From positions 110,484,001 through 110,548,000 of the forward strand of contig OX597817.1 of assembly GCA_951406725.2 (NCBI GenBank): 64,000 nucleotides of DNA, written 5' to 3'. The notes below the pieces were generated by a model. The model saw nothing but the letters and a program-made list of their open reading frames with translations. It did no database searches and was not told the DNA's origin. The first letter of the stretch is position 1. Every line of letters begins with the position of its first letter. The DNA comes from Octopus vulgaris. Taxonomy: Eukaryota. This document shows, piece by piece, positions 1 through 64,000 of this stretch. A program made the position numbers and the translations under genes.

Positions 1-122
1 CAAATCTTCACCTGTTATCAACCAGAGGGTCAAATGCAATTTCATGCCTTCAAGCACCAATTTGCATTTGAACCTCTGACCCTTGTTTTCCATTTGCTGA
101 TGCATTTATTATATGTTTTTTA

Positions 123-502
<380 letters not shown>

Positions 503-794
503 CTTTTTTTCCCTAACATGGCTACACTTTGGAGTTCTTATTATGCATATGGTCCTTATATCTTAAAAAAAAATAGTTGTTCACTTCACCTATATAAACT
601 TGTCAGTAACCACCTGTTTTCATGGTAAATGAAACTTCCATAAGTGATAGATTCAACCTTTGAGCATTTAAATACACATTGAGCTTGGTAGGATTTGAAC
701 TCAGAATGTAAAGGGCCAATACATATACCACAAAGCATTTTTCTAATGCTTTAATAATTCCACCAGTCCATCATCTTAATGAAGGTTATAATAA

Positions 795-1008
795 TAATCC
801 TTTCAATAATAGATACAAAGTTTGGAATCTTAGGGAAGTGGTTTTGCCAATTACATCAATCCTAGTACTTGACTGGTACTTGTTTTATTGATCCCAAAAG
901 AATGAAAGGCACAGTCACCCTCAGCAGCATTTGAACTCAAAACATAAAGACATATGAAATGCTGTTAAGCATTTTGTCTACTAATGATTCTGCCAGTGTG
1001 CTGCCTTA
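795..1008 (-). mobile_element. SINE family B (diverged)
   Basis: Reverse complement of the family at 3965 and 26221 (ctggtactt...gaaaggc...tttgaactc...aaatgct). Confidence 0.75.
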
Positions 1009-1088
1009 AAGATAGTAATAATAAAACATGATACTATAGATTAACTTTATTCTATTTCACCTTTCCTCCAATATGTTAGTGATGTAAA

Positions 1089-1526
1089 TCTATATCTATA
1101 AAACAGTCCTTGGACGAAAAATGTATGCACATTTTGCTTTGACAGTTAATGGCAGCCAAACCAAGGTTAGGATCAAATTGAAAATTGGCAGGGATACTAA
1201 ATGCGTGGTGAGGATGAGACCCACAATGGTTAAAATTCGCAAGCTATAAAGATGTGGTTGCTATGGCAAAAAGAGTGATTCAAGGTTTGTGTGATTGGCT
1301 TTTAATGCCCAGTGGCATGCACTGCAGGCTGTTGTGCTTAATAAACATACATTTTGTCGCGAAATTCCGGCTACTAGGAAACGATTTTTTATTGTGAAAA
1401 AACGAGTGCTTTTTGCCCTCATTTTCTTTCTAATTTTTAATAAAATTTCGGTTTTTTTAAAAAAAAATTCCTCATCTTTAAAATGTGGCCCGAGTAGACC
1501 CGAATGAAATCAGGTTATAATACTAG
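1089..1526 (+). mobile_element. Non-autonomous Helitron
   Basis: Starts A|TCTATATCTATAAAA and ends CTAG|T. Subterminal hairpin ACCCGA-atgaaa-TCAGGT lies just upstream of the 3' end. No TSD; locally CpG-richer. Confidence 0.7.
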
Positions 1527-2547
1527 TCTAAAATATTCTGAAATGTTCTACATTGATTTTGTACAGTATGGAGTATAATGGTAAACTATGTAAATATCAC
1601 AATGTAGGAAGAGTGTATGGAAAATAACAAAAAGACTATTTAAATTTTAGTGCAATGTTTTAATTACTGCAATTTCTAGTTAACAAAATATTGAATTGGA
1701 AACCAGTCAGCATATTTTTGTAGTTACTTGGTAGATACATAATTTCCTTTGAGGACTGCATGACAACCCCCATGTAGAGGGCTACAGATTGCCAATCAGT
1801 GTTCCTAATCCCTCATTTGAGGGATTTATATTTTCTTATTAAAAAATACATTACAAATGTTTCACCTGGGGTTTTCCAAGATGCTATTAAAATCTAGATA
1901 TTATAAGAAAAGTAACTAAATATAATTGAAACAAATCTATCAATATCAGTATCAGATAGATATACAAATTCTTATTTTCTAAACTGACGTACTAAGGTTT
2001 ATTTGAAAATGTTGTAACTTTCTAAGATTGGTACTGAATGGGTAAGAATAAAACATGCTTCATACTGTACGTTTCAAATTTCTGGTAACTGACATTGTTT
2101 ATAAACTGATGTCAGTCTGTAATTTGCCCACAACCAGTTACTTTATATAAGTCTTATCTTAGGTTGTTCTGACACATCTATGGTTCTTTTTTTCTAAATA
2201 TCACCATCATCTTCATAATCTCTATCATCACCATGATCATTATTTAACGTCCATTTTCCATGCTGGCATGGGTTAGATGGCTTAACTGGAGCTGGTATGT
2301 CAGAGAGCTGCATCTGTTATGGTTTGGTTGGACAACAGATACTGGTCAGGGATTCAGTATGGTTCCCTAACCAGGCCACCAGTAGCAGAATGCTCCCTTT
2401 ATTCATCTCTCTGAGGCTTCTGAATGTTAGACTTCATTAATTTATTTATTTCTCTTCATTTTAGTTTTGAGATAAGTGCCTTTACACAGAATGATAATAG
2501 CAAAAGAACTGAAGTGAGTAAATATATGTCTATCACACATATGAAGT

Positions 2548-2862
2548 GAGGATGTGTGGTTTAGTGGTTATGGGTATTTGTCTCACAATTGTAAGGCCAT
2601 GAGTTCAATTCCTGGTGGTGCATTGTGTCCTTGAGCAAAATGCTTTATTTCACATCGCTCCAGTCCACTCAGCTGGCAAAAATTAGTTGCACCTGTATTT
2701 CAAAGGGCTAGTCTTGCCACATTCTGTGTCACACTAAGTCTCCCAGTGAATTACATTAAGTGTGAACATGTCTATGGAGTGCTCAACCATTTATGTTAAT
2801 TTCACAAGCGGGCTGTTCCATTGATTGAATCAATTGGAACTTTGTCATCATAACCAATGGAA
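2548..2862 (+). mobile_element. tRNA-derived SINE family E
   Basis: A-box-like tggtttagtgg and B-box-like gagttcaattcc, followed by gtgtccttgagcaaaa core. Related heads at 40519 and (minus) about 42630-42700. Confidence 0.7.
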
Positions 2863-3454
2863 TTACAGATCACACATTTACTACTGATGTGGAATGTATT
2901 GATAAGGTTGGTAACTGATAAACTATATTTCTTCATGGAAAGTGAACATCAGCTTCTTGAGGAAATGATCTTTGATCTTTAACTTGCCTCGGTCATTAGA
3001 CTGCAGCCATGCTGGGGCACTGCTTTGAAGGGTCTAGTTGAACAAATCAATTCAAGTACATTTTCTTTTCTTAAAGTCTGGTAATTATTCTATTGGTCTC
3101 TTTTTGCAGCATCACAAAGTTATAGGGATGTAAACAAACAAACATTAGTTGTCAAGCAGTGGTGAGTACAAACACTGTTGTGTGGTGAAACTGTACACCC
3201 CTCCCAGTAAAAGTGGTAGTAGAAAGCCATTATAAATAGACAGGAAGCCAGTCGATAGTACATGTAGACTGTGAGGATAGTTGTGTCTGTGCTGATATAG
3301 TAATTTTACTGTGAGACTGAGTGAACAGTCTGAATAAATGTTCAGTAGAGATATTGGAAACAAATATGTGCCACACTTATATTAAAGAGAGCAAAAAGAA
3401 TAAAGTCTAATAGAATTACCCTTCTAGACAACAAGGCAATTAGATAGACTATCA

Positions 3455-3662
3455 AGAAAACCTCTATATGGTTATTAGTCATGCTAGATGTTGCAACCAA
3501 ATCACCTCGCCAAATAACATCCTATCACATCAAATAAGGAAAGGACACAGCAGATTATGTAACATCAGGCATCCTTTAAAAAGTAGGATGGTCACAGGTG
3601 GGATTCCTTTGATCATGGATCTTTTTAGTCAGGAGTAACCTGGAACTAAACAACAACAAAAA
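3455..3662 (+). mobile_element. SINE family C with (CAA)n tail
   Basis: aacctcta...caaatc...ggatggtca...tttgatcat...ctaaacaacaac. Many diverged copies in the window, e.g. 14700-14980, 15860-16080, 18250-18450, 30610-30870, 48620-48810, 50440-50610. Confidence 0.7.
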
Positions 3663-3964
3663 CTGCATGGAAAAGGTGATATGATCACCAAGGAAGGGTG
3701 AGAGATAAACATGTTTTCATGTTTTGCAGAATGATGAAGAGGAACAGAAGGAAATGAAGATAAGAGAAAGGTAAAATAAAATATCAAAGGTAAATCAGAG
3801 ATATCAGAAACAAAACTAAATGGAAGGAAGGTCATTAAAGAATAAAGACCTGAAGAATATCAATATTGAGATATTATGCAGCCTGCTTTTGCGGATGAAA
3901 CATGAACCTGATGAAAGTTGTTTCAAATGAAACACAAAGAACTGTTATTAGAGAAGCAATATAA

Positions 3965-4360
3965 GGTGGTGAGCTGGCACAATCTTTAGCATGCTGGATA
4001 AAATGCTTAGTGGTATTTCGTCTGCCGCTATGTTCTGAGTTCAAATTCCGTCGTGGTCGACTTTGCCTTTCATCCTTTTGGGGTCAATTAAATAAGTACC
4101 AGTTACGCACTGGGGTTGATGTAATCGACTTAATCCATTTGTCTGTCCTTGTTTGTCTCCTCTGTGTTTAGCCCCTTGTGGGTAGTAAAGAAATAGGTGT
4201 TTCGTCTGTCTTTATATTCTGAGTTCAAATTCTGCTGAGGTTGACTTTGCCTTTTATCCTTTCGAGGTAGATAAAATAAGTACCAGTTGAGTACTGGGGT
4301 TGATGTAATCAACTATCCCCCTCCCCCAAATTTCAGGCCTTGTGCCTACAGTAGAAAGGT
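3965..4360 (+). mobile_element. SINE family B, internally duplicated (dimeric) form
   Basis: Head ggtgagctggc...gagttcaaattcc and duplicated core. Flanked by an approximately 21-bp TSD gttatta(g/t)agaagc(a/t)atataa. Confidence 0.85.
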
Positions 4361-4473
4361 TATTATAGAAGCTATATAAATGTTACCCAAACTGCTGTCC
4401 TAAAGATTGAATGAGTCTGAAAGTGACTCACACAGTGAAGATGCAAAAAAAAAAAAATCCCTTTAATCTATAA

Positions 4474-4722
4474 CAGTGGTTCTCAGCCATGCTCCATATG
4501 ACCCTTGAGGGGTCCATATAAGATTTTGTTGATAAAATTCATAAACAATAAAATGGTTATGCTTCTACAATATACAATATTTTAACAATTTTTATACAAT
4601 TCCTAATATTGAATTATAAAAATATGACAAGATTTTTTAAAACATTGAATGGCTATGAGGGTCCACTTGAGTAAAATAGGAATGAAAGGGGTTCACATGC
4701 AAAAGATGGCTGAGAACCATTA
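4474..4722. mobile_element. hAT (Buster-type) MITE
   Basis: TIR cagtggttctcagccat / atggctgagaaccatta; 8-bp TSD atctataa/aactataa. Confidence 0.8.
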
Positions 4723-5970
4723 AACTATAAGACTCCATATAATTCTTCAAAGTTGGGGAGATTTGTCTCTTCAAGCAAATATTAAATTATCAATAAATTT
4801 TAAAACATGAGCTCATTGAAGAGATGGATTCAGATATTTTGTTATAGTGATAATAATTGGTTACATTCACAGAGCAATGCTGGTAGGCAATGTGTGTGTA
4901 AATAAAATTGGAGGCATCAAATGACTCAATGCTGCAAACATGTTACACTTGATAATTATAGGACTCAAGAAATATTTTAGGGAAGGTAAGTAGAAGCTTG
5001 TGCATGCTGCAAGAGAGATAGGAAAAAAATTACAAACAAAAGGGAAAAAAAGAAAGAAAACAGAAACTGAAAAAAGTGTTATATGAATGCATGTAGCTTG
5101 CCAAGGAAACAGCAGAAGATATAGCAGAAAAATAATAAGTGATTTAGTTAAAAGATACCAGGCTAAGGAAGGAAACAGAGACCCAGATTATGAATGTACA
5201 TGTTACTAGAAATTTTAATAAAATGTGTAAAGAATAAGCAGAAACTGGTTTGATATTAGGCAAAGGTGTATGACAAAGTAAATGGATTTGATGTTAGGTA
5301 ACAGATGAATGACAAAGTAAATGAAACAGTAAATCATATACAAATGAAGCAAGATGGTAGGCACAACATAAATATGAATGAAGGCATAATAGGATAGGGC
5401 AGTGATTCTCACCGGTGAGGCCTGGAGAAATTGTAGTAGGTGTGCAATCCAAAATGATTTTCCTTCTCTTTTTTTTTTAGTAGGACATAAAATCGTGAAA
5501 ATTGCTTTTTTTTTCCTTGGTCAATAATATTATTTTTTTTTAATTCATTACTAAACAAAAGGGTTACTGGTAGATGCTTTTGTATTAAATAATTGCAATA
5601 ACATATTAGAACTAAAGTTGTTTTTTTCCCAACTACTAGTGAAGCATACATTTTTCTGGAAAGTTATTGTGGGGGCTGGGGATAAATAGCTTGGAAATAA
5701 TGGGATAGGGGAAAACATTTGATAAGAGGTCAGTGTGAAATTTGAACTTGGAGCATTTTCCCTGTACATTTATGATTTGTACATAATGTTGAAAAACATA
5801 ACTTTGATGTGGCTAATAATTAACATACTAATGAAATAAAGATATTGAAATGAGCATTTACAGTTGACTGAAACAAAAAACTTGAAAAAACAATATGTAA
5901 TATATGATTTTTATTGGATTTGAGCTTCTCATACTTTTTACATTGAACAATAACCAAATACTTTTACCCC

Positions 5971-6007
<37 letters not shown>

Positions 6008-6026
6008 GTAAATTATTCTACTAAAT

Positions 6027-6356
6027 CAGTGGTTCTCAACCCCTGAGGGTCCATATAAGATTTTGGTGGGGTGGTGGGGTTCACACAAACAAAATCGTAA
6101 ATTGGGAACCTGCAATAGTATGTTAAGAGTACCTGAAAAGTTTTTTCTTTTGATGTATTTATGGCAAGAAACAGCTAAATTCTTTCTCTAATATTTTATA
6201 TAGCTCAAACTAAACAAATGTGTGAAAAGTAAAATAGGAAATTTGAAAGAACTTTTAATAAAACTAGTTTTTAAACATTGAATGGCTGTGAGGATCTACC
6301 AGAATAGAACAGTAATTAAATGGGTCCATAGATAAGAAAATGCTTAAGAACCACTG
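6027..6356. mobile_element. hAT (Buster-type) MITE
   Basis: TIR cagtggttctcaa / ttaagaaccactg; TSD tactaaat/tactacat. Internal similarity to 4474-4722 and 18682-18900. Confidence 0.8.
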
Positions 6357-6964
6357 TACTACATGAATACAGTAGCAGTGGAAAAAATAATGTTACATGA
6401 ATGAAACACCTTTCCCCAACCAATATCTTCTATTTAAGTAGTAGTAACAGTAGTGGCTGCAGCAGCAATAGTTGTTGTTGTAACAATAATAACTGTTTCT
6501 AATTTAGGCACAAAGCTAGCAATTTGGATGGTTGGTGGTTAGTCAATACAAGCGTCCCCAGTACTTGGCTGGTACTTTATTTCATCAATGAAGAAAGGGT
6601 GTAAAGCAAAGTTGACCTCAGTGGAATTTGAACTCAGAAAGTAAAGATCCAGGAAAAATAACATAAAGCACCTTTATTTTCTGATGTCCTAATGGTTCTG
6701 CCAATCCAATGACTTAGTTACAATGACAATAATAACCCTTTTTTACTGTAGGCACAAGGCAGTGCTCAACTGGGACTTTTTTTATCAACCCTGTGAAAAT
6801 AAAAAGTTAAGTCAGCCTTGGTGGGACTTGAACTCAGAACATGATGAGATGGAAAAGGTACTGCTAGATATTTTGCCTAATGCTCTAACAATTCTGTCAG
6901 CTCACTCTATTTATAACAATAATAATAATACCAAGCTATTTTAATCTTAACTGTATCTCTAAAT

Positions 6965-7320
6965 CAATGGTTCTTGAACAGTGCACTGTACTGCATTAGT
7001 GCATCACAAGTGAAGTTTCAGATGTACTTTGAATTTAAAAAAATATAATTTAGAGTTCTAGAAAATCTGTACTTATACTTGAGCATCTTGAAAGCATGTT
7101 ATTCATAATCTTGTTATGGATAAGTGTGAGTAATTAAATGAGATGAGCAATAGAGTATTTTTATATATATTTTTTCTAAATTTTCAGCTTTAAAATTTAG
7201 TTTTGTTTAGCATTCTATGCAAAGTGTTACAGTAATATTTCTTACTTTCTATGGGAATTGCACTAATTTTTTTACACGATATCCAGTCAACTACAAAGTC
7301 AGAAAAATTGAAAACCACTG
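6965..7320. mobile_element. hAT MITE (diverged)
   Basis: caatggttcttgaa ... ttgaaaaccactg; TSD ctctaaat/ctttaaag (6/8). Confidence 0.6.
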
Positions 7321-9713
7321 CTTTAAAGAGCCATCTCATAATAGAACAGGCCTCAAGTAACCAATTAGTATGTTGGGAGTTACTAAAGAGAAAGAGAAAA
7401 AGAGAGAAAATTCTAATAAGTTGTTCCCAAGTATCATAAGGTGATCAGCACAAAATTTAAAATGATGAAAAAATCAGGAATGCCTTTTAAACTATAAACT
7501 GTTTTCTCTCTATAAGGAATGTCTGACTTTGTAAAATATTGAATTTAGCTTAATTTATATATCTCAAGTTATGCTGCTGATTCCAAAGAAGGATCAAATA
7601 CATAGCCACCAATGGCTAAAAACTTTATGTGTAGAAAAAAAAATTACATGTGCATACTCACCATCTTTACTCTTTGATGCAAATTCCAAACTTCCAAATC
7701 CACCGCAACTAACTTAATCTAGAAGGAATTGTTTCTCCTGCCTATAACAGTTGTCCACCAGGCGCACAAAGTGATTAAAGTAATATTTATTTGAAATGAG
7801 AATTCTATAAGACAGATGTTTGAGGAAAGTAACTACCAGAGTACAAACATTTCCTATAGGTAAGGACAACAACATACTTATAAAGTTGATTTCCTGCAAT
7901 CATTACTCATAGAACAGATTTCAAATTATATTCTGTCAAGTATTTAAACAGAATAAATCTAGTAAAATTGATTCAATACTTAATTCTACCATTAAAACTG
8001 AATATTTTATTCCTTTGAAAGTTAAGATATATTTTCATAAATTTACTTAACTATTTATTTCTATACAATAAACATGGATGTAAACATGTTTGTATGATCA
8101 AAAAGTTAGCTGTGTAACTTTGTGATTTCTGGTTCAGTCTCACTGTGCAACATTTTGAGCTTGTTCTTTCAACCATTACCCATGGTTGATTAGCTATCAT
8201 AGATGGGCACTGTATGAAACCTCATTCTTGATGCTAGACTTACTCAAGTCACCTGATTCAACACCCTTACCTAATCCTTGTTTGTTTATAGCAAGCATTT
8301 GATCCAAGTCCCGGTCTAAGGATAAAATACCACTCTTCCTCCTGCCAACTAGTCAGATGCCCGGTTAAGGGTTATTATACTGCCTTTCCTTCTTTGACTA
8401 AATCATTGAAGAAAAAAATAAAATTAGTATGTTTTAAGGACTACCCATAGCAAATCTCACTTTTTAATGTGTTGACTCTTGCTTGTACTACCTACTTCTA
8501 ATCTCTTCATATTCTATTGACAATATACAAAGTAATCTCAATGGAAGCAAGAAGCAATTAATGATGTTAACATTGATTAATAGAGTTTTCCTAAAATTGA
8601 CCATTGTCTTAATTCTTCCTTCATTTATCTATCCAGGCCTGGTTTGTATTTTGACTAAGATATCTTTTTCTTATTTTTGTGCAAATTACTTTTTGTTGTC
8701 TTTGAAATTTCCTGTACCAGACATATTCATGGTTTATTAGTTTTGTTTGCAAATACTTATCAACAATAACTTCAAAGCCTGATTTATCCTTTGTACTATT
8801 AGCAATTTCTTACAAGTGCTATATAGATTTTGGTGGATAGATTTTCAGATGAAGGAAATCATTAGTTGTGTAGGTTCATATGAGTCCTTTAACCGAGAAA
8901 ACTTCAAAAAGATGACTGCTATCAACAATAAGATTGTGATAGCTTGGCTGTATTGAATTTCTCACTATATCAGCTATTTAACAGGTTTTATTGATTCAAT
9001 TGTTCTTTGAAACATTTTTTCATATTGCAAGTAATATGGCTCTGGTTTTATCTAGTTTATTTTCAATAAGTGCTTTTCTGTGTTTCCACAAGAGAAGCAA
9101 CATGAAAATTAACTTCACAGAATATTAGAACTCTTTCAGTTATTAGAGGTAATTTTGCTTTTTGCATATGAACATACTTTTACAATATCACATCACCAGC
9201 ATGCAATGCTTTATTACTACTCATCATGAACTATCTTTCTCTCTTCAATGAAATACAGATCACAGTCAAGATTTACAGAATTGCATCTTGGGAATGCAAA
9301 ATTATTTTCAGATATGAAAGGCTGACTTAAAACTAAATAAAAGATTGCCAGCAATTCACATCAAAATAAATCAGCTATGGTTCTGATATTTCTTTAAACC
9401 GTCATTTTTAATACTATGCAGTATTGATGCTATACCCAGTGTAATTTTGCTTCCTATCAAACATCAACTTGTTGTCTAGGATGAGGAGGATTTTTTTTTT
9501 GTATCTGTTAGAAAGACTTTTTATGTTGTTCATATCTGCTCTTACTTTGTATCACGGACTTTCCAGATAATTTTTGCTGAACCAAGTAAACAGATTTTCT
9601 CTACTGCACCTACTCTCAGATTAAAGTCTAATTATCCAAGATTTACTCACAAATTCCTAATTTGATAATTGGTAGGATTATGACCGTGTTAACTTTCTGT
9701 TCCAGCATTTCTT

Positions 9714-10120
9714 TTATCTTTTATCATTTACTTGTTTCAGTCATTAGACTGCCGCCATGCTGGGGCAACACCTTGAAGAATTTCTTGTCAAATGAATCAA
9801 CCTCAGTACTTATTTTTTTACCTTTTTCTTTAAACCTGATACTTGTTCTATCAGTTTCTTGCCAAACTGCTAAGTTGTGGGGATATAAACACACTAACAT
9901 CACTTATCAAGTGGTGGTAGGGGACAAACACTGACACAGACACACACATACATATATGAATAACAGGCTTCTTTAAGTTTTCATCTACCAAATCCACTCA
10001 CAAGGTTTTGGTCAGCCTGGGGCTGTAGTAGAAGACACTTGCCCAAAGTGCCACATGATGGGACTGAATCCAGAACCATGCAGTTGTGAAGCAAGCTTCC
10101 TACCACACTGTCACACCTAT
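9714..10120 (-). mobile_element. SINE family A, near full length
   Basis: Reverse complement of 13056-13460, including the tail, internal (CA)n and head. Confidence 0.85.
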
Positions 10121-10789
10121 GAGAATTTGAGAATTTCACACTTCAAGTTGGTGTAATACACTAATTTTTATTTTTCTTGACTCTAGTATCAAATAGGTAT
10201 GTAAACATTGATTACAAGGCGGAGTTACTTATCAATGGCAACAATATCTGGCTTGCAGTGTTTTATTCTCCTTTTGGTTTGGATAGGAGAGTCTAATAAT
10301 AACCTCGTTTCATGATTTTTGAAGACTTTCATTTCTACTCCCACAAAATGATGAAAAAGCTCTTTGCTGTGCATGTGAAACTGAATATTTTCCAAAATTC
10401 CAGCAAATTACTGTAGCCATTTTATCATATGTACATTTTTACATTCCCTCTGAGCTGTAGACATTCTAATACAATATGAGCTAGATTCTTGTCTGAATCA
10501 TTGCACATTCTACATTTGGGTGAACAGTCCAGCATATCTATTATTCTGCAGTTCAGTTATTTTTTTGACAATTATTAACCCTTTTCTACTTTCTGTTCTT
10601 TCTAATATAACTGATCTGCACTTGAATGAGGATGCATGCTTCTATGCAGTATGAGCTGCTTCCTAGATTTTCAGTCACAATCCTTCAGTTCAGCTTTCTT
10701 CAATCAATCATTCCTGTTCCATCTCTAATTAGTGATATGGTTCTCAAGTTGACTGCTTGTATATTTCCAATGTTCAATTTAGGTTTTAA

Positions 10790-11704
10790 CCCCTTAGCAT
10801 TTAAACTGGCCATATCCAGCCCAAATATTCCACCTGTTTTATGACCAGAACTGATCTCTCACACCTACCCTACAATGTCATTCTAAAAATAAACAATCAC
10901 ATCATTGAAATCTCTTAGCTACAAAATAATGCATGATCAATCAAAAACAATGTGAATAAATAAGCATTACATTTGACCAGTGGCGGCTCATGTATAGGTA
11001 CTGCAGCACCCTCTGTTTCCACTCAATATTATCGATAACATTCAATATAATGAGTCCTTTTTTCTTTAATTTTTTCTTTATACTTGTACATTATATAATC
11101 CTTAAGCTTAATGTCAGTAGCCATACCCTAGTTTATGAAAAAAAAAAAAAAAATCCTTGTATAGAACTGTGTGCTTCACAGTTCCAGTGGCATGGAGTTT
11201 GGCTGTTGTGCGCATGCTCACATGTCTGAGATAGGAAGCTCCACACTAGGAAGAGAGAGCACTGCGGTTCATGTGGTGCCAACTCTGGTGTGCTGGGGAA
11301 AGGTAGTGTTTCTTTTTGACTTCATGTGTTGTGCCTAAAAACGTGTTTATATTCTTGAATGTGATAAAGTGTAGAATTATATTATTATCCTGCTTCCAGC
11401 TACAGTGTTTCTGCCAGGATTTGAAAAATAGGGCAGATTTTCCCACCTTGTTTTGTGATTTAGTGGAGATTTTTGAAAAACAAGGGTAATTCACGGCGGT
11501 ATTCTGTGAAGAAATTAAACACACTACCTGGCAGTGGCTAAAATGTGAACTGATCAAGTTTTTGCATAAATTTTCTTTTTATATGTTTGTTTCCTTTTAC
11601 ACAATATTAAAACAACAGCTAAAAATTTTCTGAAGCAGCACCCCCACTAATTTTATCTACGAGCCGCCACTGCATTTGACACAGTAATCTGAATGCTAAA
11701 GAGG
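10790..11704. mobile_element. piggyBac-like MITE (TTAA target), split by a hAT insertion
   Basis: TTAA|ccccttagcattta ... tgaatgctaaagagg|TTAA. About 210 bp once the nested element is removed. Confidence 0.8.
10978..11672. mobile_element. Non-autonomous hAT element (695 bp)
   Basis: TIR cagtggcggctc / gagccgccactg; perfect 8-bp TSD catttgac at 10970-10977 and 11673-11680. Confidence 0.9.
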
Positions 11705-13055
11705 TTAAAGTTTCCTTCATTCTGTGAAAATATTCTTTACGGAGGACTTCCTGCCTTTCTGTATTTTTGGTTTTATCACTTTCCAATATTCTAAAATATT
11801 TATATGCTTCTTTTATATTTAATGATTTTATTTTTCTCATCATCAGGTAGATCCATTCCAGCATTTTTTATGAATTTTCATTGCTTCATCTAAATCACGA
11901 TACATTGCTTGATTTTGAATGTTATCTTAATGTCAATACTAAATATTCTTATAGCTTGCTCTAAGGGATCCATAAGATTTTTATCTTTGCCATAAGTCTT
12001 CAAATAAACTATAAACAGAGGTGACTCATTTTTCACTTATTCTTTCCCATGAATACTCTCCTTAGCTTTACAGAGTGAAATTGACAAAAAAAATTGATGT
12101 GATTACAAACAAGATAGGAGGGAAGCTGTCCTCTTGGATGATTCCTTTTCTGATCTATGTATCTGCTGATCTTTCCCCTCAATACCTTAACTCTACTCTC
12201 CATTTGTCACATTGCATTTTCTAATACTTAATTATTTGTTTATATCGTTTAAAATAAATTCCTAAATCACCTGTTATTATGAGTACTGCTTGTTTTCAGT
12301 CCCTAAATTCTCATTATTTTTCATTCCTCCTCTCCCACTACTATCAGCATAACTATTATTCCCCACTACGATAATCATCATTGAATTTTGCCAAATTGTC
12401 ATGGATTGCGTGTGTACATTACAGCAAGTCATCAATCTGCTGTCATTTCAATGTTCTGTAATTCTTTATTTTCAGACAAGTTGACTCAGTACTGATTCAA
12501 ATTAGCTCTTTACTCTGATATCTATACCTTGCACAGTTATACGCATCTAAATTGGTTTATTGTCCAAGGTTAGTGACTTTTCTGAACAGCTTTGTCAAGC
12601 TTTTATATCATCACTATCTTTTTATGAATTGCTGTTAGAATATTTATCTTTTTTCAAGGTATCCAGCACCTGATTCTTCTACAATTTTGGAGTAAGATTC
12701 TCTGGAAGATTCTAAATTCAGTGAAGTGTGGAACAAAGGGCAAATACAAAAATGACTTTTAGATCATTTTCACATTAATATTGTAAAATATTTTATGATG
12801 GGTCACAAATTTTGAAATAAAAATGTAAACATAAAATAATTCAAAAATGTTTTGAATGTAAATCTATTCAAATAAATATTTCATTCAGATTCTGAAGGTG
12901 GGGCAAAAATTATTTGATTTTTTTAAAAAAGAGAACAAATCTTGTTTCAACTGGAAACGTTATACTCTTTAGTTGATTATACATTTTCATTTATCCTGAG
13001 AAAAGTCGATAATATGTTTTTTTCTGATAATATATATGTAAACCTACATAGTATA

Positions 13056-13218
13056 GGCGCAGGAGTGGCTGTGTGGTAAGTAGCTTGCTAACCAACCACA
13101 TGGTTCCGGGTTCAGTCCCACTGCGTGGCATCTTGGGCAAGTGTCTTCTGCTATAGCCCCGGGCTGACTAATGCCTTGTGAGTGGATTTGGTAGACGGAA
13201 ACTGAAAGAAGCCTGTCG

Positions 13219-13257
<39 letters not shown>

Positions 13258-13460
13258 TTGTGTGTCTGTGTTTGTCCCCCTAGCATTGCTTGACAACCGA
13301 TGCTGGTGTGTTTACATCCCCGTCACTAAGAGACCAATAGAATAAGTACTGGGCTTACAAAGAATAAGTCCCGGGATCGATTTGCTCGACTAAAGGCGGT
13401 GCTCCAGCATGGCCGCAGTCGAATGACTGAAACAAGTAAAAGAGTAAAAGAGTAAAGAGT
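13056..13460 (+). mobile_element. tRNA-derived SINE family A, young full-length copy
   Basis: Head with A/B-box-like motifs (tggctgtgtgg, ggttcagtccc), cttgggcaagtgtctt core, internal (TA)n(TG)n, tail ccagcatggccgcagtcgaatgactgaaac plus aaaagagt repeats. CpGs retained. Confidence 0.9.
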
Positions 13461-13907
13461 ATATATACATATATAATACTGTACATTAATATACACTTCC
13501 ATTAATATACCCACTGATATATAATACAATACACTTCAATTAATGTACCCACTCTATTAACAGATATACAAGTGCACTTTTTCCTGACTTATGAACTCTT
13601 AGATGGCTCTCTCTCTCTATCTATCTATCTATCTATCTATCTATATATATATATAATAGAAATATTAAAATTACTAAGTCTCTCTAAAAGAGATTACTAA
13701 GTCTCTCTAAAGGAGATTACGGCAGCATTACTGGAAATTAATAGTTATCGCCATACTAATATGGCAGTCTTATAAATATAAGACTAAAGCTGTCGCTGAT
13801 TAGCTCCATGAGGCCATCGCCTTAAGCTAGCTATTTGACACACAAACTGCGTCCATTATAAACCTTCGAACAAGGGAGGTCAGCCGCTTCATCCTGCCAG
13901 TCAGACA

Positions 13908-13948
13908 GCTACAGACGTTTCAGGGTTGTTGCCCCTTATCAATGCAGC
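13908..13948 (-). ncRNA. Minimal type I hammerhead ribozyme (U3-A8 core variant)
   Basis: Minus strand GCUGCA UUGAUAA GGGG caacaa CCCU GAA ACGU C UGUAGC: stem I, core, stem II, palindromic ACGU stem III, GUC cleavage triplet. Confidence 0.8.
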
Positions 13949-14325
13949 GTAGTCAGACTTGCAGGTGTCGCTACTGATCATCCCAGTTTGAAGGCTTTAT
14001 TTAGCTAGTTTCAGTGGAATACATCCACTTGTTTTCAATAATACAAATATTAAAATTACTAAGTCTCTCTAAAGGAGATTACGGCAGTGTTACTGGAAAT
14101 TAATAGTTATCGCCATACTAATTTATATACTTATATTTATAAGACTGCCATATTAGTATGGCGATAACTATTAATTTCCAGTAACGCTGCCGTAATCTCC
14201 TTTAGAGAGACTTAGTAATTTTAATATTTGTATTATTGAAAACAAATGGATGTATTCCACTGAAACTAGGTAAATAAAGCCTTCGAACTGGGATGATCAG
14301 TAGCGACACCTGCAAGTCTGGCTAC

Positions 14326-14366
14326 GCTGCATTGATAAGGGGCAACAACCCTAAAACGTCTGTAGC
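14326..14366 (+). ncRNA. Minimal type I hammerhead ribozyme, second copy (G12A, probably inactive)
   Basis: gctgca ttgataa gggg caacaa ccct aaaacgtc tgtagc; GAAA mutated to AAAA. Confidence 0.7.
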
Positions 14367-14532
14367 TATCTGACTGGCAGGATGAAGTGGCTGACCTCCC
14401 TTGTTCGAAGGTTTATAATGGACGCAGTTTGTGTATCAAATAGCTAGCTTAAGGCGATGGCCTCATGAAGCTAATCAGTGACAGCTTTAGTCTTATATTT
14501 ATAAGACTGCCATATTAGTATGGCGATAACTA

Positions 14533-14582
<50 letters not shown>

Positions 14583-15340
14583 TACATGCATGTATGTATA
14601 TAGTTTATTAATTTAAATTACCACTTGTCTCTCTTCACCTTTACATTCATTTCATCCCCCCTCTCTCTCTCTGTACATATAGTACAAGCTAATGAAGGAA
14701 CCCCATTATAGTTATTAAACAGGCTAAAAATAGCAAACAAATTCCCCTAAACAACATGCTGTTGTTTAGGTCTTATCATTTAAAACTCCCACCTCAAGTC
14801 AGCCCTGATTGAGCAAACCTGTTATTAAAAGCATCATAGCCATGATTATTCCATTTTCCTTTGGAAAGAGAAGCCAAAGCTAGACTTTGTTCTTTTCTGA
14901 GATAGAAGGATGTGACTTGAAGGAGATTAGCTGCTTTTTCTCATATCAAACTATCACATAGCAGATCCCTCATGGGTTTGTCTGATTTGTAGTGCGTAAG
15001 GGCTGATGGCAAATAGTCAACAGAGAAGGAACTATCAGCTGAAATGCTTCCCAATATCCATTTCAGACATACAAAATTTTAAGTTTGGATTTCATCCAAA
15101 TTGATATCCATTCATCTGGGTTATAAGAAGTATTAGCAATTTTCTGAGATTCATTACATTTATTATATTCTCTCATTTACTGAAAAATATTTTGGTTAGG
15201 CAAGGATTAAATTAGGCAAAAAAATATGTTTTTAAATAAACTGACACAATCACTGTATTAAATATGTGGATGTGTTGATAATCTTCTTACTTAATTGAAA
15301 TTGTCTCTGACAGAAACCTGAAAATATAGATTTTAATTAC

Positions 15341-15572
15341 GCGCAATGGCCTAGTGGTTAGGGCAGCGGACTCGCGGTCGCAGGATCGCGGTTTCGATTC
15401 TCAGACCGGGCGTTGTGTGTGTTTATTGAGCGAAAACACCTAAAAGCTCTACGAGGCTCCGGCAGGGGGTGGTGATCCCTGCTGTACTCTTTCACCACAA
15501 TGGCGGTGCCCCAGCATGGCCACAGCTCAAGAGCTGAAACTGGAAAAATAAAAAAAAAATAAATAAAAAAAA
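15341..15572 (+). mobile_element. Young tRNA-derived SINE with A-rich tail
   Basis: A box tggcctagtgg, B-box-like ggtttcgattc, CpG-rich. 3' tail ggcggtgccccagcatggcc..ctgaaac is shared with family A. Confidence 0.85.
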
Positions 15573-15629
15573 AATACTACTTTTCTTATTTCCTTCTTTA
15601 AGTAGTTAAGATCCGTACTTAATATTAAT

Positions 15630-15803
15630 TTTGTCCATGCTGGGCATATGTTCTGAGTACAGATTCTACTGAGGTCAATTTTGCTTTCATTCTTTCGAAG
15701 TCAATAAAATAAGTACTAGTTGAGTACTGAGGTTGTTGTGATTGATTTAACCCTCCTCCCCACTCCGAAATTGCTGGCCTTGTGCCAAAATTTGAAACCA
15801 ATA
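15630..15803 (+). mobile_element. SINE family B
   Basis: gttctgagt...gaggtcaattttgctttc...ggccttgtgccaaaatttgaaacc. Confidence 0.7.
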
Positions 15804-17078
15804 TTAAATATGTGGTTAAGGATTTACTGTGATTGTGATAGAGATATGAACTTGTGATATGTTGTTGTTGTTTAGACACTGGTCAGGCTTTACTGGGGAC
15901 ACCTATGATCAAAGGCATTCTGACCATGATCAATCTGTCTTTCCCTCAAGTATTATGAATCTTGGACTACATTATTCAATATGCCTCCTTTTTCCTTTCA
16001 AGAAATTAGAGTATATTATGAGGGAAATTCAGCTGCTGCTATTTCTGGCAGGTTGAATGACCACATAAAGGTGCCAATGTTGTCTTGTATGGAGGAGAAA
16101 AAGAGGATTCAGCAGACTCAGTTTCAATCTTAACTGAGGTTTCATTAGCAACTGCTCACCCATATTTTATTATCCATGATAGTACTGTCATCATCGCTGC
16201 CACCACCACCATCACCATTGCTGTCGTCGTCAGGCATTTAAAGTTCTATAGTTAAGTATAAAGCACCTAAGAATTGTTACTGCATTATTTAGTTATAGTC
16301 ACAGAAACATTGATGCATTTTACCACCAAAGAAGAAAGTAGCATCTGGCTATTATCACTTAGCATAAGATAAAAATAAGAATTAAAATATTAACAATGTG
16401 TAAGAAAATGAGGGCAACATATTTGGTTAAAAAAAGGTAATAGTTATTTCAGAAGAAACAATTTCTGATTATATAAGAAGCTGAAAAATAAAAAAAAATA
16501 AATGAGAATTAATTATGTCACAGAAGTTTAAAACCTAACATGACAGCAGTGAGAAATACATTTACAGATAAGATGAAAAACAAAAGTGTACAAAGGTAGA
16601 AGAAAATTCCCATTCTTAAAACTGTGAAATTGCTTATGAAATCTTATGAACAAGTAGGTTTATATTTTCATCAATCTAAAATTATACAGAATAAGATCTT
16701 TTTTCTTATTCCACAGGTCTTCAAAAGCACTGAGACACCAATTGTAATGTTAATGGTTTTACACACCTACACACACATGAAAGATTTCCATGCAGTTTCC
16801 ATTTCCCAAATTCACTCCCATGGCATTGATCAACCCAAGGCTATAGTAGAAGACACTTGCCCAAAGTACCACAGAGTGGGACTGAACTCATTACTATGTG
16901 ATTGTGAAGAAACCTTCTAACCACACACTTATGCCAGTTCTTAATGTGTATTACTTCAAAAAGATCTGTCTTGGAAACCAGAATTATCTATGTGAAATAT
17001 ACAATATGAGCATTTATAGACATATTGATGACAAATGAGAACATATGATGCTCATTACTTTCCTTCAATGACATCAGT

Positions 17079-17337
17079 GATAGAGTTTTAGGCGCATTAC
17101 CCCAGGATGGTTCAGCTCTCCATCTGTTAAAAACCACTGTTTACGGAATGAGGATAACAACGTAGTTCTCGCGCCCATGCAACCGCCAGTCTATCGCGTA
17201 TGGTGGGTGGATCTTCAAGTTGCCTCATGCATTCTTAGTAGGCTCAAATTAGAGATTATTCTTTGTGGCTAATGGTCTGAGTCTTGATTGGAAGAAGAAG
17301 AAGAAGAAGAAGAAGAAGAAGAAGAAGAAGAAGAAGA
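17079..17337 (+). mobile_element. CpG-rich retroposon 3' fragment with (GAA)n tail
   Basis: GC/CpG-rich island ending in a long (GAA)n run; possible TSD gacatcag/gacaacag. Confidence 0.5.
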
Positions 17338-17569
17338 CAACAGCAAAACACCACTAGTAGCAGTAACAACAAGAAAATAACAGCAATAATAGTAATAGCA
17401 AAACCAATGACAACACTAGTAGCAACAAGTCAACATTTTTCACTAAAGTATTAACACTCATAGAGTTGCAATCTTTTAGGTATACAGATTAGAAATTTAT
17501 TTTCTTTCATTGGCATTCTTGAAGAAGAATATATTAAATTTTATGATTTACATTTTATCATAATCTCAT

Positions 17570-17925
17570 TCTTTTATTTGTTTCAGTCATTTGACTGTGG
17601 CCATGCTGGAGCACGGCCTTTAGTCAAACAACTCGACCCCAGGACTTATTCTTTGTAAGCCTAGTACTTATTCTATCAATCTCTTTTGCCAAATCACTAA
17701 ATCATGGGCACATAAATACACCAACATAAATTATCAAGCGATGGTGGGGGACAAACACACACACACACACACACAATGGGCTTCTATCTACCAAATCCAC
17801 TCACAAGGCTTTGGTCGGCCCGAGGCTATGGAAGAAGACACTTGCCCAAGGTACCACACAGTGGGACTGAACCCAGAACCATGTGGTTGGTAAGTGAGCT
17901 GCTTACCACACAGCCATGCCTGTGC
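17570..17925 (-). mobile_element. SINE family A
   Basis: Reverse complement of 13056-13460. Other partial copies at about 2965-3175, 16780-16935, 19005-19165, 23265-23430, 55370-55530 and 56750-57078. Confidence 0.85.
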
Positions 17926-19732
17926 ATACATTAAAAAAAAAAAATTCATTTCCTTATATTTTTTTGCTTAATTCTTCTACAAATATTATGAGGAAGAAAT
18001 CCTTACATGCCATAATATTGTTAAAAAAATCTTTTTATTTGTAAAGATTTCATCATAACACTGACATGTTCGGAATTTTCAAATGTTTGGCTGAAAGAAA
18101 AAATAAAAATAAAATAAAATAAAATAAAAAATGCAATGATCATTTTCAAACATGTATCTTCTATTTTACTAGCAGCACATGTATGCACATATCATGCAGA
18201 TTTGTTAATTACATAACTCCATCTGAAATAAATCTTTTCAGACCAATTTGAGAGTCTCTATTGTGGTTGCTCAATTGATTAGCATTACAGCTAAATCTCC
18301 CTCAACTGCGATATTCTAATGTTTTTTTTTTAAAAAAAGGACGTTAGATAATGTGGTCCTGAATTTGTTGTACAAATATGGGGTGGTCATAACTGGAATG
18401 CTTTTGATCATAGGTCTGCTCAGCCACAGCTGACAGCAGCTAAACAAAAACAAATAAGTTTGTGCATGTAAATATACTTAAACCTATTTTAATTTTTATT
18501 TTTCAAGTCAAGCAGAAAAGCAGTACTCATGATATGTTACAAGGCCCCCAAGTGTTTTGGGAGGGAGACAGGAAGTTATTCACTCACTGAAAATCTGGTC
18601 TAAATATTAGCAACTGAGTGATCTCTGCTAAAAGCACTCAAGTTGCCAGGGGTGGGTATTTTCAGCTGGGTGATGGGTAAAGTAGTGGTTTTCAACTATT
18701 TTTTTACCTATAGACCCTTTTGATCACTCTTCTTTTCTGGTGGATAGCCATTCGATGTTTATAAACTAGTTTTATAGATACCTCTTTTAAAATTCATACT
18801 TTGCTTTTCAAACATTAACTTGTGTAGGTTGAACTATGTAAAATATCAGAGAAAAAGATCTAGCTATTTCTTGCAATAAATACATCTAAAGCAAACATTT
18901 TTTTATGTTGAGTACAATTAAAGTATAAACTATATGTGATATTTATGCTTTTATTCTAAATATAAATATATTACAAGCATTAAAAAATATATAAACACAT
19001 ACAACAAGCTTCTGCATAGTTTCCATCTAATAATATCATTCACAAGTTATTGGTCAACCCAGACCTATAAGAGAAAACATTGCCTGCCCAGAATGTTATG
19101 CAGTGGGACTGAACCTGAGACCACATGGTAATGGAGCAAACTTTTTAACCACACAGCCATACTTGCTTCATAAATTTCAACAGATTTGTTTTCATTCAGG
19201 TTACCTTGTTATTGATCCTTTGCCTTATGAGTTTTCTAACTTAATCAAAAGAAGTAATTAAGTTCATATGTTATCTAAAGGTCAATCCTGATTGTGAAGA
19301 CCTGTGATCATCTTGGATTTGCCTAATGTGTCACCCTGACTGAAAAAATTTCATCCAACTTCATGTGCAAATTAAAAGAGAAAGTGTCAGTTAGGTGTTA
19401 CTTTACAAAATACTTGATTCTTGTAAACAAGTCAACCACTCTCAGTTTGAGATGGCAACTTCAAATTTATCAAGCAGTACATATAGCTTTCCTAATATTG
19501 TTCCATTTCTTAGCTGCTGTTCATGAATCAACAGCTAACTTCTTATTATTCAAATGTAACTTAGTCATTGAATCAAGGATTTCCCCACTTCTTTCAATAT
19601 CTTTTGCCAAGGCCACATGTAATTTCATTTCAATTGTAGTCAGTCTTCCCTTCTCATTACAAAATGCTTATGTGATAAATTTGCTGATTAAAATGTATAT
19701 GTGTATTAATTTAGAATTAATATTTAATAATA

Positions 19733-19733
19733 A

Positions 19734-19827
<94 letters not shown>
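19733..19827. repeat. (AAT)n microsatellite
   Basis: Visible perfect repeat; source of the poly-Ile ORF. Confidence 0.95.
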
Positions 19828-20379
19828 GCTAAATACTATAACTTTTCTTCTAAGTCCATCAAGCTATGTGATGTGTAAACTTAGTTTGCACAAGGCCTCT
19901 GCCCAGGGTCCATTTTTGCACACTCTTTATGTCCATCAACACCCCCACCACCACCATTTTAGTTTGTACATTAACTTTTTCACCTGGTGACTCATATACT
20001 TCTCCTTGCTGTGTGTGTGAATACATGTTTTGATTATTCCCTTATACCCTCTTGCAGGTGCATTCATGAACGTTGTTTACAATTAAAGGTACCTCATATA
20101 ATTATTTAGACATATAATAATTAAACTGTCTTACGTAACTACCCTATTCCTCTCTTCAAGGTCAACCTACATTCCCTATTCTCATAGCCACTTCATTTCT
20201 TGTTGGCTCTTGCTCTGGATATTATATAGAATAGGAGAAACTGTAATTCATTTTAATTCACTAAGACCAAATCTCTATGCTAGCTGGCAAGCGTTTGTGC
20301 AGATCTTCTTTTCAGGTAATTACAAAATTTCCATCATCCTATCACCATTTCCAAGTACTCAATCTCAGGGCCACCACCA

Positions 20380-21130
20380 TCAATAGGGAGATTATTGAAA
20401 TGTTGGAGCAACGCCATGTTGATGTGTGTGGTGTGCAAGAAGTAAGATGGAGGGGAGTCTCAGCTAGATTCCTCATAGGTGAGAGATGAAGATACAAATT
20501 CTTCTGGGTTGGCATGAGGGATGGAGTGGGTAGTGTAGGCATAATGTTAGCAGAAAATTGGGTAGATAAGGTAATTGAGATGAAACTTATCATAATTAAC
20601 AGTTATAATTGGAGAAGAAATTCCAGGTATGGAAGCAAAACCTGGAATCAAAGGGCTTTAAAGTTAACTTAGCAAAGACCAAAGTTGTTCTTAGTAAGAA
20701 AGAAGATAAAACATTCTTTCCATCACATAAATGGCCCTGCTCAATATGTAGGAAAGGAGTTGGAAGAAATTCCATTCACTATACCCAGTGTAAACTATGG
20801 ACACATAAAAGATATAGTGGAATCACAGGTAGATTAACAGATAAAGTAGTGTTTGTATGTGGCAGATGTGTAGGAACAAAAAGCACTAAGAGCGCACAGG
20901 ACTTAGATTCTCTCAAATGCCCAGGAGGCTCTCTCAAGGTTGTAGATAGTTTCTGTTACCTAGGTGACCAAATTATCAGTAATGGAGGATGCTCTGAAAG
21001 TATTATTTCTAGAATAAGAATAGGGTGGAGGAAATTCAGAGAGCTATTACCTCTGTTGGCAACAAAAGGACTCTCTCTCAGAGTGAAAGGTAGACTATAT
21101 GATGCTGGTGTATGAATGACTATACTCTGT
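20380..21130 (+). pseudogene. RTE-clade LINE remnant: APE endonuclease N-terminus joined to RT C-terminus with a PHD-like Cys/His insert
   Basis: EIIEMLEQRHVDVCGVQEVRWRG..A (APE motif), then LESKGFKVNLAKTK, WPCSICRKGVGRNSI..TQCKLWTHKRYSG..FVCGRC, VDSFCYLG and KGRLYDA. Confidence 0.85.
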
Positions 21131-21779
21131 GGTATCATTGTTAGCCCCCAATCTGTGTGTTCCACCCAAATGTAGCAAGAAAACTTTTCACACACCCTAC
21201 ACTAACAAACCAGTCTACATCTCTTCTCTTCCTCACATTTTCTTCTTCATGCACTATGCCTATGTCTCACTCCCCAATCCTGTCCTCACAGCCCAGTTTC
21301 TCTGCATCATTGCTATCCAGTAGCCCCCACCTCTATACACTCAGGTTTTTACCACTCACTTCCCCTCCCTACTCTCTAATCACACTTCTTTGGCAATACC
21401 TTGCCACTTATATTATGACCTTTGAACCTCAAGGGTATGCCCTCGCACTTGCCACCATCTGTATATCTCTCTGCCTTTACTCGATCATCCCATTTATATT
21501 CTAATCCCCGTTCCTTGTGAGTAAACCTGGCACTTTGCCACCATCTCTATCCTGATGTCCCCCACTCTCTCTTTCCTTCTCCTGCACTTCCCTTAGGTTG
21601 GGTAACCCTGTATCTCCTTTGCAGCAGCACATCTGTTTCTGTCCTCATTCCCGATCTCTCTCTCTCTCTCCAGCTCGGTGACCTTGTACCTCCTCTTCAG
21701 CATGATACCTGTTTCTATCTCTCTGTCTCACTATAACCTTTTATCATCTGACACAAGATCACCTCCCCTCTCAAAATAT

Positions 21780-22091
21780 TTTTGTCTTGCAGGTTACTTG
21801 GTGACCCTGTCAGTGCAGGTGCCACTTAAAAAGCGTCCAGTCCACACTGTAAAGTGGTTGGTGTTTGGAAAGGCATCTGGCTGTAAAAACCTTACCAAAA
21901 CTGACCTTGCCTGAACTTGTGCCCCATAAAAAGCACTAAGTCCACTCTGCTGGGTGGTTCATGTTAGGAAGGGCATCCAGCTGTAAAAATCCTGCCAAAA
22001 CAGTCACAGAAGTCCGGTGCAGGCTTCTGCCAAACTGTCCCATCCATGCCAGCATAGAAGGCAGATGTTAAATGATGATGATGATGATGAC
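21780..22091 (+). mobile_element. Retroposon family D 3' region with (TGA)n tail
   Basis: ggaagggcatccagctgtaaaaa...ccatgccagcat...gttaaatgatgatgat. Same tail at 2225-2330, 52670-53140, 59470-59857 and 62373-62488. Confidence 0.75.
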
Positions 22092-24096
22092 ATTTAGTGA
22101 TGAAATCAATGTAAAGTAAAAAGTTGTAACTTTGATCATAAATAATGAAGTCAAAGAAATTGAACTAAGTCATGATCAGTAAACTCAATGGGCTACAAGT
22201 TGTGACATTACCTTGGTAACAAACAGGATATGATAACTTTAGCAGCTATGAGTATCATTCATATATTAACATTACAGTTTCGTCTCCTTGCAATAACAGA
22301 CCTTCTGATTATTTGTTTGAATTTAAAACCAGGAGTTGCACAGGCTAAATAGTATAGCCTGCTGAAATTTAAGAGAATTGTTTTATAATTTTTATGAAAT
22401 ATGTTTATCTGGCTGTTCTTTAAATTGTTTTGGAATCAACAGATTAAAATATATGGTAGTCAGTTGAGGAAGTATATTATAACAGTTAAATTTTGAAACC
22501 TTACATTGGCGGCAAAATATAATTTGAAAGGCTATTAAAATAACATCATTTGTAAATGCTTTAATTTTGAAAATTATTTTGAAATATTGAGCCTGTATAG
22601 GCTTACATTAAATGCAAGTTAGGTGGTTTAAGCTTAGAAGCTGTTAGATTCATTAACAGTCATATACAACAGGATGTCATGCCAGTTCTGTGAATTGCAT
22701 TACGAATAATGCTTATGATACCTAATATTGTGGCAATGGGAAAGATGCTTTAGTAAACTAAAGCTTATAAAAACATATTCACAGTTGTCCATGACACCAG
22801 ACAGATTAAATTCTTTGCCTGAATTTTCAATAGGAAATGTTATTGTATAACAGATAGTTAGAGAAAGTGCTTTAAAATATTTACAGATCTAAAACAGAAA
22901 AATGTTTTTAAGATAATGCGTTGTTTTCAACATCTGTTCTTATGTTCATATTTAATTTTGACAAGAAAATACATTACATCTACAGGAAATTAACGGCACC
23001 CTTTAGGCTTTACCATTTACCCGCCTATCAGTGTCTGTCTGCAAGAAAAATGTGTCAAGTTTATTGGCAGTAATATAGATATGGTCTCTGTCTGTTTTTC
23101 TCTCTCTGTCCTTCTCTTCCTCCCCACTAGTTACATTAATGAAAGAATTTGAAACCTTGATGTTTTGTGACTTCACTGCAGTGTACATTGAGAGGTTTCT
23201 CTCTGATCCCACAATCAGTCATATTTGTTGTATTTCAATGATCAGTTGTGTGTCTCACATTCTTTTATATACTCTTTACTCTTTTACTTGTTTCAGTCAT
23301 TTGACTGTGGCCATGCTGGAACACCGCCTTTAGTCAAGTAAATCGACCCTAGGACTTATTCTTTGTAAGCCTAGTACTTATTCTATCGGTCTCTTTTGCC
23401 GAACCGCTAAGTTACGGAGACGTAAACACACATACAGATATGTATATATTTTTACATATATACATATAACAAATATCTTCTCAGTGACTGAATGAAAATT
23501 GCAAAAATAAAAAATAACATATGATATAAAAACTAAGATATTTGATATGTTGTCCAAAAGCTCTCCCATGCAGAACATAATTCTGAAGTTCAGCTCAGTG
23601 CAAAATATAATCAAAATTTGGCTTATTGGGTTCCTGAAAGCATTTACCAAAACATAATGCATATATCCTTGAAAAGAAAAGCAGTAAATACATTGTGTTA
23701 CATGTGTATATATGTATGTATATATATCATTAGATAGTCTAATATATCATATTACAAGATTATAGTTTATATTAATGGATTCTCAATTCAAAATGGTATG
23801 TATTTTTATTTAGAAGACAGAAAAACTTAAACACAAGGTTTGATGTGAAATGCTTCAATTTAAACAATCAAAAAGGTAATACTTCCAGAACATTCCTGTT
23901 ATAAATGAAATAAAGGAAAATTAAAATGTTGATCCTGCAAAGAAAAGTGGTTTCTTTAAATAAATGTAGAGTGGATATTATAACTCTCCAGTGTCTGATA
24001 ATGTTTAAAATAATATGAGATATGATCGAACTTAAGCCATGGTGACCCATCAAAACTGTACTAGCATAGAAGAGTAGATGTAAAAATGATAATAAT

Positions 24097-24305
24097 GGTT
24101 TCAAATTTTGGCATAGGCAAATGATTTCGGGGAAGGGGGCAGGTCAGTTACATTGATCACAGTGTTCAACAGGTACTTATTTCATCAACCCTGAAAGGAT
24201 GAAAGGCAAAGTTGATTTCTGTGAAACTTGAACTCAAAATGTGAAGACAGATGAAATGCTAAGTGTTTTGCTCAGTATACTAATGTTTCTACTAGTTTGT
24301 TGCCT
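24097..24305 (-). mobile_element. SINE family B
   Basis: Reverse-complement match to the family B monomer. Confidence 0.75.
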
Positions 24306-24742
24306 TAAAAAAAAAAATTATGATAATCATGATGGTGGTGGAGGTTGAAGTAATGATGATTATGATGATGCCAGCATTGTGTTCTATTTCTTAAAATATT
24401 CATTTTATCTTGCTCTAAATAGGCTGGAAACAAGACCTTTTTTGTAAGATGACAAATGCTTTGTTGTCTCAAAGTACTAAATTTGTCCAAGATAGTTTGT
24501 CCTGTTTCTACATAGATATTATACAAAAGAGATGTAATTAGAAATGATCAGTGGGTTATGAGATTTACCTTAGAGATAGCTCTGATTCATGGCTGAAGTA
24601 TAATTTTCTGGCACTGAAAAGTAAAATCTATCTTTGTAATGTAGTTTTGCCTCATGGTCATGATGAAAGGTTAACAGAAATAGCAAGACCTTGAACTTAC
24701 TGGTAGCTATGATGGTATCATTGATAATAGTAATTAAAGGGC

Positions 24743-24910
24743 TAGTGTTGTCTTAAGGCATGGGAACACTGGGCAGTTGCCAAGGGCCTTCACTGGTCTA
24801 GGAGCCCAATTCTGATCTATGTATGTTGTGGCTTTCAGCTAATAAAAAATACTATAGGGTCCAGTGCATTGATTTGTCAAGGGGCCTATAAAGTTGCTAA
24901 GTCAGCCCTG
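24743..24910. mobile_element. Possible old hAT MITE
   Basis: Degenerate TIR tagtgttgtcttaa / ctaagtcagccctg; weak TSD taaagggc/catagggt. Confidence 0.35.
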
Positions 24911-26220
24911 CATAGGGTCTCTGCCAGTCACTGTTGACCATGTTTCTGCACATGTATGCACAGGCCTGGGTGAAATTTGTTGAGGAAGACTCACAGTTGC
25001 TCACACATGCAAATCTCAAGCTTCCTCCCTCAATACCACCAATGTTTGTCCAAGGTAAAGGCCACCAACTTTGTGTTGATACAGCTTGACACTAGTATCA
25101 TTGTAGGTGTTGTCCCCAAAATGTAAAAGAAGGACACATAGTGCAACATATCTCGCCTGACATTCTAACAATTCCCGCAATCCACTGCTTTAGGTTGGTA
25201 CTTTTCTTTATTAACCATGAAAGGATGAAAAATATCATTGACCTCAGGGTGGATTTGAAATTGGAGTGCAGAAAGTCAGAACAAATACTGCATGACATTC
25301 TATGAATGTCTTGTTCAACATTACATGTTGCGCCATTAAGAGGGGGTTCAGTCCCAAGTCCCAAAAGTCAAAATGGAGCTCATGATTGACTACCAGACTT
25401 TCTCTAAAAAATATACTTCACACTCTCCTTCCAGGGGTCTAAAATCAGTCTTGTTTTGTCTTTACCAAATGTTTCCCTAAGCTAAACTTTGAAGTCCTTT
25501 GTGTAATACAAAATAATGGCTCTAACCTTACTTGATTAATTACTGTATTTTATCATAAGAAGCAAACTATTTTAGACAAGTGCAAAAGGCTTCAAACATC
25601 CTATGGTCTACCATACCAAATGCTGCAGATAGATCAAGGAAAAGTAGATATGAACAAATATTACAAACAACCCTGTGGATATCATTGTACAGTGTGCGTG
25701 ATGTCTTTATGAAAGAGACACACACAAGTGATGTAATGATTCAGACAATAATTAAATAAAACTTCAGGTTCAACATCAACCATTTTTATTACAGGAAAAA
25801 TGGATGAATCTTTCAGATTTTCCATTGAATTTGCTCTTAAAAAGTGTTTTGACAATTCTCACAAAAGCATGTAATAGGACTATGGAGGAGGTATTAGAAC
25901 AAAAAACTAGAAGGAAAATTATCAGCTGCTTATAAAGTACCAGTTTCAAAGAATTTTTTCTTCAACTTTTGCTTCTTTATTGGAGTAAAGATATACAGAG
26001 AAGCTGTATTGAAGAGGAAATCATTAAGCAAGAGATTACTGAAAGAGAAATTAGAATGAATATCTTTAAAAACGTTATTAATGAATATGATTAAAATGCG
26101 TGTTGATATATTCAAGGTGAATGGAAGAGTACATTATTTTCTCCCGTCAAGCATTAAATATCTCTTTGAATCTCAATCTCTGGAGTGAAAAAAGCTTAAG
26201 TCATTATTAACTCAGAGAAA

Positions 26221-26610
26221 GGCAGCAAGCTGGCAGAATCGTTAGCATGCAGAGCAAAATGCTTAGCGGTATTGCGTTCGTCTTTACGTTCTGAGTTCAA
26301 ATTCCGCCGAGGTCGACTTTGGCTTTTCATCCTTTCGGGGTCGATTAAATAAGTACCAGTTACGCACTGGTGTCGATATAATCGACTTAATCCGTTTGTC
26401 TGTCCTTGTTTGTCCTCTCTGTGTTTAGCCACTTGTGGGTAGTAAAGAGATATTTCGTCCGTGTATATATTTTTGAGTTCAAATGCTGCCGGGGTCGACT
26501 TTGCCTTTCATTCTTTCGGAGTCGATAAGTACCAGTTTAACACTGGAGTCGATGTAATCGACTAGTCCCCTCTGCCAAAATTTCAGGCCTTGTACCTATA
26601 GCAGAAAATA
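26221..26610 (+). mobile_element. SINE family B, dimeric form, CpG-intact
   Basis: Same architecture as 3965-4360; approximately 17-bp TSD ttatta(a/c)ctcaga(g/t)aaa. Confidence 0.9.
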
Positions 26611-27252
26611 TTATTACCTCAGATAAATTAGTATTTAGTATGATGTGGGTTTATCGTTGTATATATTTTGTGTAGTTTTCTCCTCGTTAGTTCTGTCACC
26701 TCTTTTAGTAGCCTTACAGACGAGACTTTGATGGAATACATGCATATATTTTTTAATGATTATATTTCAATTTTCATGTAAATAATGATATTTAGGAGTG
26801 ATATATTATCAGGATATACAACTCAGGATTTTCTATTGAAAAATTTATTTAAAAGAAACAAAATGAATAATAATGCAAAGAAGCTATAGTTGAGAATATA
26901 CAAGTTTTATAGTTTCCGATAACTTCACCGCCCACACCCCAGCAATTGTTCGTTTAGTAATGTAAAAATATCTTTCAGATATTTGAAAACTTGAACAGGT
27001 CCCTTCTATCAAAATTTACGGATTACTCAGCAATTATTGTTTTAGTGTATGTGTGCGTGCGTGTCTATCTATCTAAGCAAAACAAAAATGGAAAACATCT
27101 TTTTCGTAAAAAATCAGCTTCTAATAATTCAAAAGAAGTCTAGCTTTTGTGAAAGAAATTTGATATTTGCGCGAAAATAATTGTTTTAATGAAAATCCAG
27201 TTATCAGACGACAGGGGATTATAGTGCAGAGTTCAAAGGTCGTCTGTTAAAC

Positions 27253-29605
27253 CAGTGGTTCCCAACCATTTTTCAGCCCAGGAACCATTTTTTACTTGAA
27301 AAACTTTCAAGGGACCACTTCTACTTTTACTTTATGCTGTTCTATTTTCACACTAAGATACTTAATGAAAAGACAAAATAGTCTATTTACACTTTAAATT
27401 ATATTTTAGCAAACAAAAGATAAAATTTTAAATGTGTTTTAGTAAACAAATATAAACACAAGATATCAAAATCATTTTTCATAAAGTCGTTCATTTTTAG
27501 TTCATTCAGCTAATGACTAGCTTGATATTGGTGTTTCTGACACAAAATATGATAATCAATTTTAATGAGCTCATTTAGTCTTAGTCTGATAGTTCCTCTG
27601 CTGTTGACATCTAATTTATTTCTTTTTCTACTTAAATTATCTACAACAGCTGAAAATGCAGATTCCACCATCCATGTGGTAGAGAAAGAAATGATGCTTG
27701 CTTCTACATGTCGAAAAATATTTGGGTATGAGTCCTTTATCGATATGTAGGCAAAGACACCTTCTTTTGCAACTCTTCTTCTCAGTTTCATATTCTCTTT
27801 CAAATCTAACAACATTTCAGCCAACTCAAAATTTTCATCTCCTGGCTCATAATTTTCTAGGTCTATCTTTAATAAATCATTGTATCTTCCCTCAAAGTCT
27901 ACATGAAGACCTTCAGGAAGGGCAATGCATTCTGATGTAGGAACTGTGGTGTTAAAATTTTGAAATGATGCCAAAATTTACTTTTTAAACTGTTTTTTTT
28001 CCAAAATTTTAATTTCCCCATATACCCTTTTATCTTCTGAGAACAGGTGACCAAATCTGATTTTCTACCTTGCAGCTCTAAGTTAAGCAGATTCACTGTT
28101 TAAAAAATATCACTCAAGTAGAATATTTTTGATTTAAACTCAGAACGTCTTTCCAAAACAGCTTGCTTCTTGAAGTTGTAGTGAGTCATCTGACTCTTGA
28201 ACACGAGAAAGTTGATTAATGGTTCCCATAAATTCACTAGTCTTTCAAGGCTCAGGCCTATTAACAACCATCTTACTTCTGTGTGAAGCAATAGGGTTTT
28301 TAAATCTTCATCTTCACAGAATTGCATAAAAAAATCTATTATTCCCTGAGTTTGATTTGACAAAGTTAATTGTATAACTGGCAGTGTTGAGCACTTCTTC
28401 AATGTGTTCTCCAATATTCTTAGCAACCTGTCTGTGGATAATGCAATGTATATAAAAAATGTGAGGAGCAACTGATTTCATTCTAGAAACAAAGCCTTTC
28501 ACTTTTCCAGTCATGGCTGCAGCTCCATTTGAAGAAATGTTGATTAAATTAGTCGATGAAATATTTTTATCATTAAAATACTTCAATTAAAATACTTGAA
28601 TATGTCTTCTCCATTAGTAGTTTCAGACAAACTTTTAATGAATAACATTTCTTACCTTATATCATCTTCATGGGTGAATCTGACATAGACCAGAAGGATA
28701 GCTTGGTTATGAATTCTGCTATCATCAATCTTGATAGAAAAATTTGTCTTTTGGAGAACTTCCACAATCTTCTCCCCAACAAAATTAGATATTTCATCCT
28801 ATCTTCTTGTAATTGTGTTATTTGAAAGTGGAATTGTACTCAGAGTAGATGCAGCACCTTTTCCCAGAATCTCATTTGCACAAGCTATCATAGCAGGCTT
28901 GACAAGTTTCTCACCATAAATCTGAGGTGCTGCAACCTTGGCAATAATTTCAGAGACAAAATAACTTAGTTTGAATGTCTTTACTTTTTCAGTCGGGTAG
29001 TTTGATTGGCTGTATTTTTTTTTTTATTCTCAAAATATTCCCTACCTTTACCAACAGATGATGGATGCTTCAATTTCTGGTGCTGTTCTAGCTTAACTTC
29101 CTTCAAGGAATGATTTGTCATGATAGCATCACATTCAAGACACATAAGTTTTGAGTCTACAGATACAAAACCAAACATGCTAAAATCTTCTTTGTAGTTC
29201 CTCAGTTTTACCTTTTTAGCAGTTGGTTCAGACATTATTACAATTGATCTTAAAAAAAATAAAAATAATAAATACTTTATTTCTATAAATTAAAAGTATC
29301 AAATTTATTATTAAACAATATTGTGTAGGGATCTATTAATAATGTCAAATTTATTATGAAACTGTTGTGATTGTAAAATGTAAATTATGTAATTCTTGTT
29401 TGTAATATATTATTGATTATATATTATACATTATTGATTCTTATGGAATAATTATTGAATTTTGTTTTCTTATTATTATTCTGTCTTCATATAAATTATT
29501 ATTAACTAACAGTGTCTTCATTATCAAGCAATTTTATGTAGATCTAAAATGGCTTCTATTTGTTTATGGCTACGAATTCTCTGGGGACCTCGTTGGGAAT
29601 CACTG
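27253..29605 (-). mobile_element. Full-length hAT (Buster/Charlie-type) DNA transposon, 2353 bp
   Basis: TIR cagtggttcccaac / gttgggaatcactg; perfect 8-bp TSD TGTTAAAC at 27245-27252 and 29606-29613; internal transposase. Confidence 0.95.
27510..29235 (-). pseudogene. Frameshifted Buster-type hAT transposase (ZBED5/FAM200-like)
   Basis: BED-finger-like CLEC..H..H, then SSNGAAAMTG, HCIIHRQ, LLLHTEVRWL, LNLELQG and dimerisation-domain FSTTWMVESAFSA, spread over several frames. Confidence 0.9.
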
Positions 29606-29832
29606 TGTTAAACCACCATTCACAGCGAATGGCGCAACATTGAAACAGGTGTAATTTTTAAGGTAAGAACGAAATGTTGTTTTTCACATTTATCAGCAAA
29701 TACTATTACAAAAATTAACATACATATTTCCAACAGGATCATCCCAACACTTTCTTTTTTATATGGGCAGAATATATATTTTTTATCAAGTCGTAAGCAA
29801 TATTCAATTTATTTCAACAAACGATGCCTGCT

Positions 29833-29863
<31 letters not shown>

Positions 29864-31559
29864 GTCTCAAGCATTATCTGGCGGCGGTGAAATTAAACTT
29901 CATTAGTTTCAGAGCAAACATGGTAGATGTGGTGTTTATACCTTTCCGAAAGGCATTTATGAGATAAGTGGATGTAAAACTTCCTTACACGGATACAGAT
30001 ATCGATCAGCTTTTGTGAAGAAACGTGTAATTAAATATAAATTGAAAACGTCTACTTCGTGGTGGTGATGCTCAGTCAATGATATAACATTGATATTACT
30101 TTTAAAAATCATATAAAAAAAGAATCTAATACTTTATTTAACAAAAATATTATTAACTACATGAACACTTCCTAACATAAAGAAAAAGACATTTATTTTG
30201 TATCGTCACATTTTTATATATTTTATAACCCCACAATCACATTCTAACTTTCATAACAAGGATGACACTCATCTGGCAGTAAATTTCTAATTAGTGTTTC
30301 ATTGATAGGCTTGAGAAATGCATGTACGGGTTTTTACTTTTTGGAAAGTTTGAGTTTTTAAGTATTGATTTTATTTTTTTTAAACCACAAGGTCACACAA
30401 TTTGGAGAGAAGGAGTTTATCGATCCAACCAACTCGGAATTTAAGTGACATAACTTTTTTTTTTATCGTCTCGGAGGGATGAAAAGTGAACTCAAAGCAT
30501 AAACAACTAAATATATTTTTAAAATTATTTCTTCAAATTAATTTTTGCATGTTTTAATACCATTAAATTCTAAGTTTCAATTCGATAACTGCGAGAGCTC
30601 TGTGCCAGTGAGGGAGCCGTTACATGGTCACTTGGCCTGTTAAAAACAGGAGCCAAATCTCCTTCCGATCTCACTACTGTCTAAATGAAGGACATGTCGG
30701 ACAATGTAGTCCCCACGTCTTCCCACTAAACAAAAAACTGTAGGGTGACTGCTGAAATGTTTTTAATCAAAGGTGTGCTCTGTCTAGACTGCTTGGCAGA
30801 TCTGGCGTACTCCCAGGTGTCTGATGTGTATGTATGGGAGGGGGTGCGCAGATTGCTTCGGCTAAATGCAACAACTTGCGTAGCGACGAACTAATGAAGG
30901 AATCTAAGTACGATCATTAGAAGTAGCTGACGGTTCTTCCTCAAACAGTATGTTACTATCTAAATAAAGGACAAACTTTTTATGTAGATCCTGATACAGC
31001 CTTCCACACCAATAATAAAAGATATTTGGATAATGTAGACAGTGTGGGTACATTGTGCATAAAAAAAAAGTAGTTTGGATGATCATGACTAAGATACCCT
31101 TCGATTATAAACAGGCCTCAGTATCTCACGGATGTCACTCACATTTTATTCCTGCTTACTTGGATACATTGTGAATTAGTTTACATACGCCCGTTTAATA
31201 TATATACATTCAGCATTGAACAGGGGTCTCAGTAAAATGAATCAGAAAACAGCTTGACTAGCTTTGACTTCGTTCTATGAAGATTTTCTTACGTTAAAAA
31301 TTATGAATTATATAAAAAAAATCGTAAGACATTAGATTGATATGAACCTTTTGGGAGGAAGTTTTCTTATTGCTTTAGACACTTTCGCTGTTTACGACTT
31401 TTCAAACACACTTGTTGTGGAGTGTAGTGAGAATCTTCAACAATCACCTGAATGTTATGATTCGCTGGAATGTTGCTCACATGGTTAGCAAATTTGACAA
31501 ATCATGGCTTTTCCGGGAAAGAATATTACCACATGATCAACAAATCTCATTGTTATCAA

Positions 31560-32390
31560 CTTTATCATGAGGAAGGCAGAGTTTAGACGGGGTGAAGGGA
31601 GATTATGTGACTTGGATTACGTAAATAACATTGCAGTTGCTAGTTACACATTTGAAGGATTGCAACAACTAACCAGTGACTTCAACAACAATGCATTTAA
31701 GGTGGGCCTGTGCATAAGCTGTGAGAAGACAATAACCATTGATATGCTAATAAATCCTCCACTAACAGTTGAAAACAATAGTCTAAAACATTTTCAAATG
31801 TCTAGGAAGCACTATCTGCAATGATGGTAGCATGAAAATTGACATACAAGTCTCTATTGGATAAGCATCAAGTGTATTCAAATGACCTCACCCAGTGTAG
31901 TCCAATAATTTTATCACCAAATATGTGAAAATCCATTTCTACATGTTCATTGTAGTGCCTACTGCTATCTATGCATGCAAGACATGGAAAAGCACAGCTA
32001 GCATCATCAGCAAACTGGATGTCTTCCATAGGTGATGCATTTGTGTTATACTTGGAGTATCATGGAAGGTCTACATCACCAATGAGGAAGACATTGCAGT
32101 GATCAGGGCTAGACTACCTATCAGATATTGTCAAGAAACGAATGTTGCAACTCATCAGACATATAATACAGCAAGCAGAATATAGGCTTCCACACACTGC
32201 ATTGACATGGATACTGGCTGGGAGCATATGAGAGAGAGGAAGACTGCCCCAAAACTAGTGCAGTACTCTCCATGAGGACTTGCAGGAACTGTAATTGATC
32301 TAGACTGATACAAAAACAGCTGCAGCAGATGATGCTCAATGGAGACAACTTGTTGCCCAATAATCCATTAGGAACAAGAGGAACTAAGAT
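31560..32390 (+). pseudogene. 5'-truncated RTE-like LINE, RT C-terminal remnant
   Basis: LCDLDYVNNIA (YADD region), KVGLCISCEKT, FKCLGS, PTAIYACKTW, KLDVFHR..ILGVSW, ending near aggaactaag. Confidence 0.8.
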
Positions 32391-33436
32391 CAACAAATTT
32401 AGCCAATCTTGACTTCATGTGGAATAGGCTGCAGTGACTATATCAACTTTTGGCATGCGCCTTTCAGTTTATGAAATGACACACACACATGACATGACCT
32501 AGAGAGCTTTGGGAGGTAGGAGAAATTATACAGCAAACAGACAGGGGCAGTGGTTGAGCTGAGCTAATATCATTATAGCAGACTACCAGCAGAAACACAA
32601 TGACTAGCTGTAACTTTCCTAATACTATCTCAGTTACACCTATTTCAATAACATTCAATTTCTCTCAGCATTTATCATAATACTATTTCAATAACATCCA
32701 AACCCTCTGAACAAGAAATAAAGTTTGTTCATAAAAATCTTAACAAATTTCATCATTTTCAATGTACAACTGTTGACCTCCAATACTAAAAATAACAGCC
32801 AACTCCCAGCATCAGCAGTCAATTGGTATCAACAAATAAAAGCCATTGGGGTAATCTGTACAGAGGAAGTTGATTTTAGTAGTAGTGTTGACTGACGGAA
32901 ATGATTAATTATCAAAGGTGAAAAACCAAAAAAAAACTTTAAAAGCATTCTAAATTTGAAACTAAACTGGAAATAGTACCACTACTAAACACAATTTCTG
33001 TATATGCATTACTCCGTAACGTGTGTTTGAGAAGCTGTAAACAGTGAAAGTGATTATCACAATACAAAAACTTCCTTCCAAAAGTTCATATTGTTCTGTT
33101 TTTTTAAAGATTTTAAAAATATAATTAATAATTTTTAACTTCAGAAAATTTTCCTCAAATATTCTGACTGTATCAAGAATTCTTTACAAAAACTTTATAT
33201 ATAGTATTTACTCTGAAGAAGTTACAAAATGACTCAAAATCCCAAAGTTTTGTGTGTTTGCACTTACCAAATTTGTTTCATGCATTGAGAGAGAGAGGAA
33301 GCAGAATTTGAACTCTGAACATAAAGTTGGAATAAATGTTGTTGAACATAGTACCCAGTGTGCTAACAATGTTGCCAGCCATGAGGCAGCATTTATAAAA
33401 TAAAATAATAATGTGTGTGGATTGGATAATCTGTGA

Positions 33437-33890
33437 ATATATTCAGAAATGGACATCTATTAAACATACTTGCCTGGTAAATAGACATTGTAGGTAAGCC
33501 ACAAGATTAGCTTTGCAGGTGGAACCCAAGAACAGTTCGACTAGTTTCGAAAGATTACTGCTGTTCACAGTATCTGTGTATACAGAGAGAGGATGAATGT
33601 CTGCTTATCAGCCATACATATGTGAACTTCTTCATCTGCACATGCGTGCATGCGCGTACACACACACACTGTTCCAGTTGTTATTTAATAGTCAATAAAT
33701 ATACTGATACATAACACATTTATATGTAAATTCAGTGTCTGTTGCTCATAGCATTTTTTACATGTTACTCTAGGACTCGTGTAGACATTGTTGATAAGCT
33801 AGCAATAATGAAATGAAACTAGTCGACCTGTTCTTGAGTTCACTATGCAAGGAGATCTTTGTAGTTTAACTCCTAGGTTTATTTACTCAA
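33437..33890. mobile_element. Decayed Penelope-like/retrozyme inverted pair
   Basis: GAAACTAGTC on minus (33539-33548) and plus (33815-33824) with similar downstream sequence. Direct repeat tagacattgt at 33482 and 33782. Degenerate core CAGATGA on minus at 33632-33638. Confidence 0.5.
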
Positions 33891-35275
33891 CGATGCTAAA
33901 TGTATGTTTATCAGTCATCCATATGTGAATAAGTGGATGATTAGCCAATCACTGTCTCAGTATTTCAATTATAATATTTTCTGTTTATTTGTACTATCAA
34001 TGACTTTTTTTAATCTGGGGGAGTCAAAGTCAAGTAGTAACATATTTAATCAACTAATATCCCCCTTTAAGAATTTTAAGATGTCACTCTTGTTTTTGTC
34101 ATATTCATTTTGTCGGCTGTGGTGAGAGAGGGTTTCATCTCATCATCTCATAGCTGAATAAAACTCCAGGCCTATTATTAAAACATCTTGGTTAAATATG
34201 TTCACTCACTTTTTAGTTGTTTGGGTACAGGTCAGCTTTGATTAATAAAACCCATAAAGAAAGTTCAACCGTGATTATCCTATCTGTTTATCAAGGACTG
34301 CATTGCTCAGTAACTTTTTTAAAGATGTCAGAGTGTAACTTGAGACAGATTTTGGATGCTATTTCTAGCATGTCGTGTAACTTCATAGAGGTTCTCTCTT
34401 TGACTCTTTATTTAGTTTATGAATCATCATGCAGCAATTATCCTCTTTCTGCATTGTACCCTACATATCTATCTATCGTTTTATCCAATTTGTCCGCTTT
34501 CTTTTATTGTTTGCACTCTTTTATTCTAACTTTTCTTTCCACCACCCAGTATCTCTCTCCTCCTTACCTCCTCTCCTTGCATTCATTTTTCAAGATTTTT
34601 TTCAGTTATTTTGTATTACCAGTCTGTTCATGAGAAATTTCCCCACCCATATTTTTCATAGTTTCACTGTTTATTCAGACTTTCTGTCACCTGCCTAGTC
34701 TAACTAAACGTTCAACATATTAAACTTCTAATCAATTAGAGCCTCTTTCAGCATATCTCCCTTTCACAAAGTTTCCTGTTTTCTCTCTCTGTTATTCCTC
34801 TCTTTTAGTAAGCATCTTTCTCCCCCCCCCCCCGTCTTCTCTATTAGTAATACTCTGCCTTACTTCCTTTCTCTTTCAGTATCTCCTCTCATCTCCACCT
34901 GTCTCCCTTTTCTTCCTCTGTCTCAGTTTCCCAGGCTTCCTCTTTGACACACTTTCTCATCTTCCTTTACTTTCGACAGTCAATCAGTCCCTTCCTTAGT
35001 TGTCTTTTAGTAGCTTTTACTCTTCTCAAATCTTTGCCATGAATCTTCAATAGTCTACTTACTTCAATTTCTCTCTCTGGAACCACTTTGTTTTCCACTC
35101 ATTAAAACTTATTCCTCAATTACTTTCTATGTAATATTGGTACAGTTATTCTTTCTAGTTAAAAAAAAATATATCATTTTTTTTTATATCTAATGTGTTC
35201 AGCATTGCTTTTTATTTTACAATTTTTCTTTTAATGTTTTGAGAATTAAAAGAAAAGTTATTGCTCATCATAGAG

Positions 35276-35645
35276 CAGATGTTTTCAACCACTATGTCGC
35301 AACACTTTTGGGTGCCATGTATGGCCTGCAGGTGTGTCACAGATTTCTGGTGTGAGTTGGAAGATGCCAGAATATTTTGAAAACTTTGGCATTTTTAATG
35401 CACTATGTATAGTGCATTATTAGACTACATATAATTGTGCCTTTTTAATGCACTACTATACATATGCACATACTGCTGTGTGTGTATAAATTCCTTTGTG
35501 ATAAAATGCAATGCATGTATCCATCCTTTTTTTCAAACAATTCTAGTAATTTTTTTTCTGTAAAGAAAACTTTTAAAAATAGCTGACGATGCATTGTAAT
35601 ACTTTTGGTGCTTTATGTGATGAAAAAAAAAAGTTGAAAATTGAT
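35276..35645. mobile_element. Possible old hAT MITE
   Basis: cagatgttttcaac ... gttgaaaattgattg degenerate TIRs; TSD not clear. Confidence 0.35.
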
Positions 35646-37371
35646 TGTTGGATTAGGATAGAAAAAATACTGCTCATACAGAATGCATTTTCTACTGCCA
35701 CCTCAGACAGTAACTTATTTATTAATTGACATAAAACTAATTAAAGTTGTCACTCAGAATTGAAGATGACTTGATAGTATGTACCATGTGTTCACTAATT
35801 GTTTTAGGTGCCTGTGTAGTTGTGAGCAGACAATGGCACTTCCTTGGTTCTTTTGCTCTTGACTCAGTGGAATAGTGAGGATGGAGATAACTGGAAGAGA
35901 GAGTGAGCCACCAGCACTGCGATGGTACTCAATTCAGCTGAATGAACTGGAGCATTATGAAATAAAGTGCCTTGCTCAAGGACATGACGTGCTGCTTGAT
36001 TGAAATCATGATTGAAATCAGTGACCTTATGTTAGGTTGCACACCTTTGCAATTGACACTAATGTCCTTTTAAAAGACCACAAATGTGGAAACACACACA
36101 CATATTCAAAATGACATCATATAAACAAACAAACAAACAAAAAAAAACAGACTCCATTATAATTCATACATTTGTTTCTCAAACAATGAAGACTTGTTTC
36201 TAGAGCTTCCTTTATGATTGAACAACTTTTCTAAATCTAAAAATATCCCATCTGTAAAATTGTTTCTGGCCACTTGTTCTGACATGTCAGTTACTCTCTT
36301 AGTTATCATCTTATAACATTTAACATAGACTGTTACATGTCTTATCTGAATATACTGAAGTGCAAAACATTTTATATAACTTCTGCCTCACTTTTTTCCT
36401 GCGTTCAGTGTTTTATATTTATATATTTACTTTTACTGAAAGATAGAAGCAAAAAATTCTGTCATTGTTCATTTAGAATTATACCTTAATTCCTTCTTGC
36501 ATATTTTACATTCCATTCCAACTTCTTTTTGGAAAATCTTTTACGTATTCTTCCTTCTTGCCTGGAAACTTTAAGCTTTTATGCATGACATTAGATTTTA
36601 TTTAAAAGATAATCCCCATACTGCAATGGATAGAGAAGAATATGCAGACAGAATTCTATGACTCAGATGTCATTGACAAACAATAGATTTGTTGTGGTCA
36701 CATCCCTAGAGTCAGCATGACATGATACAATGATCTACCTAATGATTATACATGTATTTGCCGTATTTCATCATCAACATATTTCTGGAGTTATTTGGCT
36801 TCATGAAAACTGGGCGGAAAATTTAACTTTTGGTTATAATCAATAAAAACTTCCAACTCAACTTTTGTGAGTAATGTCAGATAACTCCACAAGTATTTCC
36901 TTTATTTTTCATTTTTTATGTAACTCTTGTATGCTCTTAATTATATTTCGTACATTTTCTTTTTTAAATTTCTCTATTATAAGATAGTTTTCCCTTCTCC
37001 AGATTGCCAATACGTGTTTGATGAGTTTAACTTATTCAACATGTTTAGTATTACTTTATGAATTGAACTGTGATATGAAAGCGTCATGCAGAAATTTTTT
37101 AGAATATATGTCTTTAAAAACTAAAATATATAAGAAATATAATTTACTCTTGTAAAATCAGATAAAAATGTTTTAATAAGTAAAACTTGCTTGCATGTGG
37201 CTCTACTTCACATATAAGTACTAATATCCTTCCAAAGTGAGTAACTTGTGGTTCTTTGTGAATTCCACAGGTATCTGAAACTTACTGTTGGATCCCTGTA
37301 AAAATACAGTATACACACATAGTTTTCTGTTGCTGATTCCACAAATGCATCTCTTTTCTGATTGAATATAG

Positions 37372-37692
37372 TTGTAGACCCATTCACTAGTTATCTGACT
37401 GGATATGAACGTATTAATACTCACACCAATCTATTACTCAAGCTTACAAAAGAATCTTTATACATTTGCACAACCTGCTAGAAATAGCAGTTAGCTCTCC
37501 TTCAAATGCACCTTTTTTTCTGTTTGGGTACAGCTGTACTCCAGCATCAATTGTACACCCATTCACTAGTTATCTGACTGGTCATGAACACATTAATAGT
37601 CACACCAAATGTATTACTCGAGCTAACAAAGGAACTTTTATACATTTGCTCAACTTGCTAGAAAAAGCAGTTAACTCTCCTTCAAATCACAC
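37372..37692 (+). repeat. Diverged tandem duplication, period about 179 bp
   Basis: cattcactagttatctgactgg at 37381 and 37560; each unit includes the start of a family C SINE. Confidence 0.8.
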
Positions 37693-40518
37693 CCTTCTAA
37701 AAGACATTGGATAGTGTAGTTCTTCATTCATAGTGTCTAATGGAGTTATCATGACTGGAATATCTTTTTGATCATAGATCTCTAGGATCATGGCTAAACA
37801 ACTTGCATTATTTATAAACCTCACCAGAGAATACTGTTTCATGCCATATATCACACTCAGTATTGTCACCACCCAGCATACACCACTAACATTTTAATTA
37901 TCACATAAGTCACTTCGATACCATTTACACAATACACAGAAGATATAATAGCCAAATCACAAAATTGAATAAACATTTTGTGAATAGTCACAATACATGA
38001 TCAAAGCAAGGAAAATATGGCACTAGTTTACAATGTATCAAGTCCATTATAGAATATACTTATTTGGTTCACAATCTCTATGATAAACCACAATGTATTA
38101 AAAACAATCTAAAACAATGCTCTCTTTATTATAACAGGCTGCATCCCCCCATCCCACTTATTGATTATTTACACAATGAAACCAAGATGCTTAAATTAAA
38201 AGACGTGTTAGATGAGCAATTCATAGCTGCATTCAGTTCCAGTTGTTGAACTATATAAACAATTACTTCCAAACACCTATGTACATTAGCAATACAGCAG
38301 AAACAACTCCTGAAATACTATTGTAAATTCATTATTTCTCCCATCTGATTCAAACAAACTGCACATACTCACCAAGCAGCTACAAAATCAATTTCCTGCT
38401 TTAGATCAAACTTTGAATTAGGTGACCAACTGCCTATTATGAATTTACAGGAATTAAATTTACCTCCATGCAACTAATTATCCCTTGAATTTCTGGTTAC
38501 CATGAAATATGATAGTCAGAAAAAAATAAATTATATTGGATATATTCTCTGATTCCATAATATACCCTACAATTCCAAAAGCTGTATGACAAAATGTGTA
38601 ATATAGTGTTGTTCCAGTTAAAGCATGTACAATGATTGGATGTTCTCCCACATCAGTGGTCTGCTCCAGCAAAAGCATTACATTGCCACTTATGATTACA
38701 TAATAAAAGGTAAATTCTCTTTTTAGACTGAAATTTCTCATAAGCAGTGCAGGTGAATGTTAATTGAAAATGTCAGAAGTAATTTTTAAAAGGTTTGGGC
38801 AGCATTTGTGGAAGTTTTCATTCAGTTATATCTTTTATGAATAAAATGTAAATTTTGGTTTCTATATAGGTGAAACTTTTTCACATGATTAACATTAAAA
38901 CAGAAGATTTCTGTAGTTATGTCTTCTCATAAATCTTCTATAAGTCACTTGAAAGTTTTACAATTGCTGGCAATTGCCATTGGCTTCTCATTATTATTAT
39001 TTTTTTTTTCATGTGATACCATGCTATTCTTTCAAGGAGATAACTGCATGAAAGTGAATACATCCAAAGCTAATCACATTGTGGATATATTTGAAATCTG
39101 ATATACCTGTTTTATTTTTTAGCTTTGGTACATTGTGTTGAATGTACTGTTGTACTATTGGCTATTGTTTCCCAGTTATATTTTAAGAAGAATTATGTGC
39201 AGCGTTTATTTTGAAATGCAAATTATAAACAAAATTTCTTTCATATTTTGTATATGTGCTTGTATGGATATCTAGCTATTTATTCATTCATAAACACACA
39301 TATGCACAAGCACACACTTTCACCCCCACCCCATACATCTAGAGAAGGAGAGAATGTTTGTGTGTGTGTGTGCATACATAAGTATTTTTGTATGTATGAT
39401 CTACTTGCTAAGTTTAAACCATATAATTGCATAGCATTAGAAAGCTTCTTTTAATATCAGCTATGAAATCAATATCTTCTTGAAAGAAATCATGTCCTGG
39501 GCTTCCCTTTTGAACTTCAAGGGAAATAGAATAAAATCAGTTTAGGACTGGTAATATTTCAGCTGTTTTTTTTTTTCACTCTTTTCAATGTTGTTGTGAA
39601 CACTCCATGTTTGCATAGTATGGAAAATATAGCACCATTACTGAGATGATGTTAGCATCCAGTTAAAAAAAATCTTGTTCTAGGATCCTAGATCTATCCA
39701 CTCTGATAAAATCACATCCACAATGCACAAACACATTGTAATGTAAATTCCTCACTTCTACAACCTTTTATTCAAATAACATCATTTCTAAAAATATAAA
39801 GAAACAGATTCTAACACCTTTACATTGTATTCTACAAACACTGCCCAACATACTACTCACATATGGATGTGTTCCTACTAACAACTCTTTATTTAAATGG
39901 ATAATGAAGTCCAAATTATCAGTTAATACCACCATCTTGTTAATGGGTGTTCAGTTAGTCATTGCCCCCAAATAGTGCTGGTTAAATCTTATCTGAGATA
40001 TGTGCATGTGTTTTGTGTGAAGGAACTTATGGAGATTTTCTGAAAAACTGAAGTAACTACCATTATTGCTGAGGTGTATTTTCATTTTAGTATATCAGTT
40101 AATACTTGTATCATACTTGTATTAAATTTCCTTCATAATTCATGTTGCCACTGTTTATAAAATGATATCTATCTTTCGTTATCTATTAAAAATAAAACAG
40201 TGGATATATTTTTACACTTTTTGGTAATTATATATGATGCATCCGTTGTTAAGGTGTGTTTGCTCAGTAACTGGATCAGATTTCACGGGAAAAATTAATT
40301 GCTTCCATGCATGCTTTAAAAGTAATTTATTTTCCTTTTTTACTAAAGAACCTGAAGAATCAATTTCTTTCATATTCTAATCAAAATACTACATAGAGAA
40401 AATATTTTATGATTGGGTTATGAGCAAAAATGTGCAATAGTAAATTTTCAGAATGCTTTCTTTACAATGAGTTAAAGTGTTTTGATAATATTATCTTCTT
40501 TTAAATTTCAGTGCATGT

Positions 40519-40907
40519 GAAGGCACACGGCCTAGTGTTTGCCTCCCAATTGTCAGATTGTGGGTTTGATTCCTGGACTAGGTGGCACTTATGTTCTTGA
40601 ACAAAACAATTCCTTTCACATCACTCTGGTGTTGTATGAAAACTGGCATGTCAAAGAATAGACCTGTTGTTTCCTCTGTGTGTCATAAAAGGTGACTAAA
40701 AGAGGTTGAAGTAGGATTACACACCGACCTCATAAAACCCTCACCAACAATGACTACCCAAACAGGCACATGAGTTGGAAGGTTGTCACCTGAGTGGTGC
40801 AAAGGTGTCATCCGCCATGAGTAGGTAATCGCCAATAAATGGTGGATGCAGCAATGTGCTGTTACAGCACCTGCTTCTATACTACTAGTACTCTACTACT
40901 ACTATTA
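40519..40907 (+). mobile_element. tRNA-headed SINE-like element with structured 3' part and (CTA)n tail
   Basis: Head ggcctagtg...gggtttgattcc, central gtcataaaaggtgac hairpin, terminal ctactacta repeats. May be a chimera of two elements. Confidence 0.6.
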
Positions 40908-43900
40908 CATGTTCATTTATCCAAACAGGCAAGAATTGTATTTGCGTTTTCAATTATTACATGATTACTTATTGCAATAAAAATCGCAGCATTTTCAAGA
41001 CATATTAACTTGGCAGAATTGGTCAAGTGACAGACAAACTACTTTGGTATTTGGTATTCGGTCAAATATTCCACCCAGGTCCACTTTCAGCATTCCAGTT
41101 CATTAAAATAAGTAATGGGGTGAAAGTCAATGTAATAATGATTACATTGTGCAACAAAATTAAATTATTCTTTTGTCTTTGGTCAGTAAGTGTTATTTCC
41201 TTCTATTTAGAAATCAAAGGAAATGATTACTATTCCCGTTAAACTTACCTTTTCTAACCTGAACATCAATGTTTTAAAGCTGACCTATTTTCCATTACAT
41301 TTTAGACAGATTCAGTACTGAGTTGCTGAAGCAAAAATATCATTATAACAAATATTTTGTTCAGTAGCACAGATTTGCTTGTCAGTTGCTTGAGCTTAAC
41401 CATTTGAACATGTCCTTTAGTGGCACAATATGTGCATCTCTGACCATGAGCAGGAGTTGTGGGGGAGTGGTATGGCCATGTGTTGAGAGGGATTCTTTGG
41501 GAATTGAATAAATATAGCAGAAGCAAAGTTTGAAGCCATTTTTCTTACTTTTTAGGGGTTAGCAAATAGGAAATAACAGTTGCTACCCAAGGACAAAACT
41601 TGTGTTACACAGTATTATAAATGAGATAGTGTTAGATCATGTCCAGCACACCAACTACATCTATTGACTTAAACCTGCAAAAGAATAAAAGAAAAAAAAG
41701 CATATGTGTTTAGTATTTGAATATATTTTACTTCCCTAAGAATTCTGTTGCTGTGCAATTGTGAATTGCATTTCACATTTTATGTAAGCTGCTTTTTTAT
41801 TTGTAATCATTTTGTGTAGCTCAGTGATCACATCATGTTGAATGGAGCTGGTGTGGTGTGCTTAACATCTAAAGAACTTGTTAAAAATGCAACATTCAGA
41901 AATAAATGTTTTGTGTTTGTATTTATTTCTCTAAACATTATTGGAAAATATTTGAACTGCTTCATACCAGTTGTTTCTGAGATTACAGAGCAAACATTTA
42001 AACTAACAAGAGATGTTGGCATGACTCTGTAATTAAGAAGTTCATTTTGAAACTACATGATTTTGGGTTTAATCCCACTGTGTGGTATCTTGGGCAAATA
42101 TTTTCTACAATGTCCTTGGATTGACCAAATGCTAATGTGTGAAATTGTACTGAAACCTATTATATATATATGTGTGTGTGTTTGGTTCTGTTGACACTGT
42201 TTGGATAGTAGTGATATTTGTTTATGTCCCATAGTTCAATGGCTTGAAATGTGAAGATTAAGTACTTGGAAACAAGTAAGGGCTGGTGTTAGCAAGAGTA
42301 CCCACCTGTAAAACACTGCCTCAGATAGTTTCATCAATCTCATGTGAACATGGAAGAAGTGAATGTAAAGTGACAATAATGATGAACACAAGAGTAAAAA
42401 AAAAAAAAGAACCCCTTTGGGCTGTGTCTGGTGTTCTTGAACAAGACACTTTATTTCACATTGCTCCAGTTCACTCCGCAGCAAAAATGAGTTGCGATGT
42501 CACTGGTGCCAAGCTGTATTGGCTTTTGCCATTCCCTTGGATAACATTGGCAGCATGGAGAGGAAAAACCAGTATGCATGGGTGACTGCAGATCTTCCAC
42601 AAACAACATTGTCCAGATTTGTGCTTCAGTCTGGGCTGGGAATCAAATTCACAACTTTACGATTATAAGCTTGATGCTCTGACCACTGAGCCATGCACCT
42701 TCACAAAGTACAAAAGGGTAGGCACCAAATTCTTTTATTATTTATGGTGGGACATGTTATGTAAGAGTAGATGACAATAGAAATGTTACCATAAAAATAT
42801 TAAGAATTGCATCAATTTCAATTGTTTGGAAATGCGTACAAAGACCATGGTCATTTCCTCTCTTCCTCTGATTGTTGCAACTGAAAGAACTCACCAGAAT
42901 TGCAAATTGATAATTTGTATCCTGTCATTAGTCTTGCAGTGGATGATTTTCATTCAGTAGTCCAATTAATTTTGCTACTAAACACTTGTTGTTTAGCTCC
43001 TAATCAGGCAGTCCAGCCATTGCTAACTCTTCTTTTTGTATTACATAATAATTATGATTCCTAGTGGGTAGCTGTGGATTATCCACAGAAATAAATATCC
43101 TATTTTATTGGTAATTGTTTGCAACAAACCGAATGGAAAGGGATGGATTAAATAAGATACATAGTCCTTTATGTCATTTAATAATAGGTAATATATATAT
43201 ATATAAACTATGTAAAATTTTTGCATGGACAATTAAACTTGTATCCATTTCTACTCAGTATTCAGGTAAGTAACTTGTTAGTGTTTTCATCAAATATAGT
43301 GAAAACCAGAATAGCTAATTGCTTCTGATATGCATGTCAGTGGGAAGGAGCAGTTAGAGAAAGTGGGGAGGAGAGTGTTGAAGGCTGCTAATTTTATTAA
43401 TAGGCAGTAAGGTGTGAATTGAGGGGGATTTTGGTGCTACTTCTAGCATACACTGCATTCTTTCTTTTTTTTTTTGTCTTTAAGAAATTTGAATTAACCT
43501 TTTTTTTTAATTAATAAGTTTTTTTTAAATGAATTCAAACTTATCTAGCCTAGCTCAGAGTTTTTATAATTAAAATGCCTCTTGAATTAGTGACAAGAGA
43601 TATATGAAATTGATCTAAAATTAATCTTTAAAGAGACTGGTAGGTTACAATTTCTAGTTGAAAATATCTGATTTTCTAAATAACTAAGACACAAATTAAA
43701 AGATGCCATGCCATTATGATTGATAGATTTGTCTGTCAACCAATGAAGAGATACTTTTAGAGCTATTATTTGGTGCAGAATTTATTCAAAGTGATGATGA
43801 TGTTTGTATTTATGGTAACAAATATTAAATGAGGGGGAAAAAAAGACAGCAATGAAATAAAATAAAAGTTATATCTGCCATCTTTATTTAATAAACAACA

Positions 43901-45559
43901 TAGCTTTGGATGTAATGCAGTATTTGAATTTAGAACTATTTTAATGAAATTATTTTATCACATCAGTCATAAAGTAAACATATTAATATAGAAACAGTTT
44001 CCTTTGATAATCTTAAATATTTCTATTTTCCTTTTTTTTTCTTTTAGTTTCTTAAGCTGAAGATTAAAATGTAATAACACATGCTTATAAGAATCATTAC
44101 ATTTTAGTTCATTCTTAATTTCCAATAACTATAAGAGAAAAATGCTTGTCTGAGTAACTTTGATATATGACAAGAATTGATTTCTATAGAAAAGACCAGT
44201 GATTAACGAATTTAAAATTTTCACTTTTCTAATCAATTTTTGGAAGAGGGAGAGAGAGGTACAGTTGATGTTTTGTTTTTGTAATGAATATAAATGTTTT
44301 CTTTTTTCTTTTTTTTAAAGATCCAATAGATGAAAATATTCTTTTTGTCAAACATAATTGTTTGAAATATATTACCGTTTAAAAATGAAAGATACATTTG
44401 TGTATGTGTATTTCCATGTCTGTGCATGAATTTGAGCAGAATAAGATACCTTTAAATCATTAGTCACCTGAACAAATAGTTTTGACATAGTAAATCATCA
44501 GCTCTTAAACTAAAGGTATGAATAAATTATACTCGCATGTATTGAACAGGCTTCTTTTATAAAGCCCTCTAACACATGCTTACATATATGATCCTATAGT
44601 CTTTTGATAGAAAAGTTTTAAGATTGTATATTTCAGAAAACTACTTTAGAAAATTACATAATTTGCATTGAACTTGAAATGCTAGCAATATTTAACATTT
44701 GAGCTATTTTGATTTAAAACTGTATGATTTTAAGAACTGATTAGAAAAGAGTTAAGTCAGCCCTACCATATTTCTAGTTCTTATTGATCTAGGAGGGATG
44801 AATACCTCTGTGAGATGGATATCTACTATGCAGTAGAGTAAAGCAGTAATTCTTAATGTAGACACCTCCATAATACCCTCTTCACATTTATCACCCAAAC
44901 GGTGGCAAATATCAATTGCCTGCTTTAGAAGGCACTAGGAATTTTCTTAGAAATAAAATATTTAAACTTGGTGCAATACAATATTTTCATCATATTTTCA
45001 AACATGTCAAATGATGTGCCAGGGTACAGTATAATTTCATATGTCTTCTTTAGTAATTTGCACAGGAATTTAACATAAGGGCACCAGTCCTTGTAAATAT
45101 CTAGTTTTCTTTTGTCTCTGCAAATATGCAAAGGGAGCACTTGTAAAAATGGTATTGAATGAATAGAGTTGCTAGATCCTATGATAAGAAACACTTTTTC
45201 AAATTTCAAAGTTGTAGTTTCTTGGTAAGTGACTTGATCTAAGGGTTACATCATAGAAGAATCATGATAGCCAATTAAAACCTGAATATACTGTTATATT
45301 CACTTCTGTTTTATTTCCTTACAGTTATGTCTCTTATGAAGTGTCAAGAGGTTTTATAGTGCATCAAGATCACTTGATATGCTTTTCTAACTTCAGTAAC
45401 AAAGATAACAAGAGGAAGGTGTTAGAAAGTTACTAAACAATGTACATGGAATAAGTCAATATGAGTGGGGTGAAATAAGTTAATGTGGGGGAAACAAATA
45501 AGGTATGTTGGGATAGCTATGAAGATATTGCAGAGAATTTATTAGTGGCCACATCTGGT

Positions 45560-45670
45560 AACCCTAGATGTGGCCATTGCGCTATGGTGAAGAAAGCAAT
45601 GGGAAACCACTTCATTACTTTTCAGTTCCCAAGAACAATCATGAATAGTCGCAGTTCAATGAAGGGAGCT
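45560..45670 (+). mobile_element. RTE/BovB-like 3' tail fragment
   Basis: gaagaaagcaatgggaaaccacttc...ccaagaacaatcatg resembles BovB-type tails (from recall). Confidence 0.4.
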
Positions 45671-46519
45671 TGTGTTTGCATTATAAGAAAGTGAAAATCA
45701 GAGTTTACAGACTGAATAATTGATAAGTTATCATCCAGGTTCTGTATGGTATGATTGCTTTGCTTTATAATAAAGAAAAGTGATTAAAAAATTTTGTTTT
45801 CAATTTTGTTATAAATTGTAAAAGATAAAACTATTTCTTGAATAATGATTGCAGTTGTGTGACCCCATAAAGATGTTTGTCTTGTTCAATGCTATAAAAG
45901 TTATGAGATTATAGTTTGTTCCGATAAATCTTCATGGATACCTTTTTGTTGATGATTATAAATGTGATAATCAACTTAGAGTAAAATAATAGGTAGTTGA
46001 TAGCAATGCAATTGTAAAAAACACAGCACAGTCAAGGTGGATCTGTTAGGCCTCTTGAGTTGTAATTGGCAACTTAACTTTTTACTTAGACTGTTGCTTG
46101 CTTTACCATTTTTATTGTCCGTTCTTATTGGCAATATTAAGAATTCTTTTTATTACTGAGACCATTATGCTATGTCTGTATAATTGATTTCATAATAATT
46201 AGCTTTGCTGCATAATAAAGTTTGGTGATTGAATTGGCAAAAGTGTTAGAATGTAGACTGGTTTTGTACCAGAGTAAGGAACCATAGGTTCTATATTTAT
46301 GGAAAAGTAGCAGCATGAGAAATACTTTAGTAAATTACAGGACCTGGGTATGTCTTATGTGGCCAACAAGTTTGTTTTGTAACTGTGAAGTTTGGGGTTT
46401 GATCCCACTATGTGTCACTTTGGGCAAGTGTCTTCCATTATATGCTTGGGTTGACCAATGCCGTGTGAATAAAATTTGATAGAAACTGTTCAGAAGTTTG
46501 TTAGTAGTGGTGGTACTTG

Positions 46520-46950
46520 TTCTGGGGATGGTACATTCAATCTGCTATCTGGTTGAACAGTCACCTGGCCTTACTATCTTTTGCAGAGTCCATTCAGTTG
46601 CAAGCATTTAAACAAGGTTTCCGGTAGGTCCTGAAAAAGGTTATTATGAACTGTTCTTTGTTCTCTGAGTAAACCATTAAAAAAAAAAGCCTTTGATTAA
46701 TGCATGTGTGATAAACTATATTGGTTTGGATATTTATTGAATGTGGATGATACTTGCTTAGTGAAAATATGTGGTGAGTTCTTAAGGAGACAATTACTAG
46801 AGCTGATGCCAACCAAAGAAGACTACAAGTATGTTAGCTTTGATCTTAGAAAGTTTTATTTTATAGATATTACAGCAAAGAGTAGGAACAATTTGAAATA
46901 TACTGGTCTTTAGACATGTTCAGCTCATGCTGACATGCTAAAAACAGACA
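46520..46950 (+). pseudogene. RTE LINE 3'-end remnant
   Basis: KLYWFGYLLNVDDTCLVK resembles RLRWFGHVxRM. Confidence 0.55.
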
Positions 46951-49439
46951 AAAGAATAATGTGAAATTGTTTTTATTTAAACTCTTAAACTAGGATGCTT
47001 TAAATGAATTTAGTATTTGCTAGATTATTCTGATTTCAAATCTAACCAGAGTTAACCTTTGTTTCCATCTTCCTCCAGTCTTGATTTAAAAAGCTGTACC
47101 AGTAATATACTTAGAAAAAATTCAGCTGATTATATTTGTCTAACAAAAGAAATATGTAGAGCTTAGAATAATTCATTGTATTTATGGGTGTTAGAGTGAT
47201 GTAAAACACAGATGTTGATATCAAATGTAAATGAATAAATAAAGTTAATGCCTCTGCCTGTAAAAATGTTATCTTTTCTTTACACACCTGATCCTGAAAG
47301 CTAGGCAACAAAAGAATCAGTAATTTTTCCCTCCATCTGATAACAATAGAATTGGCTGTCACCTTTTTATTGTAAGGTATTGAAGAAAATCAATAGTCCT
47401 GCTGTAAATACAACTACACTGCTATTCAAGTAAGAAAAATTTTTGTTTGGTAGAGGATTCTAGATATTTCCTGGTGCCAGCTTTCTATAGGAAAATGCAG
47501 CTAAGATGGATAGTGGTCTTTTTGGGTTTTTTTTAACCAAAGAACATTATATACCCTAAGCTGGTTATTTAAAAAAAAAACAAAAAATCTCAACTGGTTA
47601 TTTAAAAAAAAATATAAAACTAAAAAAAAAAATGAAGTGAAATTTTTAAGGAGTATACAAGTTATGTTTTAAAGAATTTCAAAAACAATATTAGGAATAT
47701 AAATTTCTGTAGAAAATTTAAATATAAAGAGAAATATATTTATTAATTTTATATGAATGGAAAGTTAATAGAAGTGTTAAAATTGGGCTTAAAAATTTGC
47801 AATGCTATTCCTTTTCATTTTTACTATCTTATTTTCTTTTTTTCTAACACATTCATTCATGAACTGAAAAAATGGTTTTAAAACTGAGAAACATTTTAAC
47901 TGAAGGTTAAAATAGCATTTGTAAATAATAACAAAACTTTTTATTAACATTTTCTTACAACAAACTGTTTATTAATGAAAATATTCTTTCATAAACTAAC
48001 AGAAATAGAAGAAAAAAAAAAGAAAGAAAAACTTTGAAGCTATTTTATGCTCAGATGTATGTCAAGTTTATTCTCTCAGAAGGGAATATTTCTTGTTGAC
48101 AGAGCAGTTTCTGTGCTTTTATTGTTGATCTTTTAATAAAGTTTCACTAGAATTTTAATTGATGGTTGTCATGTAACTAAGTGCAATATAAAAATTAAAT
48201 GTTATTTTGTTCTCTGCAATACATCCAAATATACACTAAGCTGCTGTGAACATCTTGTATGATCTTTTAGAAGGATTCATGAAGATAATTTACCTGGATA
48301 CTAAATTCTTTGGTTTAAATTTATCTTCTGGTGGTATAATTATCAATTAGATTCTTATCAAACATGAATTAACTGCATCGAAGATGAAAGAAATGTTTCA
48401 TTGCTTGCAGAATGCACCGGTTTTTCAACCTTTATTAAAGACTATGCAGCTAAACTAGTTGGTAGAAACTCAAACTGCTAGAAACAATAAGCTACAACAC
48501 CCTCAAATTTCATCTTGTTGTCTTTAAAAAAAATCATGTTGGACTGCTGGCTGGAATGACTATAATCAAAGGTTTTCTCTGACTTGGACTAAACAAGCTA
48601 TTCAGCTAAATGAGCTAATTAGAGAACCTCTACATGGACATTTTAGAAACAATAACCTGCTAGAAATAATAGTCAAATAACACTCTGTTGTCTTTAAATA
48701 AGGAAAGGATATAGTTTTACACATTCCTGAAAGGATGAAATAGTTGTGGCCAGATTACCTTTTGATCAAAGGTTTGCTTTGCTGGATCAGAGCTGATATG
48801 AGGCTAAACAGTACCAGCAATTATGCAACTAAATCCTATATCTTAATATGTGATGATCTTTACTAATCTTTACTAAATAACTAACTGAAGGCTGTTATGG
48901 TTTTTTTGAGCTGCAAAAGTGAAAATAGTGAATTCCATGAGTAAGTGCTATTCCTGTTGTCAAACAGTCTAATGAATAAGAATGGATTTATATTATGAAG
49001 ATTAATTGGTCAACATTGCTTTCATCCCTCCTGGGGTCAATAAATGAATGTGCTAGTCTAATACTGTGGTTGACTGTATTGGCTAACTATTCCCCTCAAA
49101 GCTGCTGATCTTTTGCATAAATTAGAAACTATTCTTAGGATTAAGCCTGGTTATTGTCATACCATTGATGTTATTTTGTTTTTCTATCTTGTCCTTACAC
49201 CTTGATCTATCATTATCATAATCAGCAGTCCTTTTAACTTCAGCATCCTGAATAACCTTTCTTTCACAGCTATAGTACTCTCATTATTTTCATTGTTCCT
49301 CAAACACCATTAATACTAGCTTACCCTTCATGAATTGCTTCCTTATCACCTTATTTATTTTTCTTCTTCAAAGCACTCGTTGTTCTCTGACATTAATTAT
49401 ATATAATTATCCCTCCCCACTGCTCACCTCAGTCGTGAC

Positions 49440-50390
49440 CCCTGCCAATGGCACCAATGGAATACCGCAAGGTAACTTACTTTCATTAATTATCTTCGTA
49501 GCATATCTTGAGGTTGCATTGAGACATCTGAGAGCTCTAGTTTGCCAAAAAACAAAAAAAAAAACAAAAACAGAATGCTAACATTACCAATAGAAGCTAT
49601 AAAAGTTGATGTGGATTTTATCTCAGTCAATACAGCATTTTTACAAATTATGAAAGAACTAACACCCAAGGCACTTTTGGAATGGTTCCTTTATGTAAAC
49701 ATAGATAAGATGAAATTTACCACCATCAGCTGTAAGACCTGACAGAATTAGCTAGAAGTAGAGATAAAAATGCTGGATTCCTTCTAAATGTTGCTGAAAA
49801 CATACCCTTGAGGACAAAGCTACCAGTAGTTACATTTTAATAAATCTAAACTTTTAGGATTAGCTGTCATCTCATGGGTTGTGTGGAAAAAGCTCTATCT
49901 ATCTAGAATGCATTTATTAAACAAAGGTAATGTTGCTTCACAATGCAATAATATGGGGAATGATAAGTTAGATATAGCAGTTGGATTCTATCCACTACAA
50001 ACACTACATCTTCTTTTTAACATGTGACGGTCAATCAGAATAGGCAACACACAACTGTACAAATTATGTAAATGTAGACAATTGAGCCATGATCTTGTGG
50101 AGATTTGGTGTCTGTTTGGAAACATATTCATGTAGATTGTAGAGCCTCTACTGATATTGTCATACAAAACTATTTTGAAGAAGCAGTGATCAAGAAATTC
50201 TTTTGCCAGCTGCATACTTTTGATATGGCTTTGCATGCATAATGACTTTATCAGAAGTTCCTAAAGCCAAAGAAAGACATTTATGAGTTTAACAGACTAA
50301 CCAAAGAACAGTGTAGAAGAATGTAACAGATATTGTTAGAAGTAGGCCTCAGATGCATCTAAAGAGAAAATCTTCAGTTACACAATGGAG
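49440..50390 (+). pseudogene. Decayed non-LTR retrotransposon RT fragment
   Basis: GIPQGNLLSLIIFVAYLEVALRHLR, VDVDFIS, EWFLYVNIDK; heavily disrupted. Confidence 0.65.
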
Positions 50391-50771
50391 CTAACATACG
50401 AAAACAGTGTCCATTACCAAATTTTCAATATCAGTATGCAACCAACTAGTTAGAAATAGTAACCAATTCTCTCTCAAATCACACCCAATCATGTTCCAAA
50501 AGGAAAGGTGAAAATTGGATACATTGTGCCTGAAAATGAAAGCTGTGTTTGTCATACTTAAAATGCTTTTAATCATGTTTGTTTTATGACCTGTAACCTC
50601 GGGTAACAAAACGAATATCAAAGAGTTTCTTTTTTGTTTATAACACATTGAAAAGTAGTTTTATTAAACTTAATCTCTTCAATCAATCTTCCTTTCGACT
50701 GTTTTTTTTTTGGTAGAAACACGACTATATTTTTGCCTGCTTATATATTATATATTATATTTTAAAAAAAA

Positions 50772-52290
50772 GTCCTGTGGTGGCAGGCTACGGATAACAG
50801 GGACAGGCCTTGGTGGAACTGGAAGTCTCTAGTGCCTATCCTATACATAGGTGGTGAGCATGTGATGATCGCTCAATCAGAGACCTTGTTGCAACTCCTT
50901 TGGGTGGTAGCTATGTTCACGACTGGGCTGGCCTATTTAGGATTCCTGCTGCCCACCTTGAATGAGGAAGGCCTTGAATGAGGTGGGCTAAACATCAGAT
51001 GTCGCAACTCTACTTGACTGGAAAGCTGCATTCAGCGGGTCACCCATTCTGCAGCCGAAACACTATAATGAACTTTGCTACTTGGAATGTTTGGACACTA
51101 CTAGATCACAAGGACACAAATCGACCTGTCAGAAGAACAGCCCTCATCACACACGAACTGAGCTGTTTCGGTGTGAACTTTGCAGCTCTGAGTGAAACCA
51201 GGTTCTCAGGGGAAGGATCACTTGAAGAACAAGGTTCTGGATATACGATCTTCTGGAAAGGAAAGGAGCCTGGTCAACCTCATATGCATGGTGTGGGTTT
51301 TGCAATCAAGACAAAACTCATATAATCCTTCAGTCTGACTCCGTCTTGCATCATAGAGAGAATCATGTCCATCCGAATTCCTCTCTCAACATCTTTCATC
51401 ACTATCTTTTCCATCTATGCTCCAACACTGGATGCTGAGGACAACATAAAGGAAGAGTTCTACAATCAACTTGACCAACAACTCACAGCTGTCCCCAGTT
51501 CAGACAAAATTCTCCTACTGGGTGACTTCAACGCAAGGGTTGGCAGAGACCATCATCTATGGGAGAAGGTTGTCAGGAAAGATGGAGTCAGGAACTCCAA
51601 TGCAAATGGACATCTTCTTGGACTGTATTCTGAACACAAACTTGCTATCACAAACACCTTCTTAAGGCAGTGGAACTGCTTCAAGACTATATGGCAACAT
51701 CCCAGATCCAAACATTGGCACCTCCTAGAATATGCCATCACAAGACAATGTGATCTCAAAGATGTTCTGATCATTTGTTCTATGCTATCTGCTGATGACT
51801 GTTGGACCGACCACCATCTGGTTGTTACGCAGATAAGATGGACTCTGAAGAAGAAGACATTCCCCCCAAGATCAAATCCACCTCCCCGGAGGAAGTATGA
51901 CACCACTGCCCTCCGAGACCTCCAGAAAGTCTGTCTTTTTCAAGAGTCTGTCAAAAAGAAGTTGAATGAAAACCCCCCATGTGACAGCTCTGAGTAGACT
52001 ACGCTCAAAAACATCATCACCAAATCTGCGAGAGAGAACATGTTTCCAAAAGCGATCTTATGCAGACTGGTTCAACTCAAATAGTCTTGAAATCTCTACC
52101 CTGATTGATGCCAAGCGATCGGCACTCATTGAACATCTGAACAACCCCTCATGTTCCACGAAACTTGCCAGATTCAGGGAAGCCAAGTCACTCTGCCAAA
52201 GAAGGATTCACGAGATCGAGAATCAATGGTAGCAAGCCAAAGATGTCCAACTCCAATCCTTTGCTGACAGCCATGACATGAGGAACTTTT
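50772..52290 (+). mobile_element. RTE (BovB-like) LINE: 5' UTR plus APE endonuclease, lacking RT and 3' end
   Basis: MNFATWNVWTLLD..RPVRRTALI..EL..AALSETR, YAPT, LLGDFNARVG, WQHPRSKHWHLLEY, CWTDHHLV; stops and frameshifts. GC-richer leader from 50772. Confidence 0.9.
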
Positions 52291-52669
52291 TTGATTTCTA
52301 CAGCTGGATGCCCTTCTTAACACCAACCACTTCACAGTGTGTGCTGGATGCTTTTAATGTGTCATCAGCATACACAATTGCACATGCGCGCGCACACACA
52401 CAAGCACTCACATACACACACTTTGGTTATGAACTACATTCAATCACATTACACATTTCCACAACACATTTAGTGTATAATGAGAGGCATCTTCCATGGC
52501 TTGTATTACACAGGTACCTGACACATGGTAAAGTGCTTTGTACATAAATTTTTCTTTTTTTTGCGGTGATAATTTTAGATCCAAACAAGTACATTTGACA
52601 ACTGTAGGTCTGTTAGATTTAGATAAAGTTTTTAGTTATAAAACCTGCTTTGCTTGTATGATGATGATA

Positions 52670-53140
52670 ATCATCAACATCGTTTAACGTCCGTTTTCCG
52701 TGCTAGCACCGGTTGGATGGTTCGACCGGAGTCTGGGAAGCCAGGGGCTGCACCAGGCTCCAGTCTGATCTGGCAGTGTTTCTACAGCTGGATGCCCTTC
52801 CTAATGCCAACCACTCCGCGAGTGTAGTGGGTGCTTTTTACGTGCCACCGGGACAGGTGCCAGGGGAGTCTGGCATCGGCCACGATCGGTTGGTGCTTTT
52901 AACGTGCCACTGGCACGGAAGCCAGTCAAGGTAGTGCTGGCATCGGCCACGTTTGGATGGTGCTTTTTATGTGCCACCGGCACAGGTATCACAACTACTA
53001 TTTCCATTGATATTTATTTCGATGTTCATGTACTTGACTCAATAGGTCTCCTCAAGCACAGCGGGATGTTCTGGAATCCAAGGTACTTTGAATGGGCAGG
53101 GGCTATGCGGAACTGGTGCAGGAAGCAGCCCGGGTCTTTG
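52670..53140 (-). mobile_element. Retroposon family D, young CpG-rich copy
   Basis: Reverse complement of 59470-59857; internal gtgcttttt-acgtgccaccgg subrepeats. Confidence 0.85.
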
Positions 53141-53552
53141 CAGTCACAGCATATCTCCAGAGATCTCGATACTTCACCATTGCCTCTATTCTCTGCATTT
53201 TGTTCATGTTCCCTTTTTTTGCAGATATAAACTATACCCAATTATGATGTATATGTGTGTGTGTGTTCAAGATTTATTCAGGAGGGATGCGCAGCATCCT
53301 CCATGACCCTGTTCAGGTCCTTTACAACCAGTGGTTGATGTTCAGTTTAAGCATTTGTATATTGATTTGAGCAAGATAATGGAATTCTAGTGGGCTGCTC
53401 TTCTGGGAAGCAAGGATTGTTCATGTAAAGTTAGTATGGAACCAGTGAATGGGGAACATAATTCTTTGATTTGAGCCATGAGCCTCTGATGGAGCACCAT
53501 CATGACATGTATGTATTGAACATCTGAACCTTTAAGAAAGAGAGAGATAGAG

Positions 53553-53586
<34 letters not shown>

Positions 53587-55042
53587 AATTCACTCCAAAC
53601 TGGTAAGGCTGAAAGATAAACTTGGTCTTAGCAGGATTTGAACTCAGAGTGCAGAGAACTAGAATGAATACTTCTAGGCATTCTAACTGATATTCAGAAG
53701 GCTCTGTCAAGATGAATAGAGATAGGAAGATACATGTGTCACCTGTGGTTGGGTAGAGCTAGAGGTGATATCTAATTTTCTTTTACTTATGCATGTGTGC
53801 ATTTATACATATTTGTGCAAGTGCATGAATATGAATGCATATGCATGTGTATCTATGTATGTGGGTGTATGTGTTTTGCAATTGATGTTCCTTTGAGCAT
53901 GAGTTAAATTATGTATAACTGAATGATATATATGTGTGTTTATGGATCTGCATGTGTTTGTGTGCATAGATATGTGTATATGCATATGTATGTATTTTCC
54001 TTTTAGAATATTTTTTTGAATAATATATGAGGTTGCATTATATCATTTCACTGTTTTCTTTGATGTGTTGCTTAGTTTGTGTTTAGAAAACATCTACCAC
54101 AATGTTAAGATTAGAAAGAAATGATAATACTTGCTTTACTTCAATATATTAGAATATGTGAAAAAGTTTTTATCTTATCAAATCTTGTTCTTTATGTTTT
54201 GTTTTAATGCAAATAAGATATAGACCTATATAGTTTCTTACTTATTTCAACACCATATGGTTATCATACAGACATCTCTTGATGTTAAACAGAATATTTA
54301 TGCAATACTTAAGATGAGTCAAATATTTTGTTTAAATTTGAAGAATCATTATAATGATAAAAATCTCCCAAAGTTTAAATCCATGATGTAAATCTTTCTA
54401 AAAGATGCTAGGTGACTATACTGGATAATTAGCCATGTAGCAAAATGATTCCTTATTTTCAATTGTAAATCATGAAATTTAGATGAAAATTTGAATCATA
54501 GTGGACAATATACCCATCCAATATCAGTGCAATTATCCTAAATTGGATCAAGATCTAGTTCAATAGATTTGCCTCCTGTCTCAAGTGTTCAATTTTCTGT
54601 CTTTGTGCCTTGATAATAGAGAATTACATAGCCATTATTAAGGAAACTTTACTAGAGTGAAGAAAGTATCATACAGAGTAAATAAATTTCTGGAAAAGGC
54701 ATTAACAGCTCATAGTTTCATTTTTACCTTTTTATAAATCTGATACCTTTTTATCTTTATTAGATTCAAAAAATGTATGAAAATAGAACAGTTTATTCTG
54801 TATGGTTATATAAAGAATGTTGTCCAAGAGGTATGTTAGAATGAGATATTTCACTTTCGGGTTATTTTAGTGTTCAGCTTCTGTTATTGAAATGCAGCTC
54901 CACTTGGGTATTGTCTTCAAGGTATTGATCTGGTGCTCCTTTTTATTGATCTTTATTTGTTGAATAGGTAAATTTGCCTGTGTATTAAGTTACATTTTTT
55001 TTTTAACCTACAATTGTTGCAACAATTTATATCTGTATACAC

Positions 55043-55342
55043 CAGTGGTTCCCAAGCTGTTTCAGGCTGCTGCCCACTCGGCGCCTATGCCACACACCTG
55101 GTGCCCGCCCCATCCCCTCAGCACCACAAATATAGACTACTTTCTGTAACAAATTTAAAACAGCTGTATTTCACAAATAAAACTTAACCTAATTAACCCA
55201 TTATTTTGGGTTTTCTTTTATATCAATCATCCTCTTTTTGGCCACCCCATTATTGCCCCACTTTTCTTCAGTGCCCCCACTCCATCACTGGATCTTTCCA
55301 CCATCCTCAAGGGAGCAGTACTGCCCACTTTGGGAACCAGTG
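55043..55342. mobile_element. hAT (Buster-type) MITE, 300 bp
   Basis: TIR cagtggttcccaa / ttgggaaccagtg; perfect TSD gtatacac. Confidence 0.9.
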
Positions 55343-56031
55343 GTATACACGAACACAGGCATATATGTTTGTTTACCAAATCTATAGTTTTCACTAACCA
55401 AATTTCACTCACAAAGCATTAGTTGATCCAAGGCTATTGAAGAAAGCATTTACCAAAAATGCTTCGCAATGGTATTGAACCCATAAACATAAGGTTGTTA
55501 AGTGAACTTAAACACAGAGTCATGTCTGAATCTGCTGAATAATGTGTAGGAAAACCATTTTACTTGCATTTGTATAGTTTTATTCACTTTTGAATATATT
55601 TTGAATTAGAAAATATACTTTAAACAAATTATTAATTAAAAGTTTTTAATGTGATATTTTGATGGTTTAGAATTTTGCAGGAAATGGCATTGTTACCATT
55701 CTTGCCTCACATTTGATTTTAATGATTTTTCCCATGCAAGAATCCTGCAGTAAGAGAGAGAGCAATTACAATATAAGGCTTTTAGTAGGTGCTGCTAACA
55801 TAAAAATTGTACAAACAATCTACCAGACAGCAATTTTGTTGCCATTAGGTTGTCTGAATCGCTAGATCTTTGTTATTTGTTGGGAATGGAGCGTATTACA
55901 AGTTGAGAGAGAGAGAGAGAGAGAACAACAACTGACACAGAACCATGAAGATATTGGAATCTGAAATTACTTTCACTGCACGCAGTTATTTTAATAGTAT
56001 GGTCTTCAGTGGAATTCCAGACACATGGTAA

Positions 56032-56148
56032 ACTTCTTGTACTTCAAGCCATATACATACATCCATACATACGTACGTACATACATACATACATACGTAC
56101 ATACATACATACGTACGTACGTACATACATACATACATATACATATAC

Positions 56149-56193
<45 letters not shown>

Positions 56194-56209
56194 TTGAAGT
56201 ACAAGAAGT
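56032..56209. repeat. (TACA)n/(TA)n microsatellite bracketed by a perfect 24-bp inverted repeat
   Basis: acttcttgtacttcaagccatata / tatatggcttgaagtacaagaagt. Confidence 0.9.
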
Positions 56210-59200
56210 AATACATATATATGTGTGCGTATATGAAGTCATTTGAGCAGAAACAGGAAATGGAGTTTAGTTATTAATAGATTGACTATTCATTATGGCT
56301 GGAATGGCTATGTTTTGTTTGCTGGTCGACATTAAAGACATTTGGGATATGTTCAGATAAGAATATATATGCATTTCAGTTTCTGTAAAATTTTCCAAAA
56401 CTAGGTTTTCCTAAGTGGAATTTTATTCCTTTTGAAAACAATTAAAATTGGAAATATTGATCCAAATTGTTTGCAAATGTTAACATTTAAACTACTCTTT
56501 GTTTCATTAGAAATATGCTTTAAGGCAAGTGTGTTAACACTATAAATATTATTCACTGAATCATTAGTTTCAGACAAATGCTTCTTTGTTTGTTTTAGTA
56601 TTAAAAGCAAATTTCCTCAAACGTCATTTTGCAATTTTCATTGCTGATACTAATGATTTCATTTTGGCAGCGTTAGCAAAAATAAATATGCTTTTTTGTT
56701 TTTCCTCCATAGGAGCAAAAGATATAAAGGGCATATCTTCTTTTACCTTTATATTTTACTTGTTTCAGGCATTGGATTGTGGCCATGCTGGGGCATCACC
56801 TTGAAGGATTTAGCTGAACAAATTGGCCTTCGTACTTATTTAGCCTGGTACTTAATCTATTGGTCTCTTTTACCAAACTGCTAAGTTGCAGGAATGTAAA
56901 CAAAACCAACACTGTGGTGCATTAGAATTCTTTCAGTTTCCATCTATCAAATTCACTCATAAGGCTTTGGTTGACCCAGTGCTACAGTAGAAGACACTTG
57001 CTCAAAGTTTCATGCAGATAGACTGAACCCAAAACCACATAGTTGAAAAGCAAGATTCCTAACGACACTGTCATGCAAGTTATCAAATGACTGGCTCAGA
57101 TATTGGGAGTGCATAACTGTGTAAAGGTATTTCATTTGAAATTAGTTTTATCTTTTAATATGACAAATACAGACATTCTGCTTATTGAATTCCATGTTTC
57201 TGAAAATCTTACTGAAACCTACTTTACCATTGACTTTCATGTTATAAATTGAGATATTCTTCTGATGGAATCATTCAGAAGAAAAAAAAATATCACTTAC
57301 CCCACTTCTATGGAAAAAATGACAATTTTTTAAAGTATACACAATAAGTCGTCACCAATATTTGCTGGCATGAGTTGGACAGGATCTGATGAGCTAAAGG
57401 ACTGCATTGAGTTCTAATGACTGCTTTGACATGGTTTTTATAGCTTGATGCCTTTCCTAAAGCCAACCATTTTACAAAGTGTATTGGGTACTTTTTTCCA
57501 TGGCACTCATACTAATGAAGTCACCAAGTAACCTGCAAGACAAGACTAAGTGGTGGGTGTTGTATTGAAGGCAGTAGCCTTATGCTAGGTATCAAGAGGC
57601 AAAAGTATGATAGAGGGACAGGAACAAGTGTGCTGTAGAGGAGATAGGAAGATACCCCAGCTGGAATGAGATAAAAAATTGTGGCAATGAGGGGCTTAGT
57701 TACAACATATGAATTGATAGAAAATATATTAGCAAATTTAGAAATTGTATTGTATATTTTTAATGGTTTCAGTTATTGGATTGTAGTGATTTTGGGCAGT
57801 TGGTAACTTAACCCAGTCATGAGAAGTGAAACTCTCAGTTATGAATGACGTTTGGGAAAACAGTAAGATAGCATTCAAGACAAAGTATTTTCCTCCAGCA
57901 GAAGGTCTACATGATGTTCTGCAAGATATTGTGACACTCACAAATGAGACAGTTTCAATAAGCCATAGAAAACAATGTGGTTGAGTAACTAATAAATCTG
58001 AGAAAAAGTTTATCTAATGAGGAGCTGACAATGTTAATTGTTGAGTGAATTGCTGGTGAAGGCAAGGATATAGAAACTCCATCCACTCCACTTCAGTTGG
58101 CTTCAAGGTATATAACTAAATATATACATAAATGGCCATAGCTCTTAAAACAAAGCTTGTTAGAAAATTACTTATTGAAAACTTAATAGCTGAGATTATC
58201 ATCTTTTAGTTTTAGAGTTATAATAGTGTTTGCGATACCAATGATCATTTTACATAGCTTATGTAAAATCATAAATACTTCTCTGTTTTGGCTTTAATGT
58301 AAAACTAAGAATATTTTACATAGTTAAGTACCTTATAATATTGTTAAATGTTTCAGAACAAGAATTTAATTAATCTATAACAATTTCATAAAAATGTCAG
58401 CTTTAAAAAGCATAATTTAAATATAAAACATATTAATTTGATTTGTTTTCACTTGCATAGTGTAAAATTCATAATTTATATGAAATAACAAAACATTTCA
58501 AAATACAATTTGAAAGACATAAAAATGAATTGTCTGTAACGAAATAAAACAACTATCTTCTGCAACTGAAGGTCTATCATTTAGACGCATATGTTCATTT
58601 AGTTGTATTTATTTTTCTTATTAATATTAACAGAATTTATCATAGCAACAGTTTGACATCTAATATTGCCTCTTACATAATAACTGGTAATGGTTTTCTT
58701 TCCCCCTTTCATTTTATTTGAATCCTCCTCCCTCCTACTCTTTTTATTTTCTCTTTAGAGTTGTAAATTCTAGTTGACCATGGAAGAATCCATCTTTCAG
58801 AAATTGCTTTCATTATAAAAGCTTCTATTTGATCCATTTTGAATGAATTGCCTACAACAAAAACAAATTTAATAATAATAATTTAAACATAGAACAGTGT
58901 TTATTTATCACACAATATATTTCACTAGAATTTTAAAGGTATTCAGTTCTCTTAGATCTTACTTGAAAATTATTAAAATGTTCACTGAAGCTTTGAACAT
59001 AAAATAGTCAAAACTAGAAAACAAAGAGTGTTTATAAATTTTAGTTTGAATTGATTACAAAAATTATTTTTGTTTTGGTATGATGACTTAAATTTTACTA
59101 CATAAGGTTTTGCGGGAAAATCTTTAAATTATAAATTTCATGACTTAAAATATTCGCTGGAGGAAATAAAAAATTATAAAGTTGATATAAAATTTACTGG

Positions 59201-59469
59201 TTTGCAGTGATTCTTCATTGTGATTGGATAATCTAATTACAATCGATATTAACATTTACAATTCTTTTTAGTTATCTATATTTAGGAATACATTGATATT
59301 TTCTGCAATAAGAGACACAGATAAATTACATGCATGATTTGTTCAATCATTTCAAATCTTAGTATCACTATTTTTATTAACTAAAATAGTGCTACCTAAT
59401 CTTTATTAATTTACTGCCTGTACATAAAGGGGACATCATTTCCTTGTTTATTAGTTTTTATTTACATCT

Positions 59470-59857
59470 GCTGTGCTTGAGGAAACCTATTGAGTCAAGT
59501 ACATCAACATCAACATCAAAATCAAAATCAAATGGAAATTGTAGTTAAGATACCCGTGCCGATGGTATGTGAAAAGCACCATCCAAACGTGGTTGATGCC
59601 CGCGTCACCTGACTGGTGTCTGTGTCGGTGACACATAAAAAGCATCAACCAATTGCAGCTGTTTTCCAGCCTCATCTGGCCCCTGTGCCAGTGGCACGTA
59701 AAAAGCACCCACTATACTGGTTGGCGTTAGGAAGAGCATCCAGCTGTAGAAACACTGCTAGATCAGACTGGAGCCTGGCTTCCCAGACCCTGGTTGAACC
59801 ATCCAACCCATGCTAGCATGGAAAACAGACGTTAAACGATGATGATGATGATGATGA
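59470..59857 (+). mobile_element. Retroposon family D with (TGA)n tail
   Basis: ctgtgcttgagga...ccatgctagcatggaaaacagacgttaaacgatgatgat. Confidence 0.85.
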
Positions 59858-60034
59858 GTATATGTTGCTAGTTTGTTAAAAATCAATATAAAAATTATAG
59901 TATGGATGCTTCTGAAAATTTTACTATTTTGCTATATCCTAACATAAACTAATCAACTGTTAAACTATCTAATTTTCATCTATATTGATTTCAGCAAAAT
60001 TTGATTCTCTGCCCTTTAGGGCTAGGGTTAGTGT

Positions 60035-60225
60035 AAGGCCTGAAAATTTGGGAGAGGATGCTAACCAATTACATCAATCCCAGTGTTCAGCTAGTACTTA
60101 TTTTATCAACCTCAAAAGGATGAAAAATCAACTTTGGCAGCATTTGAACTCATAATGTAAAGCCAGAAAAAATGCTGCTAAGCATTTTGTCCAATGCAAT
60201 AATGATTCTACCAGCTTGATGCCTT
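60035..60225 (-). mobile_element. SINE family B
   Basis: Reverse-complement match to the family B monomer. Confidence 0.7.
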
Positions 60226-62211
60226 CTACTCTTTATAATACTAAACATTATAAACATAAATTTGAAATCCACTATTTCTCTTTTCTGTTTTAAATTTCTT
60301 TTTATAATCTCTAATGTTATTTACCTTAAAATCTAAATTCTTAAAATTATAACCCTGCTCATTATGATAGGAACTAAGTACTTTAATCCTTTAGTCACTG
60401 TACATTTTCTTTTATTGCCCAAACATGGCTATAGGTGCCGTGCCATTGCTGTGTGAATAAGAAGTTTATGCTGAAACAATGTAGTCAGGGATTCAGTCCC
60501 ATTCCTTTGACATTGTTGGTTAGTTCCTTTTACTATAATTATAGGTTGACTAATAACTCATGAGTGAAATAGGTAGTCAGAAACTGGAAACAGTTTAGTG
60601 TGTGTGTGTGTGTGAGAGAGAGTGAGAGAGAGAGAGAGAGAGCATATATGTGTGTGTTTGTGTAAGTGTATGTATGTGTGTGATTGTGAGTGTTCATATT
60701 TCTGCTTAATTTCCTGTGTTCACTGACCATAAACAAAGATTTCACTTTTCATACAGACAGTGGTAACATTTGTATGCAGTATTCCACAACTGTATGTCCA
60801 GGTTTTCCTAACATATCTTGACATATGTGATCTTTTCGTAAACAAAATCTTATTCAAATAGTGTTATTTGTTTGTAGTTTTGTGTGTAACCATGTCTGAG
60901 CTCTTCATTCAACAGATTTGGGATTAATACCTTGCATGGAAATAGTTGACTGTTGGTGACAGGAAGGGCATCCAGACTTAGAAAATTCTGCTCTAACATC
61001 CACTTTTCACTGTTTGTATGAAAAAAGTAGATGTTAAAATAATAATGATGATGTAAATGTTTAAATAATTTGCTGATGTACCTAACTGATAAAAGAGCAT
61101 CTTGCAATAAATTCTGAGTCATGAGGCAAAATATGACATTTATGCTAGTAGTTTCCTAGTTGTTTATACACATCAATTAAGCTGCAGAAATATCTTAATA
61201 ATTCATCAAATAAAAACCAGAATCTTTTTAAAAAATGGTGGTCTGCATTGACAATAGTTATTTATTAATTTTAGTTTAGGTTGTATGCATTGGAGAGACA
61301 AGAATATTGATAGAAAAAAGCAAAAAATAATATATATATAGAAATACATTTGAATTGTTTTCTCTTCCACAAAGTTTGGCTCAAAATATCAGCACTCAAG
61401 TTACCCTCCATGAAAAACAAAACTTATGCAAAAATGTGAATTTTAATAATTTGTGTTGTTATTGTAAGGATATATTTTGTAAATGTATGCACTTGTGCTT
61501 TGATAATATATAGTGCATATTATAAAATAAAATGCATGTATAGTATATATATATTTATATCTGAGAAATAACTCAGAATTAGCCAAAAGCATATATTTGA
61601 ATAGCATAGACAAAAGCTAGTATGTTAGATTCATTCAAATAACATAAATTCTTGATTTATCAAAATTATCTTCACTGTTAGAGGATGTGTCATAATTATA
61701 AAATGGCGATTGAGACCAGCTCCATTTAAGAAAGGAAGATAATCTTAAGAATCAAGAATTTCTCCAAAATGCCATGAAGGAAAAAGTCAAGATTATTGTC
61801 TAGAGATAAGAGAGCATTTATGGATAAGTGCTTCTGGTTCAATATCTGTTGTCAGCATCACAGAACTGCCTCAAGTTCCACTATTAATTTGATACTGTGG
61901 GATGACCATAGCTGAAATTGTGATATTTGATCACTTTATAGAATGTTTGAGTGTCAGTTTGGTGTCTGGAATGGAATAGCTTACCTCATGGGCAGGTTGA
62001 AGCTCTTTAACCTTGGTTGGTAACCTACCTAGGAGAAGAAAATCTCCGAAATAAAACCTGAAGCCTTGGAAGTTCTTGCTTTTGTCAATTTTCACGTCAC
62101 ACCGGCGAAAGTCTTCTTGGGCCAATAGGTGGGGGTAGTGCAGTGCAAGCTACACTATCTGTGGTTGGAAAGGTTCTTGCCTGCATTTTGTTAGAACTTT
62201 TAAATACCTTC

Positions 62212-62274
62212 ATATATATATGTACATATATATATATAGATATATATATGTACGTATAAATACATATATATATA

Positions 62275-62324
<50 letters not shown>

Positions 62325-62373
62325 CATATAAATATATATCTAAATGTACATATAAATATATATGTACATATAT
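62212..62373. repeat. (TA)n-rich microsatellite
   Basis: Visible simple repeat. Confidence 0.9.
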
Positions 62374-62556
62374 ATCATCATCATCATTTAATGTCCTTTT
62401 TCCATGCTAGCATGGGTTGGACGATTTGACTGAGGTCTGGCGAACCAGACTCCAATCTGATCTGGCAGAGTTTCTACAGCTGGATGCCTGTTAGGTTCTA
62501 AGTTCACAGCTGAGGCGTGAGCTAGGATCCATGTTAGGCTTCTGTGTTAGCATGTA

Positions 62557-62940
62557 TATATTAGAGGAAATGGACAACAAAAACCAAAGCAGGACAAGTA
62601 TCTCAAGTCATAATAATTGAGGGTAAGGTGAATTTGAAGTCTTACAGCTGTTTCGAGGATATCTCAAGTGGTAAGGCTAGGATGTCTGTACACTTGGTAT
62701 TCTATCATCAGAGACAAGGTGTGTATGTATGAAAGTTCCATACAGGGAAATTCGCAGTTTATAAGGAATAAAATAGAAGAATAAAGAGTAAAAGCTGATA
62801 GAAGAATACAGATAGGAGAATAAAGTTCACAGTTCATTTTTCCAGAGAGTATGGAGGTTGGTCTGTACTTTCATGGAGGTATAAGCCCTTAAGTATAATC
62901 CCAGGTAAATCCAGGCAGTATTTTGAATGATGCATTCATG
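62557..62940 (-). mobile_element. Penelope-like/retrozyme-type unit (family 3)
   Basis: Contains the hammerhead at 62639-62715. Left end atatatt..gaaatggaca resembles that of the 33437 element. Inner boundary approximate. Confidence 0.6.
62639..62715 (-). ncRNA. Type I hammerhead ribozyme with long stem II
   Basis: Minus strand GUCU CUGAUGA uagaauac-CAAGUG...CACUUG-agauauccuc GAA ACAGCUGU A AGAC. Canonical core, palindromic stem III, GUA triplet; base of stem II partly decayed. Confidence 0.8.
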
Positions 62941-62945
62941 TTGAA

Positions 62946-63382
62946 GTAGGTATTTCCAATACTCTAGTCACTAAATGTGACAATTATAGTTTTCCTTTTT
63001 GGTTAAACATTTCAAACTGCTGTCTATTTTAATTTTATGTATACACATTAGCGATTTGCTAAATCATCCATAAATGTCTATGATGGAAACATATATACAG
63101 GCAGAGAATTAAGTCTGAAAATCTACTGAAGTAGAGCCAATCCTTATTGATGAGGCAACAGAAATTGCAGAAACTGAATTCAGTATAAGGAATTTTCGAA
63201 TGGCATTTATGGATGATTATAGTCTCCGTCTGTGTATATATATATATACAATTATGTGCTTTGACAACAGGATTAGAACATTTTAGCTCTCTTATCTCTA
63301 GCAATGTAGGTGTTTCTAACACTTTAGTCACATTTAGTGACAATTATAATTTTCCTCTTTGGTAAAACATTGCAAACTACTA

Positions 63383-63392
<10 letters not shown>
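62946..63392 (+). mobile_element. Penelope-like/retrozyme-type unit (family 4), 360-bp period, about 1.2 copies
   Basis: Direct repeat gtaggt..tagtcac..gtgacaattat..ttttcc..caaact at 62946 and 63306; internal hammerhead; ends in (TA)n. Confidence 0.75.
63141..63191 (+). ncRNA. Type I hammerhead ribozyme (C3U-mutated copy)
   Basis: UCCUUA UUGAUGA gGCAA cagaaa UUGCa GAA ACUGAAUUCAGU A UAAGGA: 6-bp stem I, 12-nt palindromic stem III, GUA triplet. Confidence 0.8.
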
Positions 63393-63422
<30 letters not shown>

Positions 63423-63424
<2 letters not shown>

Positions 63425-64000
63425 TACAATGGGTAAATTGTTACCATTTTATATTTTTAATTTTGCCATACACATTGTTTATTTTTGATTTTGTTGACTA
63501 CAGAATATAGTAGGGTCAGTTTGGACACCAGCTGTGAGAAAAATAGCACCATGACACAATTTGCTCTGCCATAAACTTGGAAAGAACATGCTGTATTGCT
63601 TGGCATTCACGCCAAAAGCTCCAATACGAACAGATGATGAACACGCAGAACAACGATTGACTTGCCTTGTCCCCAAAACATGTACTGAGAGTGATAAAAA
63701 TCAAACATCCAGTCAATATCATGGTGTTTGGAATGATCACTAGTGATAGGGACATTATACATCCATTCATCTTCCCACACAGCCTCACACTCAACATGGA
63801 GGCCTGCATCAAGTGCCTGGTGGAGGTAGTGCTGCCTGAGTCAAGAGGGTGGCTGCTGGAAGACCCTAAGTCTGACAACAGGACTCTGCACCATGTCACA
63901 CAAGCAGGAGAACCCAGTCATGGCTGTCAGATAATTTCTGTGACTACATCACTCCTAACATCTGGCCACCTAACCCCCAGACTGCAATCCCTTTGATTAT
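63423..64000 (+). mobile_element. Tc1/mariner DD37D (maT) transposon remnant, runs off window
   Basis: KHPVNIMVFGMITSD..PFIF and QQDSAPCHTS..WPPN.PDCNPFDY. 37 residues separate the last two catalytic Asp after repairing a 1-nt deletion. N-terminal region largely deleted. Confidence 0.85.

Follow-up and report, generated by a model that had tools for sequence, protein, structure and literature searches.

A 362-bp hammerhead-bearing unit inserted head-to-head in a TA-rich microsatellite of Octopus vulgaris is probably a non-autonomous Penelope-like element

Introduction

How did two near-identical copies of a short, hammerhead-bearing unit come to lie head-to-head inside a TA-rich microsatellite of Octopus vulgaris, and to which class of mobile elements does the unit belong? 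The locus lies in a stretch of 64,000 nucleotides, hereafter the window, and was first described in an earlier note made from the letters alone. Penelope-like elements (PLEs) offer an obvious comparison. As described in passages of PMC8557442 and PMC8969392, a PLE insertion consists of a full copy with a truncated one in front of it; a further copy, inverted and 5'-truncated, often lies next to these, the tail is at one end, and there is a bias towards (TA)n targets. Head-to-head PLE junctions carry palindromes, and the account of them given in part of PMC3846280 is self-priming, not two target-primed events. In the work reported in sections of PMC11167929, a PLE protein in purified form nicked both strands of AT-rich DNA and extended them; two internal RNA start sites were found, whose distance equals the tail, and insertion did not need hammerhead cleavage. 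The minimal hammerheads of PLEs are characterized in parts of PMC4209133 by a U3-A8 variant and a loopless, palindromic stem III, are thought to act as dimers, and are also found in twos, on opposite strands and 100-700 bp from each other. How PLEs build tandem and inverted insertions, and what the hammerhead does in the process, are posed as open questions in passages of PMC8557442 and PMC11167929. Our literature search returned nothing on a 362-nt family or on two-ended PLE priming; Repbase, Dfam and several supplements were outside its scope, and the family may be catalogued there.

Results

Anatomy of the inverted insertion

The core of the locus is an inverted repeat of two 386-nt arms (13737-14122 and 14152-14537 of the 64-kb window), which are 97% complementary, separated by 29 nt, and distinguished by 11 substitutions without any indel. 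Ten of the 11 differences are transitions, and 4 of the 11 are at CpG. A 362-nt period is present in both arms, as direct repeats 13693-13760/14055-14122 on the left and 14130-14175/14492-14537 on the right. These values bear out the earlier description of near-identical, head-to-head arms that each exceed one 362-bp unit. The same description gave a palindrome of about 880 bp; the inverted repeat stands, but the symmetry does not, as 801 bp are in perfect register and the arms are unequal, with 467 nt on the left (444 nt without a 23-nt tandem duplication) and 408 nt on the right. The start that had been placed at 13661 moves slightly outward, since the boundary between the left end and the microsatellite is blurred around 13653-13660.

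Positions within the unit were counted from the predicted hammerhead cleavage site. The left arm (13656-14122, minus strand) starts at unit 154, runs once round and ends at unit 235; it comprises one 362-nt unit, a further 82 nt (unit 154-235) and the 23-nt duplication. The right arm (14130-14537, plus strand) starts at unit 132, runs once round and ends at unit 177, and is one unit plus 46 nt (unit 132-177) without a tail. With these two starting points the arms are permuted relative to the cleavage site, as had been proposed. Each arm contains a partial tandem, in which a full copy is preceded by a 5'-truncated copy comprising the extra 46 or 82 nt. A 3' tail of 58 nt (unit 178-235), which together with the duplication occupies 13656-13736 (minus strand), is found on the left arm only, and 22 additional 5' nucleotides on the right arm only; each arm has sequence that the other lacks, and the spacer between them consists of sense-oriented sequence plus filler. 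The filler at the head-to-head junction (14123-14129) is 7 nt long, AT-rich and similar to the adjacent start of the right arm. The 23-nt tandem duplication, near the 3' end at 13670-13720 (minus strand), is absent from other family contigs and probably arose by slippage as reverse transcription began.

Two adjoining perfect palindromes, unit 149-164 and unit 129-148, lie at 13750-13785 (minus strand), the latter being TATA-like on both strands. The 5' ends of both arms (unit 154 and unit 132) fall within this twin-palindrome region. Each 3' end meets a TA-rich microsatellite (13608-13652 and 14536-14602), in agreement with the earlier observation that both 3' ends run into (TA)n. On the left the target is (CT)n(CTAT)n(TA)n at about 13608-13655, where a target-site duplication is indistinguishable, and on the right it is (TA)n at 14536-14602; an AT-rich or (TA)n insertion site is thus seen on both flanks. 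The GC content of the 362-bp unit is 40%. No ORF was found in the element, as already noted from the sequence: the longest stop-free frame is 48 codons and the longest ATG-started frame 26. No third copy of the unit was found in the 64-kb window.

Hammerhead and predicted folding

In order to locate hammerheads, we searched both strands of the 64-kb window with a descriptor of the minimal type I hammerhead with a stem I of at least 4 bp. The sole match was on the left arm; in a control with shuffled units the descriptor was matched by 1 of 3000. This intact minimal type I hammerhead (13908-13948, minus strand, predicted cut after 13914) has a U3:A8 core, a 4-bp stem II, a 6-bp stem I and a loopless palindromic stem III (ACGU). 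In the hammerhead core, G12 is needed for activity. The copy on the right arm (14326-14366, plus strand) carries a G12 to A change at 14353 and is predicted to be inactive, so that the claim of one minimal hammerhead per arm holds for the left arm and fails for the right.

None of the nine Rfam matches with E up to 1 in the range 12500-15700 around the locus was to a hammerhead family, and no hammerhead reached the gathering score in the whole 64-kb window. Support for the ribozyme call therefore comes from the descriptor and from the variation seen among relatives. Rfam microRNA matches were below the gathering score, reflect the central hairpin and the TA repeats, and were set aside. Exact and degenerate hammerhead patterns had no match in metagenome and viral contigs, non-animal collections that carry little weight here. 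Additionally, a 21-codon frame upstream of the hammerhead with a faint likeness to a GIY-YIG C-terminus was judged to be a chance resemblance.

Among the relatives of the hammerhead, a 2-nt insertion that lengthens the stem III palindrome from ACGU to ACAUGU (by eye) was seen in 3, 2 and 1 contigs of three runs, and in addition as loose ends in 15 and 16 contigs. Another variant, represented by two contigs, keeps the core and is altered at the free position 7, in loop 2 and at the first pair of stem II (by eye), where the wobble is replaced by an A-U pair.

The hammerhead sits at the tip of a long imperfect hairpin of 43 pairs (13860-13998, minus strand), which prolongs its stem I. In this hairpin 39 pairs have a pairing probability above 0.9, and its z of -6.4 was equalled in stability by none of 200 shuffles; the 43-pair stem would keep the two cut ends together. 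Taken by itself, the 66-nt hammerhead motif is no more stable than its shuffles (z -1.0). The permuted monomer reached z -5.0 as a linear and z -5.8 as a circular molecule (60 shuffles each), in line with the many local hairpins mentioned in the earlier note. When two hammerheads were co-folded, the active dimer was not the top structure, in a model that represents dimers poorly. Of the 17 variants of the long stem at 13859-13995, taken from 35 of the 40 rows listed in a table with 29 further rows, 8 are unpaired, 4 keep the pairing and 5 break it, and no compensating partner change was present among the listed variant rows.

A second hammerhead-like motif, followed by AATAAA, was noted with low confidence at 14002-14038 (minus strand) and 14236-14272 (plus strand). 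It is broken by one change in each arm, and is damaged further by the family variants at 14009 and 14013, which are common. Because the descriptor is satisfied only with an allele borrowed from the other arm, and because of these common variants, the motif is possibly a relic at most.

Relatives of the unit in public contigs

The left arm plus the junction was compared with the contigs of four sequencing runs (X1, X2, X9 and X11; organism labels A and B). X9 and X11 are guessed to be RNA runs and were used solely as further sequence variants. Matching contigs numbered 2989 and 2210 in the two large runs, as expected of a multi-copy family, and the two small runs gave 51 and 43; the kinds of substitution are alike across all four runs. 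Part of the element is contained in 20 of 24 listed runs (9 studies, 4 coded organism labels), with shares of 0.23-0.50 of 74 sampled words. The summed depth over 13656-14114 was 5,000 to 1,000,000, against 0-75 over the junction-specific end. As summed depth is not a copy number, we say only that the 362-nt family is very abundant. A dip in X1 depth at 13911-13995 was considered as a 5'-truncation gradient or as two-hammerhead excision, and both readings were dropped, since depth in X2, of which the whole was covered, is high over 13928-13961, the X1 depth comes from 76% of that run, and summed depth is no measure of copies.

Short overlapping pieces with approximately 85-100% identity bridge the tail-to-start junction, position 13996 and the cleavage site. 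Since diverged pieces bridge every part of the cycle, the cyclic 362-nt order predates the insertion and is an inherited design. Neither a whole-unit contig nor a tandem dimer was present among the listed contigs. Three of the seven joints listed were between opposite strands, with the direction of the joint unstated. An opposite-strand joint at unit 144/157 was found in two runs and lies within the same twin palindromes (unit 129-164) as the junction of the locus. Among the best 24 of 320 loose-end rows, 5 have 3' ends at unit 229-237, of which 3 run into TA repeats, and two show the 3' end without the 23-nt duplication. In the same best 24 of 320, the loose ends on the upstream side resemble diverged unit and not coding sequence (by eye).

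The family contigs were also used to compare the two arms. The family-majority base is that of the right arm at 14088, 14004 and 13989, whereas the functional G12 is that of the left arm. Both arms have therefore mutated separately. Minority family alleles at 13995, 14013 and 14044 are common to both arms. An argument for deamination from the G-to-A excess of the right arm (5 versus 2 C-to-T) was rejected, the changes being too few.

Several other observations concern variation within the family. Diverged subfamilies are seen as loose ends at 13977 (X2), 13769 (X2 and X9) and 14115 (X11), and in one diverged subfamily a segment of about 20 nt is replaced where the long hairpin has its 5' strand; judged from these differences, several waves of the family are likely. 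A joint 13885-13997 in a single X2 contig skips 111 nt, that is, the whole hammerhead hairpin tip, and in a single X1 contig the joint 13819-13863 leaves out 43 nt; forms that have lost the hammerhead by deletion may exist. One X1 contig, which extends to 14151 and has one additional base after 14125, may represent a similar junction and was left out of the counts.

Sequence context in the window

The 64-kb window has a GC content of 30-42%, is rich in microsatellites and contains SINE-like, LINE and DNA-transposon remnants. No PLE reverse transcriptase (RT) or GIY-YIG domain was detected by Pfam in the 81 of 94 frames of at least 75 aa that were scanned, and the same frames gave no host-gene exon, a search that short exons would escape. 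The locus shows no sign of host function.

A SINE-like repeat at 13055-13460 flanks the element and has 11 further BLAST matches in the window, with 69-91% identity; it may be akin to octopus tRNA-derived SINEs. The 3' part of a second SINE-like element (about 15340-15563) is 74% like 13392-13456. A LINE remnant at 51326-51997 (plus strand) contains a frame that resembles an endonuclease (PF14529 of Pfam, at E 2e-5, which does not reach the curated threshold), and a frame at 20609-21115 (plus strand), taken as another LINE remnant, resembles a LINE C-terminal region by eye and has no Pfam match. Broken frames at 27510-29289 (minus strand) suggest by eye a DNA transposon of the hAT/SPIN type and gave one weak match, to a Spin-doc zinc finger (E 0.007).

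Discussion

The 362-bp unit is probably a full-length non-autonomous PLE, which has no ORF, keeps the cis-acting hammerhead end and would be moved in trans by the RT/GIY-YIG protein of a PLE, and the locus is then one insertion with the standard PLE layout. The non-autonomous, hammerhead-bearing and PLE-related nature of the element, suggested in the earlier note, agrees with the minimal U3:A8 hammerhead and with the layout of the insertion. In the mechanism that we propose, a PLE protein would bind an RNA longer than one unit. A template of this length could be a tandem transcript or a circle, either of which agrees with the data. As may be deduced from parts of PMC11167929, the endonuclease would then cut both strands within the AT-rich microsatellite. 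Judged from the anatomy of the arms, each DNA 3' end would prime synthesis, one from a distal start at unit 235, with a tail, and the other from a proximal start at unit 177, without it. The resulting cDNAs, slightly longer than one unit, would stop in the twin palindromes and be joined head-to-head through the 7-nt filler. After insertion the arms mutated separately, including the loss of G12 on the right.

Two target-primed events are inferred because neither arm is contained in the other. As a comparison of the arm sequences suggests, priming from both ends of a break, as put forward in the earlier note, fits better than a simple fold-back, for which nested arms would be expected; here the 58-nt tail is restricted to the left arm, the 22 additional 5' nucleotides to the right arm, and the spacer is sense-oriented with filler. 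We therefore regard as doubtful the alternative of a single integration, in which self-priming or fold-back at the palindromes would have produced the inverted arm, as modelled in part of PMC3846280, with a subsequent template jump between short direct repeats. This extra template switch is needed because the arms are not nested. Nevertheless, both 5' ends and one further joint, seen in two runs, lie in the twin palindromes, the published PLE inverted junctions described in PMC3846280 are palindromic, and minority alleles are common to both arms, all of which agrees with a fold-back. The arms might alternatively be 5'-truncated ends of an autonomous PLE whose non-coding end has an internal direct repeat spaced at 362 nt. 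Most minimal hammerheads of animal genomes are attributed to truncated PLEs in passages of PMC4209133, and an ORF could join beyond loose ends outside the best 24 of 320. We consider this origin unlikely, as truncation alone does not explain why the 3' end is repeated at the 5' end, the tail-to-start junction recurs in both arms and in diverged relatives, and the upstream loose ends among the best 24 of 320 look, by eye, like diverged unit. An assembly or fold-back sequencing artefact is highly improbable. Long palindromes beside microsatellites are a known trouble spot, assembly problems are mentioned in part of PMC8557442, and no listed run contains more than half of the sampled words; but the arms differ by 11 substitutions (10 transitions, 4 CpG) with no indels, both bear private changes relative to the family majority, their ends differ, filler is present, and other inverted joints occur in independent contigs.

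A possible, tentatively held refinement of the first step of the mechanism concerns the template. The element could be a true circular-RNA retrozyme, for which master tandem arrays elsewhere would be transcribed and cut by dimeric hammerheads, with a 362-nt circle serving as template and the RT stalling after one turn on its own cDNA. A circle would agree with arms that equal the unit plus 46-82 nt and start at different points, with a cyclic order kept in relatives about 15% diverged, and with a 43-pair stem that joins the cut ends and a circular fold at z -5.8. The unit size and its 40% GC are within the retrozyme range, mussel retrozymes being 350-390 bp; circular templates were proposed for PLEs in PMC4209133, and retrozymes are derived from PLE pLTRs in bioRxiv 10.64898/2026.07.22.740005, in the parts of these sources on which we draw. 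On the other hand, a linear tandem transcript gives the same anatomy, no dimer with two intact hammerheads was present among the listed contigs, and the locus is unable to make a circle. Moreover, minimal hammerheads, dimers included, cleave poorly in vitro (part of PMC4209133), and 8 of 9 tested Xenopus dimers were uncleaved (part of bioRxiv 10.64898/2026.07.22.740005). A further proposal, speculative and doubtful, starts from a 362-nt circular RNA that would be very abundant, closed by a long stem and equipped with a minimal hammerhead dependent on dimers. A Penelope-type RT/endonuclease would copy this circle directly, and the locus would be a frozen double-ended integration of two cDNAs that each went once round the circle and stopped.

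Whichever template was used by the non-autonomous PLE that we favour, the locus itself is a dead-end, aged insertion. It cannot release a monomer or a circle, because each strand has one hammerhead, one of the two is broken, and the duplex of a read-through RNA would bury the hammerhead. The long duplex expected in the earlier note is also predicted by folding, with about 387 long-range pairs in the read-through RNA. The label of retrozyme given there is not retained, as the hammerhead is of the minimal PLE type, present once per strand with one broken, and the locus contains no multimer. Nor are its striking features unusual: the inverted copy, the length beyond one unit, the one-sided tail, the (TA)n target and the opposite-strand minimal hammerheads are each published for ordinary PLE insertions in the portions of the literature cited here. 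In the same portions, dual opposite-strand minimal hammerheads, non-autonomous PLEs and a PLE origin of retrozymes are all already published.

The link between retrozymes and PLEs rests, in sections of bioRxiv 10.64898/2026.07.22.740005, on co-occurrence and sequence trees; a short ORF-less unit with a PLE insertion signature gives it mechanistic support. The very many short copies make the family a good natural data set for mapping the starts and stops of reverse transcription. Inverted copies of this kind would also be a source of long double-stranded RNA, provided that they are common and are transcribed. If the circle were the true template, the family would supply the genomic link that is missing between circular-RNA retrozymes and the PLE machinery, and its size would permit a statistical test of a circle template with two-ended priming from arm ends alone.

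Comparison with known systems

Judged by analogy, the unit behaves as a non-autonomous PLE, while its size, GC content and folding are similar to those of a non-LTR retrozyme. With the endonuclease-bearing PLEs (Penelope/Poseidon, Neptune and Nematis) described in parts of PMC3846280, PMC8557442 and PMC8969392, the locus shares the partial tandem, the inverted 5'-truncated head-to-head copy, the tail at one end, the palindromes at the inverted junction, the (TA)n target and the minimal hammerhead; a (TA)n or AT-rich target is a feature of Neptune and Naiad that the locus matches. It differs from these PLEs in its 362-bp unit, against about 3 kb, in the lack of the telomerase-like RT and GIY-YIG ORF of an autonomous PLE, and in that both arms exceed one full unit. 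Two differences count against a PLE layout: the tail has 58 nt instead of the 30-40 nt published, and the duplicated part (46-82 nt; unit 132-177 and unit 154-235) excludes the hammerhead, in contrast to the pLTRs in those descriptions.

The left hammerhead agrees with the minimal hammerheads described in parts of PMC4209133 in its U3-A8 variant, its palindromic positions 15.2/16.2 and the absence of loop 3, which makes a dimer necessary; as at this locus, motifs are also paired there on opposite strands, at distances of a few hundred bases. In contrast to that description, stem II has 4 bp opening with G-U (A-U in a relative), where G10.1-C11.1 following a bulged base is usual, and stem I runs on into the 43-pair hairpin.

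Non-LTR retrozymes, as presented in parts of PMC7229834 and bioRxiv 10.64898/2026.07.22.740005, resemble the unit in being non-coding, in carrying a type I hammerhead, in their size of 150-450 bp, in a GC below 45% and in being highly self-paired; their proposed mobilization by PLE proteins and origin from pLTRs would also fit the unit. The retrozymes of PMC7229834 have a canonical hammerhead with contacts between loop 1 and loop 2, whereas the unit has a minimal U3:A8 hammerhead, a type for which bioRxiv 10.64898/2026.07.22.740005 admits models too; tails and inverted insertions are not discussed in the sections of its main text considered here. Retrozymes further occur as dimers to large multimers with demonstrated circular RNAs, and two consecutive hammerhead-bearing units are expected of them in these sources, whereas the arms of the locus have 1.1-1.2 units and one hammerhead each. 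The non-autonomous PLE MRC1 of Chlamydomonas, described in part of PMC8557442, shares with the unit the formation of pLTRs and head-to-tail copies. MRC1 belongs to the green-algal Chlamys clade and has known autonomous partners with a common 3' end. The unit described here differs from it further in carrying a minimal hammerhead.

Follow-up and report, generated by a model that had tools for sequence, protein, structure and literature searches.

Candidate type I hammerhead motifs with palindromic stem III sequences in short non-coding repeats of Octopus vulgaris

Six sites in a 64,000-nucleotide stretch of Octopus vulgaris DNA (the window) are, with high probability, type I hammerhead motifs carried by short non-coding repeats, which are likely truncated ends of Penelope-like elements or their non-autonomous derivatives (retrozymes). 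The sites lie at 14 kb (L1a and L1b), 33 kb (L2a and L2b) and 62-63 kb (L3 and L4). These hammerheads are of the published Penelope-like element and retrozyme kind, so that the observation is for the most part unremarkable: a class already well described gains four previously unrecorded sequence families. Five of the six motifs appear to carry damaging or likely damaging changes, and only L1a is fully intact. The preference for pairing within a family is likely a by-product and not an evolved family code.

When the window was scanned for the hammerhead core together with a stem I of at least 4 bp and a palindrome, four sites were found against 0.27 in shuffled sequences, and none of 60 shuffles reached four. 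With a C-containing palindrome, the same scan gave three sites against 0.03 (0/60 shuffles), namely 13942 (-), 62711 (-) and 63147 (+). Allowing one core mismatch in the window added a single site, 14332 (+), in which A replaces G12, and the 33-kb copies, which fail the strict scan, still failed. Scan matches at 47380 (+) and 3850 (+) look like chance. Besides the six sites, no further copies of the four families were found within the window, and no hammerhead family was among its 28 Rfam matches (E up to 1). The type I core YUGANRA...GAAA...UH with a 3-8 pair is present in L1a (U3-A8) and L3 (C3-G8). A junction closed by stems I and II is present in L1a and L1b and also in L4, there behind a G.A mismatch; the closure is weak in L3 and lacking in L2a and L2b. 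Rod folds surround L1 (z -7.3) and L4 (z -4.6) and are reached by 0/60 shuffles, and the L2 and L3 regions fold no better than shuffles (z 0.4, -0.5 and 0.0).

Family 1 contains the intact copy. Its left arm (13653..14135, minus strand) comprises one 362-nt unit and about 130 nt of a second unit and joins a (TCTA)n/(TA)n tract at its 3' end. The right arm (14130..14537, plus strand) is 97% complementary to the left, comprises one 362-nt unit and 46 nt, and joins (TA)n at 14536-14602. L1a (13908..13948, minus strand), located at the tip of the long rod, has a 6-bp stem I, the core UUGAUAA at 13936-13942 (a U3-A8 variant) and a 4-bp stem II, followed by GAAA, the loopless palindrome ACGU and C17. 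L1b (14326..14366, plus strand) is like L1a except for A in place of G12 at 14353; because G12 is the general base of the hammerhead (PMC6155905), L1b is predicted to be inactive.

At 62-63 kb, two unrelated families, 3 and 4, abut head to head at a seamless junction (62945/62946). The family 3 element (62500..62945, minus strand) is multi-copy and 5'-truncated at about 62945; by contig depth, contig pieces cover 62554-62942 and loose ends fall at 62946. Its hammerhead L3 (62639..62715, minus strand) has a 4-bp stem I, an intact core CUGAUGA at 62705-62711, and a 3' part consisting of GAAA, ACAGCUGU (2 bp and an AGCU loop) and A17. The base of its 50-nt stem II region is weakly paired in this copy; the majority contig letters give three consecutive pairs there. 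The family 4 element (62946..63399, plus strand) is a 360-nt unit between two direct repeats of about 98 nt (62946-63043 and 63306-63399, 80% identical), followed by (TA)n. L4 (63141..63191, plus strand) has a 6-bp stem I, the core UUGAUGA (U3.G8, with C3 at position 63147 in 88-91% of the depth of related contigs), 4 bp of stem II behind the G.A mismatch, and a 3' part consisting of GAAA, ACUGAAUUCAGU (4 bp and an AAUU loop) and A17. We dropped the idea that the mismatch represents decay, since published rows carry an extra base before GAAA; it is absent from the majority contig changes listed (40 of 223).

In contigs from sequencing runs, families 3 and 4 are multi-copy in four organisms. 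An 896-nt stretch has 2,567-3,408 matching contigs per run, and 26-40 contigs have (TA)-ending loose ends at 63378 in three of the four runs shown. The initial suggestion of a large ribozyme population in this genome is thus borne out as far as many hammerheads are concerned. Pattern matches to the family 4 motif at 17 metagenome loci were rejected as chance; 14 of them fall in one shared sequence context, none has a 4-bp stem I (by eye) and none is similar to the four elements (blastn).

The palindromes of 4, 6, 8 and 12 nt reported in the initial annotation are all present, with correct letters, at the six sites. They are ACGU at 13915-13918 (-) and 14356-14359 (+), identical in both copies of family 1; ACUAGU at 33540-33545 (-) and 33818-33823 (+), identical in both copies of the 33-kb pair; the 8-nt palindrome of L3 at 62644-62651 (-); and the 12-nt palindrome of L4 at 63173-63184 (+). 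By themselves, palindromes are not above chance. GAAA followed by a palindrome and H gives 98 rows within the window; palindromes of at least 8 nt after GAAA number 8 against 5.8 in shuffles (15/60 shuffles reach 8), and those of at least 12 nt number 1 against 0.37 (18/60 reach 1). All six sites fit the GAAAN-palindrome-NUH consensus of PMC4209133 Fig. S3.

The surrounding repeats resemble Penelope insertions, which target (TA)n and carry an inverted, 5'-truncated partner (PMC8557442). The units of family 1 (362 nt) and family 4 (360 nt) have terminal redundancy, the sites form opposite-strand pairs at three loci (432, 267 and 516 nt apart), and (TA)n tracts border locus 1 on either side and follow family 4. 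The full anatomy of partial tandem, inverted 5'-truncated partner and (TA)n target is complete at locus 1; family 4 has the partial tandem and (TA)n, and locus 2 the inversion only. No RT or GIY-YIG Pfam match was found in 111 frames (at least 45 aa) around the three loci, so that the link to autonomous Penelope elements is by anatomy only. In Pfam overall, 3/123 frames matched at E up to 0.01, none of them Penelope-like. There are no tandem multimers of any unit within the window, the arms holding 1.1-1.4 units.

Metazoan Penelope-like elements have been described with hammerheads of the U3-A8 core, palindromic helix III and many families per genome (Cervera and De la Pena 2014, PMC4209133). 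Opposite-strand pairs 100-700 bp apart occur among them, and most published copies are solitary; Fig. S3 of that work contains helix III palindromes of 4-10 nt, ACUAGU among them, as well as rows with an additional base preceding GAAA, and that one genome can hold different palindromes was already on record. The octopus sites are alike in type I topology, U3-A8 core, palindrome after GAAA and an extra base flanking the foot of stem II on each side; they likewise comprise several families in one genome, with opposite-strand pairs in the same range of spacing and mostly solitary non-coding copies. The 4-, 6- and 8-nt types all have counterparts there, ACGU and ACUAGU letter for letter. However, the window copies have no adjoining ORF, the stem II region of L3 is 50 nt long, and one opposite-strand pair consists of two unrelated families. 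The 12-nt palindrome also slightly stretches the range, 10 nt being the longest among the 56 published rows compared. A hammerhead of a complete Penelope element would be expected in a pseudo-LTR beside an RT/GIY-YIG ORF, and no such ORF was found at the window loci (0/111 frames).

The elements are also similar to animal non-LTR retrozymes (PMC7229834; 10.64898/2026.07.22.740005), which are Penelope derivatives (10.64898/2026.07.22.740005) and have units of 350-390 bp in mussels (PMC7229834). Both have GC-poor non-coding units (360-362 nt here) that each carry a single type I hammerhead, pair strongly with themselves (families 1 and 4) and occur as more-than-unit copies. Indeed, families 1 and 4 each correspond to a retrozyme-like unit, which is non-coding, self-paired, about 170-400 nt long and equipped with one type I hammerhead. 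However, non-LTR retrozymes are defined as tandem repeats, whereas the window has an inverted arrangement and no same-strand hammerhead array; solo retrozyme monomers have been described (PMC7229834; 10.64898/2026.07.22.740005). Retrozymes are further characterised by expression as linear and circular RNA.

We propose that the source element would be transcribed as tandem units. Where the palindrome has 4 or 6 nt, a pair of hammerheads on one RNA would share a palindrome-paired stem III and cut, as published work suggests; the 8-nt family probably cuts via paired hammerheads in the same way, and the 12-nt family is computed to be able to cut as a monomer as well. Judging from the anatomy, (TA)n tracts would receive copies of the RNA made by a Penelope RT-endonuclease acting in trans, and insertion would leave more-than-unit-length copies and an inverted 5'-truncated partner. 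Each lineage would keep a palindrome while its spelling drifts, because a sequence can form stem III with an identical copy only if that stem is palindromic, and poor cross-pairing between families would then be automatic. By analogy, this agrees with the initial statement that minimal hammerheads cleave as dimers, the sites matching the published minimal or short-stem-III type I kind that works as a dimer. The double hammerheads of newt satellite 2 and avocado sunblotch viroid (PMC6155905, PMC4209133) are comparable in that a weak stem III is rescued by two-copy pairing. However, both copies are on one RNA in these systems, whereas same-family copies in the window never share a strand; they lie on opposite strands and face away from each other, so that dimerisation on one transcript is impossible here. 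Palindromic RNA dimerisation signals such as the retroviral DIS and oskar (PMC7357161) also join like RNAs through a self-complementary loop or duplex, but they act between separate molecules in packaging or transport, and the window gives no sign of such a role.

Stem III length might in addition act as a dial between monomer and dimer cutting, and not as an identity tag. This is compatible with the proposed mechanism, and we regard it as a serious possibility that falls a little short of even chances. Stems of 4-6 nt would be dimer-only (multimers cut, circles protected), 8 nt would be borderline and 12 nt would work alone. A monomer hairpin is impossible for ACGU and computed at +5.3, +1.4 and -2.8 kcal/mol for the 6-, 8- and 12-mer, the hammerhead fold of L4 (-8.3) comes close to the minimum (-9.3), and two axolotl families differing in helix III strength show 6% versus 22% monomer cleavage (PMC7229834). 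However, the energies are nearest-neighbour estimates on isolated stems, not kinetics, and the two long palindromes are represented by one copy per family. Dimer use of the 12-mer is still conceivable, since its AAUU loop is a palindrome too (probability 0.076 by chance, given the base composition of the window). The literature has yet to settle what the hammerhead does in Penelope elements, and several families with graded stem III length offer handy material for comparing monomer with dimer cutting and same- with mixed-family pairing, for which no test was found in the literature searched.

The 33-kb pair could be an old inverted repeat that holds GAAACTAGTC by chance and represents no hammerhead family, but we consider this unlikely. 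L2a (33528..33582, minus strand) and L2b (33783..33833, plus strand) are inverted and 74% identical over 72 nt. Both fail both scans, their regions are without fold signal, and GAAA is followed by further C-containing 6-nt palindromes at 52046 and 56377, where there is no core. However, L2b keeps the core letters UUGAUAA (33791-33797) 17 nt ahead of GAAA (33815) and the sequence GAAA-ACUAGU-C, with stems I and II unpaired (by eye). L2a has GAAA-ACUAGU-C and a broken core, with CUGUGAA at the corresponding place, and retains 5/7 stem I pairs (read by eye). Moreover, a CARUAAU loop is common to both, the geometry of the pair matches loci 1 and 3/4, and ACUAGU occurs as helix III in a published row (Adineta, PMC4209133 Fig. 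S3). We thus infer that L2a is a decayed hammerhead. The four hammerhead families of the initial annotation are indeed four mutually unrelated sequences, but the one at 33 kb can be called a hammerhead by inference only.

It had also been proposed that the distinct palindromes restrict pairing to RNAs of the same family. This holds in computation, the homodimer stem III being 5.2-16.1 kcal/mol better than any heterodimer, even for the weaker homodimer (nearest-neighbour estimates on isolated stems), but an evolved code is not supported. Such a code, in which selection would have made each family's palindrome unlike those of the other families in the genome and thereby limited RNAs, separate molecules included, to pairing, cleavage and perhaps insertion with their own kind, is improbable. 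It would fit the four different palindromes of four families in one window, and L2a and L2b share 12 identical letters around the palindrome despite their overall divergence. Contig depth peaks at the L3 palindrome bin (run X1: 66,513, next bin 6,463), and no palindrome position of families 3 and 4 is among the majority differences listed (40 of 223), although chance alone would leave all 20 palindrome positions free of the 40 differences in about 40% of cases. Computed for separate strands at 1 micromolar, duplex formation is favourable at 8 and 12 nt (-4.6 and -3.3 kcal/mol) but unfavourable at 4 and 6 nt (+5.4 and +2.3 kcal/mol).

A code is unsupported because this set does not exceed random palindromes in orthogonality: 478/500 random sets were equal or better, and 182/500 with the second letter fixed. 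Moreover, in PMC4209133 Fig. S3 the same palindrome recurs in different families in 8 of the 11 genomes that have at least two rows (our count, from a search that favoured 4-nt forms), and 4-nt A..U palindromes have only 4 spellings versus 4-16 hammerhead families per genome in print. Further arguments against it are that the 12-mer folds as an ordinary monomer hairpin, that every pair in the window sits on opposite strands, and that the dimers in print form between tandem copies within a single RNA, whose linkage already settles which family they belong to. Because AC..GU ends are common to all four palindromes, a heterodimer still forms two pairs next to each core. The elements of families 3 and 4 abut each other, and in one Penelope protein assay insertion did not need hammerhead cleavage (PMC11167929). 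By title or abstract, no printed family code or heterodimer test was found in the literature searched.

Finally, it is very improbable, more so than a selected code, that the longer palindromes (8-12 nt) serve as RNA-RNA addresses for two template RNAs, both copied by a dimeric Penelope protein, one from each end of a double-strand cut, to give the head-to-head pairs present at all three loci; same-family pairing would then be the rule and the family 3/4 junction a rare mixed event in one insertion. If true, the palindrome would do more than serve cleavage, and there would be an explanation for Penelope's characteristic inverted insertions.

The six palindromes that the initial annotation had assigned to four hammerhead families were found in place, each preceded by GAAA (AAAA in one copy) and followed by C or A. 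The initial observation was confirmed in part, and the identity of the sites as hammerheads was supported. One of the six copies is intact and one further copy is nearly so. The intact copy, L1a of family 1 (13908-13948, minus strand), has a 6-bp stem I, a U3-A8 core, a 4-bp stem II and a loopless ACGU. In its partner L1b (14326-14366, plus strand), an A replaces G12, the general base of the hammerhead (PMC6155905, in excerpt). In family 2 (ACUAGU, about 33 kb), neither copy passed either motif scan; by eye, the core letters persist in L2b although its stems no longer pair, and L2a has a broken core and five of seven stem I pairs. The family 3 copy L3 (8-nt palindrome; 62639-62715, minus strand) has an intact core, a 4-bp stem I and a 50-nt stem II region in which a 6-bp helix is the only one present in the centroid fold. 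In the family 4 copy L4 (63141-63191, plus strand), stem I has 6 bp, the core reads U3.G8, a G.A mismatch lies at the base of the 4-bp stem II, and the palindrome has 12 nt; in the minimum-energy fold, U3 is paired with the cleavage-site A. The 3' arm of L3 stem II (62659-62670) has a second copy at 62597-62611, about 30 nt 3' of the L3 cleavage site. This second copy could possibly compete for the 5' arm and give an alternative fold; related contigs carry extra letters nearby, between 62611 and 62620.

Because 98 palindromes follow GAAA in the window, this feature taken alone carries little weight. AT-rich sequence prevails in the window, with a GC content of 0.29-0.42 per 2 kb, and microsatellites and short dispersed repeats are abundant throughout. 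GAAA followed by a palindrome of at least 8 nt occurs eight times, where dinucleotide shuffling gives 5.8 (eight or more in 15 of 60 shuffles); for palindromes of at least 12 nt the two counts are one and 0.37 (one or more in 18 of 60). The combination of a YUGANRA core, a stem I of at least 4 bp and a palindrome is a clear signal above shuffles: four sites were found versus 0.27, and three versus 0.03 when the palindrome contained C, numbers reached in none of the 60 shuffles. Rfam gave 28 matches in the window at E up to 1, and none of them is a hammerhead.

At each of the three loci the two copies lie on opposite strands and diverge, with spacings of 432, 267 and 516 nt, and therefore no read-through transcript of the window would hold two sense copies of one family. 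Opposite-strand hammerhead pairs 100-700 bp apart are described in the excerpted text of PMC4209133, as are short palindromic helices III, U3-A8 cores and several families in one genome. No relationship among the four families was detected by blastn, and no copy of any of them beyond the six sites was found within the window. The 362-nt unit of family 1 occurs 1.36 times on the minus strand and 1.13 times on the plus strand; the arms are joined 5' to 5', are 97% complementary and are flanked by (TCTA)n/(TA)n on one side and (TA)n on the other. In family 4, a 360-nt unit lies between direct repeats that are 80% identical, and (TA)n follows the element. Both unit lengths compare with the 350-390 bp of mussel retrozymes (PMC7229834, in part). 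Families 1 and 4 fold into rods tipped by the hammerhead (z -7.3 and -4.6; 0 of 60 shuffles), and folding of families 2 and 3 was no better than shuffles. The far 5' and 3' parts of the family 2 units are self-complementary (33430-33470 and 33596-33626; 33899-33929), resembling these rods but decayed. Two adjacent perfect hairpins mark the family 1 unit junction (13749-13785, 14130-14163, 14489-14522); the inversion point of locus 1 lies within them, which suggests fold-back template switching.

The (TA)n flanks of locus 1 and family 4, and the inverted pair of locus 1, correspond to the (TA)n targets and inverted 5'-truncated partners of the Penelope insertions in PMC8557442, a paper that regards the hammerhead role as unclear. 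Reverse transcriptase and GIY-YIG models had no Pfam match in 111 frames near the loci, and of the total of 123 frames, three gave weak matches to unrelated models.

At locus 3, the unrelated families 3 and 4 adjoin 5' to 5' at 62945/62946 with no spacer. Contigs of four runs among the 24 listed, each standing for one of the organism codes A-D, were matched to 62490-63385 at 80% likeness, a comparison covering families 3 and 4 alone of the four; each run gave 2,567-3,408 matching contigs. Both families are multi-copy: summed depth was about a thousand times that of long listed pieces at the L3 palindrome bin and about 50-70 times at the L4 hammerhead, values to be taken no further than "many" and "fewer," since summed depth is no copy number. 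(TA)n borders the pair on its right side, and (TA)n with a short repeat on its left, which resembles locus 1, and majority differences are similar in number in the two copies (21 and 19 of the 40 listed out of 223). A single mixed, chimeric inverted insertion is possible but the less probable reading; it would argue against RNAs being strictly sorted by their palindromes. The pair could also reflect a later insertion adjoining an older one, an arrangement called common in excerpts of PMC6765202; in the contigs, family 3 relatives run on into other sequence at 62945/62946.

The same contigs differ from the window within the ribozymes. The majority letter at 63147 is C3 in 88-91%, unlike the U3 of L4, and five L3 stem II positions differ (62655, 62656, 62664, 62695, 62703). 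The change at 62703/62656 from A-U in the window to G-C in the unphased majority hints at covariation. None of the 40 differences listed out of 223 fell on a palindrome, GAAA or L3 core position; a zero in the 20 palindrome positions is expected by chance about 40% of the time, too often for it to demonstrate conservation. The L4 hammerhead bins are the shallowest of the family 4 element, related contigs being about 5-20 times deeper in its flanks (63090-63230 region), and several contigs match both flanks and skip the middle. Family 4 relatives may thus carry a different hammerhead or middle, as subfamilies.

The distinct palindromes had been proposed to restrict pairing to same-family RNAs. 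When the isolated stems were modeled with an A15.1-U16.1 pair imposed at each end, the computed energies were -3.1, -6.2, -13.1 and -17.4 kcal/mol for the homodimers (4-, 6-, 8- and 12-mer) and +0.2 to +3.7 for the six heterodimers, 5.2-16.1 kcal/mol worse than the weaker homodimer; like-with-like pairing is therefore predicted. However, orthogonality was no greater than for random palindromes of the same lengths (mean gap 10.4 versus 8.0 observed, 478 of 500 sets as good or better; 7.7 and 182 of 500 when C was required as the second letter), and a code is not supported. Stem III is self-complementary by definition, and the loop alone is free not to be. The 12-mer is predicted to close on itself at -2.8 kcal/mol, through 4 bp around a 4-nt loop, and the full L4 monomer fold is 1 kcal/mol less stable than the minimum. 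The 8-mer, with a loop closed by 2 bp, gives +1.4 and the 6-mer +5.3 kcal/mol, and the 4-mer is unable to close. For separate strands at 1 micromolar, no pairing is predicted for the 4- and 6-mers (+5.4, +2.3), the 8- and 12-mers could pair (-4.6, -3.3), and at 1 nanomolar none of the four clearly pairs.

Our literature search found no paper proposing a family code; a 2016 article in RNA Biology about dimer cleavage, possibly bearing on stem III lengths and heterodimers, lay outside its coverage. A paper covering palindromic RNA dimer signals does not mention hammerheads in the text available (PMC7357161). The supplementary alignment of PMC4209133 (56 rows, from PDF text with columns prone to slip) contains, in the part used, palindromes of 4, 6, 8 and 10 nt, including ACUAGU in an Adineta element, and different palindromes in a single genome (Aedes, CGCG versus GGCC loops). 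By our own count, 8 of the 11 genomes represented there by more than one row include at least two families with the same palindrome; the search behind the alignment favored 4-nt forms, of which only four are possible. Two axolotl families differ in helix III (PMC7229834, in part).

The sites are additional members of the known Penelope/retrozyme kind of hammerhead. Excerpts of other reports link dimer formation to tandem layout (PMC6765202), place both partners on one RNA (PMC6155905), argue for a Penelope origin of animal retrozymes (10.64898/2026.07.22.740005) and describe a Penelope protein, a predicted dimer, that cuts and extends both DNA strands, with hammerhead cleavage needing protein and dispensable for insertion (PMC11167929). 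The best reading, in our view, is that the elements would stem from Penelope-type elements, that their hammerheads would cleave as dimers in tandem source transcripts and that a protein acting in trans would insert them into (TA)n. The palindrome itself is best seen as the cost of being able to pair with an identical copy, while its spelling drifts from lineage to lineage.

Other repeats are present in the window. Broken LINE-like frames lie at 50978-51994 and 20609-21112 (both plus strand), with an Exo_endo_phos_2 Pfam match at 51326-51994 (E 2.3e-05, below the curated cut-off). Fragmented frames at 27510-29289 (minus) and 63661-63993 (plus) resemble DNA transposase remnants, presumably hAT-like and mariner-like; their sole Pfam match is a weak zinc finger at 28984-29289. 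SINE-like short dispersed repeats of several families, with 3-7 copies each, occur at 404-479, 2965-3035, 4012-4333, 9924-10118, 13049-13448, 16794-17933, 23269-24256, 26269-26582 and 62374-62488.

Follow-up and report, generated by a model that had tools for sequence, protein, structure and literature searches.

The window, i.e. the whole 64,000-nucleotide stretch of Octopus vulgaris DNA analysed here, consists of AT-rich animal DNA, rich in SINE-type repeats and TA microsatellites. Near its right end two sequence arms, indicated as M and P, each containing a hammerhead, meet head-to-head. The features of the locus are reported below, together with a comparison locus at 13.7 kb.

13659..14537, no strand: homologous head-to-head pair of a third hammerhead family, with a 362-bp monomer, U3-A8 core and minimal stem III
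62227..62320, no strand: TA microsatellite runs, (TA)6 at 62227-62238 and (TA)20 at 62281-62320, left part of a TA-rich tract
62375..62488, minus (to judge from its tail): SINE-type fragment, 5'-truncated, of a very abundant repeat, with the (CAT)n tail at left
62489..62947, minus: arm M, the pseudo-LTR-like 3' end of a hammerhead family present in many copies, truncated at its 5' side, 459 bp, GC 37.5%
62639..62715, minus: hammerhead of arm M (type I, decayed), in which stem II is long and stem III palindromic; cleavage is predicted after 62643
62946..62947, no strand: 5'-to-5' junction of M and P, 2-nt overlap, no TA filler
62946..63392, plus: arm P, 1.24 units of a retrozyme-like monomer of 360 bp (full unit 62946-63305, remainder 63306-63392), GC 31%
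63141..63191, plus: hammerhead of arm P (type I, decayed), in which stem III is palindromic; cleavage is predicted after 63185
63390..63421, no strand: (TA)16, adjoining arm P at its 3' end, putative target

Paralogues were collected by comparing positions 62400-63394, at 80% likeness, with the genomic contigs of four sequencing runs (X1, X2, X10 and X14), each with a different organism label; for minus-strand records, coordinates were assumed to be on the record's own strand. Both arms are high-copy, with many covering contigs in all four runs; the summed depth, which is not a copy number, has its maximum in X1, near 52,700, compared with 40-57 for each contig listed. The listed paralogue pieces are 32, 22 within M, nine within P and one across the junction; beyond the listed rows there are 41,884 pieces, 294 joints and 2,048 loose ends. 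No second copy of either family was found elsewhere in the window.

The two hammerheads had been proposed in an earlier note on this DNA, at 62639-62715 on the minus and 63141-63191 on the plus strand, and both a pattern scan of our own (minus core 62711-62643, plus core 63147-63185) and the paralogue family letters agree with these assignments. Together with the two hammerheads of the 13.7-kb palindrome, they are the four top-scoring of seven matches in the window (scores 13, 11, 10 and 9). Since shuffled windows sometimes reach such scores (0.25 matches per window at score 11, 0.125 at score 9), the score by itself is insufficient proof of the minus hammerhead. Neither was found by Rfam, where no hammerhead family matched at the gathering score or at E values up to 10, and the minimum-energy folds of both locus copies do not take the hammerhead fold. 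Both copies are damaged: the plus one carries a U at C3 (position 63147), where the family has a C, and a G.A closure of stem II, while the minus one has four mismatches in stem II. The paralogue majority letters, among 40 of 133 difference rows, lift the pairs of the minus stem II from 6/10 to 9/10, with an A-U/G-C double change among them, and in the plus core they bring back C3. Both are therefore read as degenerate members of families whose type I hammerheads are well formed and have a palindromic stem III; at the family level the letters give a type I core having stems I-III and a NUH cut site. The predicted cut sites are 542 bp apart, on opposite strands. Pattern scans of viral and prokaryote contigs gave no match for either hammerhead, and the sole metagenome match (L001) was discarded as due to chance, only a 16-nt motif being aligned. 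A perfect 15-bp inverted repeat (63062-63076 / 63204-63218) encloses the P hammerhead; it is still perfect though at 63076 and 63209 the letters of this copy are not those of the family majority, which suggests compensatory subfamily variants or intra-hairpin correction.

The length of 360 bp, attributed to the plus-strand unit in the earlier note, was recovered both from the self-match of 62946-63048 with 63306-63408 and from goes-back joints of about 358-360 in P paralogues, which indicate that P is tandemly organised elsewhere. The two repeats at the locus differ at 9/80 sites (95% interval 5-20%), besides a 4-nt indel and the inversion of a 5-nt loop. The latter involves 62967-62981 and 63327-63341, which have a common 5-bp hairpin stem; the loop is inverted in the first P copy, a micro-inversion typical of hairpin template switching. 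Opposite-strand joints were also observed within the P family, at 62983/63289 and 63290/63325. The longest plus-strand frame of P has no Pfam match, and the monomer folds somewhat better than shuffles (z -2.45). Being a short, low-GC, non-coding monomer with a type I hammerhead and a genomic tandem, P fits the structural definition of a non-LTR retrozyme, and it is likely a non-autonomous 360-bp retrozyme-like repeat. Animal non-LTR retrozymes, in the accessible parts of their descriptions (Cervera and de la Pena 2020, PMC7229834; Li, Clavereau, Pollet 2026, 10.64898/2026.07.22.740005), resemble arm P in the type I hammerhead, the monomer length (350-390 bp in mussel, PMC7229834), the GC content of 31% and the tandem organisation seen in paralogues. 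The P copy differs from them in having 1.24 units and one damaged ribozyme, so that it is not 'active' by the two-unit rule, and arm M differs in having no monomer repeat within its 459 bp.

For the minus-strand unit, the left limit of 62557 given in the earlier note could not be maintained, as M-family sequence continues to about 62489, according to family letters at 62518, 62543 and 62553 and to one paralogue piece spanning 62488-62643. Another M piece ends at 62554, so that the former boundary may be a common family end. Among the pieces listed, 10 of the 22 from M end at 62924-62947, and one plus-strand M-paralogue contig continues for 540 unaligned letters past its arm-M end. An opposite-strand joint of the M family, 62824/62925, is found in X1 and X2. 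No internal terminal repeat or monomer repeat was detected within the 459 bp, though a monomer could exceed the piece present, and folding is no better than that of shuffles (z -0.12). About 40 codons precede the putative UTR. For the 5' 110 nt of M, which may resemble the C-terminus of a PLE endonuclease, no support was obtained, with 0 Pfam matches, none by word search and Atlas scores <0.8; three phmmer matches to the 5' frame are internally repetitive proteins, whose scores result from summed weak matches. No RT/GIY-YIG ORF was detected in either arm. The hammerhead-bearing 3' end, the 5' truncation and the inverted partners of arm M nevertheless appear as in EN+ Penelope-like elements (PLEs), and a longer PLE-type element is the likely source of M, as its truncated tail.

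The 3' ends of both arms had been described as pointing out into TA-rich flanks, which holds on the right, where arm P joins (TA)16, and not on the left, where arm M abuts the SINE-type fragment at 62488. This fragment lies directly against arm M, with zero spacer, and the TA tract is located to its left rather than at the edge of M; both outer flanks of the pair bear microsatellites, the original left end having been replaced by the SINE-type fragment. The latter is broken at 62488: it is 74-84% like four other copies in the window, three of which continue beyond that point, and, among the loose ends listed, other copies continue differently past it in 4/4 runs. Its end and an internal repeat of M are alike over about 10 nt, in a comparison that did not include M's own sequence left of 62489, suggesting that the two may have been joined by microhomology. 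Beside (TA)16, region 63424-64000 contains frameshifted reading frames, presumably resembling a Tc1/mariner transposase; Pfam and protein searches provided no confirmation of a DNA transposon in this flank. Farther away, a decayed endonuclease frame of a non-LTR retrotransposon is found at 50978-52232 (Pfam Exo_endo_phos_2, E 2e-05, under the curated cut-off), and broken frames on the minus strand at 27510-29289 look like those of a hAT-type transposase.

The two arms had been reported to meet 5'-to-5' at about 62940. The head-to-head join stands, while its position is shifted to 62946-62947, where M paralogues reach 62947 and P homology begins at 62946. One contig from X2, covering 62854-63007, crosses the junction, accounting for one of the eight listed pieces of this run and for none of the 24 of X1, X10 and X14. 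Its depth, 3.2, is like that of other single contigs of X2. Against the window it shows 7 letter differences and 13 gaps, with no indel listed at the junction itself, and is therefore not the window's own haplotype; the neighbouring X2 contig, at 63105-63331, differs by 0 letters and 1 gap. The bridging contig may correspond to an allele or to a second locus. Since an independent contig bridges the junction, the join is not an assembly artefact, and bridging by one listed piece of 32 speaks against amplification of M-P as a composite. The junction therefore exists and is rare. None of the 15 joints listed links M to P. A dip in depth at the junction (864 in X1) was not used as evidence by itself, a bin inside P being equally low (898).

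M and P have no detectable homology to each other, as stated earlier: their best local alignment score, 28.5, was reached by 77 of 200 shuffles. No palindrome is present across the junction. The locus had been compared in the earlier note to the palindrome at 13.7 kb, and the geometry does match, M and P being, unlike the arms of that palindrome, from unrelated families. In the 13.7-kb pair both ends are at TA runs and a 7-nt AT filler is found at the centre; its arms end at different points past the cut (177 and about 255 nt), with a short duplication at the left end, and contain no sites distinguishing one template from two. P and the 13.7-kb unit have monomers of 360 and 362 bp, and their alignment is marginal (3/200 shuffles reach the score, in one of six comparisons).

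Two observations that the earlier note had named as contrary to a joint origin of the arms were not made: neither a larger composite, given the single bridging piece at single-copy depth, nor a large difference in age was seen. Paralogue mismatch amounts to 14.3% in M, from 22 pieces, and to 15.9% in P, from 8 pieces (two near-identical ones from X2 being excluded), with p = 0.02 in a rank test on pieces which are censored at 80% likeness and not independent. The SINE-type fragment is about as diverged (84% to its best match in the window). These values point to no large age gap between the arms, with little power. The 13.7-kb pair is younger, its arms differing at 11/386 sites.

Most of this architecture is known. 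In the parts available of the respective sources, PLEs typically have inverted, 5'-truncated partners and insert at (TA)n targets (PMC8557442), self-priming is proposed for PLE inversion (PMC3846280), and the origin of the inverted ends is stated to be unresolved (PMC8557442, PMC3846280). Self-priming cannot join unrelated families and, with no palindrome across the junction, cannot make the M-P pair. Purified PAc, a PLE protein, cuts and extends both strands, is a predicted dimer, and starts reverse transcription at a site non-homologous to the target, as far as the available text reports (PMC11167929). Similarly partial sources describe, for PLEs, type I hammerheads with palindromic stem III and dual motifs 100-700 bp apart on opposite strands (PMC4209133), while U3-A8 cores are known natural variants (PMC3088659, PMC4209133). 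From the accessible sections, 24 of 57 Xenopus retrozyme families resemble pLTRs of PLE partners, and co-occurrence and sequence likeness are the sole grounds for assigning a mobilising enzyme to animal retrozymes (10.64898/2026.07.22.740005). In O. vulgaris, 31 recently active PLE families are reported, again from a source seen in part (PMC13282606), so that many partners would be available both to separate insertions and to a joint one.

The M-P pair is like the EN+ PLE insertion units, as described in the accessible text of Craig et al. 2021 (PMC8557442) and Arkhipova et al. 2013 (PMC3846280), in its 5'-truncated, head-to-head ends, in the hammerhead near the 3' end, in the TA-microsatellite target and in the partial tandem at the 3' end of P. 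It is unlike them in that the partner comes from an unrelated family, no palindrome crosses the junction and no RT/GIY-YIG ORF was detected. With respect to the PLE hammerheads of Cervera and de la Pena 2014 (PMC4209133, available portions), the type I fold, the palindromic stem III, the spacing of opposite-strand motifs and the U3-A8 variant of the 13.7-kb family are shared; stem II of M differs, being of about 10 bp and closed in the family by U-A rather than G-C, and the dual motifs are not said, in those portions, to belong to different families. A likeness also exists with L1 twin priming and two-insertion bridges (Zumalave et al., 10.1101/2024.08.27.596794, in part), where two DNA ends prime cDNAs which meet at an orientation switch and two distinct RNAs are possible; there, unlike here, twin priming uses one RNA, and the two-RNA cases are same-family tumour events yielding rearrangements. 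No description of heterologous head-to-head PLE pairs was found in the literature searched, most subscription papers and supplements being outside the search.

The join was probably produced by successive insertion into the TA tract, or by a later deletion, an explanation which we hold with somewhat better than even confidence. M and P would have been reverse-transcribed into the same microsatellite in separate Penelope-type insertions, M first, leaving TA on both sides. P would later have primed in the right-hand TA remnant, pointing outward, and its 5'-truncated cDNA would have been attached to the 5' end of M via the 2-nt overlap, the few TA units in between being lost either during the insertion of P or through a small deletion afterwards. 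On the other side of M, the SINE fragment would have joined in the same manner, and both ribozymes would have decayed after insertion. PLEs are indeed described, in the available parts of PMC8557442 and PMC11167929, as favouring AT-rich and (TA)n targets; moreover, three of the eight TA-run sites in the window adjoin the end of a hammerhead unit, so that occupancy is high and double hits are expected. Because a second flush junction, with the unrelated SINE at 62488, is present in the same tract, successive insertion explains the data equally well as a single event. M and P are unrelated, while a likeness between retrozymes and the pLTRs of their PLE partners is reported (10.64898/2026.07.22.740005, in part), and each family forms its own homologous inversions elsewhere, none of the 15 listed joints connecting the two. 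On the other hand, head-to-head is just one of four equally likely geometries for a second hit, and no TA remnant is left at the junction; both features are expected under one-event priming, which they favour, given adjacency, by a rough likelihood ratio of ~10. No clear difference in age separates the arms, the pieces listed include no empty allele and no orthologue carrying just one arm, and other M-P junctions may exist among the 294 joints and 41,884 pieces beyond those listed.

The explanation put forward in the earlier note, a single integration using two RNAs, is possible, though it is given clearly less than even weight. Both target strands would be nicked, with one 3' end priming on M RNA and the other on P RNA, either by one PLE dimer using P in trans or by two different RNPs; the 5'-truncated cDNAs would be joined by the 2-nt overlap, and the SINE fragment would have arrived later, removing the original TA junction of M. 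The geometry is that of the known inverted 5'-truncated PLE partner (PMC8557442, in part) and of the 13.7-kb pair, and the flush junction and the similar paralogue mismatch of both arms are in line with it. Extension of both strands by PAc makes one-event priming on two RNAs biochemically plausible, and the cDNAs of two L1 insertions that occur synchronously can become joined at inversion-like junctions, according to the accessible text of 10.1101/2024.08.27.596794. This is, however, a single case; the 3' end of M is not at TA, the target assumed by the model, the families lack a detectable common sequence that one RT could recognise, and the SINE-type fragment, mechanistically unrelated, makes a junction just as flush at this site. 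The agreement in age is weak, given censoring at 80% likeness, non-independence and the similar divergence of the SINE. In a toy model assuming an occupancy of 0.05-0.5, a flush rate of 0.05-0.2 and an inverted-partner rate of 0.4, the odds are even when about 0.2-6% of inverted partners are heterologous, and the two-RNA event would be favoured only above that share. Nothing in the present data positively supports one event, and since two different RNPs at one break give the same product, a shared RT/endonuclease acting in trans would not follow even from it. All other routes jointly are given little chance. A template jump or break repair, linking in one event the cDNAs of SINE, M and P, or else genomic pieces that were copied, into a chain, is improbable: both internal junctions are flush with short overlaps, and templated, chimeric inserts are known for L1 (10.1101/2024.08.27.596794) and microhomology joins for PLEs (PMC3846280), both sources seen in part, but three unrelated templates would be required simultaneously, and a jump by one cDNA keeps orientation, so that passing from M to P requires an antisense template. 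It is very improbable that M and P are parts of a larger composite amplified as a unit, or an assembly error. The bridging contig differs from the window more than its neighbour does, and could be a second locus; its existence speaks against an assembly error, while its single-copy depth, the isolated bridging, the frequent stop of listed M pieces near the junction and the one continuing into unaligned sequence are against a composite.

The M-P locus is thus most simply explained, with confidence moderately above even, as an ordinary accumulation of mobile elements stacked in a TA tract, a microsatellite hotspot. A head-to-head, 5'-truncated pair in such a tract is known PLE architecture, and just the heterologous partner is unusual. 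If the two-RNA event were true, the junction would be the fossil of one integration involving a longer PLE-type transcript and a 360-nt retrozyme, and the inverted ends of PLEs would arise by two-RNA priming, not by fold-back self-priming. One locus cannot perform this test, but it suggests a genome-wide census of heterologous pairs. As these are impossible by self-priming, a genome-wide excess would separate the models and name helper-parasite partners; in the case of a two-RNA event, the census would reveal which autonomous element drives which retrozyme.
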